From: Candidatus Dormiibacterota bacterium
Lineage (GTDB): Bacteria; Chloroflexota; Dormibacteria; Aeolococcales; Aeolococcaceae
Assembly (NCBI GenBank): GCA_963768105.1
Contig: CAVYGR010000008.1
Location: 233,023 to 297,022, forward strand
Direction: 5' to 3'
DNA length: 64,000 nucleotides
Shown: positions 1-64,000 of the stretch, piece by piece
How positions within the stretch are numbered: position 1 is the first letter of the stretch
Layout of the letters: every line of letters begins with the position of its first letter
Notes under the pieces: generated by a model
Told to the model about the DNA's origin: nothing
Database searches by the model: none
What the model saw: the letters and a program-made list of their open reading frames with translations, nothing else
Program-made: the position numbers and the translations under genes

Positions 1-243
1 CCAGCCGCTCTCGACCTTCAGGCTCGCCGCGTTCGATTGGTTGAGCAGCGTCTCACTTGTGAAGCCGCTGTGCCCGCCGTTCGAGAGATACTGGGACCAG
101 TCGTTTCCCGACGATATCGCGGCGGCGCCACTGGACCCGAGCACCTGGAGCGCGACCACCGCGGCGATCCCCACACCGGCGGGCGCGCGGCTCCCGCCGT
201 TGCGACGGCGACCGATAGACAGCGGCAGATGCAGGCTCGGCAT
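1..243 (-). CDS. N-terminal part of a secreted PQQ/BamB-like beta-propeller repeat protein (runs off the window start)
   Basis: ATG at 243 is preceded by GGAGGAGGA. It reads MPSLHLPLSIGRRRNGGSRAPAGVGIAAVVALQVLGSSGAAAISSGNDWSQYLSNGGHSGFTSETLLNQSNAASLKVESGW, a signal/anchor followed by a DW.QY..N..HSGF motif typical of PQQ-like propellers. It is absent from the ORF track because it is open at the edge. Confidence 0.4.
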   Translation of the reverse strand, partial: MPSLHLPLSIGRRRNGGSRAPAGVGIAAVVALQVLGSSGAAAISSGNDWSQYLSNGGHSGFTSETLLNQSNAASLKVESGW

Positions 244-291
244 GGTTCCTCCTCCTGTGGCAGCAATGAGCTGCCGTCATGGCAACGACGG

Positions 292-1458
292 TCAGGAAAA
301 CCGCCGCATGAACCCGCGGATCGATGAAAGCGCGAGCAATGACCGGAACAGCGCTGGATGCGCGGCGAGTGTCAGGTTGTATCTGAACCGGCGGTCGGGA
401 TCCCAGCGCTCCTTGAACTGACCGCCACCCGCAAGGAACTCGACGCGGCGCATGCCGCGGTCGACCATCGAGCTCCGCAGGCTCTCCAGGGTGACGATCA
501 GGCCCACCGAGAACCGGCTCCACGCCGGGTCGTACCCCGAGTAGTAGAGGAACAGCGTCTCGAGATTCTCGAGCCACATCTGTGCCGCGACCGGCGTGCC
601 GTCGATCCACAGGACGCCGATCCTGAGCAGGCCCCGAGCGGCCAGTGCGGGGCACACGCTTCGAAAGAAAGCACGTCGCTGCAGTTGGGCAAAGTAATCC
701 TGATGACGCACCCGCATCGGGGCAAGGGCACGCGCTCGGTGCAGATCGAAGAGCATCGGCAGATACTCGATGACCTCGTTTGGGCTCCCGGCCGACGTGA
801 ACGCGACGGTGTGACCGGCTCGGCGCAGCAATTTCGGATAGTACTTGACGTTGTCACGCAGGCTTTTGTTGAGACCTCGGGTGAACTCGTCCCAGGTGAC
901 GCCGAGTCCACGGTAGAGGTACTCCGTCTTTGTCCCCGCGGCAACGGTGTGCCTGCGGATCCACGGTGAGAGCGCGTCGGTGTCGCGCAGGCCGGGCAGC
1001 GCGGCGAAGCTGAAGCGTGTTTCGGCGAGCCACTCGCACAGCGCCGCCACCAGCGCGTCGCGCCGATGCTCCGGGAAGAGGAACTCGAGTTGCTCGGTCA
1101 CGCTCCAACCCCTGCCCGGCTCCCATCCCAGCGGGAGGAGCAGCGTCGCCCCGAGCCACCGGGGGCCGACACCGCGAGCGTAGAACGGTGCGAGTCCGAC
1201 CAACCGGCCGCCCGCACGAAAAGTCACGATCCGGAGCAGGCACTGCAATCGCCCGCGGCGCCCAGGGCGCAGATGCCTCCACCACGCCTGCGCCCACTCC
1301 CATGAGTTGAACGGCGAGGGTGGGTCCATCTCGTCCACGAGCGCATTCCAGCCGGACCGCAGCGCCGTGAAACCGGCCTCGTCGTCCACCACGTCGACGA
1401 CGACCCGTGGAGCCGGCGCCTCGCTGCCGGCGGCGATCTCAACTGCGTGCGGCAACAT
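292..1458 (-). CDS. CelD/BioF2-like FemAB-fold GNAT acyltransferase
   Basis: From ORF 292..1545. I chose the internal start MLPHAVEIAAG (1458) because the upstream GT stops at 1439. The motif SPFNSWEWAQAWWRHL and the length of about 390 aa match CelD-like proteins of EPS loci. A paralog lies at 5038..6177. Confidence 0.7.
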   Translation of the reverse strand: MLPHAVEIAAGSEAPAPRVVVDVVDDEAGFTALRSGWNALVDEMDPPSPFNSWEWAQAWWRHLRPGRRGRLQCLLRIVTFRAGGRLVGLAPFYARGVGPRWLGATLLLPLGWEPGRGWSVTEQLEFLFPEHRRDALVAALCEWLAETRFSFAALPGLRDTDALSPWIRRHTVAAGTKTEYLYRGLGVTWDEFTRGLNKSLRDNVKYYPKLLRRAGHTVAFTSAGSPNEVIEYLPMLFDLHRARALAPMRVRHQDYFAQLQRRAFFRSVCPALAARGLLRIGVLWIDGTPVAAQMWLENLETLFLYYSGYDPAWSRFSVGLIVTLESLRSSMVDRGMRRVEFLAGGGQFKERWDPDRRFRYNLTLAAHPALFRSLLALSSIRGFMRRFS

Positions 1459-2650
1459 GTGCGTGCTCGAGGCGATGGCTGGGCGTTCCTTCCAGCATGT
1501 CGAAGTACTCCATCTCCAGCAGGTCGGCCGTCGCTGCGACTGCATGGTGGGCGGTCACGTACCGCAACCCGGCCTCCCCCATCCGTCGTGCGACCGTCGG
1601 ATTGCTGAGGAGAAAGTTGACCCCCCGAGCCAGATCCTCGGCTGTGGTTGCGATGATGGCGTCGCGGCCGTTGTGAAGACGGAGATCGCTGATCGCCGCC
1701 GGTGTGGCCACGACGGGCGTGGCGCAGGCCAGCGCCTCGAGCACCTTGTTCTGGACACCGACCGCATACCGCAGCGGAGCCACCGCGACCGCCGCGTGTC
1801 CGATCGTGGCCGCGAGGTCGGGGACATAGTCACGTACTCGGATGTCGTCGCGGGCGAGCATCCGCAGCGATCGCGGCGGTCGGCTCCCCGCGATCAGGAG
1901 CGCAGCATCCGGATGCTCGGCGCGGACCAACGGCCAGATGCGCTCGCCGAGCCACTGCGCCGCACTGCTGTTGGCGTGGAAGCTCATCTTGCCGGTCATG
2001 ACCACAAGCCTCGATCGCCGATCTCCGCCAGGGGTGAAGCGCTCGTGGTCCACAGGGTTGGTCACCACCGCGATGCGAGCGTTCGGGGCAATCTCGCGAA
2101 GCGCGGCCGCGTCGCGTTGCGAGGTGACGATCACCCGGTCCACCGACGTCAAGGCCACGGCCTCGTAGCGTCTGAGCCTGCCGGCTTCGGCTCGATAGAG
2201 CCACCGGGATGGCGGTTGGTGGTCGCGAGCGGCGAGCCGGAACAGCTCGGACACGCAATCGACGGCGTCGAAGAGGACCGGCACGTCGCGTTGGGCGGGA
2301 AGGTATGGCAGCGCGCGGAGGTGTTCCACATGCACAAGGTCGTACCGCCCTCCGCGCATGGCATCAGTGACCGCCCTGCGCATCGCGCGTGACGCGGCGG
2401 CCATCGTCTGGAGCGGGTACGAAGGCTCGACCACGTGGCGCAGGGCAAGCAGCTTGTCCACTCGGGTGGAGGGCAGCGCTCGCTGCACCCTGCTGATCCG
2501 CGATGCTGGGGCAACCGTCGGCCGGTGCAGCGTCAGGACGTGCACGTCGTGGCTCTGGGCGATCGCACCTATGAGCAGGCGAGCCCGCACAGCAAGGTCC
2601 GACGGTTCGTACGGTGCGACGTACAGGATCCGCAAGCGCCTGGCGATCAC
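1439..2650 (-). CDS. GT-B glycosyltransferase (GT4-like)
   Basis: N-terminus RLRILYVAPYEP. C-terminal domain has GKMSFHANS and QNKVLEALACATPVVAT. GTG at 2650 overlaps the upstream TGA (GTGA at 2647-2650). Confidence 0.8.
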   Translation of the reverse strand: MIARRLRILYVAPYEPSDLAVRARLLIGAIAQSHDVHVLTLHRPTVAPASRISRVQRALPSTRVDKLLALRHVVEPSYPLQTMAAASRAMRRAVTDAMRGGRYDLVHVEHLRALPYLPAQRDVPVLFDAVDCVSELFRLAARDHQPPSRWLYRAEAGRLRRYEAVALTSVDRVIVTSQRDAAALREIAPNARIAVVTNPVDHERFTPGGDRRSRLVVMTGKMSFHANSSAAQWLGERIWPLVRAEHPDAALLIAGSRPPRSLRMLARDDIRVRDYVPDLAATIGHAAVAVAPLRYAVGVQNKVLEALACATPVVATPAAISDLRLHNGRDAIIATTAEDLARGVNFLLSNPTVARRMGEAGLRYVTAHHAVAATADLLEMEYFDMLEGTPSHRLEHAHVAARS

Positions 2651-3783
2651 GCGCTCCCGTTCGACCGCACCCGTGCGGTGCTGGTTTTGATCAGGTCGCG
2701 ATAGAGGGACTCGGTTCGGAGCGCGATCTGTTCCCAGGATGCGCCCGCGTCGTCCAGTGCAGGATCGCTGGGGTATCGGCACGCCATCGCCAGGGCCAGT
2801 GCCGAGGGATCATCAGGGGGGACCAAGGCTCCGACGCCATATCGCGTGAACGCCTCGCCCAATCCACCGACGTCGGTGGTCACCACGGGCTTGCGAAACG
2901 CGGCAGCCAACTCGATCATGCCGCTGTCGCTGGTGCCTCTGTACGGCAGCGCGACCACATCGGCCGCCGCGAAGTACCGACTGATCTCCGCGCGTGGAAT
3001 GAAGCGGAGGTCCCACCGCACGGGCAAATGCTCGCGCTCAGACGCGCGACGCATCGCCGTGACGTCGTACAGAGGCCGTCCTGCGATGACGCCGATGACC
3101 CCGGGAGCGTTGCGTTGGACAAGGCGCATCGCCTCGAGAAACAGCTCGACGCCCTTGTACCGGCGCAGGAAGCCAAACAGCAGGACCACATGGGCGTCGT
3201 TCGGCAGATTGAGGGCAGTCCGCGCAAGGTCGGCCGAAGGAACCGTCGACGCCAACGGCGTGTACCTGCCGTGCGGAATGATCGTCACCGACGTGCCAGG
3301 AAGCAGGTCCCGGAGCCGTTGTCGCGACGCCTGTGAATGGCATACCAGTGTGTCGAACCCCCGGTAATACCGGCTGTACGAGCCGAGCCACGGCCGCCAT
3401 TCGTGGCCCTGAACATCGTGGACCGTGCACACGCGGGCCGAGCTCGAGATGCCCCGGTAGAATTGCCGCTCCACGATCGGCATGACGGTGCCCTGCGCAT
3501 GGACGATGTCGGGCCCGAATGCCTGGAGCGCCTTGCCGGCCGCGCCCAGCGACCGGGCGAGCCTGATGGCCTTGCGCGGCTTGGACTCCGAGGTCCGGTA
3601 CCGGAACACCGGCATCACGTCAAAGCTGGGGGTGGACTCGAGTGGCTCGAACAACGAGGAGGTGATGACGGCAACGTGGTGACCACGAGCGGCCAGTGCC
3701 TGCGCGAGGCAGTCGGTGTAATCGGCGGTGCCGCCGACGCCGTAGAACTCGACGAGGCCGATACGCAACGGACCTGTGGTCAT
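2647..3783 (-). CDS. GT-B glycosyltransferase (GT4)
   Basis: N-terminus MTTGPLRIGLVEFYGVGGTADY. GT4-type donor-binding region LPYRGTSDSGMIELAAAFRKPVVTTDVGG. ATGA overlap with the upstream gene at 3780-3783. Confidence 0.8.
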   Translation of the reverse strand: MTTGPLRIGLVEFYGVGGTADYTDCLAQALAARGHHVAVITSSLFEPLESTPSFDVMPVFRYRTSESKPRKAIRLARSLGAAGKALQAFGPDIVHAQGTVMPIVERQFYRGISSSARVCTVHDVQGHEWRPWLGSYSRYYRGFDTLVCHSQASRQRLRDLLPGTSVTIIPHGRYTPLASTVPSADLARTALNLPNDAHVVLLFGFLRRYKGVELFLEAMRLVQRNAPGVIGVIAGRPLYDVTAMRRASEREHLPVRWDLRFIPRAEISRYFAAADVVALPYRGTSDSGMIELAAAFRKPVVTTDVGGLGEAFTRYGVGALVPPDDPSALALAMACRYPSDPALDDAGASWEQIALRTESLYRDLIKTSTARVRSNGSA

Positions 3784-5078
3784 CGGACTGGAACCGCCGC
3801 CTCCACCTCACCATGGCCAGCCGGCTGTCGCCATTGCGAGTGCCGGCGATTGGCGGAGAGCAATGCCGGGATGAGCGACGCCATTCGGCGTCCCCACGAG
3901 TCCCAGTTGAGACGCTGTTCATAGACGTCGCGGCTGCTCCGCACCAGGGCTTCATATCGCGATCGGTCGCGGACCAGGCCGGCGATCACGGCGGCATAGG
4001 CGCGCCCATCAGCCGAGAGCGGCAGGAGCACCCCGTTCTCGCCGTCGGTGACCGCCCCCGCAACACCGCCCGTATCGGTGGTGACCGACGGCCTTCCGTG
4101 TGCGCTGGCCTCGCAGAAGACCATTCCGAAGCATTCGGCTCTGGTGGGCAGCAGGAGAAAGTCCGACTCGAGATACAGCCGTGAGAGCCGCTCGCGTTCG
4201 CTGCGAATCTCTTTGTCGAGGGTGCCCAGGACGCGGACGTTGGCGCGATCCACGTTCTTCGGCGGCGCACAGCCCACGACGGTCAGCTCTGCAGCGATAC
4301 CCTCGGAGCGAAGTGTCTGCAGCGCCTGGTAGGCAATGTCACCGCCTTTCCGGTCCCAATCGACTCCGACAAACAGCAGCCGGCAACCACCGTCCGGTCG
4401 GGGAGCTGTCGCCACCGCCCGGGAGGGGATCTCGTCGAAGTTGGCGCCGTAGGGGATGACGTGCACCTTCTCGTCCCTGACCAGGTAGTCCGCACGGGCG
4501 GAGCGCGCCGCCCATTCCGACGGGTACACGAGGAGGCTGGCGCGACGCAGCACTCGCGCCTCGAGCCTCTGGGCGACACGCGCGTTCCGCGCCGGCAGAC
4601 CGGAATAGAACGGGTAGTAGTCGGCGACGAGCGCGAAGGTCGCGTCCGACGTGTAGACGATCGGGATATCGGTGTGAAGCAGTGCAACGTGCGGCGCCGC
4701 CGACGCCGCGAGGATCACGTCGATGCCGTTCAGTCGTCGGGTGAGGACTCGTGACCAGTCTCGCGCCTGCAGGATGGTGTTGCTGAAGTCGTACGGTCGC
4801 CGCAGCACCTCACGCGCGACCCGGTTGGCTGCCTTGCCGACCACTCTCACCGGCGAATGCAACGGATCGAGGTGCACGACGTTGCCGCAGTGCTGCCGCA
4901 AGGCCTTCGCCATGTAATGCCCGGTCGCGGCCCAGTGCGGTCCAGGCCGCCGCGAATCGACCGACGTCAGCAACCCGATGGTGGGCCGGACCACTGGGCT
5001 CGCAACCGCTGCACCGGACTGGCCCGTCATGTCGGCGTTATCCGAGGTGTGTCCCATAGGCGCCGATCGGGTTGGCAC
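3780..5078 (-). CDS. GT-B glycosyltransferase (GT4)
   Basis: LLLPTRAECFGMVFCEASAHGRPSVTTDTGG is the GT4 signature. The start is uncertain (5078, 5057 or 5030). Confidence 0.8.
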   Translation of the reverse strand: MPTRSAPMGHTSDNADMTGQSGAAVASPVVRPTIGLLTSVDSRRPGPHWAATGHYMAKALRQHCGNVVHLDPLHSPVRVVGKAANRVAREVLRRPYDFSNTILQARDWSRVLTRRLNGIDVILAASAAPHVALLHTDIPIVYTSDATFALVADYYPFYSGLPARNARVAQRLEARVLRRASLLVYPSEWAARSARADYLVRDEKVHVIPYGANFDEIPSRAVATAPRPDGGCRLLFVGVDWDRKGGDIAYQALQTLRSEGIAAELTVVGCAPPKNVDRANVRVLGTLDKEIRSERERLSRLYLESDFLLLPTRAECFGMVFCEASAHGRPSVTTDTGGVAGAVTDGENGVLLPLSADGRAYAAVIAGLVRDRSRYEALVRSSRDVYEQRLNWDSWGRRMASLIPALLSANRRHSQWRQPAGHGEVEAAVPVR

Positions 5079-6177
5079 TCGTTCCGCGGAGGCGAAGACC
5101 GCGCCGGATGCGCGGCACCCTGAGGATCAACCTCGCCAGTGCCGGCCTTCGGGCAAGTGTGACGTTGACCCGCAGCCGCCTCGAGGTCTCCCAGCGTTCC
5201 TTGGCGTGTCCGCCTCCGCGAAGAAACTCGACGGAGGTGAGGCCGCGACTGATGCCGTCCTTCAACGCCTCGATGGTCGCGACCAATTGCACGGAGTACC
5301 GCGACCACGCCGGGTCGTAACCGCTGTAGTAGATGAACATCGTGCTGCCGGTCTCGAGCCACACCTGGGCCGCAACAACGCGGTCATCGACCTCGAGGAG
5401 GCCGACCTTGAGCTTGCCGGCAGCGGCGAGCATCGGGCCAACGTCCGTCAGGAATGCGCGGCGATCGCGGAAGCGAAACCTGTCCTCGTGTGCCACAGCC
5501 GCCCCGGAGATGGCGCGCGCTCGGTGCAACTCGAAGAAGACTGGGATCGCAGCGGAGACCTCCGCCGGAGTCCCGCACACTCGCAGGGTGGTGTTGTGGC
5601 CGCTACGCTCCAGCAGCTTCGGATAGTACTTGACGTTGTCGCGCATGCTCTTGCCAAGGTTTGCCACGACCTCCGCCCAGGTTGCGGGAAGGCTCCGGTA
5701 GTAGGACCACATCGGCCGTCCGAGCAGGACCAGCTTCTCAGCGAGCCATCCCTCGAGCGGAGGCGGCATCTGATTGCCGGGAAGCAGCGCCAGTGACCAG
5801 CGGCGTTCCTGGAGCCACGCGCAGAGGGCGGTCATGAGCCGCGGGCGATCCTGCGCAGGGAACAGCAGCTCGTTCTGCTCGGTGATGCCCTGCTTACGCC
5901 GATGGTCCTCCCATCCGAGCGGCGCCAGAATTGACGGTCCACGGCGCGTGCCGTATCGACGTTGGTGCAGTGGAGCGATACCGATGACGCCGCGCGCATC
6001 GCGTACGACCAAAAGCCGCAGCCGGTGTGTTGCCCCGAAATGCCTCCACCAGGTCCGGCACCACTCCCAGGACTGAAACGGGGACGGCACCTCGAGGCGG
6101 TCGACCAGCTGGTTCCACTCGTCCCGGAGGAGGTCGAAGCCATCCTCGGTCGTGATTTCGCTGACCGAGATCCCCAC
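5038..6177 (-). CDS. CelD/BioF2-like FemAB-fold GNAT acyltransferase (paralog of 292..1458)
   Basis: Motif SPFQSWEWCRTWWRHFG. It is collinear with the first copy along its whole length. GTG at 6177 lies 1 nt after the galU stop (6179-6181). Confidence 0.7.
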   Translation of the reverse strand: MGISVSEITTEDGFDLLRDEWNQLVDRLEVPSPFQSWEWCRTWWRHFGATHRLRLLVVRDARGVIGIAPLHQRRYGTRRGPSILAPLGWEDHRRKQGITEQNELLFPAQDRPRLMTALCAWLQERRWSLALLPGNQMPPPLEGWLAEKLVLLGRPMWSYYRSLPATWAEVVANLGKSMRDNVKYYPKLLERSGHNTTLRVCGTPAEVSAAIPVFFELHRARAISGAAVAHEDRFRFRDRRAFLTDVGPMLAAAGKLKVGLLEVDDRVVAAQVWLETGSTMFIYYSGYDPAWSRYSVQLVATIEALKDGISRGLTSVEFLRGGGHAKERWETSRRLRVNVTLARRPALARLILRVPRIRRGLRLRGTSANPIGAYGTHLG

Positions 6178-6178
6178 C

Positions 6179-7039
6179 CTACAAGACTCCCGCAGCTGAG
6201 GTGGGCTGCGCCGCAGCGGCCGCGTAGCGCGCGACCGATCGGGTGTATTCCGACGGCGTCCCGCAATCAAAGGTCTCCCCGGTGAATTCCGCACCAAAGA
6301 CACCCTCTGCGCGCGAGAGGCAGCTGGCATAGGCATCGGTGAGCTGGAGCTCACCCGTGAGCCGGCGCATTCCTGCCTGCAGGGCGGCCAGGATGGGTTC
6401 GGTCACGATGTAGCGGCCGAAGACGCGATACGCCGAGGCGATCTCGCCCGGTGCGGGTTTCTCGATCAGCTGCCGGATGCGCAACCTGCCGTTTTCACTG
6501 GTGCACGCCGCGACGCCGTAGCGACCCGCCTCGCTCGCGGGAAACCTGCGCACGCTGAGCGTTCCCATCCCGGTTGCCTGCCACAGGTTCTCGAGGTCGT
6601 GCCAGGGATGCACCGCCGGGATGACGTCGTCGGGCAGCAGCACACCCAGGTTCTCGTCACCGGTCAATCGATAGGCAAGCAGCACCGCCTCGCCCGGTCC
6701 CTGCGTCTCCTTTTCGACAAATTGCAGGCGCATCCGGTTGTACAGGGCGCGCGCGGCACGCACCCGCTCGAGCGCCTGGACCTGCCCACGCGTCTGCAGC
6801 ACGCGCTCCAGCTTGTCGTCGCCTTCGAAATACGAGCGAATCGCTCGCTTGCTGGGTGAGATGACGATGATCGCCTCGCTGAAGCCGGCCCGTTCGGCTT
6901 CGAGCACCGCGTGATGGATCAACGGCCATTCGCCAAGCGGGAGCAGCTCCTTCGGGACCACTCGGGTGAGGGGAAGAAAGCGCGTGCCGAGGCCGGCGGA
7001 GGGAATGACGACGCGGCGCAGATCTCGCATCGTTGACAT
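6179..7039 (-). CDS. galU: UTP-glucose-1-phosphate uridylyltransferase
   Basis: VIPSAGLGTRFLPLTRVVPKELLPLGEWPLIHHAVLEAERAG is the GalU signature. The start MSTMRDL at 7039 is 2 nt after the upstream stop. The longer ORF to 7291 overlaps the upstream gene. Confidence 0.85.
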   Translation of the reverse strand: MSTMRDLRRVVIPSAGLGTRFLPLTRVVPKELLPLGEWPLIHHAVLEAERAGFSEAIIVISPSKRAIRSYFEGDDKLERVLQTRGQVQALERVRAARALYNRMRLQFVEKETQGPGEAVLLAYRLTGDENLGVLLPDDVIPAVHPWHDLENLWQATGMGTLSVRRFPASEAGRYGVAACTSENGRLRIRQLIEKPAPGEIASAYRVFGRYIVTEPILAALQAGMRRLTGELQLTDAYASCLSRAEGVFGAEFTGETFDCGTPSEYTRSVARYAAAAAQPTSAAGVL

Positions 7040-7041
7040 CG

Positions 7042-8127
7042 TCACGTCGCCACCGCCTCGGCCGGGACGAGGGTGGGCAGGCTCTGCATCGCCGCGACCT
7101 CGAGGCAACTCTCGAGGTCTCCCTCGGGCCGCAGATCGATGTCCCGCCAGAAGCTGTCGTACGGCAACGCCTCGGCGTTCAAAAGGTACGCCCGCCCGAT
7201 GCGGTACGGGAAGTATTCTCGCTTCCCACGCAGTCGATAGAGCCACTCGGCCGCCCATGCGCCGGCCATGGTCAGACCCCGCGGCAGCCACAGCTGCCGG
7301 TACTCCCGCCCCACCGCCGCGCAGTACGCGCGAACGAGCTCACGCTTGGTTGGTGGCGCTCCAGACTCGACGTCGTACACGCGGAGACGGCCCGGTTGCG
7401 GGCTCTGGTCGAGGAGCGCAAGCACGCCCCGTATCAGATCGCGGACGTCGAGCAGCGGCGCTCCATTCCTGGGACGGCCGATCCCCACCGCGAGGCCCGA
7501 TGACAGCGGCTTGGCGGTCGAGATCAGCGTCGAACCAAGAACACGCGAACGATCCCGCGCATCGCTTGCGGAGTGCCCCATGCCGGGTCCGCAGACGAGC
7601 GCGAGTTGCAGGATGCAGACCTCCATGGACAGCTCGCCGGCGGACGTCATCTCGTGCACCGCCGCCTCGGCAAGGATCTTCGAATGCGCGTAGAGCCCGC
7701 GACGCTCCGGGTGCTGATCGAAGACTCTGGATTCGTCACGACGATCGCGAGGGATCGGCCCGGGATACACGGTCATGGAGCTGACATGGATGAAGCGCCG
7801 GGCATGGACGCTCTCGGCGAGACGCGCCACGTGGCGCGTCCCCTGGACGGTCTCTTTGAGAACGCCCTCGTACCGCTCACGATCGGTCGTGCCGCCGTCG
7901 CTCGAGAGGTACTCGCTCTTCCCGGTTGCGAAGTGGACCACTGCATCGATGGGAAGCGGGAGGTCGGAAGCGGTCAGCTCGAGCATGTCTTTGACAATCG
8001 CCGCCTCGTGGCCGGTCTCCCCGAGCAGCCGCCGATCCGTGGCGGCCACCCGGAGTCCGTTGGCAGTCGCGGCATCGCAGAACAACCGGCCGACGAAACC
8101 GGCTGCGCCGGTCACAAGGATTCGCAT
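7042..8127 (-). CDS. NAD-dependent sugar epimerase/dehydratase (extended SDR)
   Basis: MRILVTGAAGFVGRL Rossmann motif and the YAHSKILAE (YxxxK) catalytic motif. Confidence 0.8.
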   Translation of the reverse strand: MRILVTGAAGFVGRLFCDAATANGLRVAATDRRLLGETGHEAAIVKDMLELTASDLPLPIDAVVHFATGKSEYLSSDGGTTDRERYEGVLKETVQGTRHVARLAESVHARRFIHVSSMTVYPGPIPRDRRDESRVFDQHPERRGLYAHSKILAEAAVHEMTSAGELSMEVCILQLALVCGPGMGHSASDARDRSRVLGSTLISTAKPLSSGLAVGIGRPRNGAPLLDVRDLIRGVLALLDQSPQPGRLRVYDVESGAPPTKRELVRAYCAAVGREYRQLWLPRGLTMAGAWAAEWLYRLRGKREYFPYRIGRAYLLNAEALPYDSFWRDIDLRPEGDLESCLEVAAMQSLPTLVPAEAVAT

Positions 8128-9176
8128 CGCATCTCCTCGAGTGCTACGGGTGTCCCGACAAGATCCTGGGCAATGCGTGCCAGGTGGAGGGCAAAGGTCG
8201 GTGCGGCAAACTCGTCACGCACCGCCTGCGCGGCGTTGCGGCCGAGGCGCTCACGCTCATGCGGGTTGCGCCAGAGTCGAAGCATGGCCTCACGAAGAGC
8301 GACGGCATCGCCAGGCGGTACGAGCAGTGCCGTCTCACTATCGCGCACGTAATCGCGGATGCCGGTGGTGTCGGACACGATGACGGCCTTTCCGCGCGCC
8401 ATGGCTCGGAGGAGGACGGTGAGACCCGAGGAAAAGGCGGCGGCCTTCAGGGGGATGACGTGAAAGGCGGCCCGTGCCACCAGCGCTGCTTCTTCCGAAG
8501 GGCCGAGCAGCGAGGGGATTGCCACCACGTTCGGCAGCTCGCGACCCCGCATCCATGGGTTGCGGTACATGACGACGCGCACGTCGGTGTCGCGCAGCGC
8601 TTCCCACAGCGTTGGAAAGTCGCGATTGGAGTGCCCCAAGGCGAGCACGAAGTCTTCATGGTCACCATCGATACCGTCATCGGCGATTGGGTCGCGTGCA
8701 TCCGCAAACCGAGGGACGAATTGCATGCGCTCCGGCGGCAGATGCAGCTGGCGGCACATGACACCGTGCTCCGCGGTGCTGAACGAGACGACCCGGTCTG
8801 CATCACGTAACAGGGGCCGCATCAGCGGCAGGGCGAGTGCAGCCCAGCCCTTCACTGTGGGGTTGAGGCTGACCACCCGTGCCCGGCGCTGGTTGGTCAA
8901 ACGCCGGAGCAGGAGGGTCGCCAGCGTGTTGCGCAACTCCCAGGTGAAGAGGATGTCGAGGCTGTCCAGCTGGGGACGGCGTCGAGCAAGGTGCAGGAAC
9001 TCCCCGACGTACGGCGGCAGCCATCGATGCCGGAACCAGATCGAATCCGGCGGCGGTAGCGCCGCAAGCAATTCGGTTTCGTAGTCGGCCTCCGGCAGGT
9101 ATAGGCCCAGCCACCTTCCCGGCGGATCGCTCGGCTCGAAATTGATGACGAAGCCGAGACGGAGTGGTGGCTTCAT
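8112..9176 (-). CDS. GT-B glycosyltransferase (GT4-like, divergent)
   Basis: C-terminal GT-B domain VIPLKAAAFSSGLTVLLRAMARGKAVIVSDTTGIRDYV. The start MKPPLRLGFV at 9176 forms an ATGA overlap with the upstream stop. Confidence 0.65.
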   Translation of the reverse strand: MKPPLRLGFVINFEPSDPPGRWLGLYLPEADYETELLAALPPPDSIWFRHRWLPPYVGEFLHLARRRPQLDSLDILFTWELRNTLATLLLRRLTNQRRARVVSLNPTVKGWAALALPLMRPLLRDADRVVSFSTAEHGVMCRQLHLPPERMQFVPRFADARDPIADDGIDGDHEDFVLALGHSNRDFPTLWEALRDTDVRVVMYRNPWMRGRELPNVVAIPSLLGPSEEAALVARAAFHVIPLKAAAFSSGLTVLLRAMARGKAVIVSDTTGIRDYVRDSETALLVPPGDAVALREAMLRLWRNPHERERLGRNAAQAVRDEFAAPTFALHLARIAQDLVGTPVALEEMRCESL

Positions 9177-10411
9177 CGCGGCCACCGGCTCTCCTGGGAG
9201 CTCAACGCCAGGGCGCGTTGCAGGTGCTCTTCGATCCGCCGGCTGCAGATGTCCAGGGTGAAACGCTCGCGCACCGTCTGATGCGCGGCCAAGGCGAGAC
9301 GCCGGCGTTCGTCGGGGCGATCCAGCGACTCGGCGATCGCTGCGGCAAGCGCATGCACATCGCCGGGAGTGACCAGGCGCCCGTCGACGCCGTCGTGGAG
9401 CACGCCGCGGAGTCCACCGATGTCCGAAGCGATCACCACCACGCCGCGCGCCATCGCCTCGACGGCCACGAGTCCGAACGGTTCCTCCCAGAGCGAGGGA
9501 ACGAGGACGAGGTCCGCCTGGTCGTATTCGCAGATCAACCGGTCCTGACCGACGAGGCCGTTGAACACGACCACCTTTGCGAGGCCACGACTGCGCACGA
9601 ACGCATGCAATTCGGCCATGTATTGCGGATCGCCGTCGCCGAAGATCTGCAGGCGCAGGTCGCGACCCTGTTGGTTGACCAGCACATCCACCGCCTCGAG
9701 CGCGACCATCACGCCCTTTTCAGCGGTGAGCCGGCCGGCATACATGAGCACGGGGCGATGGGCGATGGGTGAGGTCGCGACGCCATTCTCCAGGAAGCGG
9801 GAATCGATCGCGTTGTCGATCACCTCGATCCGGTCGTCCGGACACCCGGCCTGGGCGTATTCCCGCTTCACCGCCTCGCTGGTGGCAATCAGCGTCGTGA
9901 ACCGGAGTGGCGGCACCGGACCGATGACCAGCTTCTTGAGCCACGCCGCGCGGACGGTGGAAAAGCGTGTCTCCGGCGAGTTGATGTACTGCCACCAGTA
10001 CGAATGGAGATGGAAGACGATCGGGCTCTTCACCTGGCGCAGGACGCGAAGTATGGAGACCAGACCCACCCCGGAGAGGTTCCAAACGTAGATGACGTCG
10101 GGAGCAAACCGTGCGATGACGCGGAGCACGGTGCGCGCCGAGTATTGAGAGTGGGTCTGTCGATAGAAGGCGAAGAGCCGGCCGGCGCCGCCGCGTTGCG
10201 AGCCGTTCCGAGCACGAGGTCCGTCAACGAATTGGCGAAGCTGCCGCGCCACCCAGGGTTCTCGACCAGCACCACGGCTGTCGTACGGGGAGGTCAGCAC
10301 ATAGACCTCATGCCCGCGGTCGCGCAGGGCATGGGCGATGTCGCCCGCAAGGATCTCCGCCCCACCGACGACGTCCGGAGGAAACCGGTTGCTGAGCAGC
10401 AGGATTCTCAT
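9173..10411 (-). CDS. GT-B glycosyltransferase (GT4)
   Basis: MRILLLSNRFPPDVVGGAEILAGDIAHAL at the N-terminus and VPSLWEEPFGLVAVEAMARGVVVIASDIGG in the C-terminal domain. Confidence 0.85.
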   Translation of the reverse strand: MRILLLSNRFPPDVVGGAEILAGDIAHALRDRGHEVYVLTSPYDSRGAGREPWVARQLRQFVDGPRARNGSQRGGAGRLFAFYRQTHSQYSARTVLRVIARFAPDVIYVWNLSGVGLVSILRVLRQVKSPIVFHLHSYWWQYINSPETRFSTVRAAWLKKLVIGPVPPLRFTTLIATSEAVKREYAQAGCPDDRIEVIDNAIDSRFLENGVATSPIAHRPVLMYAGRLTAEKGVMVALEAVDVLVNQQGRDLRLQIFGDGDPQYMAELHAFVRSRGLAKVVVFNGLVGQDRLICEYDQADLVLVPSLWEEPFGLVAVEAMARGVVVIASDIGGLRGVLHDGVDGRLVTPGDVHALAAAIAESLDRPDERRRLALAAHQTVRERFTLDICSRRIEEHLQRALALSSQESRWPR

Positions 10412-11964
10412 GACGCGGAAGACCCCACGGGTCGGGATCGGTTGGCACCGCGGCGGTTCTCCGCAGCCGGGCCCGGATCGACATACGCTCCTCGGGACTC
10501 ATCAACCGGCGCCACGCGAAGACGGCCGACCCGGCGACGACCACCACGACGTAGACGACCTTGAACTCGACGTTCAGCGGCAGCGCGGCACCTGCAAGCA
10601 AGACCCACACAGGTGTGGTCTTCAAAACGCCGTGCAGCAGGCTCGACAGCGTCCGTCCCTGGAACCGGAGCGCGAAGACCATCATTCCAAGTGCTTCGAG
10701 CCCCGTCGATGTCACCCAGAGGGCGGCCAGACCGACGATCCCCCAATGCCCGATGACCCAGAACGCGGGCCCGAAGTGCACGACCATTTTGCCCAGAGCC
10801 AGTTTTGCGCTGACGTCGGGCCGTCCATAGCTGTCGATGAAGGTGTCCGCGAGACTGCCCAGGCTGGTGATGAGGACGCCCACTCCCAGGAGCTGCAGCA
10901 CCGGCGTACTCCGCGCGGCTACCTGAGATCCGATCCAGACGCTCAGGCCTGGCTGAGCCAGGCACACCATGGCGAGGATGATCGGGAACATGGCCATCAG
11001 CAGGTACTTGCACGCGCGGTCGAAAAAGAAGCGCGCCTGCTCACGGTCGTGGACGAGGCTGCGCGTCAAGGTCGGAAAGAGCACGCCACTCAGCGCCACG
11101 GGAAGGAGCCACGCCTTGGCCGCCAGTTCGTAGGGAATGCTGTAGTAGGTCACCGCCGCAATCGACACGAGGAAACCGAGCAGGAAGCGATCGAGAAAGT
11201 TCGTGATGGGATCGACGAGGTTGTCCAGCGTGAGCCAGCCGCCGTACGACAGCAGCGGCCGCACAAGCGGGAACTGAAAGACAACCGACCGCATCGTCGG
11301 GACCGCGCTCAGGGCCAATCCCAGATACAGGAGAAACCCCGCGACCCGTCCGATCACGAGGAGTCCGACGATGATCACCAGGCTGTGCGTGAAGGGCAGG
11401 GCGATGATCGGGCCGATGTACGTCCAGATCCCAAGCGGGATGCCCGCCAGGTTGACCAGCTTGAACTTCAGATGTGCTTCGAGGATGCCGCGCAAGCCCA
11501 CGCTGGTGATGACCAGTGGAATGGAGAAGGCCAGCAGCTGCAGCGTGCGAAGCGCCTCGGCACCTTAGCCCGCCGGGTATCCGCAGTGCGTGGATGATCA
11601 CCGGAGCCAGCGTCCAGGCCACCGCCATGCCGATGCAACCAAGCGCCGCCATGATCGCGAGGGTGGTCCAGACCGTGGCGTGGATGGTGTCGTGCTCGCC
11701 CGACGCGAGCTTGCTCGCGACGCTGCGGGTCATGGCGAGGCCAAGTCCCAGGTCGAAGATGCCGAAATAGCCGATGAACGTCCAGCTCAGGGCGAGCAGT
11801 CCGAAGCGGTCTGCCCCCAGGGTCCGCTCGAGCACCGGGATCGACACGACCGCGACCAGGATTGGGGCGACATCGCCAAGGATGTTCCAGAGGACGTTGC
11901 CCGCGACCAGGCGCCCCGTTAGCGTGGGTTGGTCGCGCTTGGCGTTGCCACCTCCGCCGGCCAC
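10308..11964 (-). pseudogene. wzx: Wzx-type polysaccharide flippase, one frame break near 11568 as sequenced
   Basis: The N-terminal part is in the frame of ORF 11041..11964 (LWNILGDVAPILVAVVSIPVLERTLGADRFGLLALSWTFIGYFGIFDLGLG, up to IIHALRIPGG). The rest is in the frame of ORF 10308..11501, which upstream of its first Met reads GAEALRTLQLLAFSIPLVITSVGLRGILEAHLKF. It is a multi-pass membrane protein. The 3' tail overlaps the next GT by about 100 nt. Confidence 0.7.
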
Positions 11965-12013
11965 GATCTCGACTGCGTGTCCACGGGAGACGGTGAGTTC
12001 ACACTCACGGCGC

Positions 12014-13324
12014 CTATACCGCTGCCGTCAGCGTGGCTCCGGCGAACCGCTCGATCTGCTCGCTCCAGAGCCGATCGGACAAGCGGCCCACTGGAAGCTC
12101 CACGTCACCGAAGGTCAACACCTGGTCGGCTGCCACTGCGCAGCGCAGACGGCATCCACCTGCCAGCCCCATCGGCAGCAAGCGTTCCTCGACGGCCACG
12201 TCTGCGTTCTCGCACTGGCCGTACGTCATGTATCCGCCGATCCCGTCCAGGGTCTCCCCCGGCGCGAGGTCTCGCTTGGCCGTGCACACGACGTGGACAA
12301 CGGGGCCACCGGCCGGCGCTGTGACCGCGTCCTTGAAGAGCACCACGCGCGCAACCGAGAGCGGCACTTCGAAATGGCACAGGTGGTACGGGGTGTAAAA
12401 ACTGTAGAGCGGCCCCGGACCACGCTTGTACAGCTCGAGAAATCGCCGCTGCCGGGGATCGTCGTGGGCTGCCAGCACGAACACGCCGGGCGCCGGCTGC
12501 GCACCGACGACGTAGTCCACGATGCCTCCCAGCCCGCGCAGCTCATCGACGTCGTAGGCGGTCGTCAGCTCGTCCACGTGACCGTTGAACGTGCGGCCAC
12601 CCATGCCCCGCTCGGCGACACGCATGCCGGTCGCGTTGGCAACCGTCGCCTGTTCGAACGAGATCTTCGTGCCGTCGGCGAAGCTCGTGGCCATCTGGGG
12701 TGTCAGGCCCCAGCGCTCTGCGAATCCGGCCTGCGTTGTCGGGGTGCGGCAGCGATCCTGCAGGCCCTTGATATTGCCGCACACCAGCGGGGTGAGGCCG
12801 ATGCTGCGCACGAAGCGGTACAGGTTGACCTCGACACCGGGCTGATCACCGTCGCAACCGCTGAGGACCATGCCGAGTTGATCGGCATATACCTTCAGAA
12901 TCGGACCGAGGGTCGCCTCGAGCTCCGCGTTCATCAACACCACGGGCTTGCCGTTGCGCACAGCCTCGAGGACGACGCCGGCGGCGAAGTCGATGGTGCC
13001 CGTGACCTCGAGCACCGCGTCGATCCCATCGGCGCGGCAGAGCAGCGTCGGATCATCGGTGACGGCGACGCGACCTCGACGGAGGACCGACTCCAGATCG
13101 GCCACCGAACCCACCAGCTCGATCGCGTCGACTCCCGCCTCGCTGTACGCGTCGGCCGCCGCCTGCCGATGCCGGTTGCTGATCGCCACGAGCTCCATGC
13201 CCGGCACCGCGCTCACGATCTGATTGGCGATCGCTCGTCCCATGGCGCCCGCGCCGACCATTCCCACACGGACCGGCCGGCCCTGCTCGGCCCGCGCTCG
13301 CAGAGCGTCGTCGACGATGATCAC
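12014..13324 (-). CDS. NAD(P)-binding oxidoreductase with C-terminal SAF domain (COG4091-like)
   Basis: VRVGMVGAGAMGRAIANQI Rossmann motif, followed by a central homoserine-dehydrogenase-like region and a SAF-like C-terminus (VVCTAKRDLAPGETLDGIGGYMTYG). GTG at 13324 overlaps the rmlC-like stop (GTGA). Confidence 0.65.
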   Translation of the reverse strand: MIIVDDALRARAEQGRPVRVGMVGAGAMGRAIANQIVSAVPGMELVAISNRHRQAAADAYSEAGVDAIELVGSVADLESVLRRGRVAVTDDPTLLCRADGIDAVLEVTGTIDFAAGVVLEAVRNGKPVVLMNAELEATLGPILKVYADQLGMVLSGCDGDQPGVEVNLYRFVRSIGLTPLVCGNIKGLQDRCRTPTTQAGFAERWGLTPQMATSFADGTKISFEQATVANATGMRVAERGMGGRTFNGHVDELTTAYDVDELRGLGGIVDYVVGAQPAPGVFVLAAHDDPRQRRFLELYKRGPGPLYSFYTPYHLCHFEVPLSVARVVLFKDAVTAPAGGPVVHVVCTAKRDLAPGETLDGIGGYMTYGQCENADVAVEERLLPMGLAGGCRLRCAVAADQVLTFGDVELPVGRLSDRLWSEQIERFAGATLTAAV

Positions 13325-13872
13325 GGCAACGCCGTCATCCCGATCTCCGACAGCAGCGGCCAGGCGGCGTCCTTGGGTGAGATCTCCGTGACCGGCAGTG
13401 GCCACTCGATGCCCAGCACGGGGTCGTCGTAACGCAGCCCGCGCTCGCGTTCCGGAGCATAGAACTCGCTCACCTGATAGATCACCTCGGCGTCGTCGGC
13501 GAGCGCCTGGTAGCCGTTGGCAAACATCTCCGGCACGTAGAGCGCGCGACGATCCTGCGAGCGCAGCTCGATCGACACGTGTCGCAGGTAGGTGGGCGAT
13601 TCGGGCCGCACGTCCACGATCACGCTCCGAATGGCGCCGTGGATGCAGCGGATGAGTTTCGCCTCGGTCGCCGGAGGCAGCTGATAGTGCAGGCCGCGCA
13701 CCGTGCCACGACGGCGGTTGTAGGACACGTTGCACTGCACGAACTCCGCCCGCAGGCCATGGTCGGCAAACTCCCGGGCGCAGAAACTGCGTGCGAACAT
13801 GCCCCGGTTGTCGGAGCGGGGCTCCAACTCGACGACCGTCGGACCGCTCAGCTCGGTCGGGATGAAGCGCAC
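13321..13872 (-). CDS. rmlC: dTDP-4-dehydrorhamnose 3,5-epimerase-like cupin (RmlC family)
   Basis: MRFIPTELSGPTVVELEPRSDNRGMFARSFCAREF and RGTVRGLHYQ are RmlC hallmarks. Length is 183 aa. Confidence 0.85.
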   Translation of the reverse strand: MRFIPTELSGPTVVELEPRSDNRGMFARSFCAREFADHGLRAEFVQCNVSYNRRRGTVRGLHYQLPPATEAKLIRCIHGAIRSVIVDVRPESPTYLRHVSIELRSQDRRALYVPEMFANGYQALADDAEVIYQVSEFYAPERERGLRYDDPVLGIEWPLPVTEISPKDAAWPLLSEIGMTALP

Positions 13873-14885
13873 GATCGCTCCTGCAACGCGGCTATTCCCT
13901 GCACCCTGGGCATGGGACTGTCCGTGTAGATCTCATCGAGGCCGAACAGCGAGAGGATCCGCACCACCCGCTTGACATCCTCATGCGACCAACGACGCGT
14001 CCAGTTGGTGATCGGCTCACCGGCCACCTGGAGAGCGCTGTGCGGGCCGGTGGTGAGCGAACGGCGCCGCATCCGGGTGAACACGACGGGATCGAACGCG
14101 CGACCGATGAACGTCCCCATCAGCGGGATCTCCTCGGCGGGGTCGTTCCGCAGACGTTCGTAGCAGACCGCGTGGATCTCGCCTCGGGCGCACATGCGCA
14201 GCGGGACATAGTTCTCGACGCACCACCAGAACGCCTGCCGCTCCAGGGGCGTCGAGGCATCCCGCATCGCGCCCTCGAACGGTGCGATGAAATCGGCCAT
14301 CAACTCCTCCTGCGCCAGGAAGCGCTCGAGGTCTGGTTCGAAGCGCTGGTGCAGATCGCTTGGGGCGAGCGACAGCCGCGAGGTCAGCACGGCGCACGGG
14401 TGCCGGAGCACGAAGACGATCGGCATCCCCGGGAAGTTGACCTGGATCCACTTCAGCATGAGATTGGCGTAGACATCTTTGATGAGCCGCCTGGTCGCCA
14501 CCGGTCTGCGGTTGTAGTAGTCGACCCAGCGGTGGCGAAGGCGGCCGTTGAGCACCGATGCCATCGGCGTCAGATAGGCCGGATCGCGATTCTCCGGCCG
14601 GAGATACTGACCGCGGACCAGGTGTTGGAACTCGGGCACGTGCGGCGGCGTTAGCGGTTCGAACATGTAGCGGTAGGCGTTGCGGTAGTTGATGACCTCC
14701 GCCAGCCAGGTGGTACCGCTGCGCCCGCTGCCCGCAACGTAGACGGCGCTGCGGTGGTCGCCCCCCAGATCGAGGAAGGCACGCCCCCAGATATTCCGCT
14801 GCACCTTCCAGACCGCGCGGTACATCGGCCGCCGCCAGAGCGGACGCCGCGGCGCTTTGACCGCAAGGGCTTCGACGTCAGCCAT
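13848..14885 (-). CDS. Sulfotransferase family protein
   Basis: VYVAGSGRSGTTWLAEVINY resembles the PAPS 5'-phosphosulfate-binding loop. IVFVLRHPCAVLTSR resembles the 3'-phosphate-binding region. The protein appears soluble. Confidence 0.7.
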   Translation of the reverse strand: MADVEALAVKAPRRPLWRRPMYRAVWKVQRNIWGRAFLDLGGDHRSAVYVAGSGRSGTTWLAEVINYRNAYRYMFEPLTPPHVPEFQHLVRGQYLRPENRDPAYLTPMASVLNGRLRHRWVDYYNRRPVATRRLIKDVYANLMLKWIQVNFPGMPIVFVLRHPCAVLTSRLSLAPSDLHQRFEPDLERFLAQEELMADFIAPFEGAMRDASTPLERQAFWWCVENYVPLRMCARGEIHAVCYERLRNDPAEEIPLMGTFIGRAFDPVVFTRMRRRSLTTGPHSALQVAGEPITNWTRRWSHEDVKRVVRILSLFGLDEIYTDSPMPRVQGIAALQERSCASSRPS

Positions 14886-16416
14886 GTTCCGTGACCGCGA
14901 CTCGCGATGTCTGATGACGTGCCAACCCGACGCCGCAGCCGATGACGAACCACTCGACGAGGATCTTGGGGAGCGCGTTGTAGCCTGCCGACGCGATCGT
15001 GGGAACGAAGCCGCCGCCGAGCGACGCGATCACCGCCGTGGTCACCAGCAGGCCCAGCGCCGCGGTGCGCGCGAACCCTGCCATTGGCGTCGTCGCCTTG
15101 AACCTGAGCAGCGTCCGGGTCACCAACCAGACGAAGACCGCCAGCAGCGTCAGACCGACTATCCCGTCCTCCGCGAGGATTTCGAGAAAGATGTCGTGGG
15201 CCTGCTGATATCCCTGGAGCACGAGCCCCAGCGGGAACGCATTGTAGGTCTCCATGTAGCTGGCAAAGTTGCCCGGTCCCACCCCCAGCACCGGGCTCCT
15301 CGTCCAGACCACGAGTGCGCTCTGCCAGAGCTTGAGGCGGTCCACATCTGGACTGCCTGCCCGCTGCGCGATGATGGCCGCGACCGTCGGCTCGAGGAGC
15401 AGACCGATGCAGGTCAATGCTCCGATCCAGAGCACGACGCCGCGAGCGCCGAAGCGGAGCCAGATCATCAGCGTGAGCGCGGCGAGGATCGCGAGCCATG
15501 CGCTGAGCACGTATTGGACTGCTGCGGTCATGGCCCCCAGGAGTCCCAACAGCAGAGCCGCCCAGCGCAGGACCCGGCGCTGCGCATAGAAGGCCAGCGC
15601 CACGGCCATGACCAGCATGAACGCGGTCCACTGGTAGTCGAGCGTCGTTCGCTCCCCCTGCGAGAAGGCCTGAATCGGGTTGGTGGGATGCTGCAACCAA
15701 CTGCCGAGACCGAACAGGGTCAGCCCCGCGAGACCGGCGAAGACCCACGCGTACAGGCGCTCGATGCGAAACACCCGGCTGCTGATGGCGCCCCCACCAA
15801 ATGCGAGCAACGGCACCGCCAACATGTAGAGGCCGGTGACCTGGTACTGGATCGACCGGTGTCCATAGCCGCGATCGGCACCGGTGGGGACGTGCGCGTC
15901 CCAGAACAGCCAGCTCGCCGCCAGGGAGAGAAGCGCAACCACCAGCAGCGCCGCGTATGGGGTTACGTGAGGGACCCGCGCATCGCGCCCGCGCCGCCTG
16001 GCGACGTACACGGCGGCCACCAGAATCAGCATCACCGAGACCGTCGCCAGCGGGAATCCCGCGGACCCGAGGGCCACGGTCGGGAGCGGCAACATGGACG
16101 CCACGAGCAGCAGGGCGACGAGCCCCTCGGCCCCCCACACGACTCCGATCGCGATACAGCCGGCGATGGCGGCGCAGAGGATCGCGGCGATGACCACGCC
16201 GAATGCGCTCACCATCCATCCCAGCAACACGCCGGCGAGCGAGGTCGCGACCACCAACGCAGCCGGCGTGGCGACCGAGGACCGCCAAGGCGTCAGGCGC
16301 GATACCGCTCCGGTGACGCTCACATCGATGCAGCTCTCATCGCTTCCGACCGGAGCGCTGGAATCGGACGGTACTGGAACGTGGGTCCGTGGGCTGACGG
16401 CCACCCGAAGCGCCAT
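14878..16416 (-). CDS. O-antigen polymerase/ligase-like membrane protein (Wzy family)
   Basis: Polytopic hydrophobic protein with a large loop region, as in the Wzy_C/O-antigen ligase family. The start is uncertain: 16542, 16416, or GTG at 16323 just after the upstream stop. Confidence 0.6.
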   Translation of the reverse strand: MALRVAVSPRTHVPVPSDSSAPVGSDESCIDVSVTGAVSRLTPWRSSVATPAALVVATSLAGVLLGWMVSAFGVVIAAILCAAIAGCIAIGVVWGAEGLVALLLVASMLPLPTVALGSAGFPLATVSVMLILVAAVYVARRRGRDARVPHVTPYAALLVVALLSLAASWLFWDAHVPTGADRGYGHRSIQYQVTGLYMLAVPLLAFGGGAISSRVFRIERLYAWVFAGLAGLTLFGLGSWLQHPTNPIQAFSQGERTTLDYQWTAFMLVMAVALAFYAQRRVLRWAALLLGLLGAMTAAVQYVLSAWLAILAALTLMIWLRFGARGVVLWIGALTCIGLLLEPTVAAIIAQRAGSPDVDRLKLWQSALVVWTRSPVLGVGPGNFASYMETYNAFPLGLVLQGYQQAHDIFLEILAEDGIVGLTLLAVFVWLVTRTLLRFKATTPMAGFARTAALGLLVTTAVIASLGGGFVPTIASAGYNALPKILVEWFVIGCGVGLARHQTSRVAVTEHG

Positions 16417-17254
16417 TTGCCTCGACTGGCGCTGGGGTCGCGATCGGGACCGTTTTGATGACAGCACGAGGTCCGCGCAGGTACTCGATGGCAACCGCGA
16501 GTGCCAAGCCGAGGATGAGTCCCAGCACACCGGCGAACCCAACTTTGATCAACCATGAGAACGTCTGCGAGTGCGCAGCCGCGCGATCGACAACGGTTGC
16601 GCTGTAGGTCAACGCAATCTGCACCTGGTTGACCCGTGCTTGGGCTGCCGCCGTCTGCAGATCCAGGTATGCGTTCTGCGCCGCCTGCTGATCAAGTTGC
16701 AGACTCCGATACTCGGCGGTGAGTTCGATTGACGCCGTGCCGTTGAGGACCTGCGGGTTGACGTGCTCGAAGGTCAGCAGGGTTTGCGTCGCATCGAGGT
16801 ACTGTTGGCGGTACTGCTGCTGATCAGCCTCGAGGTTGGTCACCACCGAGTTGGCCGCACCACCCGCGAGCACCTGGTAGTAGGCCGCGCCTTCGGATGC
16901 GACCGCGTCGGCCAGCGCGACCGCGTTCTGGGCAGACGGGTCGCTCACGGTCACCAGGTACAGCGTGCTTCGTGTCGACACAACCGCCAGGTCAGCTGCC
17001 AGCTGGGTGGTGCTCTCCCCCACGTGCGTGTCGGCAAGCGCGCGTGTGGCGACGGTACTCGAGTTCGCGACATCGCTGAAGCTCAGGGCCTGACCGTTGG
17101 CATTGGCGGGCACCTGAGCCACGACCGACGCGGTGGCCTGATAGTGCGGGGATCGAAGGGCGATCACTCCGGTCGCGCCCACCGCCACCAGTGCGAGCAA
17201 TATCGGTATCCACCAGAGTCGTCGGAGGGCTAGTAGGACAGGTCCTTGCTGCAT
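16337..17254 (-). CDS. Polysaccharide co-polymerase (Wzz-like chain-length determinant, no kinase domain)
   Basis: The start MQQGPVLLALRRLWWIPILLALVAVGATGVIAL at 17254 includes the N-terminal TM segment. A long coiled periplasmic-type region follows, then a C-terminal TM segment LIKVGFAGVLGLILGLALAVAIEYL. Confidence 0.65.
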   Translation of the reverse strand: MQQGPVLLALRRLWWIPILLALVAVGATGVIALRSPHYQATASVVAQVPANANGQALSFSDVANSSTVATRALADTHVGESTTQLAADLAVVSTRSTLYLVTVSDPSAQNAVALADAVASEGAAYYQVLAGGAANSVVTNLEADQQQYRQQYLDATQTLLTFEHVNPQVLNGTASIELTAEYRSLQLDQQAAQNAYLDLQTAAAQARVNQVQIALTYSATVVDRAAAHSQTFSWLIKVGFAGVLGLILGLALAVAIEYLRGPRAVIKTVPIATPAPVEANGASGGRQPTDPRSSTVRFQRSGRKR

Positions 17255-17256
17255 GT

Positions 17257-18341
17257 TCACCTCACTCTCGATGACAAAGCTGATTGCGGAGACGTGCTGC
17301 TCGACCCCGAGGCACCAACGCCCAACCACCGCGGCGCACCAAGGTCCGGACGCCGGCAGAGGGGCTCCGGGATCCACTCCGGACACGTCGTGGATGCCAG
17401 CATCTCGGCCGCCTGCCGGCGGAGTCCGGTGCTGGGCAGCAGGTGCCACAGGGCAGCCCACAGAACCTCGCAGGGCACATGGCCCATTCGGGTGACCCGC
17501 TGTCCGCGTCGCGGCCGGTAAGCGGGCAGCATGCCGACCGGAACGAAGACGCGAGGGACAGCCTGCAAGGTCCAGGCATCAGACCCGCTTCCCGCAACCG
17601 CAACCAGTGGCAATCCGGGCGGGAGAAAGCTGCTGAGCACGGCTGCGAGATGCGCCGCTCGAGTGGTGTCGCTTGCGAAGAAGTCCGTATGGAGGGGTGT
17701 GACGCGTAGCCCGAGATCGGTGAGGCGCAATCGTTCGAGGAGACCACGGCCTTCGGCACCGCCGATCGGAACGGTACGTCCGTCGACGATCCTGGAGGCT
17801 CGAACAGAGTGCGCGCGGTCTGGCGCGAGCACGACCTCGGGGTCTGACCGAAACGCTTGTCGCAGGCGCGAAAGCTGCTCCCCGAGCGCCGTTCGCTCCA
17901 CGATCTGACGGACATCGATGATGCCGGCACGCCGTATTCAGCGATTCCCGCCAGCAGTCCGAACCGGGCCACAAGCGTCTGGACGGTATGAGCGGACGCG
18001 CCGGTCGTCACCACCACGCCGATGCCGGCCAGTTGGAGGACACGCAATGCGATCGCGGCAGCCAGGCTCACGGCGGCGATGTCCGAGCCCTCATCGAAGA
18101 GGATCCTGTCGCCCAGCACCACCACGCGCTCAGGGCGCTCGACCGACGCGGCGCCGACGGCGGTGGCCAGCCATGCGTGCATCGTCTCCACTGCAAGCTC
18201 TCGCGCATGCACCATTTGCGTGTAGGCCGCCTGGCGCGCGATGCCCGGCGGAGCCCACCGCAACGTCTGTCGCGCGACCCTGAGATCATCGCGCGCAGCC
18301 GTCCAGCGTACTAGGGGATCAGCCGGCCACGGACCGTACAT
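17257..18341 (-). pseudogene. HAD-IIB (Cof-type) phosphatase-like protein, frame break near 17928; catalytic motifs look degenerate
   Basis: The N-terminal frame (ORF 17262..18341) reads VVVLGDRILFDEGSDIAAV...GIGVVVTTGASAHTVQTLVARFGLLAGIAEYG. The continuation GIIDVRQIVERTALGEQLSRL... is in the frame of ORF 17257..17901. Motif I is FDEGSD rather than DxDGT, and motif IV is GSGSD rather than GDxxND. Confidence 0.4.
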
Positions 18342-19273
18342 CGCCGTTGTTGTGCTCGTGGGCGTGTGCCATCGCTTCCACCGTCATCGTCAGTGCATCG
18401 ATCAGCGGCGTACGAGCGTGCCAACCGAGGACGCGGTGTGCCTCGGAGCAACTCATGACGAAGGTCCGCACATCACCTGGACGCCGCCCGCGACGCAGGG
18501 CGACAGGATGGACTCCCATCAAAGCGCAGACTTCGATCGTACAGGTCGTTGACGCTGATGCCGACCTCACTGGCGATATTGAAAGTCTGGTTGTGGCCGC
18601 GCTCCAGCGCGGCAACGACTGCGTCTGCAACGTCGCCCGCGTACACATAGTCCTTGGTCTGCTCGCCATCCCATTCGATCGTGGGTGCCCGGCCGGACAG
18701 CAGGGCGTCCACGAAAGCGGTCACCGCGTGCCCGCTCCCAAGCGAGTCGCGCGGGCCGAAGACGTTTCCCAGTCGCAAGACGGTGTACCGGAGCTGCCGT
18801 TCCTTCGCGATGATCCGCACGTACTGCTCACCGGCCGCCTTGGACACGCCGTATGGGCTGATGGGACCGATGGGATCGGTCTCCACCACCGGCTGTCGCG
18901 CCGGGTCGCCGTAGACAGTTGATGACGACGCGAAGATGATCTTGCGGGAGTGAGCCTGGGCCATGGCCTCGAGCACGGCCAGTGTTCCGATGATGTTCAC
19001 GCGCCCGTCGTGACCAGGATCGGCAACCGAGCGTTCCACGCTCGTCTGCGCGGCGAGATGGACCACGACCTCGGGCAGGAAACGCATCACGACTTCCGCC
19101 ATCTGGGACGCGTCGCGGATGTCGGCCAGCACGAACCCGCAGCCTTCAGGCACGTTTTCCCGGCAGCCCGAGGCGAGGTTGTCGAGCACCGCCACCTCGT
19201 TCCCAGCGCTCAGCAACGCCGCCGCCACGTGCGAGCCGATGAACCCCGCACCTCCCGTGACCAGCACGCGCAT
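18319..19273 (-). pseudogene. galE: UDP-glucose 4-epimerase, frame break near 18540 as sequenced
   Basis: MRVLVTGGAGFIGSHVAAALL and YGVSKAAGEQY (YxxxK) lie in the frame of ORF 18473..19276. The C-terminus TIEVCALMGVHPVALRRGRRPGDVRTFVMSCSEAHRVLGWHARTPL lies in the frame of ORF 18319..18669. Confidence 0.8.
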
Positions 19274-19860
19274 CACATCGCCCCCCTGCCGGAGAGCACG
19301 GCTGGAATCGTCCTTGCCAGGATGCGGACATCGAGCAGGATCGACATGCGCTGGACGTAGAGGCCGTCGAGACGGATGCGCTCAGCCCGGCTCAGCCGCT
19401 GCCGGCCACTCACCTGCCAGAGACCCGTGATCCCGGGCCGCACAGCGAGCAGGAGACTTGCCGTCGCCCCCCACGCCGGGAGCTCCTCCGGGCTGATCAT
19501 CCTCGGGCCGACCAGGCTCATCTGACCTCTGACCACGTTGACGAGCTGTGGAAGCTCGTCGACGCTGCTGCGGCGCAGCCAGCGCCCGACCCGTGTCACG
19601 CGGGGATCGCCTGCAATCTTCATGGATGCGGAGCACACCTGACGAAGCTCGGGGTCGGCTGCGACGAGCGTGTCCGCCTCTCGCACCATGGTCCTGATCT
19701 TGTATGCGTCAAACGGGCGTCCGTACCGGCCCATGACCCGACGGCGATGGATCACCGGAGACCCGGAGTCGACCCACACCGCTGCCAGCGATGCGGCGAC
19801 CACAGGCGATGTCAGGACCAGCAGCAACAGCGCAGCCGCCACATCGAAACACCGCTTCAT
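19273..19860 (-). CDS. Small monotopic phosphoglycosyl transferase (PglC/WbaP C-terminal type)
   Basis: The start is MKRCFDVAAALLLLVLTSPV. Canonical motifs are FDAYKIRTM, GDPRVTRVGRWLRRSSVDELPQLVNVVRGQMSLVGPR and RPGITGLWQVSGR. Confidence 0.85.
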   Translation of the reverse strand: MKRCFDVAAALLLLVLTSPVVAASLAAVWVDSGSPVIHRRRVMGRYGRPFDAYKIRTMVREADTLVAADPELRQVCSASMKIAGDPRVTRVGRWLRRSSVDELPQLVNVVRGQMSLVGPRMISPEELPAWGATASLLLAVRPGITGLWQVSGRQRLSRAERIRLDGLYVQRMSILLDVRILARTIPAVLSGRGAM

Positions 19861-19895
19861 CGCGGGGTACGAGCCGACCAAAGACTCTCGACCGT

Positions 19896-21203
19896 TCACT
19901 GCGATCGCTCGACCGACAGCGCGGGGTTCGCGCCCGTTCCCGACCGACGCAGGTGGCTCCGCACTCGGCGAAAGAGGACCTGAAGATCCAGCATCACGCT
20001 GTACGCGCGGATGTAGTACAGCTCGCGAACCGACTGCTCGGCGGGGTCCTCGACCTCTCGCCACGGCCCGGTCAGACCGGGTCGCAGCCGGGCCGTGAGC
20101 CCCGGCCGTGAGCCCGCGTCGGCAGCGTCGACTGGGCGTGGCCCGACGATGGTCAGCTGACCGCTCAAGACGTTGAGCAAGCCGGGCAGCTTGCGGAGAA
20201 TCGCCGAGTCAAACGGCGCCGTTGAGCCAAACGTCAGGAGGTCAAAGGGGACGCCGGTCGCACCCACCACCCGGCGCCGCTCCACGATGCGGCGGCGCCC
20301 ATGCAGTCGTTGCCAGACAAGCAGCAGGCCGACCGCCGGGCTGCATGCGATCAGCAGCGCGGTGGCGATCGCGTAGTCGAGTGCGGCCTTCATCACTCGC
20401 TGCGGTCCGGTGAGCCGAGCCTGGTTGACCGTGAGCAGTGGGATGTCGTGCGATGCGGAGAACTTCACCCGCGTCGTGAGCAAGTCGTAATACCCGGCGG
20501 AGACATGGATCCGCGGCCCATCGGGCGCCATGGCGGCTGCGGTGATGACCTGGTTCAGCGTCTCCCAGGGAAGCGCTTGGGGCACGATGATCGCCTCATG
20601 TATCCCCGAACGAATCGCCACCTGGTTGAGGTTGGCCGGCCTGTCCACGACGCTGACTCCGGGGAGGAGCGGCGAGCCGATGCGGTGATAGTCATCCAGG
20701 AAGCCGACCACCCTCATTCCAGTGGGGTCGGCGTTGAGCTGTGCTGCGAGAGCGACGGAGTTGGCGTCGGCCCCGACCAGCAGGGTCGGACGAACGAAGC
20801 GGCCCCGGCGCTGCAGTGCGCGCGCACCGCGACGCAGCACATAACGAGACGTCAGCATCAAGGCCGCGGCCGCAACCCACGACACCCCGATCCACTCACG
20901 CGAGACCGGATGCCGGACGACAAAGCTCAGCAGACTCACCGCGGCGAGGCCGTAGAGACACGCGCGGACGACCGCCGAGTACTCGCGGGTGCCCGCGAGC
21001 AGGGTATCCGGATCGTAGGCTCGGAGTACTGTGAGGACGGCAATACCTGTGACCAGCATCAACCCGAGCAAGAACAGTGGACTGTCAGGATTGCGATGGC
21101 TGAGTGCCTGGTGAACGGAGATGCCAAGCCATCCTGCGATCAGGAGACATGCGGCATCGAGCAACACCAGCAGGGCGGTGTACCTGCGCCAGTCGGTCGT
21201 CAT
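19896..21203 (-). CDS. Large polytopic phosphoglycosyl-transferase-like protein with degenerate catalytic motifs
   Basis: N-terminal TM bundle, then a central NAD/CoA-binding-like region (LLVGADANSVALAAQL, VVGFLDD), then a C-terminal PGT-like domain. In that domain KFRTM is replaced by LLTFGS and SLDELPQL by AILRKLPGL. ATGA overlap with the hddA-like stop. Confidence 0.7.
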   Translation of the reverse strand: MTTDWRRYTALLVLLDAACLLIAGWLGISVHQALSHRNPDSPLFLLGLMLVTGIAVLTVLRAYDPDTLLAGTREYSAVVRACLYGLAAVSLLSFVVRHPVSREWIGVSWVAAAALMLTSRYVLRRGARALQRRGRFVRPTLLVGADANSVALAAQLNADPTGMRVVGFLDDYHRIGSPLLPGVSVVDRPANLNQVAIRSGIHEAIIVPQALPWETLNQVITAAAMAPDGPRIHVSAGYYDLLTTRVKFSASHDIPLLTVNQARLTGPQRVMKAALDYAIATALLIACSPAVGLLLVWQRLHGRRRIVERRRVVGATGVPFDLLTFGSTAPFDSAILRKLPGLLNVLSGQLTIVGPRPVDAADAGSRPGLTARLRPGLTGPWREVEDPAEQSVRELYYIRAYSVMLDLQVLFRRVRSHLRRSGTGANPALSVERSQ

Positions 21204-22237
21204 GAGCGGAGCGCGCTCATCGCCTTCGCGTACATGGTGTTGACGAGCACCATCGCGCCGCCCGTCTCGAAGCGAAAGTCCATGGCGTTGAGCCCGAGTG
21301 TCTGCAGGGTTGCGGTCACGCGTTCCTGGCGCTCCGGCTCGCAGTACAGGACGAGGAATCCGCCGCCACCGGCGCCGGTGATCTTCCCGCCCTCGGCCCC
21401 GGCCCCCCGGGCCGCCTCATACCATTGATCAATCCACGGATCGGAGATGCCCGGAGCCAGCTGCCGCTTCGCACTCCACGACCGGTCCAGGCACTCACCG
21501 ACGGACTCGATGTTGCCGCGGGCGAGTTCTTCGCGGAGCTCGATCGCAGCCTGCTTGATGGTGTGCAGGCTCCGGATCACGCTGCCGCGGTTCCGCTCAC
21601 TGCCGCGCTTCTGCTCGGAGAGGATCTGAGCGGAGTTTCGCGATCTGCCGGTGAAGAACAGCATCAAACGGTCCTCCAGCCGGCTGGTCACATCGTGGGG
21701 CAGATCGATCGGGCGCACGCTGACTCCCGACGAGGTGAACTCCATGTAATTCAAGCCGCCCACCGCGGCGGCGTACTGGTCCTGCCGTCCGATCGGCATG
21801 CCAAGCTTGTCGATCTCGACCTGGCAGGCCAGGTCGGCGACGTCTTCCTGCTTCATGGGGATGCGACAGAAAGCGGCCATCGCTTTGATCAGTGCCACCG
21901 CGACGGTGCTGGACGAGCCGAGCCCGGTCCCCGGGGGAACCTGCGACGCAAGAAAGACGGACAGCCCGGTATGGATGCCGAAGTGGTCGATGATCACCTT
22001 CGGCAGACGCAGGTCGCCGTCCCAGAGCGGCGGCTCGTCGAATCCGTACCTGTAGAACATCTGATAGTCGGACGACGACACCTGGATGTGTGGGGCGTCG
22101 TTCGGCGATGCGATGACGTAGAAGTACTTGTCGATCGTGGTGCTGATCACCGCCCCCCCGTATTTGCCGTAATAGGCTTCGAGGTCCGTCCCGCCTCCGG
22201 CGAGGCTGAGCCGGAGCGGGGCCCGCACGATCAACAC
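21200..22237 (-). CDS. hddA: GHMP-family sugar kinase, D-glycero-D-manno-heptose 7-phosphate kinase (HddA) type
   Basis: MLIVRAPLRLSLAGGGTDLEAYYGKYGGAVISTTIDKYFYV is the COG2605/HddA N-terminal signature. PPGTGLGSSSTVAVA is GHMP motif 2. Confidence 0.8.
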   Translation of the reverse strand: MLIVRAPLRLSLAGGGTDLEAYYGKYGGAVISTTIDKYFYVIASPNDAPHIQVSSSDYQMFYRYGFDEPPLWDGDLRLPKVIIDHFGIHTGLSVFLASQVPPGTGLGSSSTVAVALIKAMAAFCRIPMKQEDVADLACQVEIDKLGMPIGRQDQYAAAVGGLNYMEFTSSGVSVRPIDLPHDVTSRLEDRLMLFFTGRSRNSAQILSEQKRGSERNRGSVIRSLHTIKQAAIELREELARGNIESVGECLDRSWSAKRQLAPGISDPWIDQWYEAARGAGAEGGKITGAGGGGFLVLYCEPERQERVTATLQTLGLNAMDFRFETGGAMVLVNTMYAKAMSALRS

Positions 22238-22265
22238 GATGGCTCGCTCCGCGTCACCGGCTCAA

Positions 22266-22850
22266 TCAAGCAGCCTCCGGCGCACCGAGTTCGGTGATCG
22301 CATGCTCGAGAACGAGGTGACAGCCCTCCGTGACCCCGTAGTCATTGACGGGAACGTGAATCGCGACGTCGACCATGTCCACCAGGCGGCCGCCGCCGAA
22401 ACCAACCAAGGCGACCGTCACCGCGCCCAGGGCACGAGCGACCTCGATCGCGGCGAGAATATTGGGCGAGTTGCCGCTCGCGCTGATGGCGATCACGACG
22501 TCGCCGGGGTTGAGCAGATTTGTCAACTGCTCGGCGAACACACGCTCATATGAGGTGTCGTTTGCCCAGGCCGTGACAAGGGCAATGTTATCGGTGAGCG
22601 ACGTGACCCGGAGTCGTGCGCGGCCATCGACGATGGTGGCCTTGCCGAGATCGCAGGCGAAGTGGGTGGCGGTCGATGCACTGCCGCCGTTGCCGACCAT
22701 GTACAGGTTGCGCTTCGCGAGCTGCGCATCGACGATGATGTCGACGACGCGCTCGATGATCTCGAGCGGCACCGCGCCCAGCGCGACGTTCACGCTCTCG
22801 AAATGATCGCGGACCACCTCCGTGGTGGTTGGCTTCAGGGTCAGTGCCAT
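22266..22850 (-). CDS. gmhA: Phosphoheptose isomerase (SIS domain)
   Basis: NLYMVGNGGSASTATHFACDLGK and VVIAISASGNSPNIL. Length is 194 aa. Confidence 0.85.
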   Translation of the reverse strand: MALTLKPTTTEVVRDHFESVNVALGAVPLEIIERVVDIIVDAQLAKRNLYMVGNGGSASTATHFACDLGKATIVDGRARLRVTSLTDNIALVTAWANDTSYERVFAEQLTNLLNPGDVVIAISASGNSPNILAAIEVARALGAVTVALVGFGGGRLVDMVDVAIHVPVNDYGVTEGCHLVLEHAITELGAPEAA

Positions 22851-22965
22851 CCTTGTCTCCTCTCAAAGATGCGTCCAATCGCAATCGCCCGGCTCGCCGG
22901 ACAGGCTCCGCCGGCTCGGACACCTGGGGTGCGCGAGCTGCCCTCCGCGGGGCTGACCGACGAGG

Positions 22966-23466
22966 TCAGCCGGCCGCGCTGAGGATCGTGGGGTTTACAT
23001 CAACAGGGATCTGGCGCCCCAGCAGCCGCACGAGGATCCGCACCCGATCCGGTGCATCCAGGCACCGATCGAAGACGGCATCGATCATGGCGAGCGCTCC
23101 GGCCTCCACCCGCAGCCTCTGTCCTGGCTGGAACCCGGCTCCCAGGTGGCGCGGCTGCGCCGTCACGAGCCGCTGGCGCAGCTCCTCGAGCACGGCGTCG
23201 TCCATCACCGCGGGATCGGAGCCATGGCGGAGCACCTGACGAATGCCCGGCGCCCAATACACCCCATGCCACGCCGAGAAGTTCGCCGGCGGCCGGAAAA
23301 AGACGTAGCCGGGAAAAACCCAACGATGCCGCCCATCACGGACGCTGCCGGCGCGCGTCCCGCGAGGGTGGCGAAATTCAGGGGCATAACTCTCCGTGCC
23401 CTGGAGCGCGAGGAACCTGCAAACCTTCAACTCGGTTCCGGGTGCGGTGTTCGCCACGTACCACAT
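22966..23466 (-). CDS. Specialized NusG-family paralog (RfaH/LoaP/UpxY-like antiterminator candidate)
   Basis: The start is MWYVANTAPGTELKV at 23466. The NGN motif VFPGYVFF is present. The KOW-like C-terminus reads FQPGQRLRVEAGALAMIDAVFD...RILVRLLGRQIPVDV. There is no secE/rplK context. Confidence 0.75.
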   Translation of the reverse strand: MWYVANTAPGTELKVCRFLALQGTESYAPEFRHPRGTRAGSVRDGRHRWVFPGYVFFRPPANFSAWHGVYWAPGIRQVLRHGSDPAVMDDAVLEELRQRLVTAQPRHLGAGFQPGQRLRVEAGALAMIDAVFDRCLDAPDRVRILVRLLGRQIPVDVNPTILSAAG

Positions 23467-23671
23467 TCCCGCGCATCGTAGGTGGCAGCAGTTACATACC
23501 AGTGAGGACGATCGCCACGGACGCTGACGATTTCGTAACTCTGCGAGACCCTTTTCCATCGTGCGTGCGCCCGATCGCAGCTTGGAGGACCATGCCGGTC
23601 GGGAGGTCGGGGCCCGCGGCGGCGCTCATCCTCAAACGGACCACGGCCACAGGACTGTAACCGTCGAACGA

Positions 23672-24442
23672 TCAGGCGATGGCGGAATGCGTCGTGTCGT
23701 CCTGCTGCGCGGCGCCGAGGTCAATGGCGGTGGTCCGGTTCGACGCGGCCGCGAACACGTAGCCGAAGCCCCGCAGCGATCGAATGTAGAAATCGCCCTG
23801 CAGATGCGGTCGAATCTTCTTACGGAGCCGGAGCACGTAGACGTCGATCGCCTTGGCGGTGGCGACGAAGCTGTCTCCCCACGCCAGCTGAAGCAGCTGG
23901 TCCCGGCTCAGGACGCGATCCGGGTTCTCCATGAACACCCGAAGCAGGGTGAGCTCCCGGGGTGTGAGCGAAACCCGGACCCCCTTGACGACCACGGTCA
24001 TGTGCTGCTGGTCGAGCAGAACGTCCCCGATCGAGAGGCTGGTGTCCTCGGTGCGGGTCGCTCCCCGTGTGAGGCTGGCTCGCCGCAGCAGAGCGCGTAC
24101 GCGAGCCAGGAATTCATGTGGGGAGAATGGTTTCCTGATGTAGTCATCGGCGGCGGTCGTGAGGCCGCGCACGACCTGATCCTCCTCGCCGCGCTCGGAA
24201 ACGATGATGATCGGGACCAGCGGATTCAGCTTCCGGATCTGCTGACACAGACGGACTCCGTCGTGATGCGGCAGCGCGGTTTCGATGGTCACGAGGTCGA
24301 CCGCGTAGGCCTGGATGATCTCGAAGGCAACCTTCCCGTCGAGCGCCGTAAATGTGCGGTGGCCGTCCTGCTTGAGCAGGAAGGTCATCAGCTCCAGTTG
24401 GAGTGGGTCGGGCTCAATGACCAGTACCGTCGCCACACCCAC
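23672..24442 (-). CDS. OmpR/PhoB-family response regulator with non-canonical receiver (Glu at the phospho-acceptor position)
   Basis: Receiver plus winged-helix architecture (DDYIRKPFSPHEFLARVRALLRR; LTPRELTLLRVFMENPDRVLSRDQLL; IDVYVLRLRKKI). Hand alignment to OmpR puts VTIETALP opposite MVLDLMLP and VIEPD opposite VVDDD. Confidence 0.85.
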   Translation of the reverse strand: MGVATVLVIEPDPLQLELMTFLLKQDGHRTFTALDGKVAFEIIQAYAVDLVTIETALPHHDGVRLCQQIRKLNPLVPIIIVSERGEEDQVVRGLTTAADDYIRKPFSPHEFLARVRALLRRASLTRGATRTEDTSLSIGDVLLDQQHMTVVVKGVRVSLTPRELTLLRVFMENPDRVLSRDQLLQLAWGDSFVATAKAIDVYVLRLRKKIRPHLQGDFYIRSLRGFGYVFAAASNRTTAIDLGAAQQDDTTHSAIA

Positions 24443-24623
24443 ACCCCCGTGCTGGCGGCAACTGGGTGATGGGCGAGCTCACAGGGGGCAGATCGATGTC
24501 CCCCACGCCGCGAGCCAAAGGAATCCCAACGTCGCGCCAACGGACGCGACGATGTGCCGTCCCCATCGGTGTCCCCACTGCCCCTCCGAAACGCTCCCCC
24601 TGGCGGTTCGAGCGTTCGGAAGG

Positions 24624-24651
24624 ATAATCCATCTGACAGGAGCGATGTCAA
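24624..24651 (-). promoter_or_regulatory. Candidate sigma-70/SigA-type promoter upstream of the regulator gene
   Basis: The minus strand reads TTGACA (24651-24646), a 16-nt spacer, then GATTAT (24629-24624). This is about 180 nt upstream of the response-regulator start. It is a motif match only. Confidence 0.25.
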
Positions 24652-24790
24652 GAACGACAGGATCTTGGCTGCCTCTTAACCGGAGACCAGCTTCGCCAGA
24701 TGGGCCTTGTACAGCGCTCCCATACCGGCTGTGGTCAAAAGTGGACTGCACACCAGTGGATTGGGCATGGTGGTCGGGGCAAAGCGGGCC

Positions 24791-25855
24791 TCATCTGACG
24801 ATCAGGTGGGTGGGAGTGAACGACCAGGCGTTGTAGCTGACGTGGTGGGCATCCATGTAGGCCAGGAATCGGTTAACGACTGATATTGCTGTGGTTGTGC
24901 TGAGGTGAAGATCCGAACACATGGATGCGTACTGCCCGTTGGGCAGGAATGCCCACTCACCCACGAACACCGGGAGGGTAGCCGCCTCGACGCCGAACAT
25001 GGGGTCCCAGTATTGAGACGAAAGGTCGCCCTGGAAGTACGTGTGGACGGAGTACACGACATTGGTGTCCGCAAGCAGATGCCGGGTCACGCCGGTCAGG
25101 TTGTCGACATTGACCGCCTCGGCGACCAGCGGTTGGGTCACCGCGCCGGCGTTACGTATCGCGTGAGCCAGCTGATCGAACCCGACGACCTGCACCGACG
25201 CTCCTGACGCGCTCGCAACCGAGCCACCATGTGCCCAGATATTCCATTCGGCGTCGGTCGTGGGGCCGGACCCGATGCTGGGCTCGTTGAAGAGATCGAA
25301 GAGGACATTGGGATCGCTGCGAAATGCAGCGGCCACGCTTGCCCACTGGCTCACGACCTCCGGGTGAGGCAGCGAGATGCCGGCGACGGCGCAGCCCGCG
25401 CGCTTGTCCTCGAACAACGCCAGGACGACGTATAGCCCAGCGGTTTCGGCTTGTCGGGCAAGCTGGATAAGCCGGGGAAGGTATCCCGCGTCGCTGCTGA
25501 CCAGGCAGGCGCTGAAGGGCAGACGCAGCTCATTCATTCCCCACGAATGCATCGCCGCGAACGCGGCCGGCGTCAGCCATGTCGTCGTTTGATACGCGCC
25601 GGCGACGTTGTAACTCTGAATCTGGGCTCCGCGAAGGACCACCGGCGTGCCCCCCGCGTCGACCAGCAGCCTGCCCTCGGTGTGCAGTGGACCATGCAAT
25701 TGCGAATCCAGTGCCGGGCGCGACGGTGACGCCGAAGTGGGTGGCGAGGGGACCGCCGGCGTGGGGGTGGGCACGACCGCGGCGGTGCTCGAACACGCAA
25801 CCATCACGACGGCTGCGAGTGCTGCGAGTGTCGCTCGGACTGGCCTGCGAAACAC
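24791..25855 (-). CDS. Glycoside hydrolase family 5 (endoglucanase-like), probable lipoprotein or secreted
   Basis: The signal peptide has a possible lipobox (AAVVMVACSS). LFDLFNEP carries the acid/base Glu. VFVGEWAF carries the nucleophile Glu. MNELRLPF is also present. Confidence 0.8.
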   Translation of the reverse strand: MFRRPVRATLAALAAVVMVACSSTAAVVPTPTPAVPSPPTSASPSRPALDSQLHGPLHTEGRLLVDAGGTPVVLRGAQIQSYNVAGAYQTTTWLTPAAFAAMHSWGMNELRLPFSACLVSSDAGYLPRLIQLARQAETAGLYVVLALFEDKRAGCAVAGISLPHPEVVSQWASVAAAFRSDPNVLFDLFNEPSIGSGPTTDAEWNIWAHGGSVASASGASVQVVGFDQLAHAIRNAGAVTQPLVAEAVNVDNLTGVTRHLLADTNVVYSVHTYFQGDLSSQYWDPMFGVEAATLPVFVGEWAFLPNGQYASMCSDLHLSTTTAISVVNRFLAYMDAHHVSYNAWSFTPTHLIVR

Positions 25856-26213
25856 GCGGCTAGCCTACTCGCCGGTCGCGAGGAGGCTGCCTGATCTGTT
25901 ATGGCGTATCGGTCTCCGGCCGGCGCTTTCGCACCACGTCGCCAACATAGAGACGCTTGCCGCAGCCGAGGCACTTGAAGATCGGCCGCCCCGGCGGCTG
26001 CGGCCAGTCATCGGGCCCACGTTCATCTCGTGTCGTTGGAGCGAAGTTCAGCGGGATCAGACGATCGGCCCCGCAGTGGCCGCAAAAGAGCAAAACGTGC
26101 GAATGGTGGCAGCCTGGGGACGTTCGGTGTGTTCGCTGGATTACCGACGCGCATATCGGCGATGATTGGGTTCTCAAAGCCGGACGCTTGAGCTGAACGA
26201 TCGTGAAGGAACG

Positions 26214-26771
26214 GAGATGACGGAACCGGTGAGCAGGCCCTCGCTGCGTCAGAAGCTGCTGATTGCCGCCGGAGCCTGCCTCGTCCTGCTGGTTGCGACC
26301 GTCGAGCTGGCGCCCGTCGTGCACTCTCCCGGCCCGAAGACGAGCCCCGCACTCGCGCCCGCGGAACGGCGAAGCTTCACGGCGGTCGCAAGCGCGTCCG
26401 GGGCGCTGACGCGAGCCGGCTCGAGCTTCGTCATCTGGGCGCCCTTCAGCCAGGGCGACGATGTGCGTCTCCGGGTCGGCCAGCCGGGGTTGGTCAGCGT
26501 CGACGCGTTGCCGGGTCAGAGCTTTGCTTCCAAGGTCATTTACATCGAGACCAGCGCGACCCAGGTCAACGGGGTGCCCGAGTACTTCGCGGAGAGCACG
26601 CTCACCACCACCGACCCGCGCCTGCGCAACGGTCAGACCGCGACCGTGAACGTCACGGTGGCAAGCGTCAGCTACGTCCTGACGGTGCCGCCCCATGCGC
26701 TGTTCAGCGGTGCGAGCGGTGCGCTCCAGGGCCTCCAGCAGGGAGAGCAGGTCATGCTCGCTCCCGGGTAA
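26214..26771 (+). CDS. Truncated HlyD/membrane-fusion-protein-like protein (TM anchor plus beta-barrel region only)
   Basis: MTEPVSRPSLRQKLLIAAGACLVLLV forms the anchor. VSVDALPGQSFASKVIYIETSATQVNGVPEYFAESTL...LRNGQTATVNVTV...VLTVPPHAL resembles the C-terminal part of RND/ABC adaptor proteins. Third-position GC is high. Confidence 0.4.
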   Translation, partial: EMTEPVSRPSLRQKLLIAAGACLVLLVATVELAPVVHSPGPKTSPALAPAERRSFTAVASASGALTRAGSSFVIWAPFSQGDDVRLRVGQPGLVSVDALPGQSFASKVIYIETSATQVNGVPEYFAESTLTTTDPRLRNGQTATVNVTVASVSYVLTVPPHALFSGASGALQGLQQGEQVMLAPG

Positions 26772-26786
26772 GAGACGGGCCACTGC

Positions 26787-29700
26787 TCAGGCCGAGGCAG
26801 CCAGGAGTGCCTCACCAGCGCGCACGTACCGCGTCGCGCCAACCGAGCGATAGAAGCTGAGCGCGCGCCGGAGCTCGATGTCTCCCTCGCTGCGCCGGTT
26901 CTCCTTGATGAGGATCTCGGCGAGCCACAGCCGGTCGGGCGCCTCCGTGGCGACGGCGCCCATCTCTGCGCAGATGTCGGCCGCCTGTCGCAGGTCCCCC
27001 ATCGCGAAGCAATTTGTCGTCCTGGCCCATGGCGAATCGACGCCGGCGAGCAGCTGGGTGACGTCCTCCGCTCGCCCCAGGGCGGCTGCCGCCCACGCGA
27101 GGGTGTGCAGTTCGTCGACGACCTGGCCGATCGGCGTCCCGGACCGCAACTCGGCGAGGAGTTCGTCGAGCAAAGATCCGGCCCGCTCCTGATCGCCACA
27201 CTCGCAGAGCACGTGAGCGGATCCAGAAAACGCCTCGGCGAGGATCTGGGGGTCTTTTGCGAGGCGGGCAAGACCGATGGCGAGGTCGACATCGGAGAGT
27301 GCCCCGGCCGCATCGTCCCGTCCCAACCGGATCAGCGCCCGTGTCACGTAGCAGATCGCGGCGAAGTAGTGTGGCGAGCCCGCCTCCACCTCGGCGATGA
27401 TCGCGTCCACATCGGCGAGCGCTCGCTCCCAGTCGCCGAGTTGGTAGTGGACGCTGCCCAGTCCACCTCGCAGCCACCGGCCGTACGCCACCTGTCCAAA
27501 ACGCGCGACCGCGTCCTCCACCTCCGCCCAGCATGAGAGCGCGCGCTGCAGGTCGCCGCGCGTCCAATACCAGCCGGCCAGGTTGTTGGTTGCACGGCAA
27601 ATCTCAAACGGAGCCTGCGCTTCCGTCGCAATTGCCGCGCTCCGCCGGAGGTCCTCGGCGCCGTCAGGATCGCCCATGAACATCTTTGCGCCGCCGATGA
27701 TGTTCAGTGCGTGGGCACGCAATCGCCGAGACCGAATTGCTCTGCCATCGCGAGCGCTTCGCGTCCGAGCTGGATCGCGTCGGCGGTCTCACCGGCGATC
27801 AGGAACCGGCTTGCGGCGCTGCAGGTCACGTACGCCTTGGCTCGCGAGGGCTCGAGGTCGCTGACGAGCCGGCGTGCCTCCGTCAACGCCTGGAACGAGC
27901 GGTCCCGATCGCCGCGAAACCAGTGCAGCTCGCTGAGCACCGCCTCGGCTTCCGCGGCGGTCTCTCGATCGCCGCAGGCGAGCAACTCGCCGCACACGCC
28001 GCGGCAATCCCCTCGAGATCGACATCACCCGGCGAGATACCGCGTGCGAGCGAGCTTGAACAGCAGATGCGCCCGGTCCAGGCGAATCGGCCGCCGCGAG
28101 CTCCAGGCCGGATCGGTAGAAGCGGATCGAGCTCGCGTAAGCGTTGAGCGCGAAGGCCCGGTCGCCCGCCTCGCGCAGGCTGTCCGAGCGCGGACGCGGC
28201 AAGGGCTGCGTCCGGCGGCTCGCCCGCCGCGCGGCAGAGCTCGAGCGCGCTCAGGTAGTGGTGCGCGAGCATCTCCGCGTGGTCCTCGCTGCGGCCCGAG
28301 CGACCCGATCCACTCCGCCGCCAGACGATGCTTGGCGGCACGCCGGCTGCGCGGGATCTGCCCATAGGCGACGTCGCGGACCAGCACGTGCAGGAACGCG
28401 TATTCGGCCTCGTTCGCCACCGAGAGTCCGGCGCGCGCGCTGCACGAAGTCCTTGCGCTCGAGCGCGTGCAGTTGCGTCTCAGCTGCCTGCCGCTCCAAC
28501 CCGCCGATCTGCGCGACGGCGCCCAGCCAGAACACCTTGCCCATCACCGCCGCGTTGTGGAGCAGGCGTCTTCTCCTCGTCCGGCAGGGCGTCGAGCCGC
28601 GCGGCGATGATGCCCTGCACGGTTCCGGGCAGCGGCAGTGTCCTCGGATCCCCGCGCTCCGCGAGCATGCGGACGTACTGCTCCGCGTACAGCGGGTTGC
28701 CGCCGGCGTGCGCGAGCAGCGCCTGCTGCGTCTCCGCGGCGATCACCGGTCGCTCGCACGAGCCTGTTGATCAGGTGCGCGGTCTCGTCGTCGGACAGCG
28801 GTGCGAGCGAGAGCGGTGGTTGCGTTGCGTTTGCCGCCGCCCCATCCCGGGCGACGTTCCAGCAGTTCCGGCCGCGTGGTGCAGATGACGAGCATCGGCA
28901 CGCCGCCGGCCCAGTCGACGAGATACTCGATGAAGTCGAGCAGGTTGTCGTCCGCCCAGTGCAGGTCCTCGAAGACGAGCACCAGCGGACGCCGCTCGGC
29001 GAGCGCCTCGAAGAAATCGCCGCCACGCGGTGAAGGTCTCGTCGCGGCGATCCATCCCGGCGTCGCCCTCGCCGGCGAGCCCGGCGAGCGGTCGCAGATG
29101 CGCCTCGATCCACTGCGCGTCGTCTGGATCGCGGGATCGCCTCGGCGACGGACGCCCGCAGCTTCGCGCCGGCCTGCTCGGGCGAGTCGGTGTCCAGGAT
29201 TCCCGCCTGCGCCTTGACCATCTCGGCGAGCGCCCAGAAGGTGACCCCGTCGCCGTACGGCAGCGAGCGACCCTGCCGCCAGCACGATCAGTGCGCTCGG
29301 GCTCCGCATCGACGCGCAGGAACAGCTCGGCGACCAGACGGCTCTTGCCGATACCCGGGACCCCGACGATGGTCACGCAGTTGCGGTGTGCGTTCGTCAC
29401 GCACCCGTGCGAGCGCGTCCGACAGCGCACCGAGCTCGCGCGTCGCGGCCGACCAACGGCGTGTGCCGCGCGGACGCGAGGTCGACCCCGTACCGCGAGC
29501 GCGCCTCGACCGCCTCCCAGACCGGGATCAGCTCTGCCTTGCCCTTGGCAGCCACCGGCTCGGCCGCGCGATACGTGATCACCTGCGACGTGGCGTGGTA
29601 GGTCGCCTCCCCCACCAGGACGCCGTTGACCGGCGCCGCGCGCCTGCAGGCGCGCCGTCGTGTTGACCACGTCCCCCGAGGCCATGCCCTCGCCCTGGGT

Positions 29701-30135
29701 GGGACGGGCGCCGAGCGCCACCAGCGCCTCGCCGGTGTTGACGGCGATGCGCAGCTGCAACTCCGCCTCCTTGGTGAGCACCCAATCGCGGATCGCCAGG
29801 GCCGCCCGCACCGCCCGCTCGGGATCGTCCTCGTGGGCGACGGGTGCCCCGAACAAGGCCATCACGGCGTCGCCGATGAACTTCTCGACGGTCCCCCCGA
29901 AGCGCTCCAGCTCGGCGCGCAGCCGCGCGTAGTACGGGGAGAGCAGGGCGCGCACATCCTCGGGATCGAGCTGCTCCGAGCGAGACGTGAACCCGACCAG
30001 GTCGGCGAACAGCACCGTCACGATCTTGCGTTCCTCGCGCGCTGCGGTGCCGGGCTCGTCCATGGGCGTCGCGCACGCAGAGCAGAAACGCGCCCCCGAC
30101 TGGTTCTCGTGCCCGCAGGCAGGACAGCGGGTCAT
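26787..30135 (-). pseudogene. Zn-ribbon / class III nucleotide cyclase / AAA(STAND) ATPase / TPR protein, shattered by a dozen or more frame breaks
   Basis: Collinear with the paralog at 35582..38907 but spread over at least 10 ORF-track pieces in alternating frames. Examples: MTRCPACGHENQSGARFCSACA...KIVTVLFADLVGFT (28771..30252 frame), YGVDLASARHTPLVGRD (29397..29615), VTIVGVPGIGKSRLVAELF, MVKAQAGILDTD (28544..29221), LVLVFEDLHWADDNLLDFIEYLVDWAGGVPMLVICTTRPE (28743..29309), GGNPLYAEQYVRMLAE (28480..28746). The last 311 aa (TPR region, 26787..27722) are intact. Confidence 0.8.
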
Positions 30136-30176
30136 CCGCGAGAGCGTACGCCGATGTGGAGGTGCACGAAAACGGC

Positions 30177-32825
30177 TCAGCCGGACGTGAGCGCGTAGTC
30201 GATAGCCTGGTCCAGATCCATGGCAGCTCCCTCTCGCCAGGCAGCGGCCCACACACTTTCGGCGCAGCCGGCGCGCGCGGCATCCAGGTGGCGTTGATGG
30301 ATGCCGGAATCGGCGGAGGTGGGGTCGCGACGTAGAAACGCGCGGTGGGTATGCGCAGCACCAGCCATACGGGCGGCAGCGGGAGCATCGCCTTGAGCAG
30401 CCGCGACGCCGGCCAGTGCAAACAGCGACACGATGGCGTACCCCTTGTGTCCCAGCTCACGAGACAAAGCAAGCGCCTCTCGGAGCAGGCCCCTGGACTC
30501 GTCGTACCGTTCCTGCGCCAGCGCGACCCATCCGAGGTCCGCGAGCGCAAAGCTGAGGTGCCGCTTGTCGCCAATTGAGCGGGCCAGGTCCAAGCCTTCC
30601 GAGATCAACGCCAGTGCGCGGTCGTTGTCGCCGGCCATGAAGGCCATTTCGCCGAGATTCACCAGGGACAGCGCGATGCGGGAAACGTCGCCGAGGTCCT
30701 TGCGCAGCAAGTAGCCCTGCTCATACATCGCCGTTGCGCGTGCGTTGTCGCCGGCGATGCGCGCAACCTCGCCGAGGTTGTTGTAGGCGACCGCTAACGT
30801 GTACTGGTCACCCGCCAGACGCGCCGCGGCGACTGCCTCCTCCCCGAGGGCGAGCGATTCGTCCAGATCATCCTCCGACTGGTACACCGACAGATGGGTC
30901 GCGGCAGTCGCCACGTCCTCCTGTGAGCCCGTCTGACGCGCGCACGCCAGGCTCTCTTTGATCATTGCGAACGAGTCGCTGTTGGCACCCTGCTCGCCGG
31001 CAAGGTATCCGGCGCCGTCGAGGGCTTTGGCTCGCGCCCTGGTCGCCGACGGATCCGCCACGGCGAGTGCCCGGCTCAGCCATCGCCTGCCCTCGCTCAC
31101 ATGGCCGCGCATGTACCAGAACATCCACAGAGCGGCGGACAACCGCAGGGCGACCTCCGGCTCACCGTTGCCGAGCGCCCACTCCAGACTCCCCCGCAGG
31201 TTGTCGTGCTCGGCCTCGAGCCGCGTGAGCCAGGTGCCCTGGTGTCGCCGCTTGAGCTCGGGCTCGGCACGCTCGGCCAGCTCCAGAAAATACAGCGCGC
31301 GCTTGCGCTCGAGTGTGTCGGCGGCGCCACTCTCCTCGAGCCGCTCGCGCGCGAACTCTCGAATGGTCTCCAGCATCGTGTAGCGGCGCTCGGCGCCCGC
31401 GTGCTCCTCGGCGCGCAGCAGGCTCTTGTCGACCAGTGACGCCAGCGTCTCGAGATTCGACCCGCAGACCTCCTCCGCAGCGGCAAGCTCACACCCGCCG
31501 TTGAAAACGGCGAGAGATGCAAGCAGACGCTGCTCGGGTTCGGTCAGCAGCTGATAGCTCCACTCGATCGTCGCTCGCAACGTGCGCTGCCGTTCCGGGG
31601 CGTCGCGCGCCCCGCCGACCAGCAACGGCAGGCGCTGCTGAAGCCGATCCAGCAGCTTGTCCAACGAGAGGAGCTTCGTCCATGCCGCCGCAAGCTCGAC
31701 TGCGAGCGGCAGCCGATCGACGCGCGTGCAGATCGCCTCGACCGTGGGACGCGTCTGTGCGCCAAGCGCGAACGCCGGCCGCAGCGCGTGGACGCGCTCC
31801 ACGAACATGACAACCGCCTCGTCGATGAGCAGCGATTCGACCGCGTACTCGTGCTCCGCGCCCAGACGCATCGGCTCGCGGCTGGTGATGAGCAGCGTGA
31901 CGTCGGGGAAGGCGGCCGAGAGCCGGGCGAGGGTCGCGGCGGCCGCCGGCAGCAGATGCTCCACGTTGTCGATCACGAGCAGCATGTGCTTTGCCTGCAA
32001 ATGGCTTTCGAGCGCTTGCTCCACCGTCTCGCCGGAGGCTTCGCGCAGTCCGAGCGCGCGTGCGATGGTCCCGATCAGGAGCCCCGGATCAGTCAGCGCC
32101 GCGACACTGACGAACCACACCCCGTCGCGATACGCATCGACGAGCTCGGCCGCCGCCTGCAACCCCAGGCGCGTCTTGCCGCTGCCGCCCGGCCCCGTCA
32201 GCGTGAGCATGCGCACGTCATCCCGCCTGACCATTGCGAGCACCTCGGTGAGCTCGAGCGTGCGGCCCAGGAACGGCGTCGGCTGTATGGGCAGGTTCGT
32301 CTGGTTGAGACTCCGCAGCGGCGGGAAGGCCTCGTCGCCGAGTTGGAAGATCCGCTCCGCGGCCTGCAGATCCTTGAGCCTGTGAAGGCCGAGGTCACGC
32401 ACCGCGACGCCGTCGTCGAGCAGCCTCGTGGTCGGCTCGGAGAGCAGGACCTGACCGCCGTGACCGGCCGCGGCGATGCGCGCGGTGCGGTGGACGTCGA
32501 TCCCCGCATACCCTTCATCGGTCAGCAGCGGCTCGCCGGTGTGCAACCCCATGCGAACCCGGAGCGGTCCCCCCAGCAGCGCCCGCTGCCCCTCGGCGGC
32601 GGCCACGACCGCGTGCTTCGCGCCGGCGAATGCGTAGAAGAACGCATCGCCCTGCGTGTCGACCTCAAATCCACCGTGCGCCGCGAATGCGCTGCGGAGC
32701 AGGCGGCGGTGCTCAGCCAGCGCCTGGACGTAGCCCTCGCCCAGGGTCTGGAGGAGCTTCGTCGATCCCTCGACGTCCGTAAACAGGAACGTGACCGTGC
32801 CGACGGGACGAGCTGGTCGGGTCAT
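30177..32825 (-). CDS. Class III nucleotide cyclase-homology domain fused to STAND (NB-ARC-like) ATPase and TPR array
   Basis: Cyclase domain: GTVTFLFTDVEGSTKLL, DTQGDAFFYAF, RMGLHTGEP. Walker A: LTLTGPGGSGKTRLGLQAA. The C-terminal TPR-like repeats are rich in YNNLGEVA / LVNLGEMA motifs. It is an uninterrupted 882 aa. Confidence 0.85.
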   Translation of the reverse strand: MTRPARPVGTVTFLFTDVEGSTKLLQTLGEGYVQALAEHRRLLRSAFAAHGGFEVDTQGDAFFYAFAGAKHAVVAAAEGQRALLGGPLRVRMGLHTGEPLLTDEGYAGIDVHRTARIAAAGHGGQVLLSEPTTRLLDDGVAVRDLGLHRLKDLQAAERIFQLGDEAFPPLRSLNQTNLPIQPTPFLGRTLELTEVLAMVRRDDVRMLTLTGPGGSGKTRLGLQAAAELVDAYRDGVWFVSVAALTDPGLLIGTIARALGLREASGETVEQALESHLQAKHMLLVIDNVEHLLPAAAATLARLSAAFPDVTLLITSREPMRLGAEHEYAVESLLIDEAVVMFVERVHALRPAFALGAQTRPTVEAICTRVDRLPLAVELAAAWTKLLSLDKLLDRLQQRLPLLVGGARDAPERQRTLRATIEWSYQLLTEPEQRLLASLAVFNGGCELAAAEEVCGSNLETLASLVDKSLLRAEEHAGAERRYTMLETIREFARERLEESGAADTLERKRALYFLELAERAEPELKRRHQGTWLTRLEAEHDNLRGSLEWALGNGEPEVALRLSAALWMFWYMRGHVSEGRRWLSRALAVADPSATRARAKALDGAGYLAGEQGANSDSFAMIKESLACARQTGSQEDVATAATHLSVYQSEDDLDESLALGEEAVAAARLAGDQYTLAVAYNNLGEVARIAGDNARATAMYEQGYLLRKDLGDVSRIALSLVNLGEMAFMAGDNDRALALISEGLDLARSIGDKRHLSFALADLGWVALAQERYDESRGLLREALALSRELGHKGYAIVSLFALAGVAAAQGDAPAAARMAGAAHTHRAFLRRDPTSADSGIHQRHLDAARAGCAESVWAAAWREGAAMDLDQAIDYALTSG

Positions 32826-32876
32826 TCGCGTGTCGTCTTCCAGGACTCCGCGGCCGCAGGACCGGGCGTCCTGCGG

Positions 32877-33104
32877 TCAGCGCGTTACCGGGTCGCTCTC
32901 GTGGGCTTCGGCGGCGATGGTGATGTCGATCCGCTCGCCACACGTGGGGCACTCGGCCGGCCGCTGGATCAGCCGCCGATGACCGTCCGGGGCCTTGCCA
33001 TCGGTGATCAACACGGCGACCGTGCTGCTGCATCCGAGGCAGTCGTACGCGAGATGCATCGCGCTCACCCGGCTGCCGACCAGGGTGACGTCGTCATCCA
33101 TCAT
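32877..33104 (-). CDS. Small stand-alone zinc-ribbon protein (75 aa)
   Basis: ATG at 33104 with GGAGGA 6 nt upstream. It reads MMDDDVTLVGSRVSAMHLAYDCLGCSS...AECPTCGERIDI, with two CxxC pairs. It lies 51 nt upstream of, and co-oriented with, the intact cyclase-STAND gene. Confidence 0.5.
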   Translation of the reverse strand: MMDDDVTLVGSRVSAMHLAYDCLGCSSTVAVLITDGKAPDGHRRLIQRPAECPTCGERIDITIAAEAHESDPVTR

Positions 33105-33250
33105 CACCAGTCCTCCGTGACTCCCGTTGTGGGATCGGGGCAATGCTGGCACGACGCAGCCCGAAGCGCCATCTCCTTGACCATGGCATGAGCAGATGGT
33201 CATTGTTGGCGCCACGGTCGCTCGCGACCACCACAGGAAGGGGATGACGC

Positions 33251-34432
33251 ATGAAACGAGGCAGCACCATCGGTGCAGCCGCGGGACTGCTCGCCGTCAC
33301 CGCGACCGGGCTGGTCCTCGCGGGGCCGGCCTTCGCTGCAACGGGTGCCATCTACGAATGGGGGAAGCCGGTCGCGACCGGAGGGCCCGGCCCCTACCCG
33401 ACCGTCGATCAGACCTTCGCCGGCGCCGTCCAGATCGACGCCGGCAATGCGTCGGACCTCGTCGTCCTCTCCGATGGCACCGTCTGGGGCTGGGGCTTCA
33501 CCGAGGTCGGCGCCCGCTCGATGACGGCGGTCCAGATTCCCGGGCTGCAGCACGTGATCCAGCGCCCGGTGGACGGCAACCACGATTTCGCCGCGCTCGA
33601 ACAGCCCGGCGGCAACGCGTCGTGCCCGGGATCCTCGACCGTCATGACCTGGGGCCTCAACGGCGCCGGTGACCTCGGCCTCGGCGACAGCCATTTCACC
33701 CACGTTTACGCGACGGCGCAGGACGTCAAGGCGCTCGATTGCCAGAACGTCGTCCAGCTCGCCGCGGCCAACGCCCACATGCTCGCGCTCACCGCCACAG
33801 GGAACGTCTATGTGTGGGGCGGCGGTGGCGCCGACCTCGGCCTGGGCCCGAGCGTCCTGCGGGAGATCTCGCCCACGCTCAACACGGCAGCGTCGGCACT
33901 GACCGGTGGGACCTCAGCCGGCGTCGTGATCACCGCCGGGGTGGCGGAGGGCGGGCTGCTGGCCGGCGGCCAGGCGTACTCGTGGGGCAGCAATGCCTTC
34001 GGGCAGTGTGGGTGCGGCTCGACCGCCGCGGCGATCTACACGCCCACCGCGGTCAGCCAGGGATCGGTGAGCTTCAGCTGGATCGACCAGGGAGGCAACT
34101 ACGACGACCAGAACGGCCATGAGCTCGCGCTCACGTCGGCGGGTGCGGTGTGGGCGTGGGGCGACGGCGCCCAGGGCCAGCTCGGCACCGGCGGGACCAC
34201 GAGCAGCAACGTCCCGGTCGCGGTCTCGGGGCTGACCAGCGGGATCGTCGACGTCCGGGCCGGTGGCGAACACTCGATGGCCCTGGACTCCGCCGGCAAC
34301 GTCTGGGCCTGGGGCAGCAACGGGAACGGTCAGATCGGCAATCGGGGCAAGAACCAGCTCGTGCCGGCCAAGGTCCTCACCGGCATCACCGAGATATCCG
34401 CCGGCTCGCTGCACTCGCTGGCGCTCGGATGA
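33251..34432 (+). CDS. Secreted RCC1-repeat (alpha-tubulin-suppressor-like) beta-propeller protein
   Basis: The signal peptide is MKRGSTIGAAAGLLAVTATGLVLAGPAFAA. Repeated motifs include WGWG/VWGGG, GQCGCGS, GDGAQGQLGTGG and WGSNGNGQIGN, typical of RCC1 blades. Confidence 0.8.
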   Translation: MKRGSTIGAAAGLLAVTATGLVLAGPAFAATGAIYEWGKPVATGGPGPYPTVDQTFAGAVQIDAGNASDLVVLSDGTVWGWGFTEVGARSMTAVQIPGLQHVIQRPVDGNHDFAALEQPGGNASCPGSSTVMTWGLNGAGDLGLGDSHFTHVYATAQDVKALDCQNVVQLAAANAHMLALTATGNVYVWGGGGADLGLGPSVLREISPTLNTAASALTGGTSAGVVITAGVAEGGLLAGGQAYSWGSNAFGQCGCGSTAAAIYTPTAVSQGSVSFSWIDQGGNYDDQNGHELALTSAGAVWAWGDGAQGQLGTGGTTSSNVPVAVSGLTSGIVDVRAGGEHSMALDSAGNVWAWGSNGNGQIGNRGKNQLVPAKVLTGITEISAGSLHSLALG

Positions 34433-35538
34433 TGCGCGGCTCGATGGGCTGCGCGGCGCTCGCGGTCTGCCTCGGGACGATCGGCGGTTTTCCTATGAAC
34501 GCCGGCGCCAGCGGTCCAAGCGTGTACGAATGGGGCAGACCGGTGGCCCCGGGCGGCCCGGGGAAGCTACCCGCGGTGGACCAGACATCGAGCACCCTCG
34601 TCACCATCGACGCGGGTAACTTCGGCGACGTCCTCGTCGTCAGCGACGGCACGGTCTGGAGCTGGGGCATCACCTCCATGACGCTCACGCAGGTCCCCGG
34701 AGTGACGAAGGTGGTCCAGCGTCCCGTCGATGGCAACGGGACTTTCACGGCCATTGAGCAGCCCGGCGCGGATGCAGCGTGCCCGACGTCGACCACCGTG
34801 GTTCATTGGGGAAAGCAGCAAGCCCCCGCGGTGGTGAACCAACTGAACTGTCAGAACGTCGTCCAGGTCGCCGAGGCGGCGGGGCACACCTTCGCGCTCA
34901 CGTCGACCGGACAGGTCTACGTCTGGGGCGGCGGCGGGGATGCGCTCGGCCTCGGGTCGGGCGTCACGTCGGAGAAGAATCCCACGTTGAACCCGACGCT
35001 GACGGCGCTCACCCACGGCACGTCGTCGGGTGTGGTCATCACCACGGGCATGACCATGGGCGGCATCCTCGTCAACGGGCTGGCGTGGTCGTGGGGCAAC
35101 AACCAGTACGGGCAGTGCGGTTGTGGCAGCACCGCCGCGCAGATCGCCTCGCCGACGCCGGTCAACCAGGGTGCAACTCGCTACACGTGGATCGACCAGG
35201 GCGGCAACCTCACGAATGACGGCCACGAGCTAGCGCTCGACGGGACCGGCGCCGTCTGGGCGTGGGGCGATAACGCCGGCGGGCAGTTGGGCATCGGTTC
35301 GAGGACCAACAGCAACGTTCCGGTCGCGGTCACCGGACTGCCGGCGGGGATCGTGGACGTTCGCGCCGGCGGTCAGCACTCGCTGGCGCTCGACAATGCC
35401 GGAAACGTCTGGGCCTGGGGTGCCAACCAGTACGGCCAGGTCGGGAATGGCACGACCACGAACGTCCTGCTGCCTGTCAAGGTCCTGTCTGGCGTCACCC
35501 AGATCTCGGCCGGCTCCTTCCACTCCCTCGCCGCCTGA
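34429..35538 (+). CDS. Secreted RCC1-repeat beta-propeller protein (tandem paralog)
   Basis: The start MMRGSMGCAALAVCLGTIGG at 34429 overlaps the upstream TGA (ATGA). It shares the blade motifs of the first copy (GQCGCGS, GDNAGGQLGIGS, WGANQYGQVGNG). The longer ORF from 34150 is an out-of-frame extension through the upstream gene. Confidence 0.8.
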   Translation: MMRGSMGCAALAVCLGTIGGFPMNAGASGPSVYEWGRPVAPGGPGKLPAVDQTSSTLVTIDAGNFGDVLVVSDGTVWSWGITSMTLTQVPGVTKVVQRPVDGNGTFTAIEQPGADAACPTSTTVVHWGKQQAPAVVNQLNCQNVVQVAEAAGHTFALTSTGQVYVWGGGGDALGLGSGVTSEKNPTLNPTLTALTHGTSSGVVITTGMTMGGILVNGLAWSWGNNQYGQCGCGSTAAQIASPTPVNQGATRYTWIDQGGNLTNDGHELALDGTGAVWAWGDNAGGQLGIGSRTNSNVPVAVTGLPAGIVDVRAGGQHSLALDNAGNVWAWGANQYGQVGNGTTTNVLLPVKVLSGVTQISAGSFHSLAA

Positions 35539-35581
35539 TCGCGCCTGCTGCGCCGTCGACCCGGTCGCACCAGCGACCCGC

Positions 35582-38500
35582 CTACGCTGACTGCATCAGC
35601 AGCGCCTGCGCCCGGCGGATATAGCGGGTCGCATCCACGGAACGATAGAAGTCGATGGCCAGCCGAGCATGAACTTGCGCCTCCGCACGGCTGCCCTGCG
35701 CAGCGAGTGCCTCGGCAAGCCAGAACTCGATCCCTGGCCTCCTCGGTTCGGGCTCCCATGGCGCCGCAGACGTCAGCCGCACGGCGCAGATCTCCAGCAG
35801 CGAAAGCGCGCGCAGCTTGCACCCAGGGGACATCAAAGGGTGGCATGACCTCGATCAACTCCTGTCCTCGGCCCAACGCGGACAACGTCCAGCTGAGCAT
35901 GTGGATGGTGTCGAGTGCGTTGCTCGTCCCTGTCCCGGCCCGGAGAAGGCCCAGGGATTCGTCGACAAGCACCGTGGCGCTCGCGAGGTCGCCGGTTTCA
36001 CGAAAGACGTGCGCGCAGCACGCCAGCGCGCCATACAGGATCTGTGGATCCTTGACGAGATGGCCGAGCTCCAGCGCACGTTCGCTGTCTGCAAGCGCCC
36101 CCGAATGGTCGTCCCGCGCGATCCGCATGAGCGCCCGGATCGCGTACAGGCCCGGCGCCGAGTAATGGGGCGAGCCGGCTTCGACGTCGCCGAGGAGCGC
36201 GTCGGTGAGGCGGAGTGCCTCATGCCATTCACCCCGGTCGAACGAATCCAGTGCGCGACAACCACGAATCCAGCGCTCGTCCTCGATGAAGCCAAAACGC
36301 GAAGCGGTGTCCGCCGCTGCCTCGATGACCGGGGCTGAGCGCTCGAGATTGCCGCGGGCCAACAGCACCGCCCAGAGGTTCACCTGTGCCTGACAGATGG
36401 CCGCAGGCATCTTCGCCTCGATCGCAATGGCGAGGCTTTCCTCGAGATCATCAATACCGCCGGAGTCGCCGAGATCCATTCGGGCGACGCCGATAGTGTT
36501 CAAGGCGTGGGCACGCAGATCGTCCTTGTCCAGCTGCGCCGCCACATCGAGCACCGAGCGCCCGAGCAGGATCGCATCCGCAAAGTCCCCGATTAGCATC
36601 TTCACCCGGGCGATGCTGCTGATCACCGAGGCGGTGCGGGCCGAGGGCTCGCAGCCATCCACGAGCTCTTGAGCCATGTCGAAGTGCCTGGTAGCATGAT
36701 CGGTGTCGCCCCGGCGCCGATGCACCCACGCAAGCTCTGCCTGGGCTTCTGCGGCCGCCTCTGTATCGCCAACCGCCAATAACTCGTCAGCGGCTGCGGC
36801 AAGCACGTCCGGCTCGAGACTGCCCGCGATTTTTCGCGTTCGGCCAAGGTCGAACAACAGCCGCGCGTGCTCTCTCGAGCCGCTCTCGGCCAGGCCCAGC
36901 GCGGAGTCGTAGTAGCCTGCCGCCGCCGCGTACGCCATGAGTGAGCGCGCGCGCTCGGCGGCGTCGCGAAGACTGTTCAGCGTCTGCCGTGAGGTATCCG
37001 CGTCGATCGGCTGCCCGGTGGCGCGGCGAAGCTCCAGCGCGCTGAGGTAATGGTGCGCGAGCATCTCGGCGTGGTCTTCGGGCCGACCGAGCGATGCGAT
37101 CCAGTCAGCGGTCAGCCGGTGCTTTTCGGCACGTTCCCTACGAGGAATCTGCCCGTACGCCACATCCCGAACGAGCACATGCAGGAACGAGTACTCGTCC
37201 TCATCCGCGACGGACGATCGGCGCGCGCGCTGGACGAAGTCCTTGCGCTCCAGCGCGTGGAGCAGGCGCTCCGCGGTGCGGCGATCCATTCCACCGACGA
37301 CCGCGCCAAGCCAGAACACCTTGCCGAGCACCGCGGCGTCCTGCAGCAGGCGCTTCTCTTCGACCGAGAGCGCGTCGAGGCGTGCCGCGATGATTCCCTG
37401 CACGGTCTCCGGGACGGGTAGTCCCTCGGGGTGGCTGCGCTCGGCGAGCATGCGCACGTATTGCTCCGCGTAGAGCGGGTTGCCGCCGGCCCGGGCGAGA
37501 AGTTCCTGCTGCGTTTCCGCTTCCATCACGGGGCGCTCGCTCAGGGTGCTGATCAGCTGCGCCGTTTCCTCGTCGGACAGCGGCGCGAGCGACAGCCTGA
37601 TGGCGTTGCGAGTGGCTCCCGCCCACCCGGGGCGACGCTCGAACAGCTCGGGCCGAGTCGTGCAGACCACCAGCATCGGGACGCCGCCTGCCCAGTCGAC
37701 CAGGTGCTCGATAAAGTCGAGCAGATTGTCGTCCGCCCAGTGCAGGTCCTCAAATACCAACACCAGGGCGTGCTGCTCGGCAAGCGCCTCGAAGAAGCGG
37801 CGCCACGCCGTGAACACCTCGTCGCGGCGTTCGCCGGCCGGCTCCGGGCCGGCGCTGATGCCGGCGAGCGGTCGCAAGTGGCCGCCCATCCACTCCGCGG
37901 CGTCTGGATCAGCGACCAACGCCGCAACCGCAGCGTTGAGCTTCGCCTCCGACTGCTGATTGCCGTCGGTCTCGAGGATCCCAGCCTGGGCCTTCACCAT
38001 CTCCGAGAGGGCCCAAAAGGTCACCCCATCCCCATACGGCAACGAGCGTCCTTGCCGCCAGAGCACCACCTGACCCGGGTCAGATTCGATCCGCGCGAAG
38101 AGCTCTGCCACGAGGCGGCTCTTGCCGATTCCGGGTACCCCGACCAGGGTCATCAATTGCGGAGAGCGCTCGCGCTGCACCCGGTCCAGGGCCTCACCAA
38201 GCGCCCGCGAACTCATGAAACCGACCGACCAGCGGCGCACGGCTGGAATGGGCGAGATCCACACCGAGGCTCGAGCGCGCTTCGAGCGCCTCCCAGACAG
38301 GGACGGGCTCCGCCTTGCCCTTTGCAGTCACCGGTGAGGCCGCGCGGTAGGTGATCACGTGTGCAGTGGCCCGGTAGGTCGACTCCCCCACCAGAATGCC
38401 GTTCACGGGCGCTGCCGACTGAAGCCGGGAGGTGGTGTTGACCACATCGCCCGACGCCATCCCCTCACCCTCAGCGGTCCGGGCGCGGAGCGCCACCAGA

Positions 38501-38907
38501 GCCTCGCCGGTGTTGACTGCGATGCGAAGCTGCAGGTCCGGCTTTTGCTCGAGCACCCAGTCCCGGATCGCCAAGGCGGCACGCACCGCTCGTTCGGGAT
38601 CGTCCTCGTGCGCGACCGGGGCACCGAACAGCGCCATCACCGCATCCCCGACGAATTTCTCGACCGTCCCGCCGAAGCGCTCCAACTCGGTGCGGAGGCG
38701 CCCATAGAACGGCGCGAGCAGGGCTCGAACGTCCTCCGGGTCGAGCTGAGCGGAGCGCGACGTGAATCCCACCAGGTCGGCGAACAGCACCGTGATGACT
38801 TTGCGCTCTTCGCGGGGGCCGACCGGATCGAGCATCGCAGCCCCGCAGTCCGGGCAGAACTTCGATGTCGCAGCGCTCTCGTGCCCGCACGCGGGACAGC
38901 TGCTCAC
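35582..38907 (-). pseudogene. Zn-ribbon / class III nucleotide cyclase / AAA(STAND) ATPase / TPR protein with two single-nt frame breaks (about 38205 and 35745)
   Basis: A GTG start at 38907 gives VSSCPACGHESAATSKFCPDCG. The cyclase domain has VITVLFADLVGFT, VEKFVGDAVMALF and GDVVNTTSRLQ (ORF 38194..38967). The ATPase and TPR parts are in ORF 35373..38264 (LVGVPGIGKSRLVAELF, LVLVFEDLHWADDN). The C-terminal 50 aa are in ORF 35582..35836 (FWLAEALAAQG...FYRSVDATRYIRRAQALL), matching the C-terminus of the 26787 copy. Confidence 0.8.
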
Positions 38908-39047
38908 CTCGCGAAGCGTACGCGCTGAGGCGCCGGCCGATAGTCGATACCGTCCGGCCCAGGTCAAGCAGGGCTCGAACGCCCGTAACCCGGTCCGATG
39001 CTCCTGGTTAACCTGGAATTCGCGACTAACGCGAGGTCAGCTCCGGC

Positions 39048-39506
39048 TCATTCTTGGCCGGATAGCTCGGCGGCCAGAGCGCGCAGCGTGGCGAGCTGAC
39101 CATCGGTCGGCGCCGCCTCGGGACGGACCTCCCGCACCCGCTGGTAGGCCTCCGGCAATGACCACCCCATCATCACGAGGGCGGCGCATACCACCGTCGG
39201 GGTCCGTTCGATCCCGGCGTGGCAGTGCACCAGCACCTCATGGCCCTGCTTGACGAGTGAGGAGACGGTCACGGCCGCATCTCGAAGCTCCTCGACGGTC
39301 GGCGTGCCGTGGTCCTCGAGCGGAAGACGCCTGACCACGACCTCCGGCGGCCAATGGCCGGCGTCCGTTCCTTCCTCGCGCAAATCGACAACGCAGTCGA
39401 TCCCCTCGCGGGTGACGCGGGCGGCGTGGCGGCCGGCTGCGGCGGATCCCATCCACAAACCGGGAACCACGCGAGCGACATCCGGTCCGCGGCGCAACAT
39501 CTCCAA
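39048..39506 (-). CDS. Dual-specificity (DSP-type, Cys-based) protein phosphatase
   Basis: VLVHCHAGIERTPTVVCAAL is the HCxxGxxR(S/T) P-loop. Length is 152 aa. Confidence 0.8.
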   Translation of the reverse strand: MEMLRRGPDVARVVPGLWMGSAAAGRHAARVTREGIDCVVDLREEGTDAGHWPPEVVVRRLPLEDHGTPTVEELRDAAVTVSSLVKQGHEVLVHCHAGIERTPTVVCAALVMMGWSLPEAYQRVREVRPEAAPTDGQLATLRALAAELSGQE

Positions 39507-39587
39507 TACAATGGCCGAACTTCCGCCTCATCGGGAGGCACCCGGAAGGATCAGGTAAGGTTTGGGCGGCGAGAGCCCAGTCAGAGC

Positions 39588-41267
39588 ATGCAGCCAGAGC
39601 AACTCCGCAAGCTCACTCGGAAGTGGGCGATTCCCATCATCGTGGTGATGGTCCTCGGGGCCGCCGCCTCGTATCTCATCAGCAAGCGTTTGACGCCCTT
39701 TTATGCGGCCACGGGCAGCGTGGAAGTGGCCGCAAGTCCCGGCCAACAGATCGGCTCCGGCGCGGGCAATGCCGGCGAGGCGACTGCCACGGCGGCGTCG
39801 CTCTTGACCGCGCCGTCGCTGCTCCAGGAGGTCATCACCAAGCTGCACCTGAACACGACAGTCGACAAGCTTTCCAAGGAGGTCTCGGCAGTCGCGCAGA
39901 CCAACACCGACCTTGTCACGGTCACCGCGAACGACCCCTCCCCGGCCCGCGCGGCGCAAATCGCCAATGAGCTCATGAGCGACTACCAGGTCGAGGCGAC
40001 CGCTTTGAACGCCGCGCTATTCGCCCAAGGCGGCGCAGCCATACAGGGCCGTATCGACACCGTCCAGGGAAACATCAACGCTGAACAGCAGCAACTCCTC
40101 GCCATGCAGAGGGCCGGCCACGACACGACCGCGCTACAGCGGCTGATCGACGAAAATAATGCGTACCTCACCCAACTCAATATCGAACTCGGCGCATACC
40201 AGGCTGGGCAGGCGCAGACACTCGGCGCGGTGTCGATTCCTCAAAGTGCGCTTATACCGACCAAACCCGCGTCGCCAAACATGCTCCTCAACACGGTTGC
40301 CGGGGGACTTGCGGCCCTGCTGATTGCTGCCGGCTTCGCCTACCTCTACGAATTTCTCGACCAAGGACTGAAGAACGCTGGGGACGTCCGCGAGCGTCTT
40401 GGGCTCCCGTGCCTTGGCGTCGTTCCGAAGTTCCGGCATATCGCGCCGCGCGGCGACACGGGGGGACCGAATCATCGCCACGACGAGGCGGTGCGCGAAG
40501 CCTACCGGCGGCTGCGGGTGAATCTGCTCTTCGCGGCGCCCGACGGCGACCTGAAGAGTGTGGTGATCACCTCGGTGCGTGCGGGGGAAGGCAAGACGTG
40601 CACCGCCGCCAACCTCGCGGTTGCGCTCGCAGGTTCCGAGCGGCATGTCTTGCTGATCGATGCTGACCTACGCAAGCCCGACCAGCACCGGTTGTTCGAT
40701 GCGCCGCTTGAGGGCGGATTGAGCGAGTTGATTCTCAAGACCCCGGTGTCGACGCTGGTGCAGCTCAACGGCTATCGGACGACCAAGTTTGCGAATCTTT
40801 CGCTGCTCACCAGCGGCATCGTCCCCCCAAATCCCGCCGAGTTGCTGGCGTCGAAGCGTGCGACCACACTGCTGCACGACATCGGTCCGCGGGAGGATCT
40901 GATCATCATCGACACCGCGCCCGCAGGCCTGGTTAGCGATCCCTTCAGCATTGCTGCGGGAGCATCCGCCACGATCCTCGTCGTCGAAGCTGGAAAGACC
41001 AAGGCCTCTGAGGCAGCGGGCACGATTGACGCGCTTCGCGAGGTCGGTGCGAACGTTATCGGCGTGGTGCTCAACAAGTCCTCACGCCGCGTCGGTGCCG
41101 GGTATCGGTATGGCTATTCGCGGTACGGGGAGGTCAACGCAAGCCACGCCAATGAGGCCACTGCTGACGACCTCGTTCCGCCGCCAGCGGAATCGAACAC
41201 ATCGGCGAACGGGGCATCCAAGCTGGCTGGCACCCGCGCCACGCCCCTTGCACCGCCGCGCCAATAG
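39588..41267 (+). CDS. Polysaccharide co-polymerase fused to BY-type tyrosine autokinase
   Basis: The start MQPEQLRKLTRKWAIPIIVVMVLGAAASYLI includes the Wzz-type TM segment. Walker A is SVRAGEGKTCTAANLA, Walker A' is LLIDADLRKP and Walker B is LIIIDTAP. The C-terminal Tyr cluster is GYRYGYSRYG. Confidence 0.85.
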   Translation: MQPEQLRKLTRKWAIPIIVVMVLGAAASYLISKRLTPFYAATGSVEVAASPGQQIGSGAGNAGEATATAASLLTAPSLLQEVITKLHLNTTVDKLSKEVSAVAQTNTDLVTVTANDPSPARAAQIANELMSDYQVEATALNAALFAQGGAAIQGRIDTVQGNINAEQQQLLAMQRAGHDTTALQRLIDENNAYLTQLNIELGAYQAGQAQTLGAVSIPQSALIPTKPASPNMLLNTVAGGLAALLIAAGFAYLYEFLDQGLKNAGDVRERLGLPCLGVVPKFRHIAPRGDTGGPNHRHDEAVREAYRRLRVNLLFAAPDGDLKSVVITSVRAGEGKTCTAANLAVALAGSERHVLLIDADLRKPDQHRLFDAPLEGGLSELILKTPVSTLVQLNGYRTTKFANLSLLTSGIVPPNPAELLASKRATTLLHDIGPREDLIIIDTAPAGLVSDPFSIAAGASATILVVEAGKTKASEAAGTIDALREVGANVIGVVLNKSSRRVGAGYRYGYSRYGEVNASHANEATADDLVPPPAESNTSANGASKLAGTRATPLAPPRQ

Positions 41268-41365
41268 AGGCGCCTTAACGCCGGCGTAATCATTCGTTTC
41301 CGGGGTTTGGGGCGATCGGCTACACTGCCGCCAGGAAGGGCGGATCCGAGGCGGAGGACGGGCAC

Positions 41366-42960
41366 ATGGCTTTCCCAGGGACGACCGGCCCGAGCACCAG
41401 GGCGCCGACCGATCCGCACCCGCCGGACGCGCCAGAGCCCACCGTAGAACTAGATGGCGTACGGGAACGGCTTGGAGCCGCCCCGGTCCAGAGCAACGGT
41501 CACAGCCGCTTGCCGGACGGCGCGAGGACCGGCCAGGTCATCTCGCCTGACGGGACCGCGTCTGGCGGCACCGCACGCTCGGTCTCTCTGCGACGGTGGA
41601 TCGCGGCGCTGTTCGCGCTTGACCTGCTCGTGGCGGCAGTGGCCTCGGGCGCCGGGTTCGTGGTTCGCTTCGGTTCCAGCCAGGCTTCGCAGTCGCTCCA
41701 GGGGGTGCCCTACTGGCTGATCGCGGCTGTCTTGATCCCGGTGTGGGCCGCAGTGCTGGCTGCCGGCGGCGCCTATGACCGCAGGTTCCTCGGCGTGGGA
41801 GCTGAGGAATTTCGCAAGGTCGTTAACGCCGGAGTATGGCTTCTGGCACTACTGGTTTTCGCGGTCTTCGTCCTGCACGGGAGCCTCTCGCGTGCGTACG
41901 TCGCGATAACGTTCCCACTGCTGATTGCGCTTACGTTGTTGGAGCGGTATGCCATACGTAAGGCGCTCCATCGTCATGTGATTAATGGCCACGCGATCTA
42001 TCGCACCATCATCGTCGGATCCCACGCGGCCGCCGCCGCGCTACGCGATCACATGAACCGCGCGCCTTGGGCGGGCTTCAACGTCGTGGGCGAGTACGAC
42101 CCTGATGCGGAGCACATCAACGTCGAGGAGTTGGTTGACGCGGTTCGCCAAGCTGGCGGCAATACCATCGCTATCGCGGCCGCATCGGAAGGGGGTCCCC
42201 GCCGTGGCGCACTGCGTGCGCTCTCTTGGCGGCTGGAGGGCACGGGGATCCAACTCGTGGTGGCGCCGGCAGTCACCGACATCGCTGGTCCTCGCATCGT
42301 GGTGCGACCGGTACAAGGTCTGCCGCTACTGATCATCGAGGACCCGCAGATGAACGGAGGTCGGCGGCTCCTCAAGCTGGTGCTGGATCGAGCCGTCGCG
42401 TTGGCAGGGTTGGTGATTCTTAGTCCGCTGCTCGCAGCTCTCGCCGTGCTCGTCAAGCTGAGCAGTCGTGGTCCGGTCCTCTACAGGCAGGAGCGGGTGG
42501 GCGTGCACGGCGAACGCTTCTGGATATGGAAATACCGCACGATGCGCGTGGGCGCTGAGCAAGGAGCTCATCGATCTAGCCAACCTCAATCACACCGATG
42601 GGTTGCTCTTCAAGATTCGCAACGATCCGCGGGTCACCCCGGTGGGGCGCTGGATTCGGCATCACTCCCTCGACGAGCTGCCCCAATTGTGGAACGTGAT
42701 GCGCGGGCAGATGTCACTTGGTCGGCCCACGGCCGCCGCTACCTCGCGAGGTGGATCAGTACGGCGACGAGGTTCGCCGACGCCTGCTAGTTAAGCCCGG
42801 GATGACCGGGCTGTGGCAGATCAGTGGTCGCGCCGAGCTCCCATGGGAAGAATCGGTGCGGCTTGACCTGTTTTACGTCGAGAACTGGTCGGTGATGATG
42901 GACCTGATGGTGTTGTGGAAGACGCTTGCGGTCGTGGTGCACGGGCGCGGTGCGTACTGA
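41366..42960 (+). pseudogene. WbaP/EpsB-like polyprenyl glycosylphosphotransferase with two single-nt frame breaks (about 42560 and 42719)
   Basis: GGAGGA lies 7 nt before ATG 41366. The TM bundle and central domain are in ORF 41366..42790. [52 protein letters not shown] is in ORF 42468..42794. [37 protein letters not shown] is in ORF 42718..42960. Confidence 0.8.
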
Positions 42961-43334
42961 CGCCTACGCATTCACGACAAGAGCCCCGTCGTCACGTGAT
43001 CCGTACGCCTCTCAGTGAGGTGCGGCCCCATCAGCACGCCGAGGACCTCTCGGTGCACTTGGGGCGACGGATGCCCTTACCAGCCATCCACGCGACATGA
43101 TCAGCTCGCGACCCTCCGGGTCCCTGGCACTCGAGCCCTCGAGGCGAGAAGACTTGGCGTCGACGTCAGATAAGTCGCGGGCACGAAGCGATACCGGAGC
43201 GGGTGCGGTGCCAGGTGTGATCGCGAACTCGAAATTCTGGGTGCGCGAAGTCGACAGATGTGCTCGGGCGTCCGCGCACGCGTGGGGGCGACTGCGCACA
43301 AAGCAGAGCATCCGCGAGATACGATTACACCGTC

Positions 43335-44132
43335 ATGAGCGCGTCCATGTATCGCCTGATCTTAGGTATGTCATTTAGGAAAGGAGATGTGGTGGTGGAG
43401 ATTGGCTCCGAGCGCGGTGACGGGTCCACCGCGTTCTTGAGGGAGTTCTGCGATCGCATCGGGATGCCTTTCTTCTCCGTAAATGTTTCCAGCCCTCAGG
43501 CCGAATACCTTATGACCGGCGAAAGCTTCTTGGCCGATATATTCCCGTCGATCGGTGGAAATATCAGGTTTGCATATCTCGACAACTATGATTGGGACTG
43601 GGGCATAGCCGAAGGCGACTATCGCTCGGAGTATGCCGCCATAGCTGATGAGTATCGGCTCCGTGGCATCGAGATAAACAACGCCGAATCGCAAGCCGTG
43701 CACTTGGCGCAGTCGATCCTGATCAATAGCTTCACGGCGGACGGATGCGGTGTTCTGTTTGATGACACTTGGGCGCTACCGGACGGCACATACAGTGGCA
43801 AGGGGGGTAGTGCTGTGCCTTGGCTGCTCGCGAACGGCTGGTCATTAGTTGAGCGGCGTCCGTCGTCGGTGCATGACATGCGCGGGTACGTCTTCCTGCG
43901 CAAGGGAAAATACCGGCGCCGAATAGTCCGGCCATTGCTCAGGGCGGCCAGATACGACGTGCGCTATCTTCGCAGTCGCGGAGTTCGACGGACGTTCCGT
44001 GCCGCGTTTGCGCATCGTCGGCGTCGCAGAGTCGTAACTCATTCACAAGTCGAGATTGAGGCGTCGTTATCGTGTGCGATTTCGCACTTGGGCAACGATA
44101 AATGGTCAACTAGCAGGGTGTTGGTTTTCTAG
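43335..44132 (+). CDS. Hypothetical protein in the A/T-richer cassette (weak Rossmann/SAM-methyltransferase-like motif)
   Basis: From ORF 43260..44132. GDVVVEIGSERGDGSTAFL resembles methyltransferase motif I, and CGVLFDDTW resembles motif IV. The start is uncertain (ATG 43335 or in-frame GTGs near 43390 after AAGGAG). The Arg-rich tail is suspicious. Confidence 0.3.
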   Translation: MSASMYRLILGMSFRKGDVVVEIGSERGDGSTAFLREFCDRIGMPFFSVNVSSPQAEYLMTGESFLADIFPSIGGNIRFAYLDNYDWDWGIAEGDYRSEYAAIADEYRLRGIEINNAESQAVHLAQSILINSFTADGCGVLFDDTWALPDGTYSGKGGSAVPWLLANGWSLVERRPSSVHDMRGYVFLRKGKYRRRIVRPLLRAARYDVRYLRSRGVRRTFRAAFAHRRRRRVVTHSQVEIEASLSCAISHLGNDKWSTSRVLVF

Positions 44133-44358
44133 CCTTGAGGCACCCCTCGACAGGCTAAGTCGGGTACGCGAATCGTGAGGAAGCTCATTCGGCTTCCGGA
44201 GATTCAGCGTGCGCGGCACCACAACCCTCCAAGTGACGATGCGCTCGACGGTGACACGTTCTTAGATGTGTTCATCGCGCGTCGCCTCACCGGGCTAAAG
44301 GTCACGCGACACGACGGCGGCGGTACCTCACCCTCGCGTCGACGGCATTTGACCCGTT

Positions 44359-44410
44359 TGTGGGTGATCGCGAATAGTGCGCAGTTCTGATCACGAATAG
44401 TGCACAGGTC
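44359..44410. repeat. IS21 left terminal inverted repeat with two internal GAAWAGTGCRCAG-type sub-repeats
   Basis: Sequence: TGTGGGTGATCGCGAATAGTGCGCAGTTCTGATCACGAATAGTGCACAGGTC. Multiple terminal sub-repeats are characteristic of IS21 ends. Confidence 0.75.
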
Positions 44411-44510
44411 CTGGAGGCGCAGCAGGACCTGGAGCAGTGATCGGAAAAGAGGAAGTCCCCCCTGAGATCCTCAGCGATGTCAAAGCCCCGAGAGCCAGGG
44501 AGGCCCATCC

Positions 44511-45536
44511 GTGAAGTCTGAGGAGACCGGCATGGATCTGCGCGCACTACATCGACACGGCTGGAGCATCAGCGCTCTCGCCAGGCGGTTCCAGATCAAC
44601 CACCACACGGTGGCCCGGGAGGTTGCAGCTGACGGACCACGCGCGTATCCGCCGCGCGCACCGAAGCACACCCTCACGCCGGCGCAACTCGCACACATCG
44701 AGCGCCGGCTGCTGGTCTGTCCGGTGCTGCGGGCCACGGACTTGCACCGGGAGCTGCAGCGGGACTTCGGATACAACGGCAGCTATCCGACCTTTGGCCG
44801 CCAATTGCGCGAGCTCCGTCCCGCGCCGGTGGTCGAGGCTGAGGTGCGCTTCGAGAGCGCAGCCGGGGTGCAAACGCAGGTGGACTGGAAACACATCGGG
44901 CTCTGGCCGCTCGGTGAGGAGATGGTCCAGTTGCACGCGCTGGTGGCCGTACTCGGTCACAGCCGCATGCCGGCAATCCGCATTGCCAACAGCTGCACGC
45001 GCGCGGTCACGTTCGAGCGCCTGCTCCGCTGCCTGGACGACCTCGGCGGCGTGAGCCGCGAACTGCTCACCGATCGCGACACCGTGTTCTGCACGGCCGG
45101 TGGCAGCCGGCTCAGCCCGGAGTGGGTGGATCTCTGCGAGCTGCTCGGCACCGTGCCGCGGTTGTGCCGGCCATACCGCGCCAAGACCAAGGGCAAGGTG
45201 GAGCGGGTGAACCGCAAGATCCAGGAAAGCTTCCTCGCCTGGCTCACCGGGCGGGCGCTGTCGCCGCGACCCACCATCGCCGACTACGACGGTCTGGCCA
45301 AGCAATGGCTTGCCGAGGTGGTCCTGCCCCGGCGCCATCGGACCACCAAGCGGGTGATTGCTGAGGCCTGGAACGAGGAGCGGCGGCTGCTGGTGGCCGT
45401 GCCGAATCACCTGATCCAGCGCTTCACCGGCGCCGGCGAAGCGTCCCCGGTGCTGCACACGGTTGACCCGGCGCAGCGCCGGCTCGGTGAGCATGTCGAG
45501 GTGCGGCCGCTCACCGCCTATGAGGTGGCGATGTGA
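44511..45536 (+). CDS. istA: IS21-family transposase IstA
   Basis: HTH region: MDLRALHRHGWSISALARRFQINHHTVAREV. DDE region: VQTQVDWKHIGLWPLGEEMVQLHALVAVLGHSRM and LTDRDTVF. The likely start is ATG 44532 after GAGGAG; the ORF-track start is GTG 44511. Confidence 0.85.
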   Translation: MKSEETGMDLRALHRHGWSISALARRFQINHHTVAREVAADGPRAYPPRAPKHTLTPAQLAHIERRLLVCPVLRATDLHRELQRDFGYNGSYPTFGRQLRELRPAPVVEAEVRFESAAGVQTQVDWKHIGLWPLGEEMVQLHALVAVLGHSRMPAIRIANSCTRAVTFERLLRCLDDLGGVSRELLTDRDTVFCTAGGSRLSPEWVDLCELLGTVPRLCRPYRAKTKGKVERVNRKIQESFLAWLTGRALSPRPTIADYDGLAKQWLAEVVLPRRHRTTKRVIAEAWNEERRLLVAVPNHLIQRFTGAGEASPVLHTVDPAQRRLGEHVEVRPLTAYEVAM

Positions 45537-46342
45537 GCACCGCCAAGACCGCCAGGAACGAGTCCGAACCGAGCGTGTATCAGCAGCTCCGCGAGCACCT
45601 TGCGTACCTGCAGATGACCGCTGCCGCTGAGCACCTCGCTCCCGTTCTCGACCGTGCGCGCAGCGACCGCGTGTCCGCAACCCAGGTCCTCGAGGAACTG
45701 CTCGGCATCGAGGTGGAGGCAACTCGAGCGCGGCGCCAACGCCGGCGAATCCGTTTCGCTCGCTATCCGGTCCACAAGACGCTTGCCGAGTTCGACTTCG
45801 ACTTCCAGCCCGGCGTTGATCGCCCCGTGGTGGCGGAGCTCTCCACGCTCCGGTTCGTCGAGGAGAAGCGCAACGTCATCCTGCTCGGCCCGCCGGGAGT
45901 CGGCAAGACGCACCTCGCCATCGCCCTCGGCGTCGCCGCGACCGAGGCCGGCTACCGAACGTACTTCACCTCCGCCGCCGACATGGTGAGCGCGGCTCCA
46001 GACGGCACACCTCGAGGGCACCGCTGCCTACAAGATGCGCACCTACCTGGGTCCGTCGGTCCTGGTCATCGATGAACTCGGTTACCTCCCGCTCGACCAG
46101 GCCTCAGCGAACTGGATCTTCCAGGTGGTGAGTCGCCGCTACGAGAAGGGCTCATCGTGCTCACCTCCAACCGCGGGTTCGGCGACTGGAACCAGGTCTT
46201 CGCTGATGCGGTGGTGGCCGGCGCGATTGTCGATCGGCTGCTGCACACCGCGACCGTGATGAACATCCGCGGCGCCAGCTTCCGCGCCCGTGCCTATGCC
46301 GCCAAACAGAAACTCAAGGGAGGCGATGCTATGGTTGCGTGA
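45533..46342 (+). pseudogene. istB: IS21-family helper ATPase IstB with two single-nt frame breaks (about 45995 and 46152)
   Basis: A GTG start overlaps the istA stop. The Walker A motif is NVILLGPPGVGKTHLAIALG. The continuation LQTAHLEGTAAYKMRTYLGPSVLVIDELGYLPL is in a second frame. IVLTSNRGFGDWNQVFADAVVAGAIVDRLLH is in a third frame. Confidence 0.8.
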
Positions 46343-46350
46343 GCCTCAAC

Positions 46351-46402
46351 GACCTGTGCACTTTCGCTGATCAGGTCTGTGCACTTTCCGTGCTCACCGA
46401 CA
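46351..46402. repeat. IS21 right terminal inverted repeat (two sub-repeats)
   Basis: Sequence: GACCTGTGCACTTTCGCTGATCAGGTCTGTGCACTTTCCGTGCTCACCGACA. It is the inverted counterpart of 44359-44410. Confidence 0.75.
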
Positions 46403-46641
46403 CCGTTCCGTTAACTCTCTCAGCCGCCGCGTCGCCGCTCATCATCGAATAGACGCGACGGGGCGATCGATCGGCTGTGAAGGTCTGACTTCCGGCATTA
46501 GTCTGGTTACCGCACACTGACGCGAGTCTAGGTTTGGCCCGCAACAGTAACGAGTTGCCTTATCGCGTTGCCTCGCCGACGATGCGTAGTTTAGCGACGG
46601 AGGCCCGACATCGTGGCGCCAGTCGATGGCGCGTATCTGCA

Positions 46642-47791
46642 TCAGGTTGACCTGATCATCTCGTCGTAGTAGCCAATTTGAGCAGCGATGACCCGCGACT
46701 GCTCGAAAGTAGTCAAGAAAGCACGTCTAGCCGCAGTCCGCATTTCCAAGAGGTCCAGGCGGCCAAGTGAGGCGATGGCCCCCATTTGCTGAGCCAACGA
46801 ATAGGGATCTCCAGAGCGGAAATCGCGCCCGAATGAACGCTGCACTACGGAAGCCATCGGACCCAAGTCGCTGACGATAATCGGGGTCCCGACCGCAAGT
46901 GCCTGCGCAATTATCATCGGCATGCCCTCAGGGCATATGCTGGGCACGCACAGAACGGCGCCCCGCAACCGCTCAAGAACCTCTGCCGGAGCGAGAGGCC
47001 ACAAAATTCAGGTTTCCCCGGCTCGCCGCAACTGATCGGACCTCATTTTCGAGAACGCCGCTACCAGCAACTTCGAAGTCGGCTGGTGCCCGCAGGACGC
47101 TTGCCGCTTCAAGAAAGACCCGTACCCCTTTCTCAACTCCTAGCCGTCCGGCGAAGATAAATCTCGGGCGGCCTTCTTGCGGCGCCATGACGAACTCGGC
47201 ACGTCGGGTTGAGGGTTCGGTTTATACAGAACGCGTCCCTGAAACAGAGCCGAACGGCGCAACATCTTTCCCATACCAGGCGCAACCGTAAACACGGTGT
47301 CAATGTGGGAGAGCGCGGGTGTCTGCACCATCTGAGCCACCGCGAAGGCCGCTGATTGCGCGCGAGAACCTCGGTAACATCTGTGGACAACACCGGGCAA
47401 GAAGGAGCGCCATTCCTGGCACAACGTGCATGGACGACCTTGGCGAAAGAGGATCCCGCTTAGACAGTCCAGTCTGTAATTGTGCAGCGTCCAGACGGTG
47501 CGTACCCCTCGGAGGTGCGCCCGGCAAACACTTTGTAGCCGATGCTGGGCCAAGGGTTGTGAACGTGGAGGATGTCAAATGTGGAAAGCCATTCGGTGTC
47601 CAGCAGGTTGCCAGTCGCCAGCCTGATCGCCTTCGTGTGTAGCGCAATCTCTGGAAGGTCATTGATGAAGGACCCAACAACGCAACATCTAGACCAGCGC
47701 CGCGCAGTGCGGCTACTTCACTAATCACCGCGTCGTTCTCTCCACTGGGGGTGGCCTTCGAATAGAAGTTGTGCGCTACAAGAACTCTCAT
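46642..47791 (-). pseudogene. GT4 glycosyltransferase (Cys-rich HNYRL.C subtype) with at least three frame breaks
   Basis: Pieces are MRVLVAHNFYSKATPSGENDAVISEVAALRGAG (47791 frame), VWTLHNYRLDCLSGILFRQGRPCTLCQ...HRCYRGS (47140..47553), RPRFIFAGRLGVEKGVRVFLEAA (46973..47188) and VPSICPEGMPMIIAQALAVGTPIIVSDLG (46642..47004). Confidence 0.7.
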
Positions 47792-47873
47792 TCCAGCCTA
47801 CCGGACCACCAGCGTGATGCGCCCAGGCAATAGAAGTAAGGGACGGCGCCGAAGGGGCTTTCGAAGATGACCC

Positions 47874-49055
47874 CTAGCGACGCCACGATGGGCAGGCAAT
47901 CAGTACCGCTCCCGCCGCGACCTGTATCGAGTCGCCGTGGAGCAGTCGCCACCCGCGAACGAATCCGATGGCGGATAGAAAGGTGATAAGGAGGAGGCCC
48001 GCGATGCCGAGGCGAGCGTACACATCCAACCACCAATTATGCGGAGAGCGGACGTCATCCTGGACGTTCAGTGCCACCGAGGCGCCGGACTCTTCCATGA
48101 TGTTTCTCCCGAAACCCAGCCCTAGCACCTCAGCGTTCTCGAGCGCGACATATTCGTAGAGCGTCGGCCACGCCACGATGCGCGCATTTTCTGTACCCGC
48201 CGCCTGCAGCGAGATGGAGTTGGATGCAGGAAGGCCCAAACTGCCTGCGAATCGCTGAGAAATCGGGATGGAAGGCGATGCCAGAATGAGAGTCACTGCC
48301 GACGCAGCAAATAGCGTGAAGACAACGACGCGGCGCCCATGATGCGCCGATGGACCGCCCGAACTCAGGAGAACCGCAAACACTACGACCACCGCGGCCA
48401 CGAAACCCGCGCGGCTCAGGAGCAGGGCGGCGGCAGTGAGATTGAGCGCAACCACTGCGAGGTATAAGGCTTTCCGACCTCGGAGGGATGCGCTCAGGTA
48501 AATAGCAGCCGCTATACCGCAGACAGCGCTATCGAAGTCACCTCTAGGGGTCAGTATCCCCAAACCAGGTTGCAACTGGGGCAACCTCGTAGGGATGCTT
48601 GGCGCGATCAGCGCTAACCCGACCCAGATCAGATGAAAGTTGAGAACGCGGTACAGCCAGTACAACTCTGCAACGCGACCGGCTGGCAGCCTGGGTGCGA
48701 GGAGAACGAGGGCCACCATGAGGTACGGGTAGCCGTCGCGAACGCTGTCCGCGACGAGTAGCTCGTCAAACACGAAGTGACCGAGGGCAAGAATCAAGAT
48801 GCAGGACGCAATCGCTCCAAGAAGCGGGTTTCTTGGAACGCTCTGTCTCTTTCCGCTGAACAGGCGCAGTAAGACGGCACCGATGACGCAAATGTCGGTA
48901 ATGTATGGAGGATTTCCTGGCAGAGGGCCCAAGTAGCTGCCCCATCGACCTGTGCCTACAAGGAAGAGGACTACCGCCGCAAGAAGAAGTTCCCAAGGCT
49001 GTGACGCGAGCTCCCACAAGCATGACAAAGCGGCGGCCGCGACGTTACCTTGCAT
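47874..49055 (-). CDS. O-antigen polymerase/ligase-like membrane protein (second Wzy-type gene)
   Basis: A 393-aa polytopic protein of about 10 hydrophobic segments with a loop region near NWWLDVYARLGIAG, typical of the Wzy_C family. It lies in the A/T-richer cassette. Confidence 0.6.
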   Translation of the reverse strand: MQGNVAAAALSCLWELASQPWELLLAAVVLFLVGTGRWGSYLGPLPGNPPYITDICVIGAVLLRLFSGKRQSVPRNPLLGAIASCILILALGHFVFDELLVADSVRDGYPYLMVALVLLAPRLPAGRVAELYWLYRVLNFHLIWVGLALIAPSIPTRLPQLQPGLGILTPRGDFDSAVCGIAAAIYLSASLRGRKALYLAVVALNLTAAALLLSRAGFVAAVVVVFAVLLSSGGPSAHHGRRVVVFTLFAASAVTLILASPSIPISQRFAGSLGLPASNSISLQAAGTENARIVAWPTLYEYVALENAEVLGLGFGRNIMEESGASVALNVQDDVRSPHNWWLDVYARLGIAGLLLITFLSAIGFVRGWRLLHGDSIQVAAGAVLIACPSWRR

Positions 49056-50238
49056 ACGTAAGCCCGGAGCGCGTAATCCGGTAGTAGGCGATCACCGTTG
49101 CGGCCGCCTCGCAGATGATTACCGCGGCGAACAGGTGGCTGCTAGGAAGAGCAAAAGCTGCCGCGGCTACGATCGCCGTGGCCGCGATTGCCCAACCCTG
49201 GCGGCTCGTGCGCGCGCGAACTGCCGGCTACACCGAATGCGAACGAGCAGCGGCAAGAGAATCACATTCAAGGCTACGGCGGTCCCGAACGCATATAGAT
49301 AGAAGGGCGCCTCAGCCCACGCAGATTGGAAAATCTCGTGCCCTCGGAGGGCGACGAGGGCGGCCACCAAGGAACAGACTAGGAGCGCCCACTAACGACA
49401 GTTGAAGTCGATGGATCTGCTAGCGACGCTCGGCGTCTCCGTCAGCATCCGCGAACCGAGGTATCGCCACGTTGACGAGCGACATGAAGAAGATGCTGGC
49501 CGGCATCCAGATCGTCAACGCAACCCGAATACCCGCAGCCGTACTGGCTGGCAGCAGCAGGCTTGCGGCCGCGTATAGAAGAGAAAGGAGGCCACTGCCA
49601 GCGAGGAACTCCACCGTTGTGGTGGCTCTGAGCGATCTCACCCTTGGTTCGCGAAAGGGGCCCGGTTTAATGCTCTTGCCGAGAACCGGCAGCCATAGGG
49701 GGGCGGCTGCCGCCACGCCAAGAAGCCAGAGCGCAGGGAACGCGACGCTAGTTCGCGCAGCGACCCAGAACACTGCAGCTACTGCGAAGAAAGAGCCCGT
49801 CCACGTCCAGTCTATGGCTGCTGCCTTCCAGGCGTGCTGACGGCTGAAACAGAGGTACCGCGCGGAGTCCAACGCGAGCAAGGCGGGGAGGCCAAGCGCA
49901 AGCGGCAGCGTCAGTGCCCACGCATGGGGCAGTAGAAATCCTAGGAGGACACCCAGGGCAACAAGAGGCGCGGTGCGCGTGAGCAGTTGCCAGACGACCT
50001 CGCCGGCAAGCAACGAGGATCTTTCAGCTGACCAGGTTATTGATAGAAGAGGATCCAATGTGGATGATCGCCAAAGTCCCTGTGCCCATGTGTAGTACGC
50101 GTACATGCCTGAGTACGCTGCAAAGGCGAGCACAGATTGCTGTCGCGCCACCAACACGGTTAGGCCAAAGTTTCCCGCGCTGGAAGCGCCTTAACTCATG
50201 AGTACGCCCAGCAAAGCTGGCCGCGAGAACCGGCGCAT
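49045..50238 (-). pseudogene. Wzx-like polysaccharide transporter, at least three frame breaks
   Basis: Hydrophobic pieces lie in different frames: MRRFSRPALLGVLMS (ATG 50238), ORF 49420..50157, ORF 49167..49370, and a terminal piece WAIAATAIVAAAAFALPSSHLFAAVIICEAAATVIAYY ending at TAA 49045-49047, which overlaps the Wzy-like start. The assignment rests on topology and context only. Confidence 0.4.
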
Positions 50239-50289
50239 GGCCCTACGCGGCCTTGGCAAGCGTGCCAACCGCCGCAAGTAACCGGGACG

Positions 50290-51324
50290 CTACGACGCCT
50301 GCCTCAAAGCGCATCGCTGTCGGTATGCATCCTCAGATGCGACTTTCCATGTCGCGGTGCTGGTCAACAGTGCGCGCATGCTCAGCGCCAAGTCCTCCTC
50401 CGAGAAACCGGGCGCCAGGGCAACTCCGTTACGACCGTTGATGAGGTCAGTGCTGACGCTCGCCGCGATCACGGGGGTCCCAGCGGCGAAAGCCTCGAGG
50501 ACAGTAGGGCTAAAGACGGGAATTCGATATGTCGACGGTACGACGACGAGCATGCAACCCCCCAGCAATTCTAGGAAGGCGTCGGTGGGCACGTATCCGA
50601 CCAGAGTAACCCGGCCCTGGACTTCGATTGGGAGAGCCGCAACCTGAGCCTCTAGCGCCTCCGTCGGGCGGCCGGTAATCACCAGCTCGTACGCCTCATC
50701 GAGTCGCGCCGCCGTGAAACCGCGCAGGCTCGCGCCTGGGTTCTTATACTCTGCGGTTCCCATGTGCAGAATGACTGGCCGGCGGTCAGCGATTGGTCGA
50801 TTCCGGCGTCCCTCCATGACCACGGAGTTGGCTAGTGGTCCAGACAGCTTTGGGATGACCGACCGCCCTGCGGACAAAATCTCAGTTGAAGTCGCAAGCG
50901 CTACGTCCGTCTGAGAGTAACTATGGCGGCGATACGCGTTTTGTACGAAGGCGCCCCACGATCCCCGCAATTCCCAATCGTGGCAGATGGCGATGGTCGG
51001 CACTCGGGAAAGTCGGAACGGCAGGACACCATTTAGCAGAAGGAGGTCGGGGCTCAACCTACGAACAACGGACCGCCCTCGCTCGTACCAAAGAATCAAA
51101 CTCTCAAGTTGACCCCCATACGAAATATGGCCCAACGCACGTAAAGCCGGATATCGGCGTGCGTACGCCGCATCACGGACCGTCTGTACGTTACCAAAGC
51201 TTGTCCCCACCATAGTTACGTGGTGCCCCAACCGAATGAGCCCATCGCTAAGCGAGATCATCGAACTGGTAATGCCATCTGGCATATCCAGCGGCGTGTC
51301 CCGGCGTGTGATTACTATGTGCAT
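50290..51324 (-). CDS. GT4 glycosyltransferase
   Basis: The start is MHIVITRRDTPLDMPDGITSSMISLSDGLIRLGHHVTMVGTS at 51324. The C-terminal domain reads VVPSTYRIPVFSPTVLEAFAAGTPVIAASVS. Confidence 0.75.
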   Translation of the reverse strand: MHIVITRRDTPLDMPDGITSSMISLSDGLIRLGHHVTMVGTSFGNVQTVRDAAYARRYPALRALGHISYGGQLESLILWYERGRSVVRRLSPDLLLLNGVLPFRLSRVPTIAICHDWELRGSWGAFVQNAYRRHSYSQTDVALATSTEILSAGRSVIPKLSGPLANSVVMEGRRNRPIADRRPVILHMGTAEYKNPGASLRGFTAARLDEAYELVITGRPTEALEAQVAALPIEVQGRVTLVGYVPTDAFLELLGGCMLVVVPSTYRIPVFSPTVLEAFAAGTPVIAASVSTDLINGRNGVALAPGFSEEDLALSMRALLTSTATWKVASEDAYRQRCALRQAS

Positions 51325-52180
51325 CGCTTCGCTCGGAAGCGCTTCCACCGGCTGAGCCCTCCGCTCAGTGCAATCCGCGCTAGGAACTCCGGTACTATGC
51401 GCAGGTATCGAGTTACTAAGCGCCGCGGCTCGCAGGCAAGCCGGAACAACCACTCCAGGCCAAGCGTGCGAAGTACAGGTGGGCACTCAGCAGTGGCGCC
51501 GGTAACAAACTCCGCCGCAGCGCCAACTCCAACAAGCAAAGTCTTCTCTAGTTGGGGCGCGAGCGTAATGACAATCTCCTGCTTCGGCGTGCTCAGCAGG
51601 ACAAAAACGACATCTGGGTTTACGCCCTAATTGAATCGTTGCTCGCGTCGATGATCGTCGACACGTCTCCGAACGGCGGTGCGAAACCACCGATAGATAA
51701 AAGGCCGGGGTAGGTACGGGCCACGAAACCGGTTATGGCGGATAGCTTAGCCGGCGTAGTTCCGCAGAACATGATTCGTAAGCCATCTGCTTCGCACGTA
51801 GACAGCAAGGCGCGAAGCAGGTCTGCTCCTCGACACTGAATGGTCGAGCCGACTCCGCTAAAGCGGCCGCAAAGGGCGAGCGGGCGACCATCTGGAAGAT
51901 TACAGAGCGACGCGTCGAAGGCGGCTCGCAGGTCTGGCGAGTGGCATGCTTCAACAACTCCGTGGACGCTGGTTACGCATACGAACGTGCCGCCGTGGTC
52001 AAATCTCGCTTGCACAAGCTCTCGGGCAAGTTCCGGTGCCCGCGCAGTGAGCTCGGTTCCAAGGACTGTGAAGCGAGCACCCGCGATTCGGTCGCGGTAT
52101 GACAGTTCGCACGTGTCTAAGCGGCCTCGGCTTCTACTTGCGTGGCTAGCGTAACGAAGTTTCGTCAGGGACAACCGCAT
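51315..52180 (-). pseudogene. WecB/TagA/CpsF-family (GT26) glycosyltransferase, frame break near 51625
   Basis: FTVLGTELTARAPELARELV...VCVTSVHGVVEA...NLPDGRPL lies in ORF 51620..52282. GVNPDVVFVLLSTPKQEIVITLAPQLEKTLLVGVGAAAEFVTG...LGLEWLFRL lies in the frame of ORF 51315..51539. The start is uncertain. Confidence 0.65.
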
Positions 52181-53240
52181 GCTCCACGCGTTTATCCAGC
52201 TTGTCAGATCCTGGCCCGTGCGCGCCCTGAGCGTATCCTTGTTTGCGGTGTCCGGCAATGGCATTTTCATTGGCGCTCTCAATTACCTGTCGCTCGATCC
52301 ATTCATAGGTCGCTGTTAATCCGTCCTTTAAGCTCACCGACGGTTCCCAGCCGAATAGATTCTTTATCAAGGTATTGTCGCTGTTGCGGCCGCGGACTCC
52401 TTGGGGACTGAAACGTTGTAGGTACGGTCTAACTGAACGTTCGCTATCGCCTTCGATGATGTAACCAGCTGATTGATCGTCACCAACTCGGCACTTCCCA
52501 GATTGAGGGGCTCCGCGAACGCACACGTCTGCGATCAGGCCGCGTGCCGTACACGCAGTCGTCGATAAACATGAAGCTCCGTGTCTGCGCCCCGTCGCCC
52601 CAGATCTCTATCTCGCGGCGACCAATTAGCTTAGCCTGGGGCGACCTTCCGACAGATCGCGGCCGGCGCCTTCTCGCGACCTCCCTCCCATGTACCGAAT
52701 TGCCCGTAGAGCGTTGTGGTATCGCGCGACTCTCGTCTCGCAGTCCGAAGTCGTTCGCGGAAATGCCTACACATCCTCTCGCCGAACAGCTTCTCCCATC
52801 CGTATCCGTCTTCTGGGTCTGCAGGGTATGCGTCAGCTTCGCTAAGAGGCTTTACGGACGGAGAATTCTGATGAGAGGCAGCGTAGACGCATGCGCTCGA
52901 GCTGTAGAAATATCGGGAGCTTTAACCTCCTTAGCCGCCATGAGAAGGTGGGTGTTTATCAGTACGACAACATGCAGAGCGCGCGGTTGTTCTCGATGAA
53001 CCCCATGCCACCCATGTCGCATGCAAGGTTATATATGATGTCCTGTTCGCTTGCGGCCGCTCGAGCCGTATCGAGAAGGCTGAGATCAGCGACGATATTT
53101 TCCGACCGGCCGTGTGCCTGATACCAGCAGCCCAAGGGCTTGAGATCGACCGCGCGCACGAGGTGACCTTCCTCTATAAGGTTTGCCACGAGGTGTCCGC
53201 CGAGAAATCCGCCGCCGCCAGCAACGAGCACGTTCCCCAT
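52146..53240 (-). pseudogene. GDP-mannose 3,5-epimerase (GME)-like SDR, at least seven frame breaks
   Basis: GGAAGG lies 6 nt before ATG 53240. The N-terminus reads MGNVLVAGGGGFLGGHL...IYNLACDMGGMGFIENN. Hand translation recovers RYFYSSSACVY, SEADAYPADPEDGYGWEKL, ETRVARYHN, LYGQFGTWEGGREKAPAAICRK and IEIWGDGAQTRSFMFIDDCV in alternating frames. The C-terminus has VRGRNSDNTLIKNLFGWEP...LKDGLTATYEWI. All match plant and bacterial GME motifs from memory. Confidence 0.75.
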
Positions 53241-53414
53241 CTTTTACCTTCCACTGGTGCGCTTGGCGTGCTCATGTCTATTCCGCGCTATAGTAGTATC
53301 GGGAGCGAGGTGGGTGCGCCGATGCGCGTGCCTGCTTCTCCGGATCGAGCCCTCGTTGGGCTGCTCGATACCCGACGCTAGGCAGACTGGCCGGTTCCGA
53401 CCACTAACCTCTGC

Positions 53415-55225
53415 TCACGAGCCACCGCCGGTCGACGCTGAGGTCGCTATGTAACTGGAAGTCGTGCCGCCAGGCAGTTGCACCTCGACACTGATTGGCC
53501 ACGTGAGCGCATTGATCTGCCTTTCCCACGCAAGCTGGTAGCTGACCGACCCATTGGGCGCCACCTGTGCAAACGGGCCGTCATAAAGGAAGGTCAGCGC
53601 TGTCGTTCCATTCACGTCGAGGATGAGGTCGAAGGCGATCCACGGGCGGCCGTCTTCCACCCCGAAGTCCTCCGGGCTCTCCGATCGCGCGGGCGCGCCG
53701 TTCTCGCTGACCTGCAGATCCTCGAAGTGCGCCGACGGGCGGGAGGTATACCCGGACGTAATCCTCATACAGCCCGCCGGTGTTCACGAGTAACGCAGCA
53801 TTGGCCGGCGCCGTCTCGAGGGGGTTGTGATACGTCAAGGTCAGCCGATCCTGCACATGTCCGTGCGAATCCACAATCGCACGGAGGTCATAGTGCCGGG
53901 TGACGAAGAGGTCGCCCTTGGTCCCTGACAGATTCGAGTCCGCGACGAGCAGGGCGTCGCCGACGGGCTTCTGGGGCAACACGCCGCCGAGCCCAGCGTT
54001 CACAACCAGCTGCTCGAGCTGCGCATCCTTGAAGTTGAGCACGATGTGCTTCTCGGCAGCCCCCCGCTCCAGTGCCGTCGCCAGCGCCACCCACTTGCTT
54101 CTCGGCGTCTTGAACGCCGCAGCAATCACCGCGTGGCCAAATGGTGCGAGGTACACCTTGCCCGGGTCGCCGGGGCGAGCGAAGTTGATGATGTAGTTGA
54201 GCTCCAGGAGCGAATTGGTCGCGCTCACCACCTGCGGGTAGGGCGGCACCTGCACACTGCCGATCACCTGGAGCACGTAGGAGAGTGCGATCGGATCCAC
54301 ATCGATGACGCCGTCGACCGGCAGCCCGGTCGCGCCGGTGTAGAACTGCGTTGCCAGCGCCGCCGTGGTCGGAAAGTTGGGAGACCAGTCGGCATCCCCG
54401 AGGACGAGATTGGTGCCGGTGATAGCCCCAATCGGTGCCGGCGGGGGAATGTTGGTCACCAGCGTGTCCGAGAACGTCGATGACATGAAGTTCGAGCTCA
54501 CCAGCTGGCCGTCCTGGAAGACGACCGTCCCCACCGCGCCGATGAAGCCGCCGCCGCCGCGCTCCTCGCCAGGGTTGGTGAGCAGGAGCAGGTAGCGGTG
54601 CGTCCCGGTCCCCACGATGCTCGGCAGGACTTGCAGGATGGTGAGGCCCGCTCGCACCGGCGCGTCGAGTCGCTGCTGGGCCTGCTGCGCGGTCGTCCGC
54701 AGGTGCTCGATGGGGCCAAAGAGGGCGCCACTCGGGATCGCCGCCACCGCGGCATCCAGCGCCCCGAGATCCGCGAGGGCTCGATCGATCGCCGTGCGTT
54801 GGGTGTCGCCGAGGGTGGCCAGCTCCTTGATCACCCCCGACCCTCCCCCCGCGGAGCCGCTGTGCAGGTTCTGGAGCAACGGGATCAGGTCGAGCGCGAG
54901 GCTGGTCCCATCCTCTCCCGCGTGGCGCATGGCGCGCACCGCGGCGACCTGCCGATCAACCACCGGCAGATGCGGCGAGCGCGCCGGCGATCCATCCGTC
55001 ATCGATCACCGATGAGCGAGGGCCGAAGGCCTCTTGGGCGTCGTCCAACAGCGCGGTGGCCTCGGCGAGCTGATCCGCGGTCGGGTCGAGCCCGGCGCTG
55101 CGGAGGAGGCTCTCGGCGCCGAGCACGTCCGTGCGCCCCTGCTGGAGCGCGTTGTAGGCAGGGAGGTAGCGGACGAGCGCGACGATGACCACGGCGACCA
55201 GGACGGCGACGATGCCGAGGCCCAC
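53415..55225 (-). pseudogene. DUF4012-type membrane-anchored protein of cell-envelope glycan loci, two frame breaks (about 54990 and 53765)
   Basis: GTG 55225 gives the TM anchor GLGIVAVLVAVVIVALV (ORF 54956..55225). The core reads YLLLLTNPGEERGGGGFIGAVGTVVFQDGQLV (ORF 53581..55002) and resembles the DUF4012 N.aE.R..GG..G motif. The C-terminus is in ORF 53415..53768. Confidence 0.6.
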
Positions 55226-55389
55226 GCCCGATGGTCCACCGGCGCGAGAGCGGCCAGCGACGGCGCTTGCGCCTCGGGGTGAGGAAGAGGCCCGGGTGCG
55301 GCGCCCCGCTACCCGAGGTCACTCACTCAGACTGGCTGGCCGCGAGCCTCCGAGGGACAAACCAGTGGCGGGTCCGGACGGCTACCCCG

Positions 55390-55980
55390 TCACGAGCGCA
55401 GGCCAACGCCCATTGCGCCGAGCAGCCACCCACCCACGGGCGGCGATGGGCTAGCCGGCACTGTGAAACTCGTGGTGGTACCGGTGCCAACGCAGTTAAT
55501 TGTTTCAGTGAAGTGGTGGCGCTGGTTGTTCTCCGCCTTCTCGGTGGCGTAGATGGTTGCGGTAGCGCTCGGGAAAGTTGGACAGAAGTTGGGGTTGGAG
55601 TTAAACATGGACGTCGCTATGTACATGCCGCCGACGAGGGTGATATTCGAGCACGGGGGTGTGAAGGGCGTCGCGGTACCCGCCGCGGTGGGGCTCACGC
55701 TGAAGCACACGTTGCCCTTCGGATGCTTCTCATCCGAGGTCTTGATATCGGTGAAGGTGACCGTGCATGTCCCACCCGCAACGATGGTCGCGTTGGTGCA
55801 GACAACATTCTCGTGTTCGTGCGGGCCTGACGACGTTCGGGGCGTGTTGACGGTTGCGCTTGCATGGGCGGCCGACGATGCTGCGAAGACCGTACCGGTG
55901 CCGAAAGCCAGGACGACGGCCGCACCACCGATCATCAGCGGGGCCACGAGGGCAGTGCGCGCCGCTCTGCGCATGTTCAC
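55390..55980 (-). CDS. Secreted hypothetical protein with hydrophobic C-terminal tail
   Basis: AAGGAGGG lies 7 nt before GTG 55980, and ATG 55974 is in frame. The signal peptide is RRAARTALVAPLMIGGAAVVLAFGTGTVFAA. The mature part contains Cys residues. The protein ends VPASPSPPVGGWLLGAMGVGLRS. Confidence 0.5.
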   Translation of the reverse strand: MNMRRAARTALVAPLMIGGAAVVLAFGTGTVFAASSAAHASATVNTPRTSSGPHEHENVVCTNATIVAGGTCTVTFTDIKTSDEKHPKGNVCFSVSPTAAGTATPFTPPCSNITLVGGMYIATSMFNSNPNFCPTFPSATATIYATEKAENNQRHHFTETINCVGTGTTTSFTVPASPSPPVGGWLLGAMGVGLRS

Positions 55981-56212
55981 CGCCAGACCCTCCTTGAAAG
56001 CCAGCCTGATGCCAGTTAAGCCCGCAGGGTACCACCCCCGCAAGCGAGTGCGCAACGGATCTGATGGGGTGGACGCGATCTGGCGGGCAATCCCTGACGC
56101 ATCGCGTCAAACCGCATCTGCTTGACAAGCGCCAACCCTGAAGCGTATACGTCGTTCGCTCCATGTAGGGAGATTGGCTGGGTTGAGCCCCGCGCGGCTC
56201 TGGGAGGTCGGC

Positions 56213-58148
56213 ATGACTGGCAAGACAGGGCGTTGGGCCACGCTGGCTGCGGCGCTCCCGCTCGCGGTGGGGGTGCTCGCGATCCAGTCAGGAGGCAGCA
56301 CCTCGGGAAGCGGCAGCCCAAGCGTGGCGCAGGCGGCCGGTCTCCACCTGAGCGCCATGCAGACGCGTTTGCTCTCCGCCACCTCGCAGCAGGCGTTGAC
56401 CGCCTTGGGCGTCCTCGGCCATGCCGGCGCCAAGTCGAGTGGGCGCAGCGACATCGCGAACGGCGCGGCAGGTGCGCACGTTGGCGGGGTGGTCTCGGCG
56501 AGTACGGGGTCGGTCTTCCCCAACGCGTCGGGCAGCTGCGAAACCCACTCCGGGAACAACGTCAGGGTGAACACCGCGTGCACCAACTACGCCGACATCG
56601 CTCTGAACGGACGTTCCATGGCTCAGAACGAGACGGCCATCGCTGTCAGTCCGACCAACCCCAACAACGTGATCGCCTCCGCCAACGACTACTCGCGGGG
56701 TGACGGCAACTGCGGGTCCTACTACAGCCTCAACGGCGGGAAGACCTGGAACGGCACGACCGCCCCGATGGGCTTCGTCAATGGCTCTTCGCTGACCCCG
56801 TCGAGCGGCCACCCGCGTGAGTATTGGCAGGCCGGCGGCGACACCAGCGTTGCCTTCGACAGCAAGGGAACCGCGTTCCTGCAATGCCAGGTCTTCAACC
56901 GCGGCGCGGGCACCGCCCAGGATCCTGACATGAGCAGCGGCGTGCTCATCTTCCGCTCCGCCAACGGCGGCGCCAGCTGGGACTTCCCTGGCCGCGTCGC
57001 GGTGAGCTCGTACGAATCGAGCGCCGCCTTTCCCAATGGTGTCGTGCTGCATGACAAACCACTGTTCACGATCGATAACCGCGTCGGCAGCCCGTTTCAG
57101 GACCGGATCGACCTCAGTTGGACCCTGTTCTCGACTGATAACAGCGCGTACATCTATGAGGTCCACTCGGCCGACGGCGGAGAGACCGGAGTTCGCCCGT
57201 GGTCGTCAGCGCCACCAGCGCGGCCTGCACGAACACGTTCGGCGTTCCCACCGCTCACGGCACCTGCAACGAAAATCAGTTCAGCGATCCCTTCGTGGGC
57301 TCCGACGGCTCGCTGTACGTGGCCTACGACAACTACAACAACCAGCCCCTCAGCGGCACCGGCAATCAGTACCAGGTCCTGCTGGCCAAGTCCACCGATG
57401 GGGGCGCCACGTTCTCGGCTCCCGTCAAGGTCTCCGACTTCTATGACCTGCCCGATTGCGCCACGTACACCGGCCAGGACGCCGGCCGTTCGTGCGTGGT
57501 GGACAAGAGCTCCATCCAGAACAGCGCTTCCGTGCCACCAACTACCCGTCCGGAGCGGTTGATCCGACCAACTCGAGCCATGTGATCATCGACTTCGGCA
57601 GCTACATCAACAAGAACTCGCAGGAGAGCGGCGGCTGCGCCCCGAGCGGGTTCAGCGCCTTCGGCAACCCGACATACAGTGGCGCGACGACCGTCTGCAA
57701 CAACCAGATCCTGCGGGCAACGAGTACCAACGGCGGCGCCACCTTCGGCAGTACGGATCCGCGCCTGCTCCCGACCGTCGCCACGCAGAAGAAGGTGGCC
57801 GATGAGTACTGGCAGTGGACCGGGTTCACGAGCGCCGGCGTCGCCGTGGGCGGCTTCTACGACCGCCAGTACGGCTCCGATGAGACCTCGGGCGCCAGTG
57901 ACTATTCGGCCGCGTGGGCAGCCCACGTGCTCCGGGTGACCACCGTCTCCCTGCCGCCACCCTCGGAATTCGCGGGCGTGTTCAACGGCGACTACAACAC
58001 CCTTGCCGTGTCCGGGAGCACGGCGCACTTCACGTGGTCGGACACGCGCAACCCCGGGGTCACGAGCTGCCCCGGCAACGTCGACGCGATCTGCACGTTC
58101 GGCAATGACGAGGACGACTACACAGCGAGCGTGGTGCTCGGGCCGTAA
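56213..58148 (+). pseudogene. Secreted BNR/Asp-box (sialidase-like) beta-propeller protein with two single-nt frame breaks (about 57188 and 57526)
   Basis: GGGAGG lies 5 nt before ATG 56213, followed by a signal peptide. Asp-box-like motifs are SLNGGKTW, SANGGASW, STDGGATF and STNGGATF. The three pieces are ORFs 56174..57562, 57199..57585 and 57456..58148. Confidence 0.65.
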
Positions 58149-58172
58149 GCACCTGCTGCACAGCTGACGAGG

Positions 58173-58202
58173 AGGAGGGCCGCCGTTCGAGGCGGCCCTC
58201 CT
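58173..58202. terminator. Candidate bidirectional intrinsic terminator between convergent genes
   Basis: AGGAGGGCCGCC (58173-58184), loop GTTCGA, then GGCGGCCCTCCT (58191-58202). This is a perfect 12-bp GC-rich stem followed by TCGTTTCT. Confidence 0.5.
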
Positions 58203-58239
58203 TCGTTTCTCCCCCTTCAGCGGAACTCTGGATTCCGGA

Positions 58240-59112
58240 TCACCACCTCTCGATGAGCGTTTGGAGATTCGTGCCGGTGAAGTAGTAGCCGGTAGCCATG
58301 CAGAAGCTCGTGCTGACGCAGCTCATGCCGAAGAGGTCGTTGTCCTCGGTAGTGCTGGTGTCGGGGGAGCTGACGATGCTCCAGCTGGTCCCGTTCCACC
58401 GCTCGATCAGGGTCTGGTCGTTCGAGCCGTTGCCGGCGCGGTACGTCGCCATGCAGAAGCTCGTGCTGATGCAGCTGACGCCGTTGAGGTCGTTGTTCTG
58501 GGTGGTGCTGGTGTTGGGCGAGCTGACGATGCTCCAGGTGCTCCCGTTCCACCGCTCGATCAGGGTTTGATCGTTCGAGCCGTTGGAGTAGTTGCCGGCG
58601 GCCATGCAGAAACCCTTGCTGACGCAGCTCACTCCGTTGAGGAAGTTGATCTCGATGCTGCTGGTGTTGGGCGAGCTGACCAGGCTCCAGCTGCTCCCGT
58701 TCCACCTCTCGGTGAGGGTCTGGAGGCTCGTCCCGTTGTTGTACCCGCCGGTGGCAAAGCAGAAGCTCGTGCTGGTGCAGCTCACGGTGTTGAGGCCGTT
58801 GTCCTGGGTGCTGCTGGTGTTGGGGGAGGTGACGAGGCTCCAGCTGCTCCCGTTCCACCTCTCGATCAGGGTCTGGTTGTGCGTCCCGTTGGAGTATTCG
58901 CCGGCGGCGAAGCAGAAGCTCGTGCTCTTGCAACTGACGCCATAGAGGAAGTTGTCCTCAGTGGTACTGGTGTTGTACGAGCTGACCACGCTCCAGCTGC
59001 TGCCCTTCCACTGCTCGATCAGGGTCTGGTAATTCGTGCCGTTGAAGTAGTCGCCGACGGCGATGCAGAAACTCGTGCTCAGGCAGCGCACGCCAAACGT
59101 CTCCCGGCTCAT
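58240..59112 (-). CDS. Cys-rich protein made of 5.5 tandem 51-aa repeats, no signal peptide (propeller-like, family unknown)
   Basis: GGAGGAGG lies 6 nt before ATG 59112. The repeat consensus is VSC.STSFC.A.G.Y.NG.N.QTLIERWNGSSWS.V.SPNTS...N.L.G. Period is 51 aa, which is 153 nt. Confidence 0.7.
   Translation of the reverse strand: MSRETFGVRCLSTSFCIAVGDYFNGTNYQTLIEQWKGSSWSVVSSYNTSTTEDNFLYGVSCKSTSFCFAAGEYSNGTHNQTLIERWNGSSWSLVTSPNTSSTQDNGLNTVSCTSTSFCFATGGYNNGTSLQTLTERWNGSSWSLVSSPNTSSIEINFLNGVSCVSKGFCMAAGNYSNGSNDQTLIERWNGSTWSIVSSPNTSTTQNNDLNGVSCISTSFCMATYRAGNGSNDQTLIERWNGTSWSIVSSPDTSTTEDNDLFGMSCVSTSFCMATGYYFTGTNLQTLIERW
58240..59112. repeat. 153-bp tandem coding repeat array (about 5.5 units)
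   Basis: The periodicity shows on both strands. The antisense ORF 58298..58570 repeats MQKLVL.QL exactly 51 codons apart. Confidence 0.7.
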
Positions 59113-59249
59113 ATGGCACCTCCTCCGCGAGCCGGATACTACTCTTCGGAAGTAGCTCTCTCAAGAGAAGCAAGAGAGCGGTCCCACATCGCGACCGCCC
59201 TCTTGTTGTGCCCTGTTCGCAGCGTCAGCAGGTCAAGGTTTTTGGCTGC

Positions 59250-60560
59250 TCAGCTGAACGTGAAGACGCGCTTGGTGACGTCGTGGAACGAGTTGCCGTG
59301 CCGCGACGCCGTCACGTTGTCATTGACCCCCAGCCAGATGCCGTAGTGATCATCGAAGATCACGTTGTTCGAGATCGTGACGTGCACCGGCACACTGCCA
59401 GAGAACACCAGGATCCCCGTGGTCAGGAAGTCCTGTGCGGGCGGTCCATCGAGCGGGTCGCCGGGGACCGCGGGGCTGCCGACGTTGTTGCGGCCGATGA
59501 TGTTGCCGATGATGCGGTTGCCGCTCAGATCTTCGAACAGCCCTGGTGCAGGAAGCGTGTGCGCATGCATGGTCACGCCGGACAGCTGATTGCCGGCGAT
59601 GTAGTTGCCTTCGACGAGGTTGTCGTAGGAGGCGGTTCCCGGACCGGCGTTGGCGAAGAGCACGCCCGCACCCTCCCCCAGCAATCCGTTGTTGGTGATG
59701 CGATTGTCTCGAATAATGTTCTCGTAGACGCCCGCGACCAGGGGCTGCGGCTTGCCGCTTGCATCGAGCGCAAACGGGTTATGGCCGGGGACCGTCACGC
59801 CGCAGTCGAAGGGGTTGCCCGTGATCGTGTTGTGCTGAATGAGGTTGCCATGCGTCGGCCCGAACTCATCCGTGAGCAGGATGCCACCCTCGTTGGCGCT
59901 GCTGTAATTGCCCTCGACCACGGAGTCGGCGACACCCATCAGATGGATGCCTTCACCGCAGTCGCCGGGAATCTGTCCGGACGCGCGGCATTCCGGATAT
60001 GGCGACGTGGTGGACGGGGGAATCCCGCCCCGGTTGTTACCGACCACGCGATTGTCATTGATGGTCACGTCGCTGATGGATCCGCCGGTAAGCGTGCCGG
60101 TGGCGAGGATGCCCTCGCCGACCGCGCCCGTGACGGTGAAACCCTCAACCACGACGTGTGAGCTCCGGATGGTCACCCCGGCGAGGCACGGAGCGATGCC
60201 CGGGCCCATGGGTCCGAGTTGATCGCACAGGAACGTCGTCGTCGGGGTTCCGTTGATCGTGGCGTCGCGGCCCTTCAGCGTGAGCGGGGCGGACACCACG
60301 ACGTCCTCCGTATAGGTTCCCTTGCACACAATCACGGTGGCCCACTTCGGGGCCGCGGTCACCGCAGCCTGGATGGTGCTGTACCGGGCGGTATCGCACG
60401 ATCCTCCCGGATTGCCCGGGGCTCCCAGGGGCGACACGAAGATGGCGCCCTTGTCGTGGTCGCCGGTGCTGGCTGAGGCCGCACCGAGGTTCTGAGCGGC
60501 GCCAACGCCGGCGAGCAGCCCAGCCGCCAGCACGACGCGAGCAATTCTCGTAGCTTCCAT
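59250..60560 (-). CDS. Secreted right-handed parallel beta-helix repeat protein (NosD/pectate-lyase-fold)
   Basis: AAGGGGG lies 5 nt before ATG 60560. The signal peptide is MEATRIARVVLAAGLLAGVGAAQNLGAASA. Repeated motifs such as NNRIIGNIIGRN, NYIAGNQLSG and NIIRDNRITNNG are typical of PbH1 repeats. Confidence 0.75.
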   Translation of the reverse strand: MEATRIARVVLAAGLLAGVGAAQNLGAASASTGDHDKGAIFVSPLGAPGNPGGSCDTARYSTIQAAVTAAPKWATVIVCKGTYTEDVVVSAPLTLKGRDATINGTPTTTFLCDQLGPMGPGIAPCLAGVTIRSSHVVVEGFTVTGAVGEGILATGTLTGGSISDVTINDNRVVGNNRGGIPPSTTSPYPECRASGQIPGDCGEGIHLMGVADSVVEGNYSSANEGGILLTDEFGPTHGNLIQHNTITGNPFDCGVTVPGHNPFALDASGKPQPLVAGVYENIIRDNRITNNGLLGEGAGVLFANAGPGTASYDNLVEGNYIAGNQLSGVTMHAHTLPAPGLFEDLSGNRIIGNIIGRNNVGSPAVPGDPLDGPPAQDFLTTGILVFSGSVPVHVTISNNVIFDDHYGIWLGVNDNVTASRHGNSFHDVTKRVFTFS

Positions 60561-60716
60561 AGATGCCCCCTTTGGCGCTGGGCGGAGCCCTCCCAGCCAT
60601 GCAGCTTGACGATCAAACGTCCCGCGCCCCACGAGACCGTGAGAAGGGTAGCGCTTCGATGGGGCGGCCGGGAAGCTACCGCGACAGCGCGGACGCTGCC
60701 CCGACCAATGGTGAAG

Positions 60717-62969
60717 CTACGCGCTGAACTCCACGGCGACGCCCATCCCCGCGTGGCCCGGACCGCCGACGATCGCGAGCAACCCGGAGATGGCGACGGC
60801 GACACCGAAGCGATCACCGGCCTTGCTGCCCGTCCCCTCCAGGAGTTCGGCCGCCTGCGTCCATGACCCGCCCGACTGCTGGCTGAAGAGGTAGGCAGTG
60901 CCGATGCCACCGTGACCAGGCGCGCCGATCACCGCCGTTGCACCCGAGATGCCGACCGCGGCGCCGAAGTTGTCGCCCGCAACCGTGTCGGAACCTGCCA
61001 CTTCTGAGGCCTGCGACCAGGTGCCGCCGGAGTTGCTGAACATGTACGCCTTGCCGCCGCCGTGCCCTGGCGCCCCGACGACCGCAAGCGTTCCGGAGAC
61101 CGATACGGCAGTGCCGAAGGTGTCGCCGGTGCTGGTATCGGAGCCGGTCACCTCGGCCGACTGCGCCCACGAGTCGCCCGTCTCAACGAACACGTACGCG
61201 CTGCCCGTGCCGCCGTGGCCCGGCGCCCCGACAACCGCGGTGGTGCCCGAGATCGACACCGAGGCGCCGAAGTTGTCGCCGGTCGAGGTGTCGCCACCCT
61301 GCAGTTCGGCAAGCTGCGACCAGGTGGTGCCGGTCTCGCTGAACACGTAGGCGCTGCCCTTGCCGCCGTGACCGGGCGCGCCGACGATGGCGAGCGTCCC
61401 GTCCAAGGACACCGATGCGCCGAAGCGATCACCGGACGCGGTGTCGGCGCCCTGCAGCTCGGACGGCCGCTCGTAGACGTAGTTGCCGCCCGCGCGGACG
61501 GCCGCCTGCGTGAAGGGCGCGTTCAGCGTCTGCGGGAAGACATAGGCGCTGCCCATGCCGGCGTGGCCGGGCGCGCCGGCCAGCACCGTGGTGCCGGACA
61601 TCGAGATCGCCGCGCCGAAGTTGTCGCCGGCCGTGGTGTCGGCGGCTTCGAGCCCGATGTTCGGATGCCAGGGCGGTGGCGCAGGAAACAGGTAGGCCCG
61701 ACCGGCACCGTCGTGGCCGGGACCGCCGGCGACCGCGCCGAAGGTCGAAACGGCCACCGCGGAGCCGGTGCTGTCGCCCGTGTTGCTGTCGGCGTTGGCC
61801 AGATCGGCGACCTGCTGCCATGTGTTCCCGGAGGTGTTGTTGAAGACGAACGCGCTGCCGACGGCACCGTGATCCGGCGCGCCGACGATGAGCGTGGCGC
61901 CCGAGATGCCGACTGCCCGGTTCGTGAAGAAGTCGCCACCCTCCTTGCCCGACGGAATGACCGTGGCGGTGAGCGTCCCGGAGCTGGTGTACACGTATGC
62001 CTTGCCGTTGTTGCCGGACGCGTTGACCGCGCCCACGACCACGGTGTTCCCCGAGACGGCGGCCGACGAACCGAGATCGGCGACGGCGGGGAGCGCGGTC
62101 TGGACCCATGCACCGCCCGACTGGTTGTACACGTAGGCGTACCCCGTCTTCGTCGACCACGAGCCGACGGCGGCGACGGTGCCGTCGATGGCCACGGCCT
62201 GGCCGAAGTCATGCACGCCACCACCCACACCGGAGAGCGTGGCGGTCTTCGCCCAGGTGCCGGTGTTGGTGAAGATGAAGGCGTTGCCGGTCTTGGTGGG
62301 GACGCCGGGGGCACCGACGATCGCGTTCGTGCCCGAGATCCCCACCGCATAGCCGAAGTACCCGAGCGCGACGGAGCCGTTCAGCTCCGCCGCCTGCGAC
62401 CACGTGCCGCCGGTGTCGTTGAAGACGTACGCGCTGCCGGCGACCCCGGCGTGGGCGGGCGCGCCGACGATCGCGTTGCTGCCGTCGACACCCACCGAGC
62501 TGCCGAACCAGTCGCCCGCTGTGTTGTCGGAACCGTGGAGCTCCGTCGTCTGCGACCACGTGCCGCCCGAATCGGTGAAGACGTAGGCGCTCCCCGCGTA
62601 GTTGCCATTGGCTGAGTGGCCCGGCGCCCCGACCACCGCGATCGTGCCCGAGAGCGCCACGGAGAAGCCGAAGGTGTCACCCGCGGCGGTGTTGGAACCG
62701 ACCAGCGTCGCCGTCTTACTCCACGTGCCGCCGGAGAGGGTGTAGACGTAGACACGGCCGGAGGCGTCGTCGATGGCGGGCTCACCGACCAGCAGCATCG
62801 ACCCCGACACCGCCACGGCGGCGCCGGCGTAGTCACACGAGCAGGACGCGTATTTGCCCGTCTGGGAACCGAGCGCCGTCGCCGCCCGGGCCGGCGCACT
62901 CGTCACGGCGAGCAACGACATCGGCGCCACAACGAGCATCGACGCACTGACCAATCGAAAACCGCGCAC
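60717..62969 (-). CDS. Secreted FG-GAP/integrin-alpha-like repeat protein (about 14 repeats)
   Basis: GAGGGGG lies 6 nt before GTG 62969, followed by a signal peptide ending PARAA. The repeat unit is GD.FG.SV..SG.T.VVGAPGH.G.GSAYVF...GG.WSQ..EL.GSDT. Confidence 0.8.
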   Translation of the reverse strand: MRGFRLVSASMLVVAPMSLLAVTSAPARAATALGSQTGKYASCSCDYAGAAVAVSGSMLLVGEPAIDDASGRVYVYTLSGGTWSKTATLVGSNTAAGDTFGFSVALSGTIAVVGAPGHSANGNYAGSAYVFTDSGGTWSQTTELHGSDNTAGDWFGSSVGVDGSNAIVGAPAHAGVAGSAYVFNDTGGTWSQAAELNGSVALGYFGYAVGISGTNAIVGAPGVPTKTGNAFIFTNTGTWAKTATLSGVGGGVHDFGQAVAIDGTVAAVGSWSTKTGYAYVYNQSGGAWVQTALPAVADLGSSAAVSGNTVVVGAVNASGNNGKAYVYTSSGTLTATVIPSGKEGGDFFTNRAVGISGATLIVGAPDHGAVGSAFVFNNTSGNTWQQVADLANADSNTGDSTGSAVAVSTFGAVAGGPGHDGAGRAYLFPAPPPWHPNIGLEAADTTAGDNFGAAISMSGTTVLAGAPGHAGMGSAYVFPQTLNAPFTQAAVRAGGNYVYERPSELQGADTASGDRFGASVSLDGTLAIVGAPGHGGKGSAYVFSETGTTWSQLAELQGGDTSTGDNFGASVSISGTTAVVGAPGHGGTGSAYVFVETGDSWAQSAEVTGSDTSTGDTFGTAVSVSGTLAVVGAPGHGGGKAYMFSNSGGTWSQASEVAGSDTVAGDNFGAAVGISGATAVIGAPGHGGIGTAYLFSQQSGGSWTQAAELLEGTGSKAGDRFGVAVAISGLLAIVGGPGHAGMGVAVEFSA

Positions 62970-63102
62970 GTGCTACCCCCTCGAGCGCCTTCCTGACGTG
63001 GAGCGAGCATAGCAGGCTTCGAGAAGGTGCGTTTGCAACCGGCTTCAGGCGTGGTTCAGCGCCCGGTCAAGCCAGTCGCAGATTGCCCTCAGAGGCGAAT
63101 GG

Positions 63103-64000
63103 TCAGGTGGGATCGCTCGGGTCGGGGGGCGCTTTGGCGACCGCCTGCAGCTCGGCGGCCGAGACCGGCGTCATGGTGAGATGGACCGGCGACAGGGGCG
63201 TCTGCGCGTAGTTGAAGCTCGCGCTGTAGTCATACGCGGCAGCATCCTTGGCGGCCAGGGGCGGCAGGCTGAACGCGTTCTCCGTGAACTTGAGTATCGA
63301 TGCGAACGATGCGACGTTCGAGTCGGTCGTGCCGGCCTTGGCGAATGGGCTGATGATGATCATCGGGACCCTGATACCGAAGCCCGCGGGCGGAGGGACA
63401 TGGTCGTAGAAGCAGCCGCAGTCGTCCCATGTGAGGAACACCGCCGTCGACGACCACTCGGGGCCCGTCTCGATCGCGTTGAGGACCTGCCCCAGCCAGT
63501 TGTCGCCGACCGTCATCGAGTCGCTGTTGTGCTGCGAGTTCGCCTGTGTGGGGGTCACCACCGCGAAGTTTGGCAGCGTGCCATTGGTGGCGTCGCTGAT
63601 CACCTGACTGTTGGCGACCATATTCGATCCCTGATTCGTGTCCAGGCATTCCGCGAACGTCGGGCAGATGGCCCAGCCGTATCCGCTTTGGTTCGACGGG
63701 AGGCCGTTCGGCAGGCCCACGTACATCTTCCAGCTCATGCCCGCTGCGTCGAGGCGATCCATGATGGTGGGAACGTACGGAACCGGTGTCGCACGGTAGG
63801 CGCCGCCAAACGGGTACGTGGTGGGATTGAGGGAGGGATCCGGCACGCACGCCGGCACGTTCACCGATTTGCCCGCCGAGGAGGTCCAGCCGGTGTCCAT
63901 GCCGGAATTGCAGCCCCATCCCGGTCCGAGCACACCCTTGGACCCGGGGTGCGGCGTCCCGCCGCTGCTGAAACCATCCATGGTCGCGGTCACCGACTCG
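63103..64000 (-). CDS. Phosphoesterase-family protein (phospholipase C/acid phosphatase AcpA type), 5' end outside window
   Basis: [37 protein letters not shown] matches the phosphoesterase (PF04185-type) core. The reading frame is open to the window end. Confidence 0.75.

Follow-up and report, generated by a model that had tools for sequence, protein, structure and literature searches.

Gene content and organization of the locus

The window, a 64,000-nucleotide stretch of Dormiibacterota DNA, contains an unbroken run of 23 consecutive minus-strand genes extending from a response regulator to a second Acetyltransf_6 protein, in agreement with the initial annotation. The run and its flanking features, in the direction of transcription, are as follows.

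24679..25699, minus: GH5 glycoside hydrolase (cellulase family; PF00150, E 1.7e-19), directly upstream of the operon
24624..24651, minus: sigma-70-like promoter candidate, TTGACA-16-GATTAT, in the spacer between the GH5 and response regulator genes
23672..24436, minus: OmpR/PhoB-family response regulator, 254 aa (PF00072, PF00486)
22966..23466, minus: specialised NusG paralog (RfaH/UpxY/LoaP-like), 166 aa (PF02357, 41.5 bits)
22266..22850, minus: SIS-domain isomerase, GmhA-like, 194 aa (PF13580)
21200..22237, minus: GHMP sugar kinase, HddA-like, 345 aa (NF049969 HddA, 225 bits against a cut-off of 600)
19896..21203, minus: large polytopic WbaP-like protein, 435 aa (CoA_binding_3; partial Bac_transf, profile positions 88-177 only)
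19273..19860, minus: small monotopic phosphoglycosyl transferase (PGT), 195 aa (full Bac_transf, 186 bits)
18319..19276, minus: GalE-type UDP-hexose 4-epimerase, frameshifted at ~18532
17262..18170, minus: conserved protein of unknown function, ~304 aa in relatives, frameshifted at ~17875
16337..17254, minus: PCP-like (Wzz-like) protein, 305 aa (weak PF02706, E 6e-4, below cut-off)
14878..16323, minus: Wzy_C-domain membrane protein, 481 aa (PF04932, 50 bits; ~12 hydrophobic segments)
13848..14885, minus: PAPS-type sulfotransferase, 345 aa (PF13469 and PF00685, above cut-off)
13321..13872, minus: RmlC-type cupin, NDP-4-keto-sugar 3,5-epimerase, 183 aa (TIGR01221, 165.8 bits, above the cut-off of 155.75)
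12014..13324, minus: DLO1-family (DXR-II-like) NAD(P) oxidoreductase with SAF domain, 436 aa (PF21135 DRL_cat, 175 bits)
10308..11964, minus: Wzx (MOP-family flippase), frameshifted at ~11565
9173..10411, minus: GT4 glycosyltransferase, 412 aa (PF00534, 119 bits; PF13439; 84% identity to L082)
8112..9176, minus: GT4 glycosyltransferase, 354 aa (PF13692, PF00534; 79% identity to L082)
7042..8127, minus: divergent extended SDR, 361 aa (PF01370, 83 bits; 73% identity to L082)
6179..7030, minus: GalU-like sugar-1-phosphate nucleotidyltransferase, 283 aa (TIGR01099 galU, 190 bits against a cut-off of 327)
5038..6177, minus: Acetyltransf_6 (CelD/BcsL/FemAB-like) protein 1, 379 aa (PF13480, 92 bits; 82% identity to L082)
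3780..5057, minus: GT4 glycosyltransferase, ~425 aa (PF13692, PF00534, PF13439)
2647..3783, minus: GT4 glycosyltransferase, 378 aa (PF13439, PF13692; 94% identity to L087)
1439..2650, minus: GT4 glycosyltransferase, 403 aa (PF13692, PF13439; 92% identity to L087)
292..1458, minus: Acetyltransf_6 protein 2, 388 aa (PF13480, 92 bits; homologs 388 aa)
1..243, minus: N-terminus of a secreted PQQ-like beta-propeller protein (sixth-from-last gene), cut by the window edge

The response regulator start was placed at 24436 because of the alignment with its L082 ortholog (85% identity), 24442 being an alternative GTG; the NusG paralog start was likewise set from the L082 alignment. All five 4-nt overlaps checked by hand in the initial annotation are present (ATGA at 21200-21203, 9173-9176, and 3780-3783; GTGA at 13321-13324 and 2647-2650), an additional overlap lies at 19273-19276, and five other junctions overlap by 8-25 nt. 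Overlapping junctions make up 13 of 22, and most of the remainder are separated by <50 nt; the only internal gaps above 50 nt lie between response regulator and NusG paralog (205 nt), NusG paralog and SIS gene (115 nt), and galE and the unnamed gene (~150 nt). A co-oriented, overlapping run of 23 genes is far beyond chance, yet this is the normal look of long polysaccharide operons.

Comparison with relatives indicates that the operon runs beyond window position 1. The ORF at 1-243 matches, at 72% identity, the N-terminal 80 residues encoded by a 526-aa gene that follows Acetyltransf_6 protein 2 in L084, L086, and L087, and relatives carry five further same-strand genes: a second sulfotransferase, a GmhB-like phosphatase, another SDR, the beta-propeller protein, and a CBM96-phosphoesterase. 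At the opposite end, the GH5 gene is found at the equivalent place in L081, L082, and L083 (81% identity to the L082 gene, the match changing frame at residue 301/302), and this synteny indicates that it belongs to the conserved block.

Gene spacing suggests transcription as a single operon, which would begin at a promoter in the GH5-response regulator spacer under control of the OmpR-type regulator. The TTGACA-16-GATTAT candidate, identified purely as a match to a sigma-70 consensus that may not be that of the host phylum, is the only promoter-like minus-strand site in the 16-27 kb interval; both its TTGACA and a TATCCT further downstream are unchanged in L081 and L082. The NusG paralog, matched by the RfaH, UpxY, and LoaP models in each case below cut-off, is kept in L081, L082, and L089 and found in every locus version; it is a candidate operon-specific antiterminator, which would carry transcription through the long operon in the manner of RfaH/UpxY. 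It is unlikely that the regulators, precursor genes, and assembly genes form several transcription units that are merely co-oriented. The three large gaps are consistent with such an arrangement, as are the conservation of their intergenic blocks and the modular build-up of the locus (L089 lacks the RmlC-DLO1 cassette and gene order in L088 is rearranged), but the prevalence of overlapping or closely spaced junctions argues against it, and a NusG paralog of the cluster's own implies that transcription reads through over long distances. Scans of 1-20 kb and 16-27 kb also found no convincing intrinsic terminator inside the cluster; weak terminator-like matches numbered 12 versus 7.1±2.4 in shuffled sequences for the first interval and 1 versus 4.3 for the second.

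Predicted assembly, polymerization, and sulfation of the glycan

While two phosphoglycosyl transferases had been proposed, only the smaller appears to be active. It retains intact YKIRTM, DPRVT, and VDELPQL motifs and a single N-terminal hydrophobic helix (an alternative GTG start at 19899 would give 208 aa), and is the likely initiating enzyme, predicted to begin repeat-unit synthesis on polyprenyl phosphate. The large WbaP-like protein is catalytically degenerate: a deletion of ~34 residues takes out the KxRTM motif and the Asp-Glu dyad and is kept in every ortholog examined (window, L081, L082, L089). Having lost its catalytic segment, it is probably a scaffold or regulator. The five predicted GT-B glycosyltransferases all fall into family GT4, and these would extend the repeat unit. 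The two Acetyltransf_6 proteins are paralogs (47% identity) whose PF13480 matches are the sole basis for the proposed acyl or aminoacyl decoration; as FemAB/CelD-like enzymes, they may add such a group.

The analysis supports the core reading, in which a regulator pair heads an operon for a Wzx/Wzy-type heteropolysaccharide. Wzx would flip the completed unit, the Wzy_C protein would polymerize it, and the small PCP-like protein, with hydrophobic helices at 6-24 and 238-256 around ~210 residues (PCP-1 topology), would set chain length. The Wzy_C protein is presumed to be the repeat-unit polymerase from its sequence, although the Wzy_C domain is equally compatible with a ligase or O-oligosaccharyltransferase. 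Its homologs, in at least 12 metagenome proteins, share 54-97% identity and are all 478-491 aa; Wzy proteins are not usually so conserved, which points to a glycan shared by the whole lineage and not to a serotype locus. It appears improbable that this protein is instead a ligase or O-oligosaccharyltransferase through which a protein (e.g., S-layer) or a lipid or wall anchor receives a short sulfated oligosaccharide, with no free capsule or extracellular polysaccharide. In favor of that role, PF04932 spans WaaL and PglL/TfpM besides Wzy, the protein has a weak TfpM match (E 1.6e-5), no OPX/Wza gene was seen within the window, and the locus shows lineage-wide conservation of the kind seen in core envelope components; against it, the two-helix PCP-like protein is encoded directly upstream of the Wzy_C gene, PGT, Wzx, Wzy_C, PCP, and five glycosyltransferases together form the canonical polymerizing set, and the cluster has no second Wzy_C gene to split the polymerase and ligase roles.

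The surface polysaccharide is probably sulfated, as had been proposed. The sulfotransferase contains both PAPS-binding motifs (5'-PSB, GSGRSGTTW; 3'-PB, RHPCAVLTS) and has more than 2000 homologs in soil phyla. Within the window no PAPS-synthesis gene was found; sulfation is nonetheless supported because more distant clusters carry such genes inside them, with ATP-sulfurylase/APS-kinase genes in L088 and L089, and second and third sulfotransferases occur in relatives. The window enzyme, together with one or two more in relatives, would add sulfate from PAPS.

Conservation and integrity of this copy

Near-collinear copies occur in several soil metagenome assemblies, with 78-80% DNA identity over 21 kb and 73-93% protein identity. 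More distant versions, one of them from a Dormibacteraeota MAG, are those with PAPS-synthesis genes within the cluster, and the only named relatives carrying the locus are Candidatus Dormibacteraeota. As in the initial annotation, no characterized locus with this combination is known to us, but the locus is not unique, and its inventory had been called unusual too strongly: it is an ordinary kind of polysaccharide operon with some interesting enzymes. The families assigned by the initial annotation otherwise mostly stand, from the five GT4 enzymes to the two Acetyltransf_6 proteins, with the exception of the second PGT and the orphan status of RmlC; its gene models had overlooked the frameshifts, the window-edge cut, the degenerate PGT, and the wide distribution of the RmlC-SAF oxidoreductase module. 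We consider it probable (about 0.72) that the region makes up most of a ~30-kb Wzx/Wzy-type operon for a surface or extracellular heteropolysaccharide, conserved in an uncultured soil lineage; the functional steps proposed here build on gene presence and family membership.

Relative to syntenic relatives, 1-nt frameshifts are present in the upstream GH5 (frame switch at ~24796), galE (~18532), the unnamed gene at 17262-18170 (~17875), and wzx (~11565). Single-base indels relative to L082 number four to five in all, with a possible second in wzx at 10408-10410, and they fall in essential genes. The galE ORF ends at 267 aa, compared with 318 aa in the L082 ortholog, which the window matches in two frames; the unnamed gene, which has no Pfam or NCBIfam match and is present in L081, L082, and L089, also matches its L082 ortholog in two frames. 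Intact Wzx orthologs are 533-534 aa, while here wzx is split into an N-terminal ORF (11041-11964) and a C-terminal ORF (10308-11501), with the expected ATGA stop at 10408-10411 out of frame.

These frameshifts are either local assembly indel errors or the mark of an inactive copy. Assembly noise is not established as their cause because 8.3 kb of the locus (4.3 kb and 4.0 kb), compared with 93-95% identical short-read contigs, contains no frameshifting indel. This uneven distribution of indels, the number of indels relative to L082, and the other split genes and integrase in the window would fit a decaying copy whose glycan is lost or truncated here while intact versions work in relatives, an explanation that we regard as possible but less likely than not. 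Loss of wzx with an intact initiating PGT is normally toxic, however, and the other 19 genes are full-length and in frame with typical GC3 bias. Additionally, broken genes are scattered over the whole window (RCC1, PGT, and STAND genes included), and the long-read relative contig L081 has different split or fused genes, a signature of consensus indel error.

Proposed sugar supply and the RmlC-DLO1 module

The GalU-like and GalE-like enzymes would supply UDP-Glc and UDP-Gal; the best PDB matches of the GalU-like protein are all GalU (≤150 bits), and those of the L082 GalE ortholog are UDP-glucose 4-epimerases (215 bits). For the SDR at 7042..8127, no solved structure matched at E<1e-8. The GmhA-like and HddA-like enzymes, together with the GmhB-like HAD phosphatase encoded just past the window edge in relatives, may yield heptose-1-phosphate. 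The top solved-structure matches of the SIS protein are phosphoheptose isomerases, and those of the GHMP kinase are heptose-7-phosphate kinases (best PDB matches 3k85, WcbL 4usk, and C. jejuni 4n3o; E 1e-53 to 1e-66); no gene of the locus is better conserved than this kinase (93% identity to L082). The heptose-containing glycan predicted earlier is therefore plausible from gene content and structural matches, but all heptose-pathway scores fall below NCBIfam equivalog cut-offs (GmhA models, 100-110 bits against 209-320), and no HddC-type guanylyltransferase is present in the cluster, the PDB matches of its sole nucleotidyltransferase, the GalU-like protein, including no HddC-like enzyme. In the portion of L089 in view, SIS and GHMP genes occur with no nucleotidyltransferase or HAD gene.

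These shortfalls lend some weight to another scheme, in which the SIS and GHMP proteins feed a non-heptose phosphosugar and RmlC and DLO1 use a dTDP- or UDP-hexose whose synthesis is encoded elsewhere in the genome. RmlC also scores as a dTDP-type enzyme, with only ~50 bits against C. jejuni GDP-heptose epimerases, and the corresponding cyanobacterial module lies beside a CDP-glucose enzyme with no SIS or GHMP genes. We hold this scheme to be a reasonable but lesser prospect: the top structural matches remain heptose enzymes (E 1e-25 to 1e-66), relatives encode the GmhB-like phosphatase within the same operon, and a Chloroflexota contig carries adjacent GHMP kinase, RmlC, and DLO1 genes.

The RmlC cupin had been described as an orphan, listed with a SAF oxidoreductase, but the two form a conserved, widespread module. 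The best PDB matches of the cupin are true RmlC enzymes, and 78 of 80 cyanobacterial loci encode a protein of the HEP-island rfbC class with 61-65% identity to it. The oxidoreductase aligns with Brucella DRL (3upl) at 221 bits, though a DXR-II identity was rejected: Thr229 of DXR-II is Ile here, as in DLO1 (PMC3847144). By sequence comparison it is a member of the uncharacterized DLO1 family, with homologs 66-71% identical in 80 loci, mostly from heterocystous cyanobacteria. The combination of SDR, RmlC, and DLO1 is common to this locus and the heterocyst envelope polysaccharide (HEP) island of ~80 cyanobacteria (alr2827/2830/2831; PMC4390870). An L-2-hydroxyglutarate oxidase gene lies beside the SDR in 69 of the 80 cyanobacterial loci. 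The top solved-structure match of both SDRs in this module comparison is 6vo6, which we take to be Cj1427. Cj1427 has ping-pong chemistry with 2-oxoglutarate and L-2-hydroxyglutarate (PMC10680097). In the proposed remodeling of an NDP-sugar, the off-window SDR would oxidize C4, the RmlC cupin would epimerize C3/C5, and DLO1 would reduce C4. Of the leads that this locus offers for testing, the DLO1 module is the most novel.

The Wzx/Wzy cluster and its relatives

The 23 consecutive minus-strand genes of the initial annotation are borne out, from a response regulator (RR; 23672–24436) to the second Acetyltransf_6 gene (292–1458), and the five 4-nt overlaps that had been checked by hand are all present on inspection of starts and stops. 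Because G+C content in this region is 64–72%, raw ORF lists are crowded; gene models were built from Pfam and NCBIfam matches, candidate starts, and alignment to orthologs. Overlaps occur at 13 of the 22 junctions in the cluster, and spacers longer than 50 nt are found only between RR and the gene for a NusG paralog (205 nt), between the latter and the gene for a GmhA-like isomerase (SIS; 115 nt), and between galE and an unnamed gene (17262–18170, −; ~150 nt).

The placement of the operon's left boundary at position 292 does not hold. Alignment with relatives shows ORF 1–243 to be the N-terminal part of a secreted PQQ-like beta-propeller protein, after which the relatives continue with an SDR (352 aa), another sulfotransferase, a GmhB-like HAD-IIIA phosphatase, and a CBM96-phosphoesterase; the left boundary is thus the edge of the window, which cuts the operon, and not the operon end. 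At the other end of the cluster, a GH5 gene (24679–25699) on the same strand is syntenic in relatives. A phosphoesterase-family ORF (63103–63993, −) runs off the right window edge. With 55% identity to the C-terminal half of the CBM96-phosphoesterase found last in the cluster of relatives, it reads as a paralog, 63 kb away.

Three related soil-metagenome contigs (L081, 2.17 Mb; L082; L083) match the window cluster in gene content and order, and two others (L084, L086) carry this order further downstream; the window and its relatives share 73–93% protein identity and 78–80% DNA identity over 21 kb. Collinear relatives at this level of protein identity mark the locus as lineage-conserved rather than a one-off. 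Homologs of Wzy, a Wzy_C-domain membrane protein, occur in soil metagenomes at 54–97% identity and include one from a Candidatus Dormibacteraeota MAG; searches with the Acetyltransf_6 and sulfotransferase proteins also point to Dormibacteraeota. An exact-sequence look-up with the SIS protein of the window matched no record, and the taxonomic placement is based on named homologs at 46–60% identity. As Wzy is typically hypervariable in serotype-variable O-antigen and capsule loci, conservation of this kind is atypical and suggests that the product is a core polymer of the envelope or matrix.

Judged from its genes, the architecture is that of a standard Wzx/Wzy cluster. The phosphoglycosyl transferase (PGT) pair of the initial annotation stands in part. 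The small PGT (19273–19860, −; 195 aa) has a full PF02397 (Bac_transf) match at 186 bits and intact catalytic motifs (KIRTM, DPRVT, VDELPQL), including the Asp-Glu dyad that is catalytic in the monotopic PGT superfamily (PglC/WbaP). In contrast, the large, WbaP-like PGT (19896–21203, −; 435 aa) is degenerate: membrane and CoA_binding_3 regions remain, but a stretch of ~34 residues that includes the dyad is missing, with Arg-Lys or Lys at the flanks of the deletion. Since all four orthologs (51–83% identity) carry the identical deletion, the large PGT is, on this alignment, a conserved pseudo-enzyme beside an enzyme predicted to be active. The two ORFs are not halves of one frameshifted gene, being separate conserved genes in relatives.

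Wzx matches PF01943, PF13440, and NF007773. Wzy matches PF04932 at 50 bits, a domain common to polymerases, ligases, and O-OTases, and has ~12 hydrophobic segments and a weak TfpM match. The PCP-like protein matches PF02706 below cut-off (E = 6e-4), with a two-helix topology that fits PCP-1. A scan of ORFs in the cluster and the rest of the window gave no OPX/Wza (Poly_export-type) match; this outer-membrane export protein is required in diderms, and a monoderm organism might do without it. The locus shares with general capsule, EPS, and O-antigen clusters (colanic acid, xanthan, Myxococcus EPS) a MOP-family Wzx, a polyprenyl-phosphate PGT, Wzy_C and PCP-like proteins, several GT4 glycosyltransferases, precursor genes, and a single co-oriented, overlapping array. 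Unlike these, it has neither OPX/Wza nor a tyrosine kinase in the cluster, its PGT is split into a degenerate large and a predicted active small protein, its Wzy is conserved across the lineage rather than hypervariable, and its host belongs to an uncultured phylum.

Regulation, broken genes, and neighboring loci

Every version of the locus that was compared begins with an OmpR-type regulator and the NusG paralog. The paralog matches PF02357 above cut-off, and by analogy with RfaH, UpxY, and LoaP it would probably suppress termination across ~30 kb. It resembles these proteins in its NGN domain, its leading position in a long polysaccharide operon, and its conservation with that operon, but falls below the cut-off of every named subfamily (RfaH, 62 bits against 144; UpxY, 35 against 100; LoaP, 32 against 125). 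In a terminator scan, no intrinsic terminator stands out inside the cluster. A sigma-70-like site (TTGACA-16-GATTAT, 24651–24624) lies between the GH5 and regulator genes; it is the only such site on the minus strand across 16–27 kb, and L081 and L082 preserve its −35 element without change. A search of the leaders picked out no ops-like recruitment element; the leaders are no more conserved than coding DNA (conservation is 85% in the 115-nt leader of the SIS gene and equally high in coding DNA). The RR–NusG spacer (23467–23671, −) contains conserved GTTACAG, GTTACGA, and inverted TGTAAC, and the leader before the SIS gene (22851–22965, −) contains an invariant GGCGGAGCCTG; these blocks could be regulator-binding sites or recruitment sites for the NusG paralog.

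Several genes are interrupted. Against L082, matches switch frame at single-base indels in galE (~18532), the unnamed gene (~17875), wzx (~11565), and the GH5 gene (~24796). The ATGA stop/start expected at 10408–10411 is out of frame for wzx, the ORF of which consequently extends 100 nt into the next gene; wzx orthologs are intact, at 533 aa. In L081, RmlC and DLO1 (a DXR-II-like oxidoreductase with a SAF domain) are called as a single 622-aa protein (12452–14320), and a GT and an SDR each fall in two pieces (17167–18241, 18226–19297), most likely through indel errors of long-read assembly. That L081 is split and fused differently, and that further split genes occur elsewhere in the window, suggests consensus indel error for the window frameshifts as well. 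As a counterpoint, alignment to short-read contigs L087 (93%) and L090 (95%) contains no frameshifting indel over 8.3 kb, a stretch outside which the frameshift sites lie, and real decay of this copy may be the cause instead. A metagenome scan for near-identical copies returned only an 87% relative. Two RCC1-repeat ORFs (33251–35538, +) that overlap by ~280 nt in different frames are probably one gene with another frameshift.

Elsewhere in the window, a second polysaccharide locus (39309–55002), of lower G+C content (about 0.60) and with an AT skew of up to 0.25 at 48–50 kb, may have been horizontally acquired. Several adenylate/guanylate-cyclase–STAND(AAA/NB-ARC)–TPR genes occupy 26787–32876 and 35373–38967 (−), and some of them appear to be fragments of larger genes. 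A putative gene at 58240–59112 (−), overlapped by plus-strand ORFs, has codon-position G+C of 0.36/0.54/0.94 and a fragmentary DUF6087 match only.

Features of the cyclase–STAND–TPR genes and the second polysaccharide locus
26787–27722, −, TPR-only ORF
28771–30252, −, cyclase, zinc ribbon, and AAA domains
39309–41267, +, Wzc-like PCP/P-loop protein
41366 to ~42954, +, large PGT, broken over three frames
44511–45536, +, rve integrase
47874–49055, −, second Wzy_C protein
50290–51486, −, GT4
51620–52282, −, WecG/TagA-family GT
53581–55002, −, DUF4012 protein

Precursor genes and the RmlC–DLO1 module

The predicted heptose content is plausible, though its enzymes score below equivalog cut-offs. 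The SIS protein matches GmhA models at 100–110 bits (cut-offs 209–320), with phosphoheptose isomerases as its best PDB matches; the GHMP sugar kinase matches the HddA model at 225 bits (cut-off 600), with 3k85, WcbL, and C. jejuni HddA as its best PDB matches; and the GmhB-like HAD-IIIA gene (189 aa), off-window at the operon end in relatives, matches NF006506 at 153 bits (cut-off 178). Together these would account for three of four steps toward an NDP-heptose. For the fourth, no HddC/HldC-type heptose-1-P nucleotidyltransferase was found in the cluster: the single nucleotidyltransferase there resembles GalU, with 190 bits on TIGR01099 and GalU entries for all of its top PDB matches, and it draws no match to the HddC model. 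The GalE-like gene has GalE as its best structure matches, which argues against an RmlB-type dehydratase, and a structure-match search returned no close solved structure for the 361-aa SDR. Support for the proposed acyl or aminoacyl decoration does not go beyond domain names.

The RmlC-type cupin matches TIGR01221 at 165.8 bits, above the cut-off of 155.75, and no protein in the locus reaches the rmlA, rmlB, or rmlD cut-offs (best rmlD scores 25–88 bits against 224). It had been called an orphan, a description that does not survive comparison with other genomes. DLO1 homologs at 66–71% identity were found in 80 retrieved genomes, almost all of them heterocystous cyanobacteria, together with Chloroflexota and Sericytochromatia MAGs, and an RmlC gene (61–65% identity) adjoins DLO1 in 78 of these 80 loci. 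Clustering and annotation identify the loci as the heterocyst envelope polysaccharide (HEP) island, with genes for a glucose-1-phosphate cytidylyltransferase, an L-2-hydroxyglutarate-oxidase-like flavoprotein, an SDR, a GT2, RmlC, DLO1, a GT4, Wzc, HepC, and HepA. In Anabaena/Nostoc sp. PCC 7120 the island spans alr2825–alr2841, where alr2827 encodes an SDR, alr2830 is named rfbC, and alr2831 is annotated as a "probable NAD(P)-dependent oxidoreductase"; gene order in the retrieved cyanobacterial loci agrees with that published for alr2825–alr2835 (PMC4390870). The module, comprising RmlC, DLO1, and the off-window SDR of relatives, is orthologous to its HEP-island counterpart: DLO1 is 66–68% identical to its Nostoc and Anabaena homologs, RmlC is 61–65% identical, and the SDR is 45–46% identical (71 loci). 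The neighbors differ, being glucose-1-phosphate cytidylyltransferase, L-2-hydroxyglutarate oxidase, the HepA ABC exporter, HepC, and Wzc in the HEP island, and GalU-like, GmhA/HddA-like, Wzx/Wzy, and sulfotransferase genes here.

The SAF oxidoreductase is assigned by sequence to the uncharacterized DLO1 clade (DRL_cat fold) of DXR-II-like enzymes, in which the Nostoc sp. PCC 7120 protein NP_486871.1 has been placed (PMC3847144). It shares the PF21135 and SAF fold of Brucella abortus DXR-II (DRL; 3upl/3upy), at 221 bits over residues 8–409. Thr229 of the Brucella enzyme, the fosmidomycin/substrate anchor of DXR-II, aligns with Ile221 of the window protein; DLO1 proteins carry Ile, Leu, or Val at this position, and the tested members of the clade failed to complement a DXR mutant (PMC3847144). 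This substitution, together with a context of glycan rather than isoprenoid synthesis, rules out a DXR-II that feeds polyprenol synthesis.

For the off-window and HEP-island SDRs alike, the best solved relative is 6vo6, which we take to be Cj1427. Cj1427 is a ping-pong C4-dehydrogenase that consumes 2-oxoglutarate and releases L-2-hydroxyglutarate (PMC10680097). The L-2-hydroxyglutarate-oxidase-like flavoprotein (1500–2723 in cyanobacterial locus L017; NF008726, 618 bits) is found in the same place in 69 of the 80 cyanobacterial loci, adjoining the SDR, and a conserved oxidase in this position fits Cj1427-like chemistry. By this analogy, the SDR would oxidize C4 of an NDP-sugar, a step coupled to conversion of 2-oxoglutarate into L-2-hydroxyglutarate; the cupin would then epimerize C3/C5; and DLO1, a DXR-II-like rather than an SDR-type reductase, would reduce C4. 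The logic is that of C. jejuni Cj1427/Cj1430/Cj1428, in which an SDR, an RmlC-fold cupin, and a reductase act in this order (PMC10680097), and the capsular heptose pathway of that organism has GmhA and HddA upstream, as their candidate counterparts are here. The two systems differ in that the proposed reductase here has a homoserine-dehydrogenase-like fold in place of an SDR, in that no GDP-specific HddC is present here, and in that the window epimerase is much nearer to dTDP-type RmlC than to Cj1430 (134 against ~50 bits). By its sequence the cupin is a dTDP-type RmlC and not a Cj1430-type GDP-heptose epimerase, which leaves functional analogy alone.

Two candidate substrates for the module are hinted at by gene context: heptose, from a Chloroflexota contig in which the GHMP kinase, RmlC, and DLO1 genes lie side by side, and CDP-glucose, from the cyanobacterial islands. 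Within the ~21 kb examined for each, the RmlC–DLO1 cassette is absent from two more distant Dormibacteraeota versions of the cluster, L088 and L089; its absence in L089 indicates a variable module. A literature search on COG4091, Dormibacterota exopolysaccharide, and PDB 6VO6 found nothing useful.

Predicted sulfation and implications for Dormibacterota

Sulfation, the remaining prediction, is reasonable. The sulfotransferase (PF13469, 37 bits against a cut-off of 27) retains both PAPS motifs, GRSGTTW for the 5'-phosphosulfate and RHPxxxxxS for the 3'-phosphate; relatives have one or two additional sulfotransferases; and ATP-sulfurylase/APS-kinase genes occur within the cluster or next to it in L088 (NCBI GCA_019245575.1) and L089. 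These are fused or present as two separate genes adjoining sulfotransferases (L088, 8361–10004; L089, 1–258 and 19352–19942). Together with the missing RmlC–DLO1 cassette in these two contigs, this gene content indicates that the locus family is modular. No ATP-sulfurylase/APS-kinase genes were found in the 64-kb window.

In gene content, the characterized locus nearest to this one is the synechan (xss) cluster of Synechocystis sp. PCC 6803, which directs synthesis of a sulfated EPS (PMC8205485). Both loci have a Wzx/Wzy/PCP-type gene set with numerous GTs, a response regulator, and two sulfotransferases, of which the second falls just outside the window here, and neither cluster includes an OPX gene. 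In contrast to xss, the operon here lacks an XssQ-type STAND activator and a histidine kinase and contains heptose-type precursor genes, the RmlC/DLO1 module, FemAB-like genes, and the NusG paralog; PAPS-synthesis genes are embedded in relatives of the window cluster, and not in xss. Sulfated bacterial polysaccharides have been described as an essentially cyanobacterial trait (PMC8205485). This view is probably too narrow, because soil phyla harbor thousands of homologous sulfotransferases and PAPS synthesis is encoded in related clusters; the family has >2000 homologs, in Actinomycetota, Eremiobacterota, Lentisphaerota, cyanobacteria, and others.

Tentatively, with a probability of roughly three in ten, we link two readings: that the SDR–RmlC–DLO1 trio is an undescribed nucleotide-sugar remodeling pathway, and that the locus directs synthesis of a lineage-conserved, multiply sulfated, possibly heptose-bearing envelope polysaccharide of Dormibacterota. 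To our knowledge, the DLO1 family has been an orphan since 2013, and the chemistry of alr2827, alr2830, and alr2831 has never been assigned; mutants in some of these genes reportedly lack the heterocyst envelope polysaccharide. If true, the remodeling pathway would provide a first function for the DLO1 family and an explanation for three HEP-island genes of heterocystous cyanobacteria, and the locus would mean that genetically defined synthesis of sulfated polysaccharides, PAPS genes included in the cluster, reaches far beyond the cyanobacteria. The DLO1 module and a predicted sulfated glycan from outside the cyanobacteria are leads worth testing, and they leave the basic picture of a standard Wzx/Wzy cluster unchanged; a testable function for DLO1 and the three alr genes is the main by-product. 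Dormibacterota are abundant in soils, and we know of no cultured representative and of no characterization of their envelope; a conserved glycan operon of 30 kb thus offers a concrete entry point to it.
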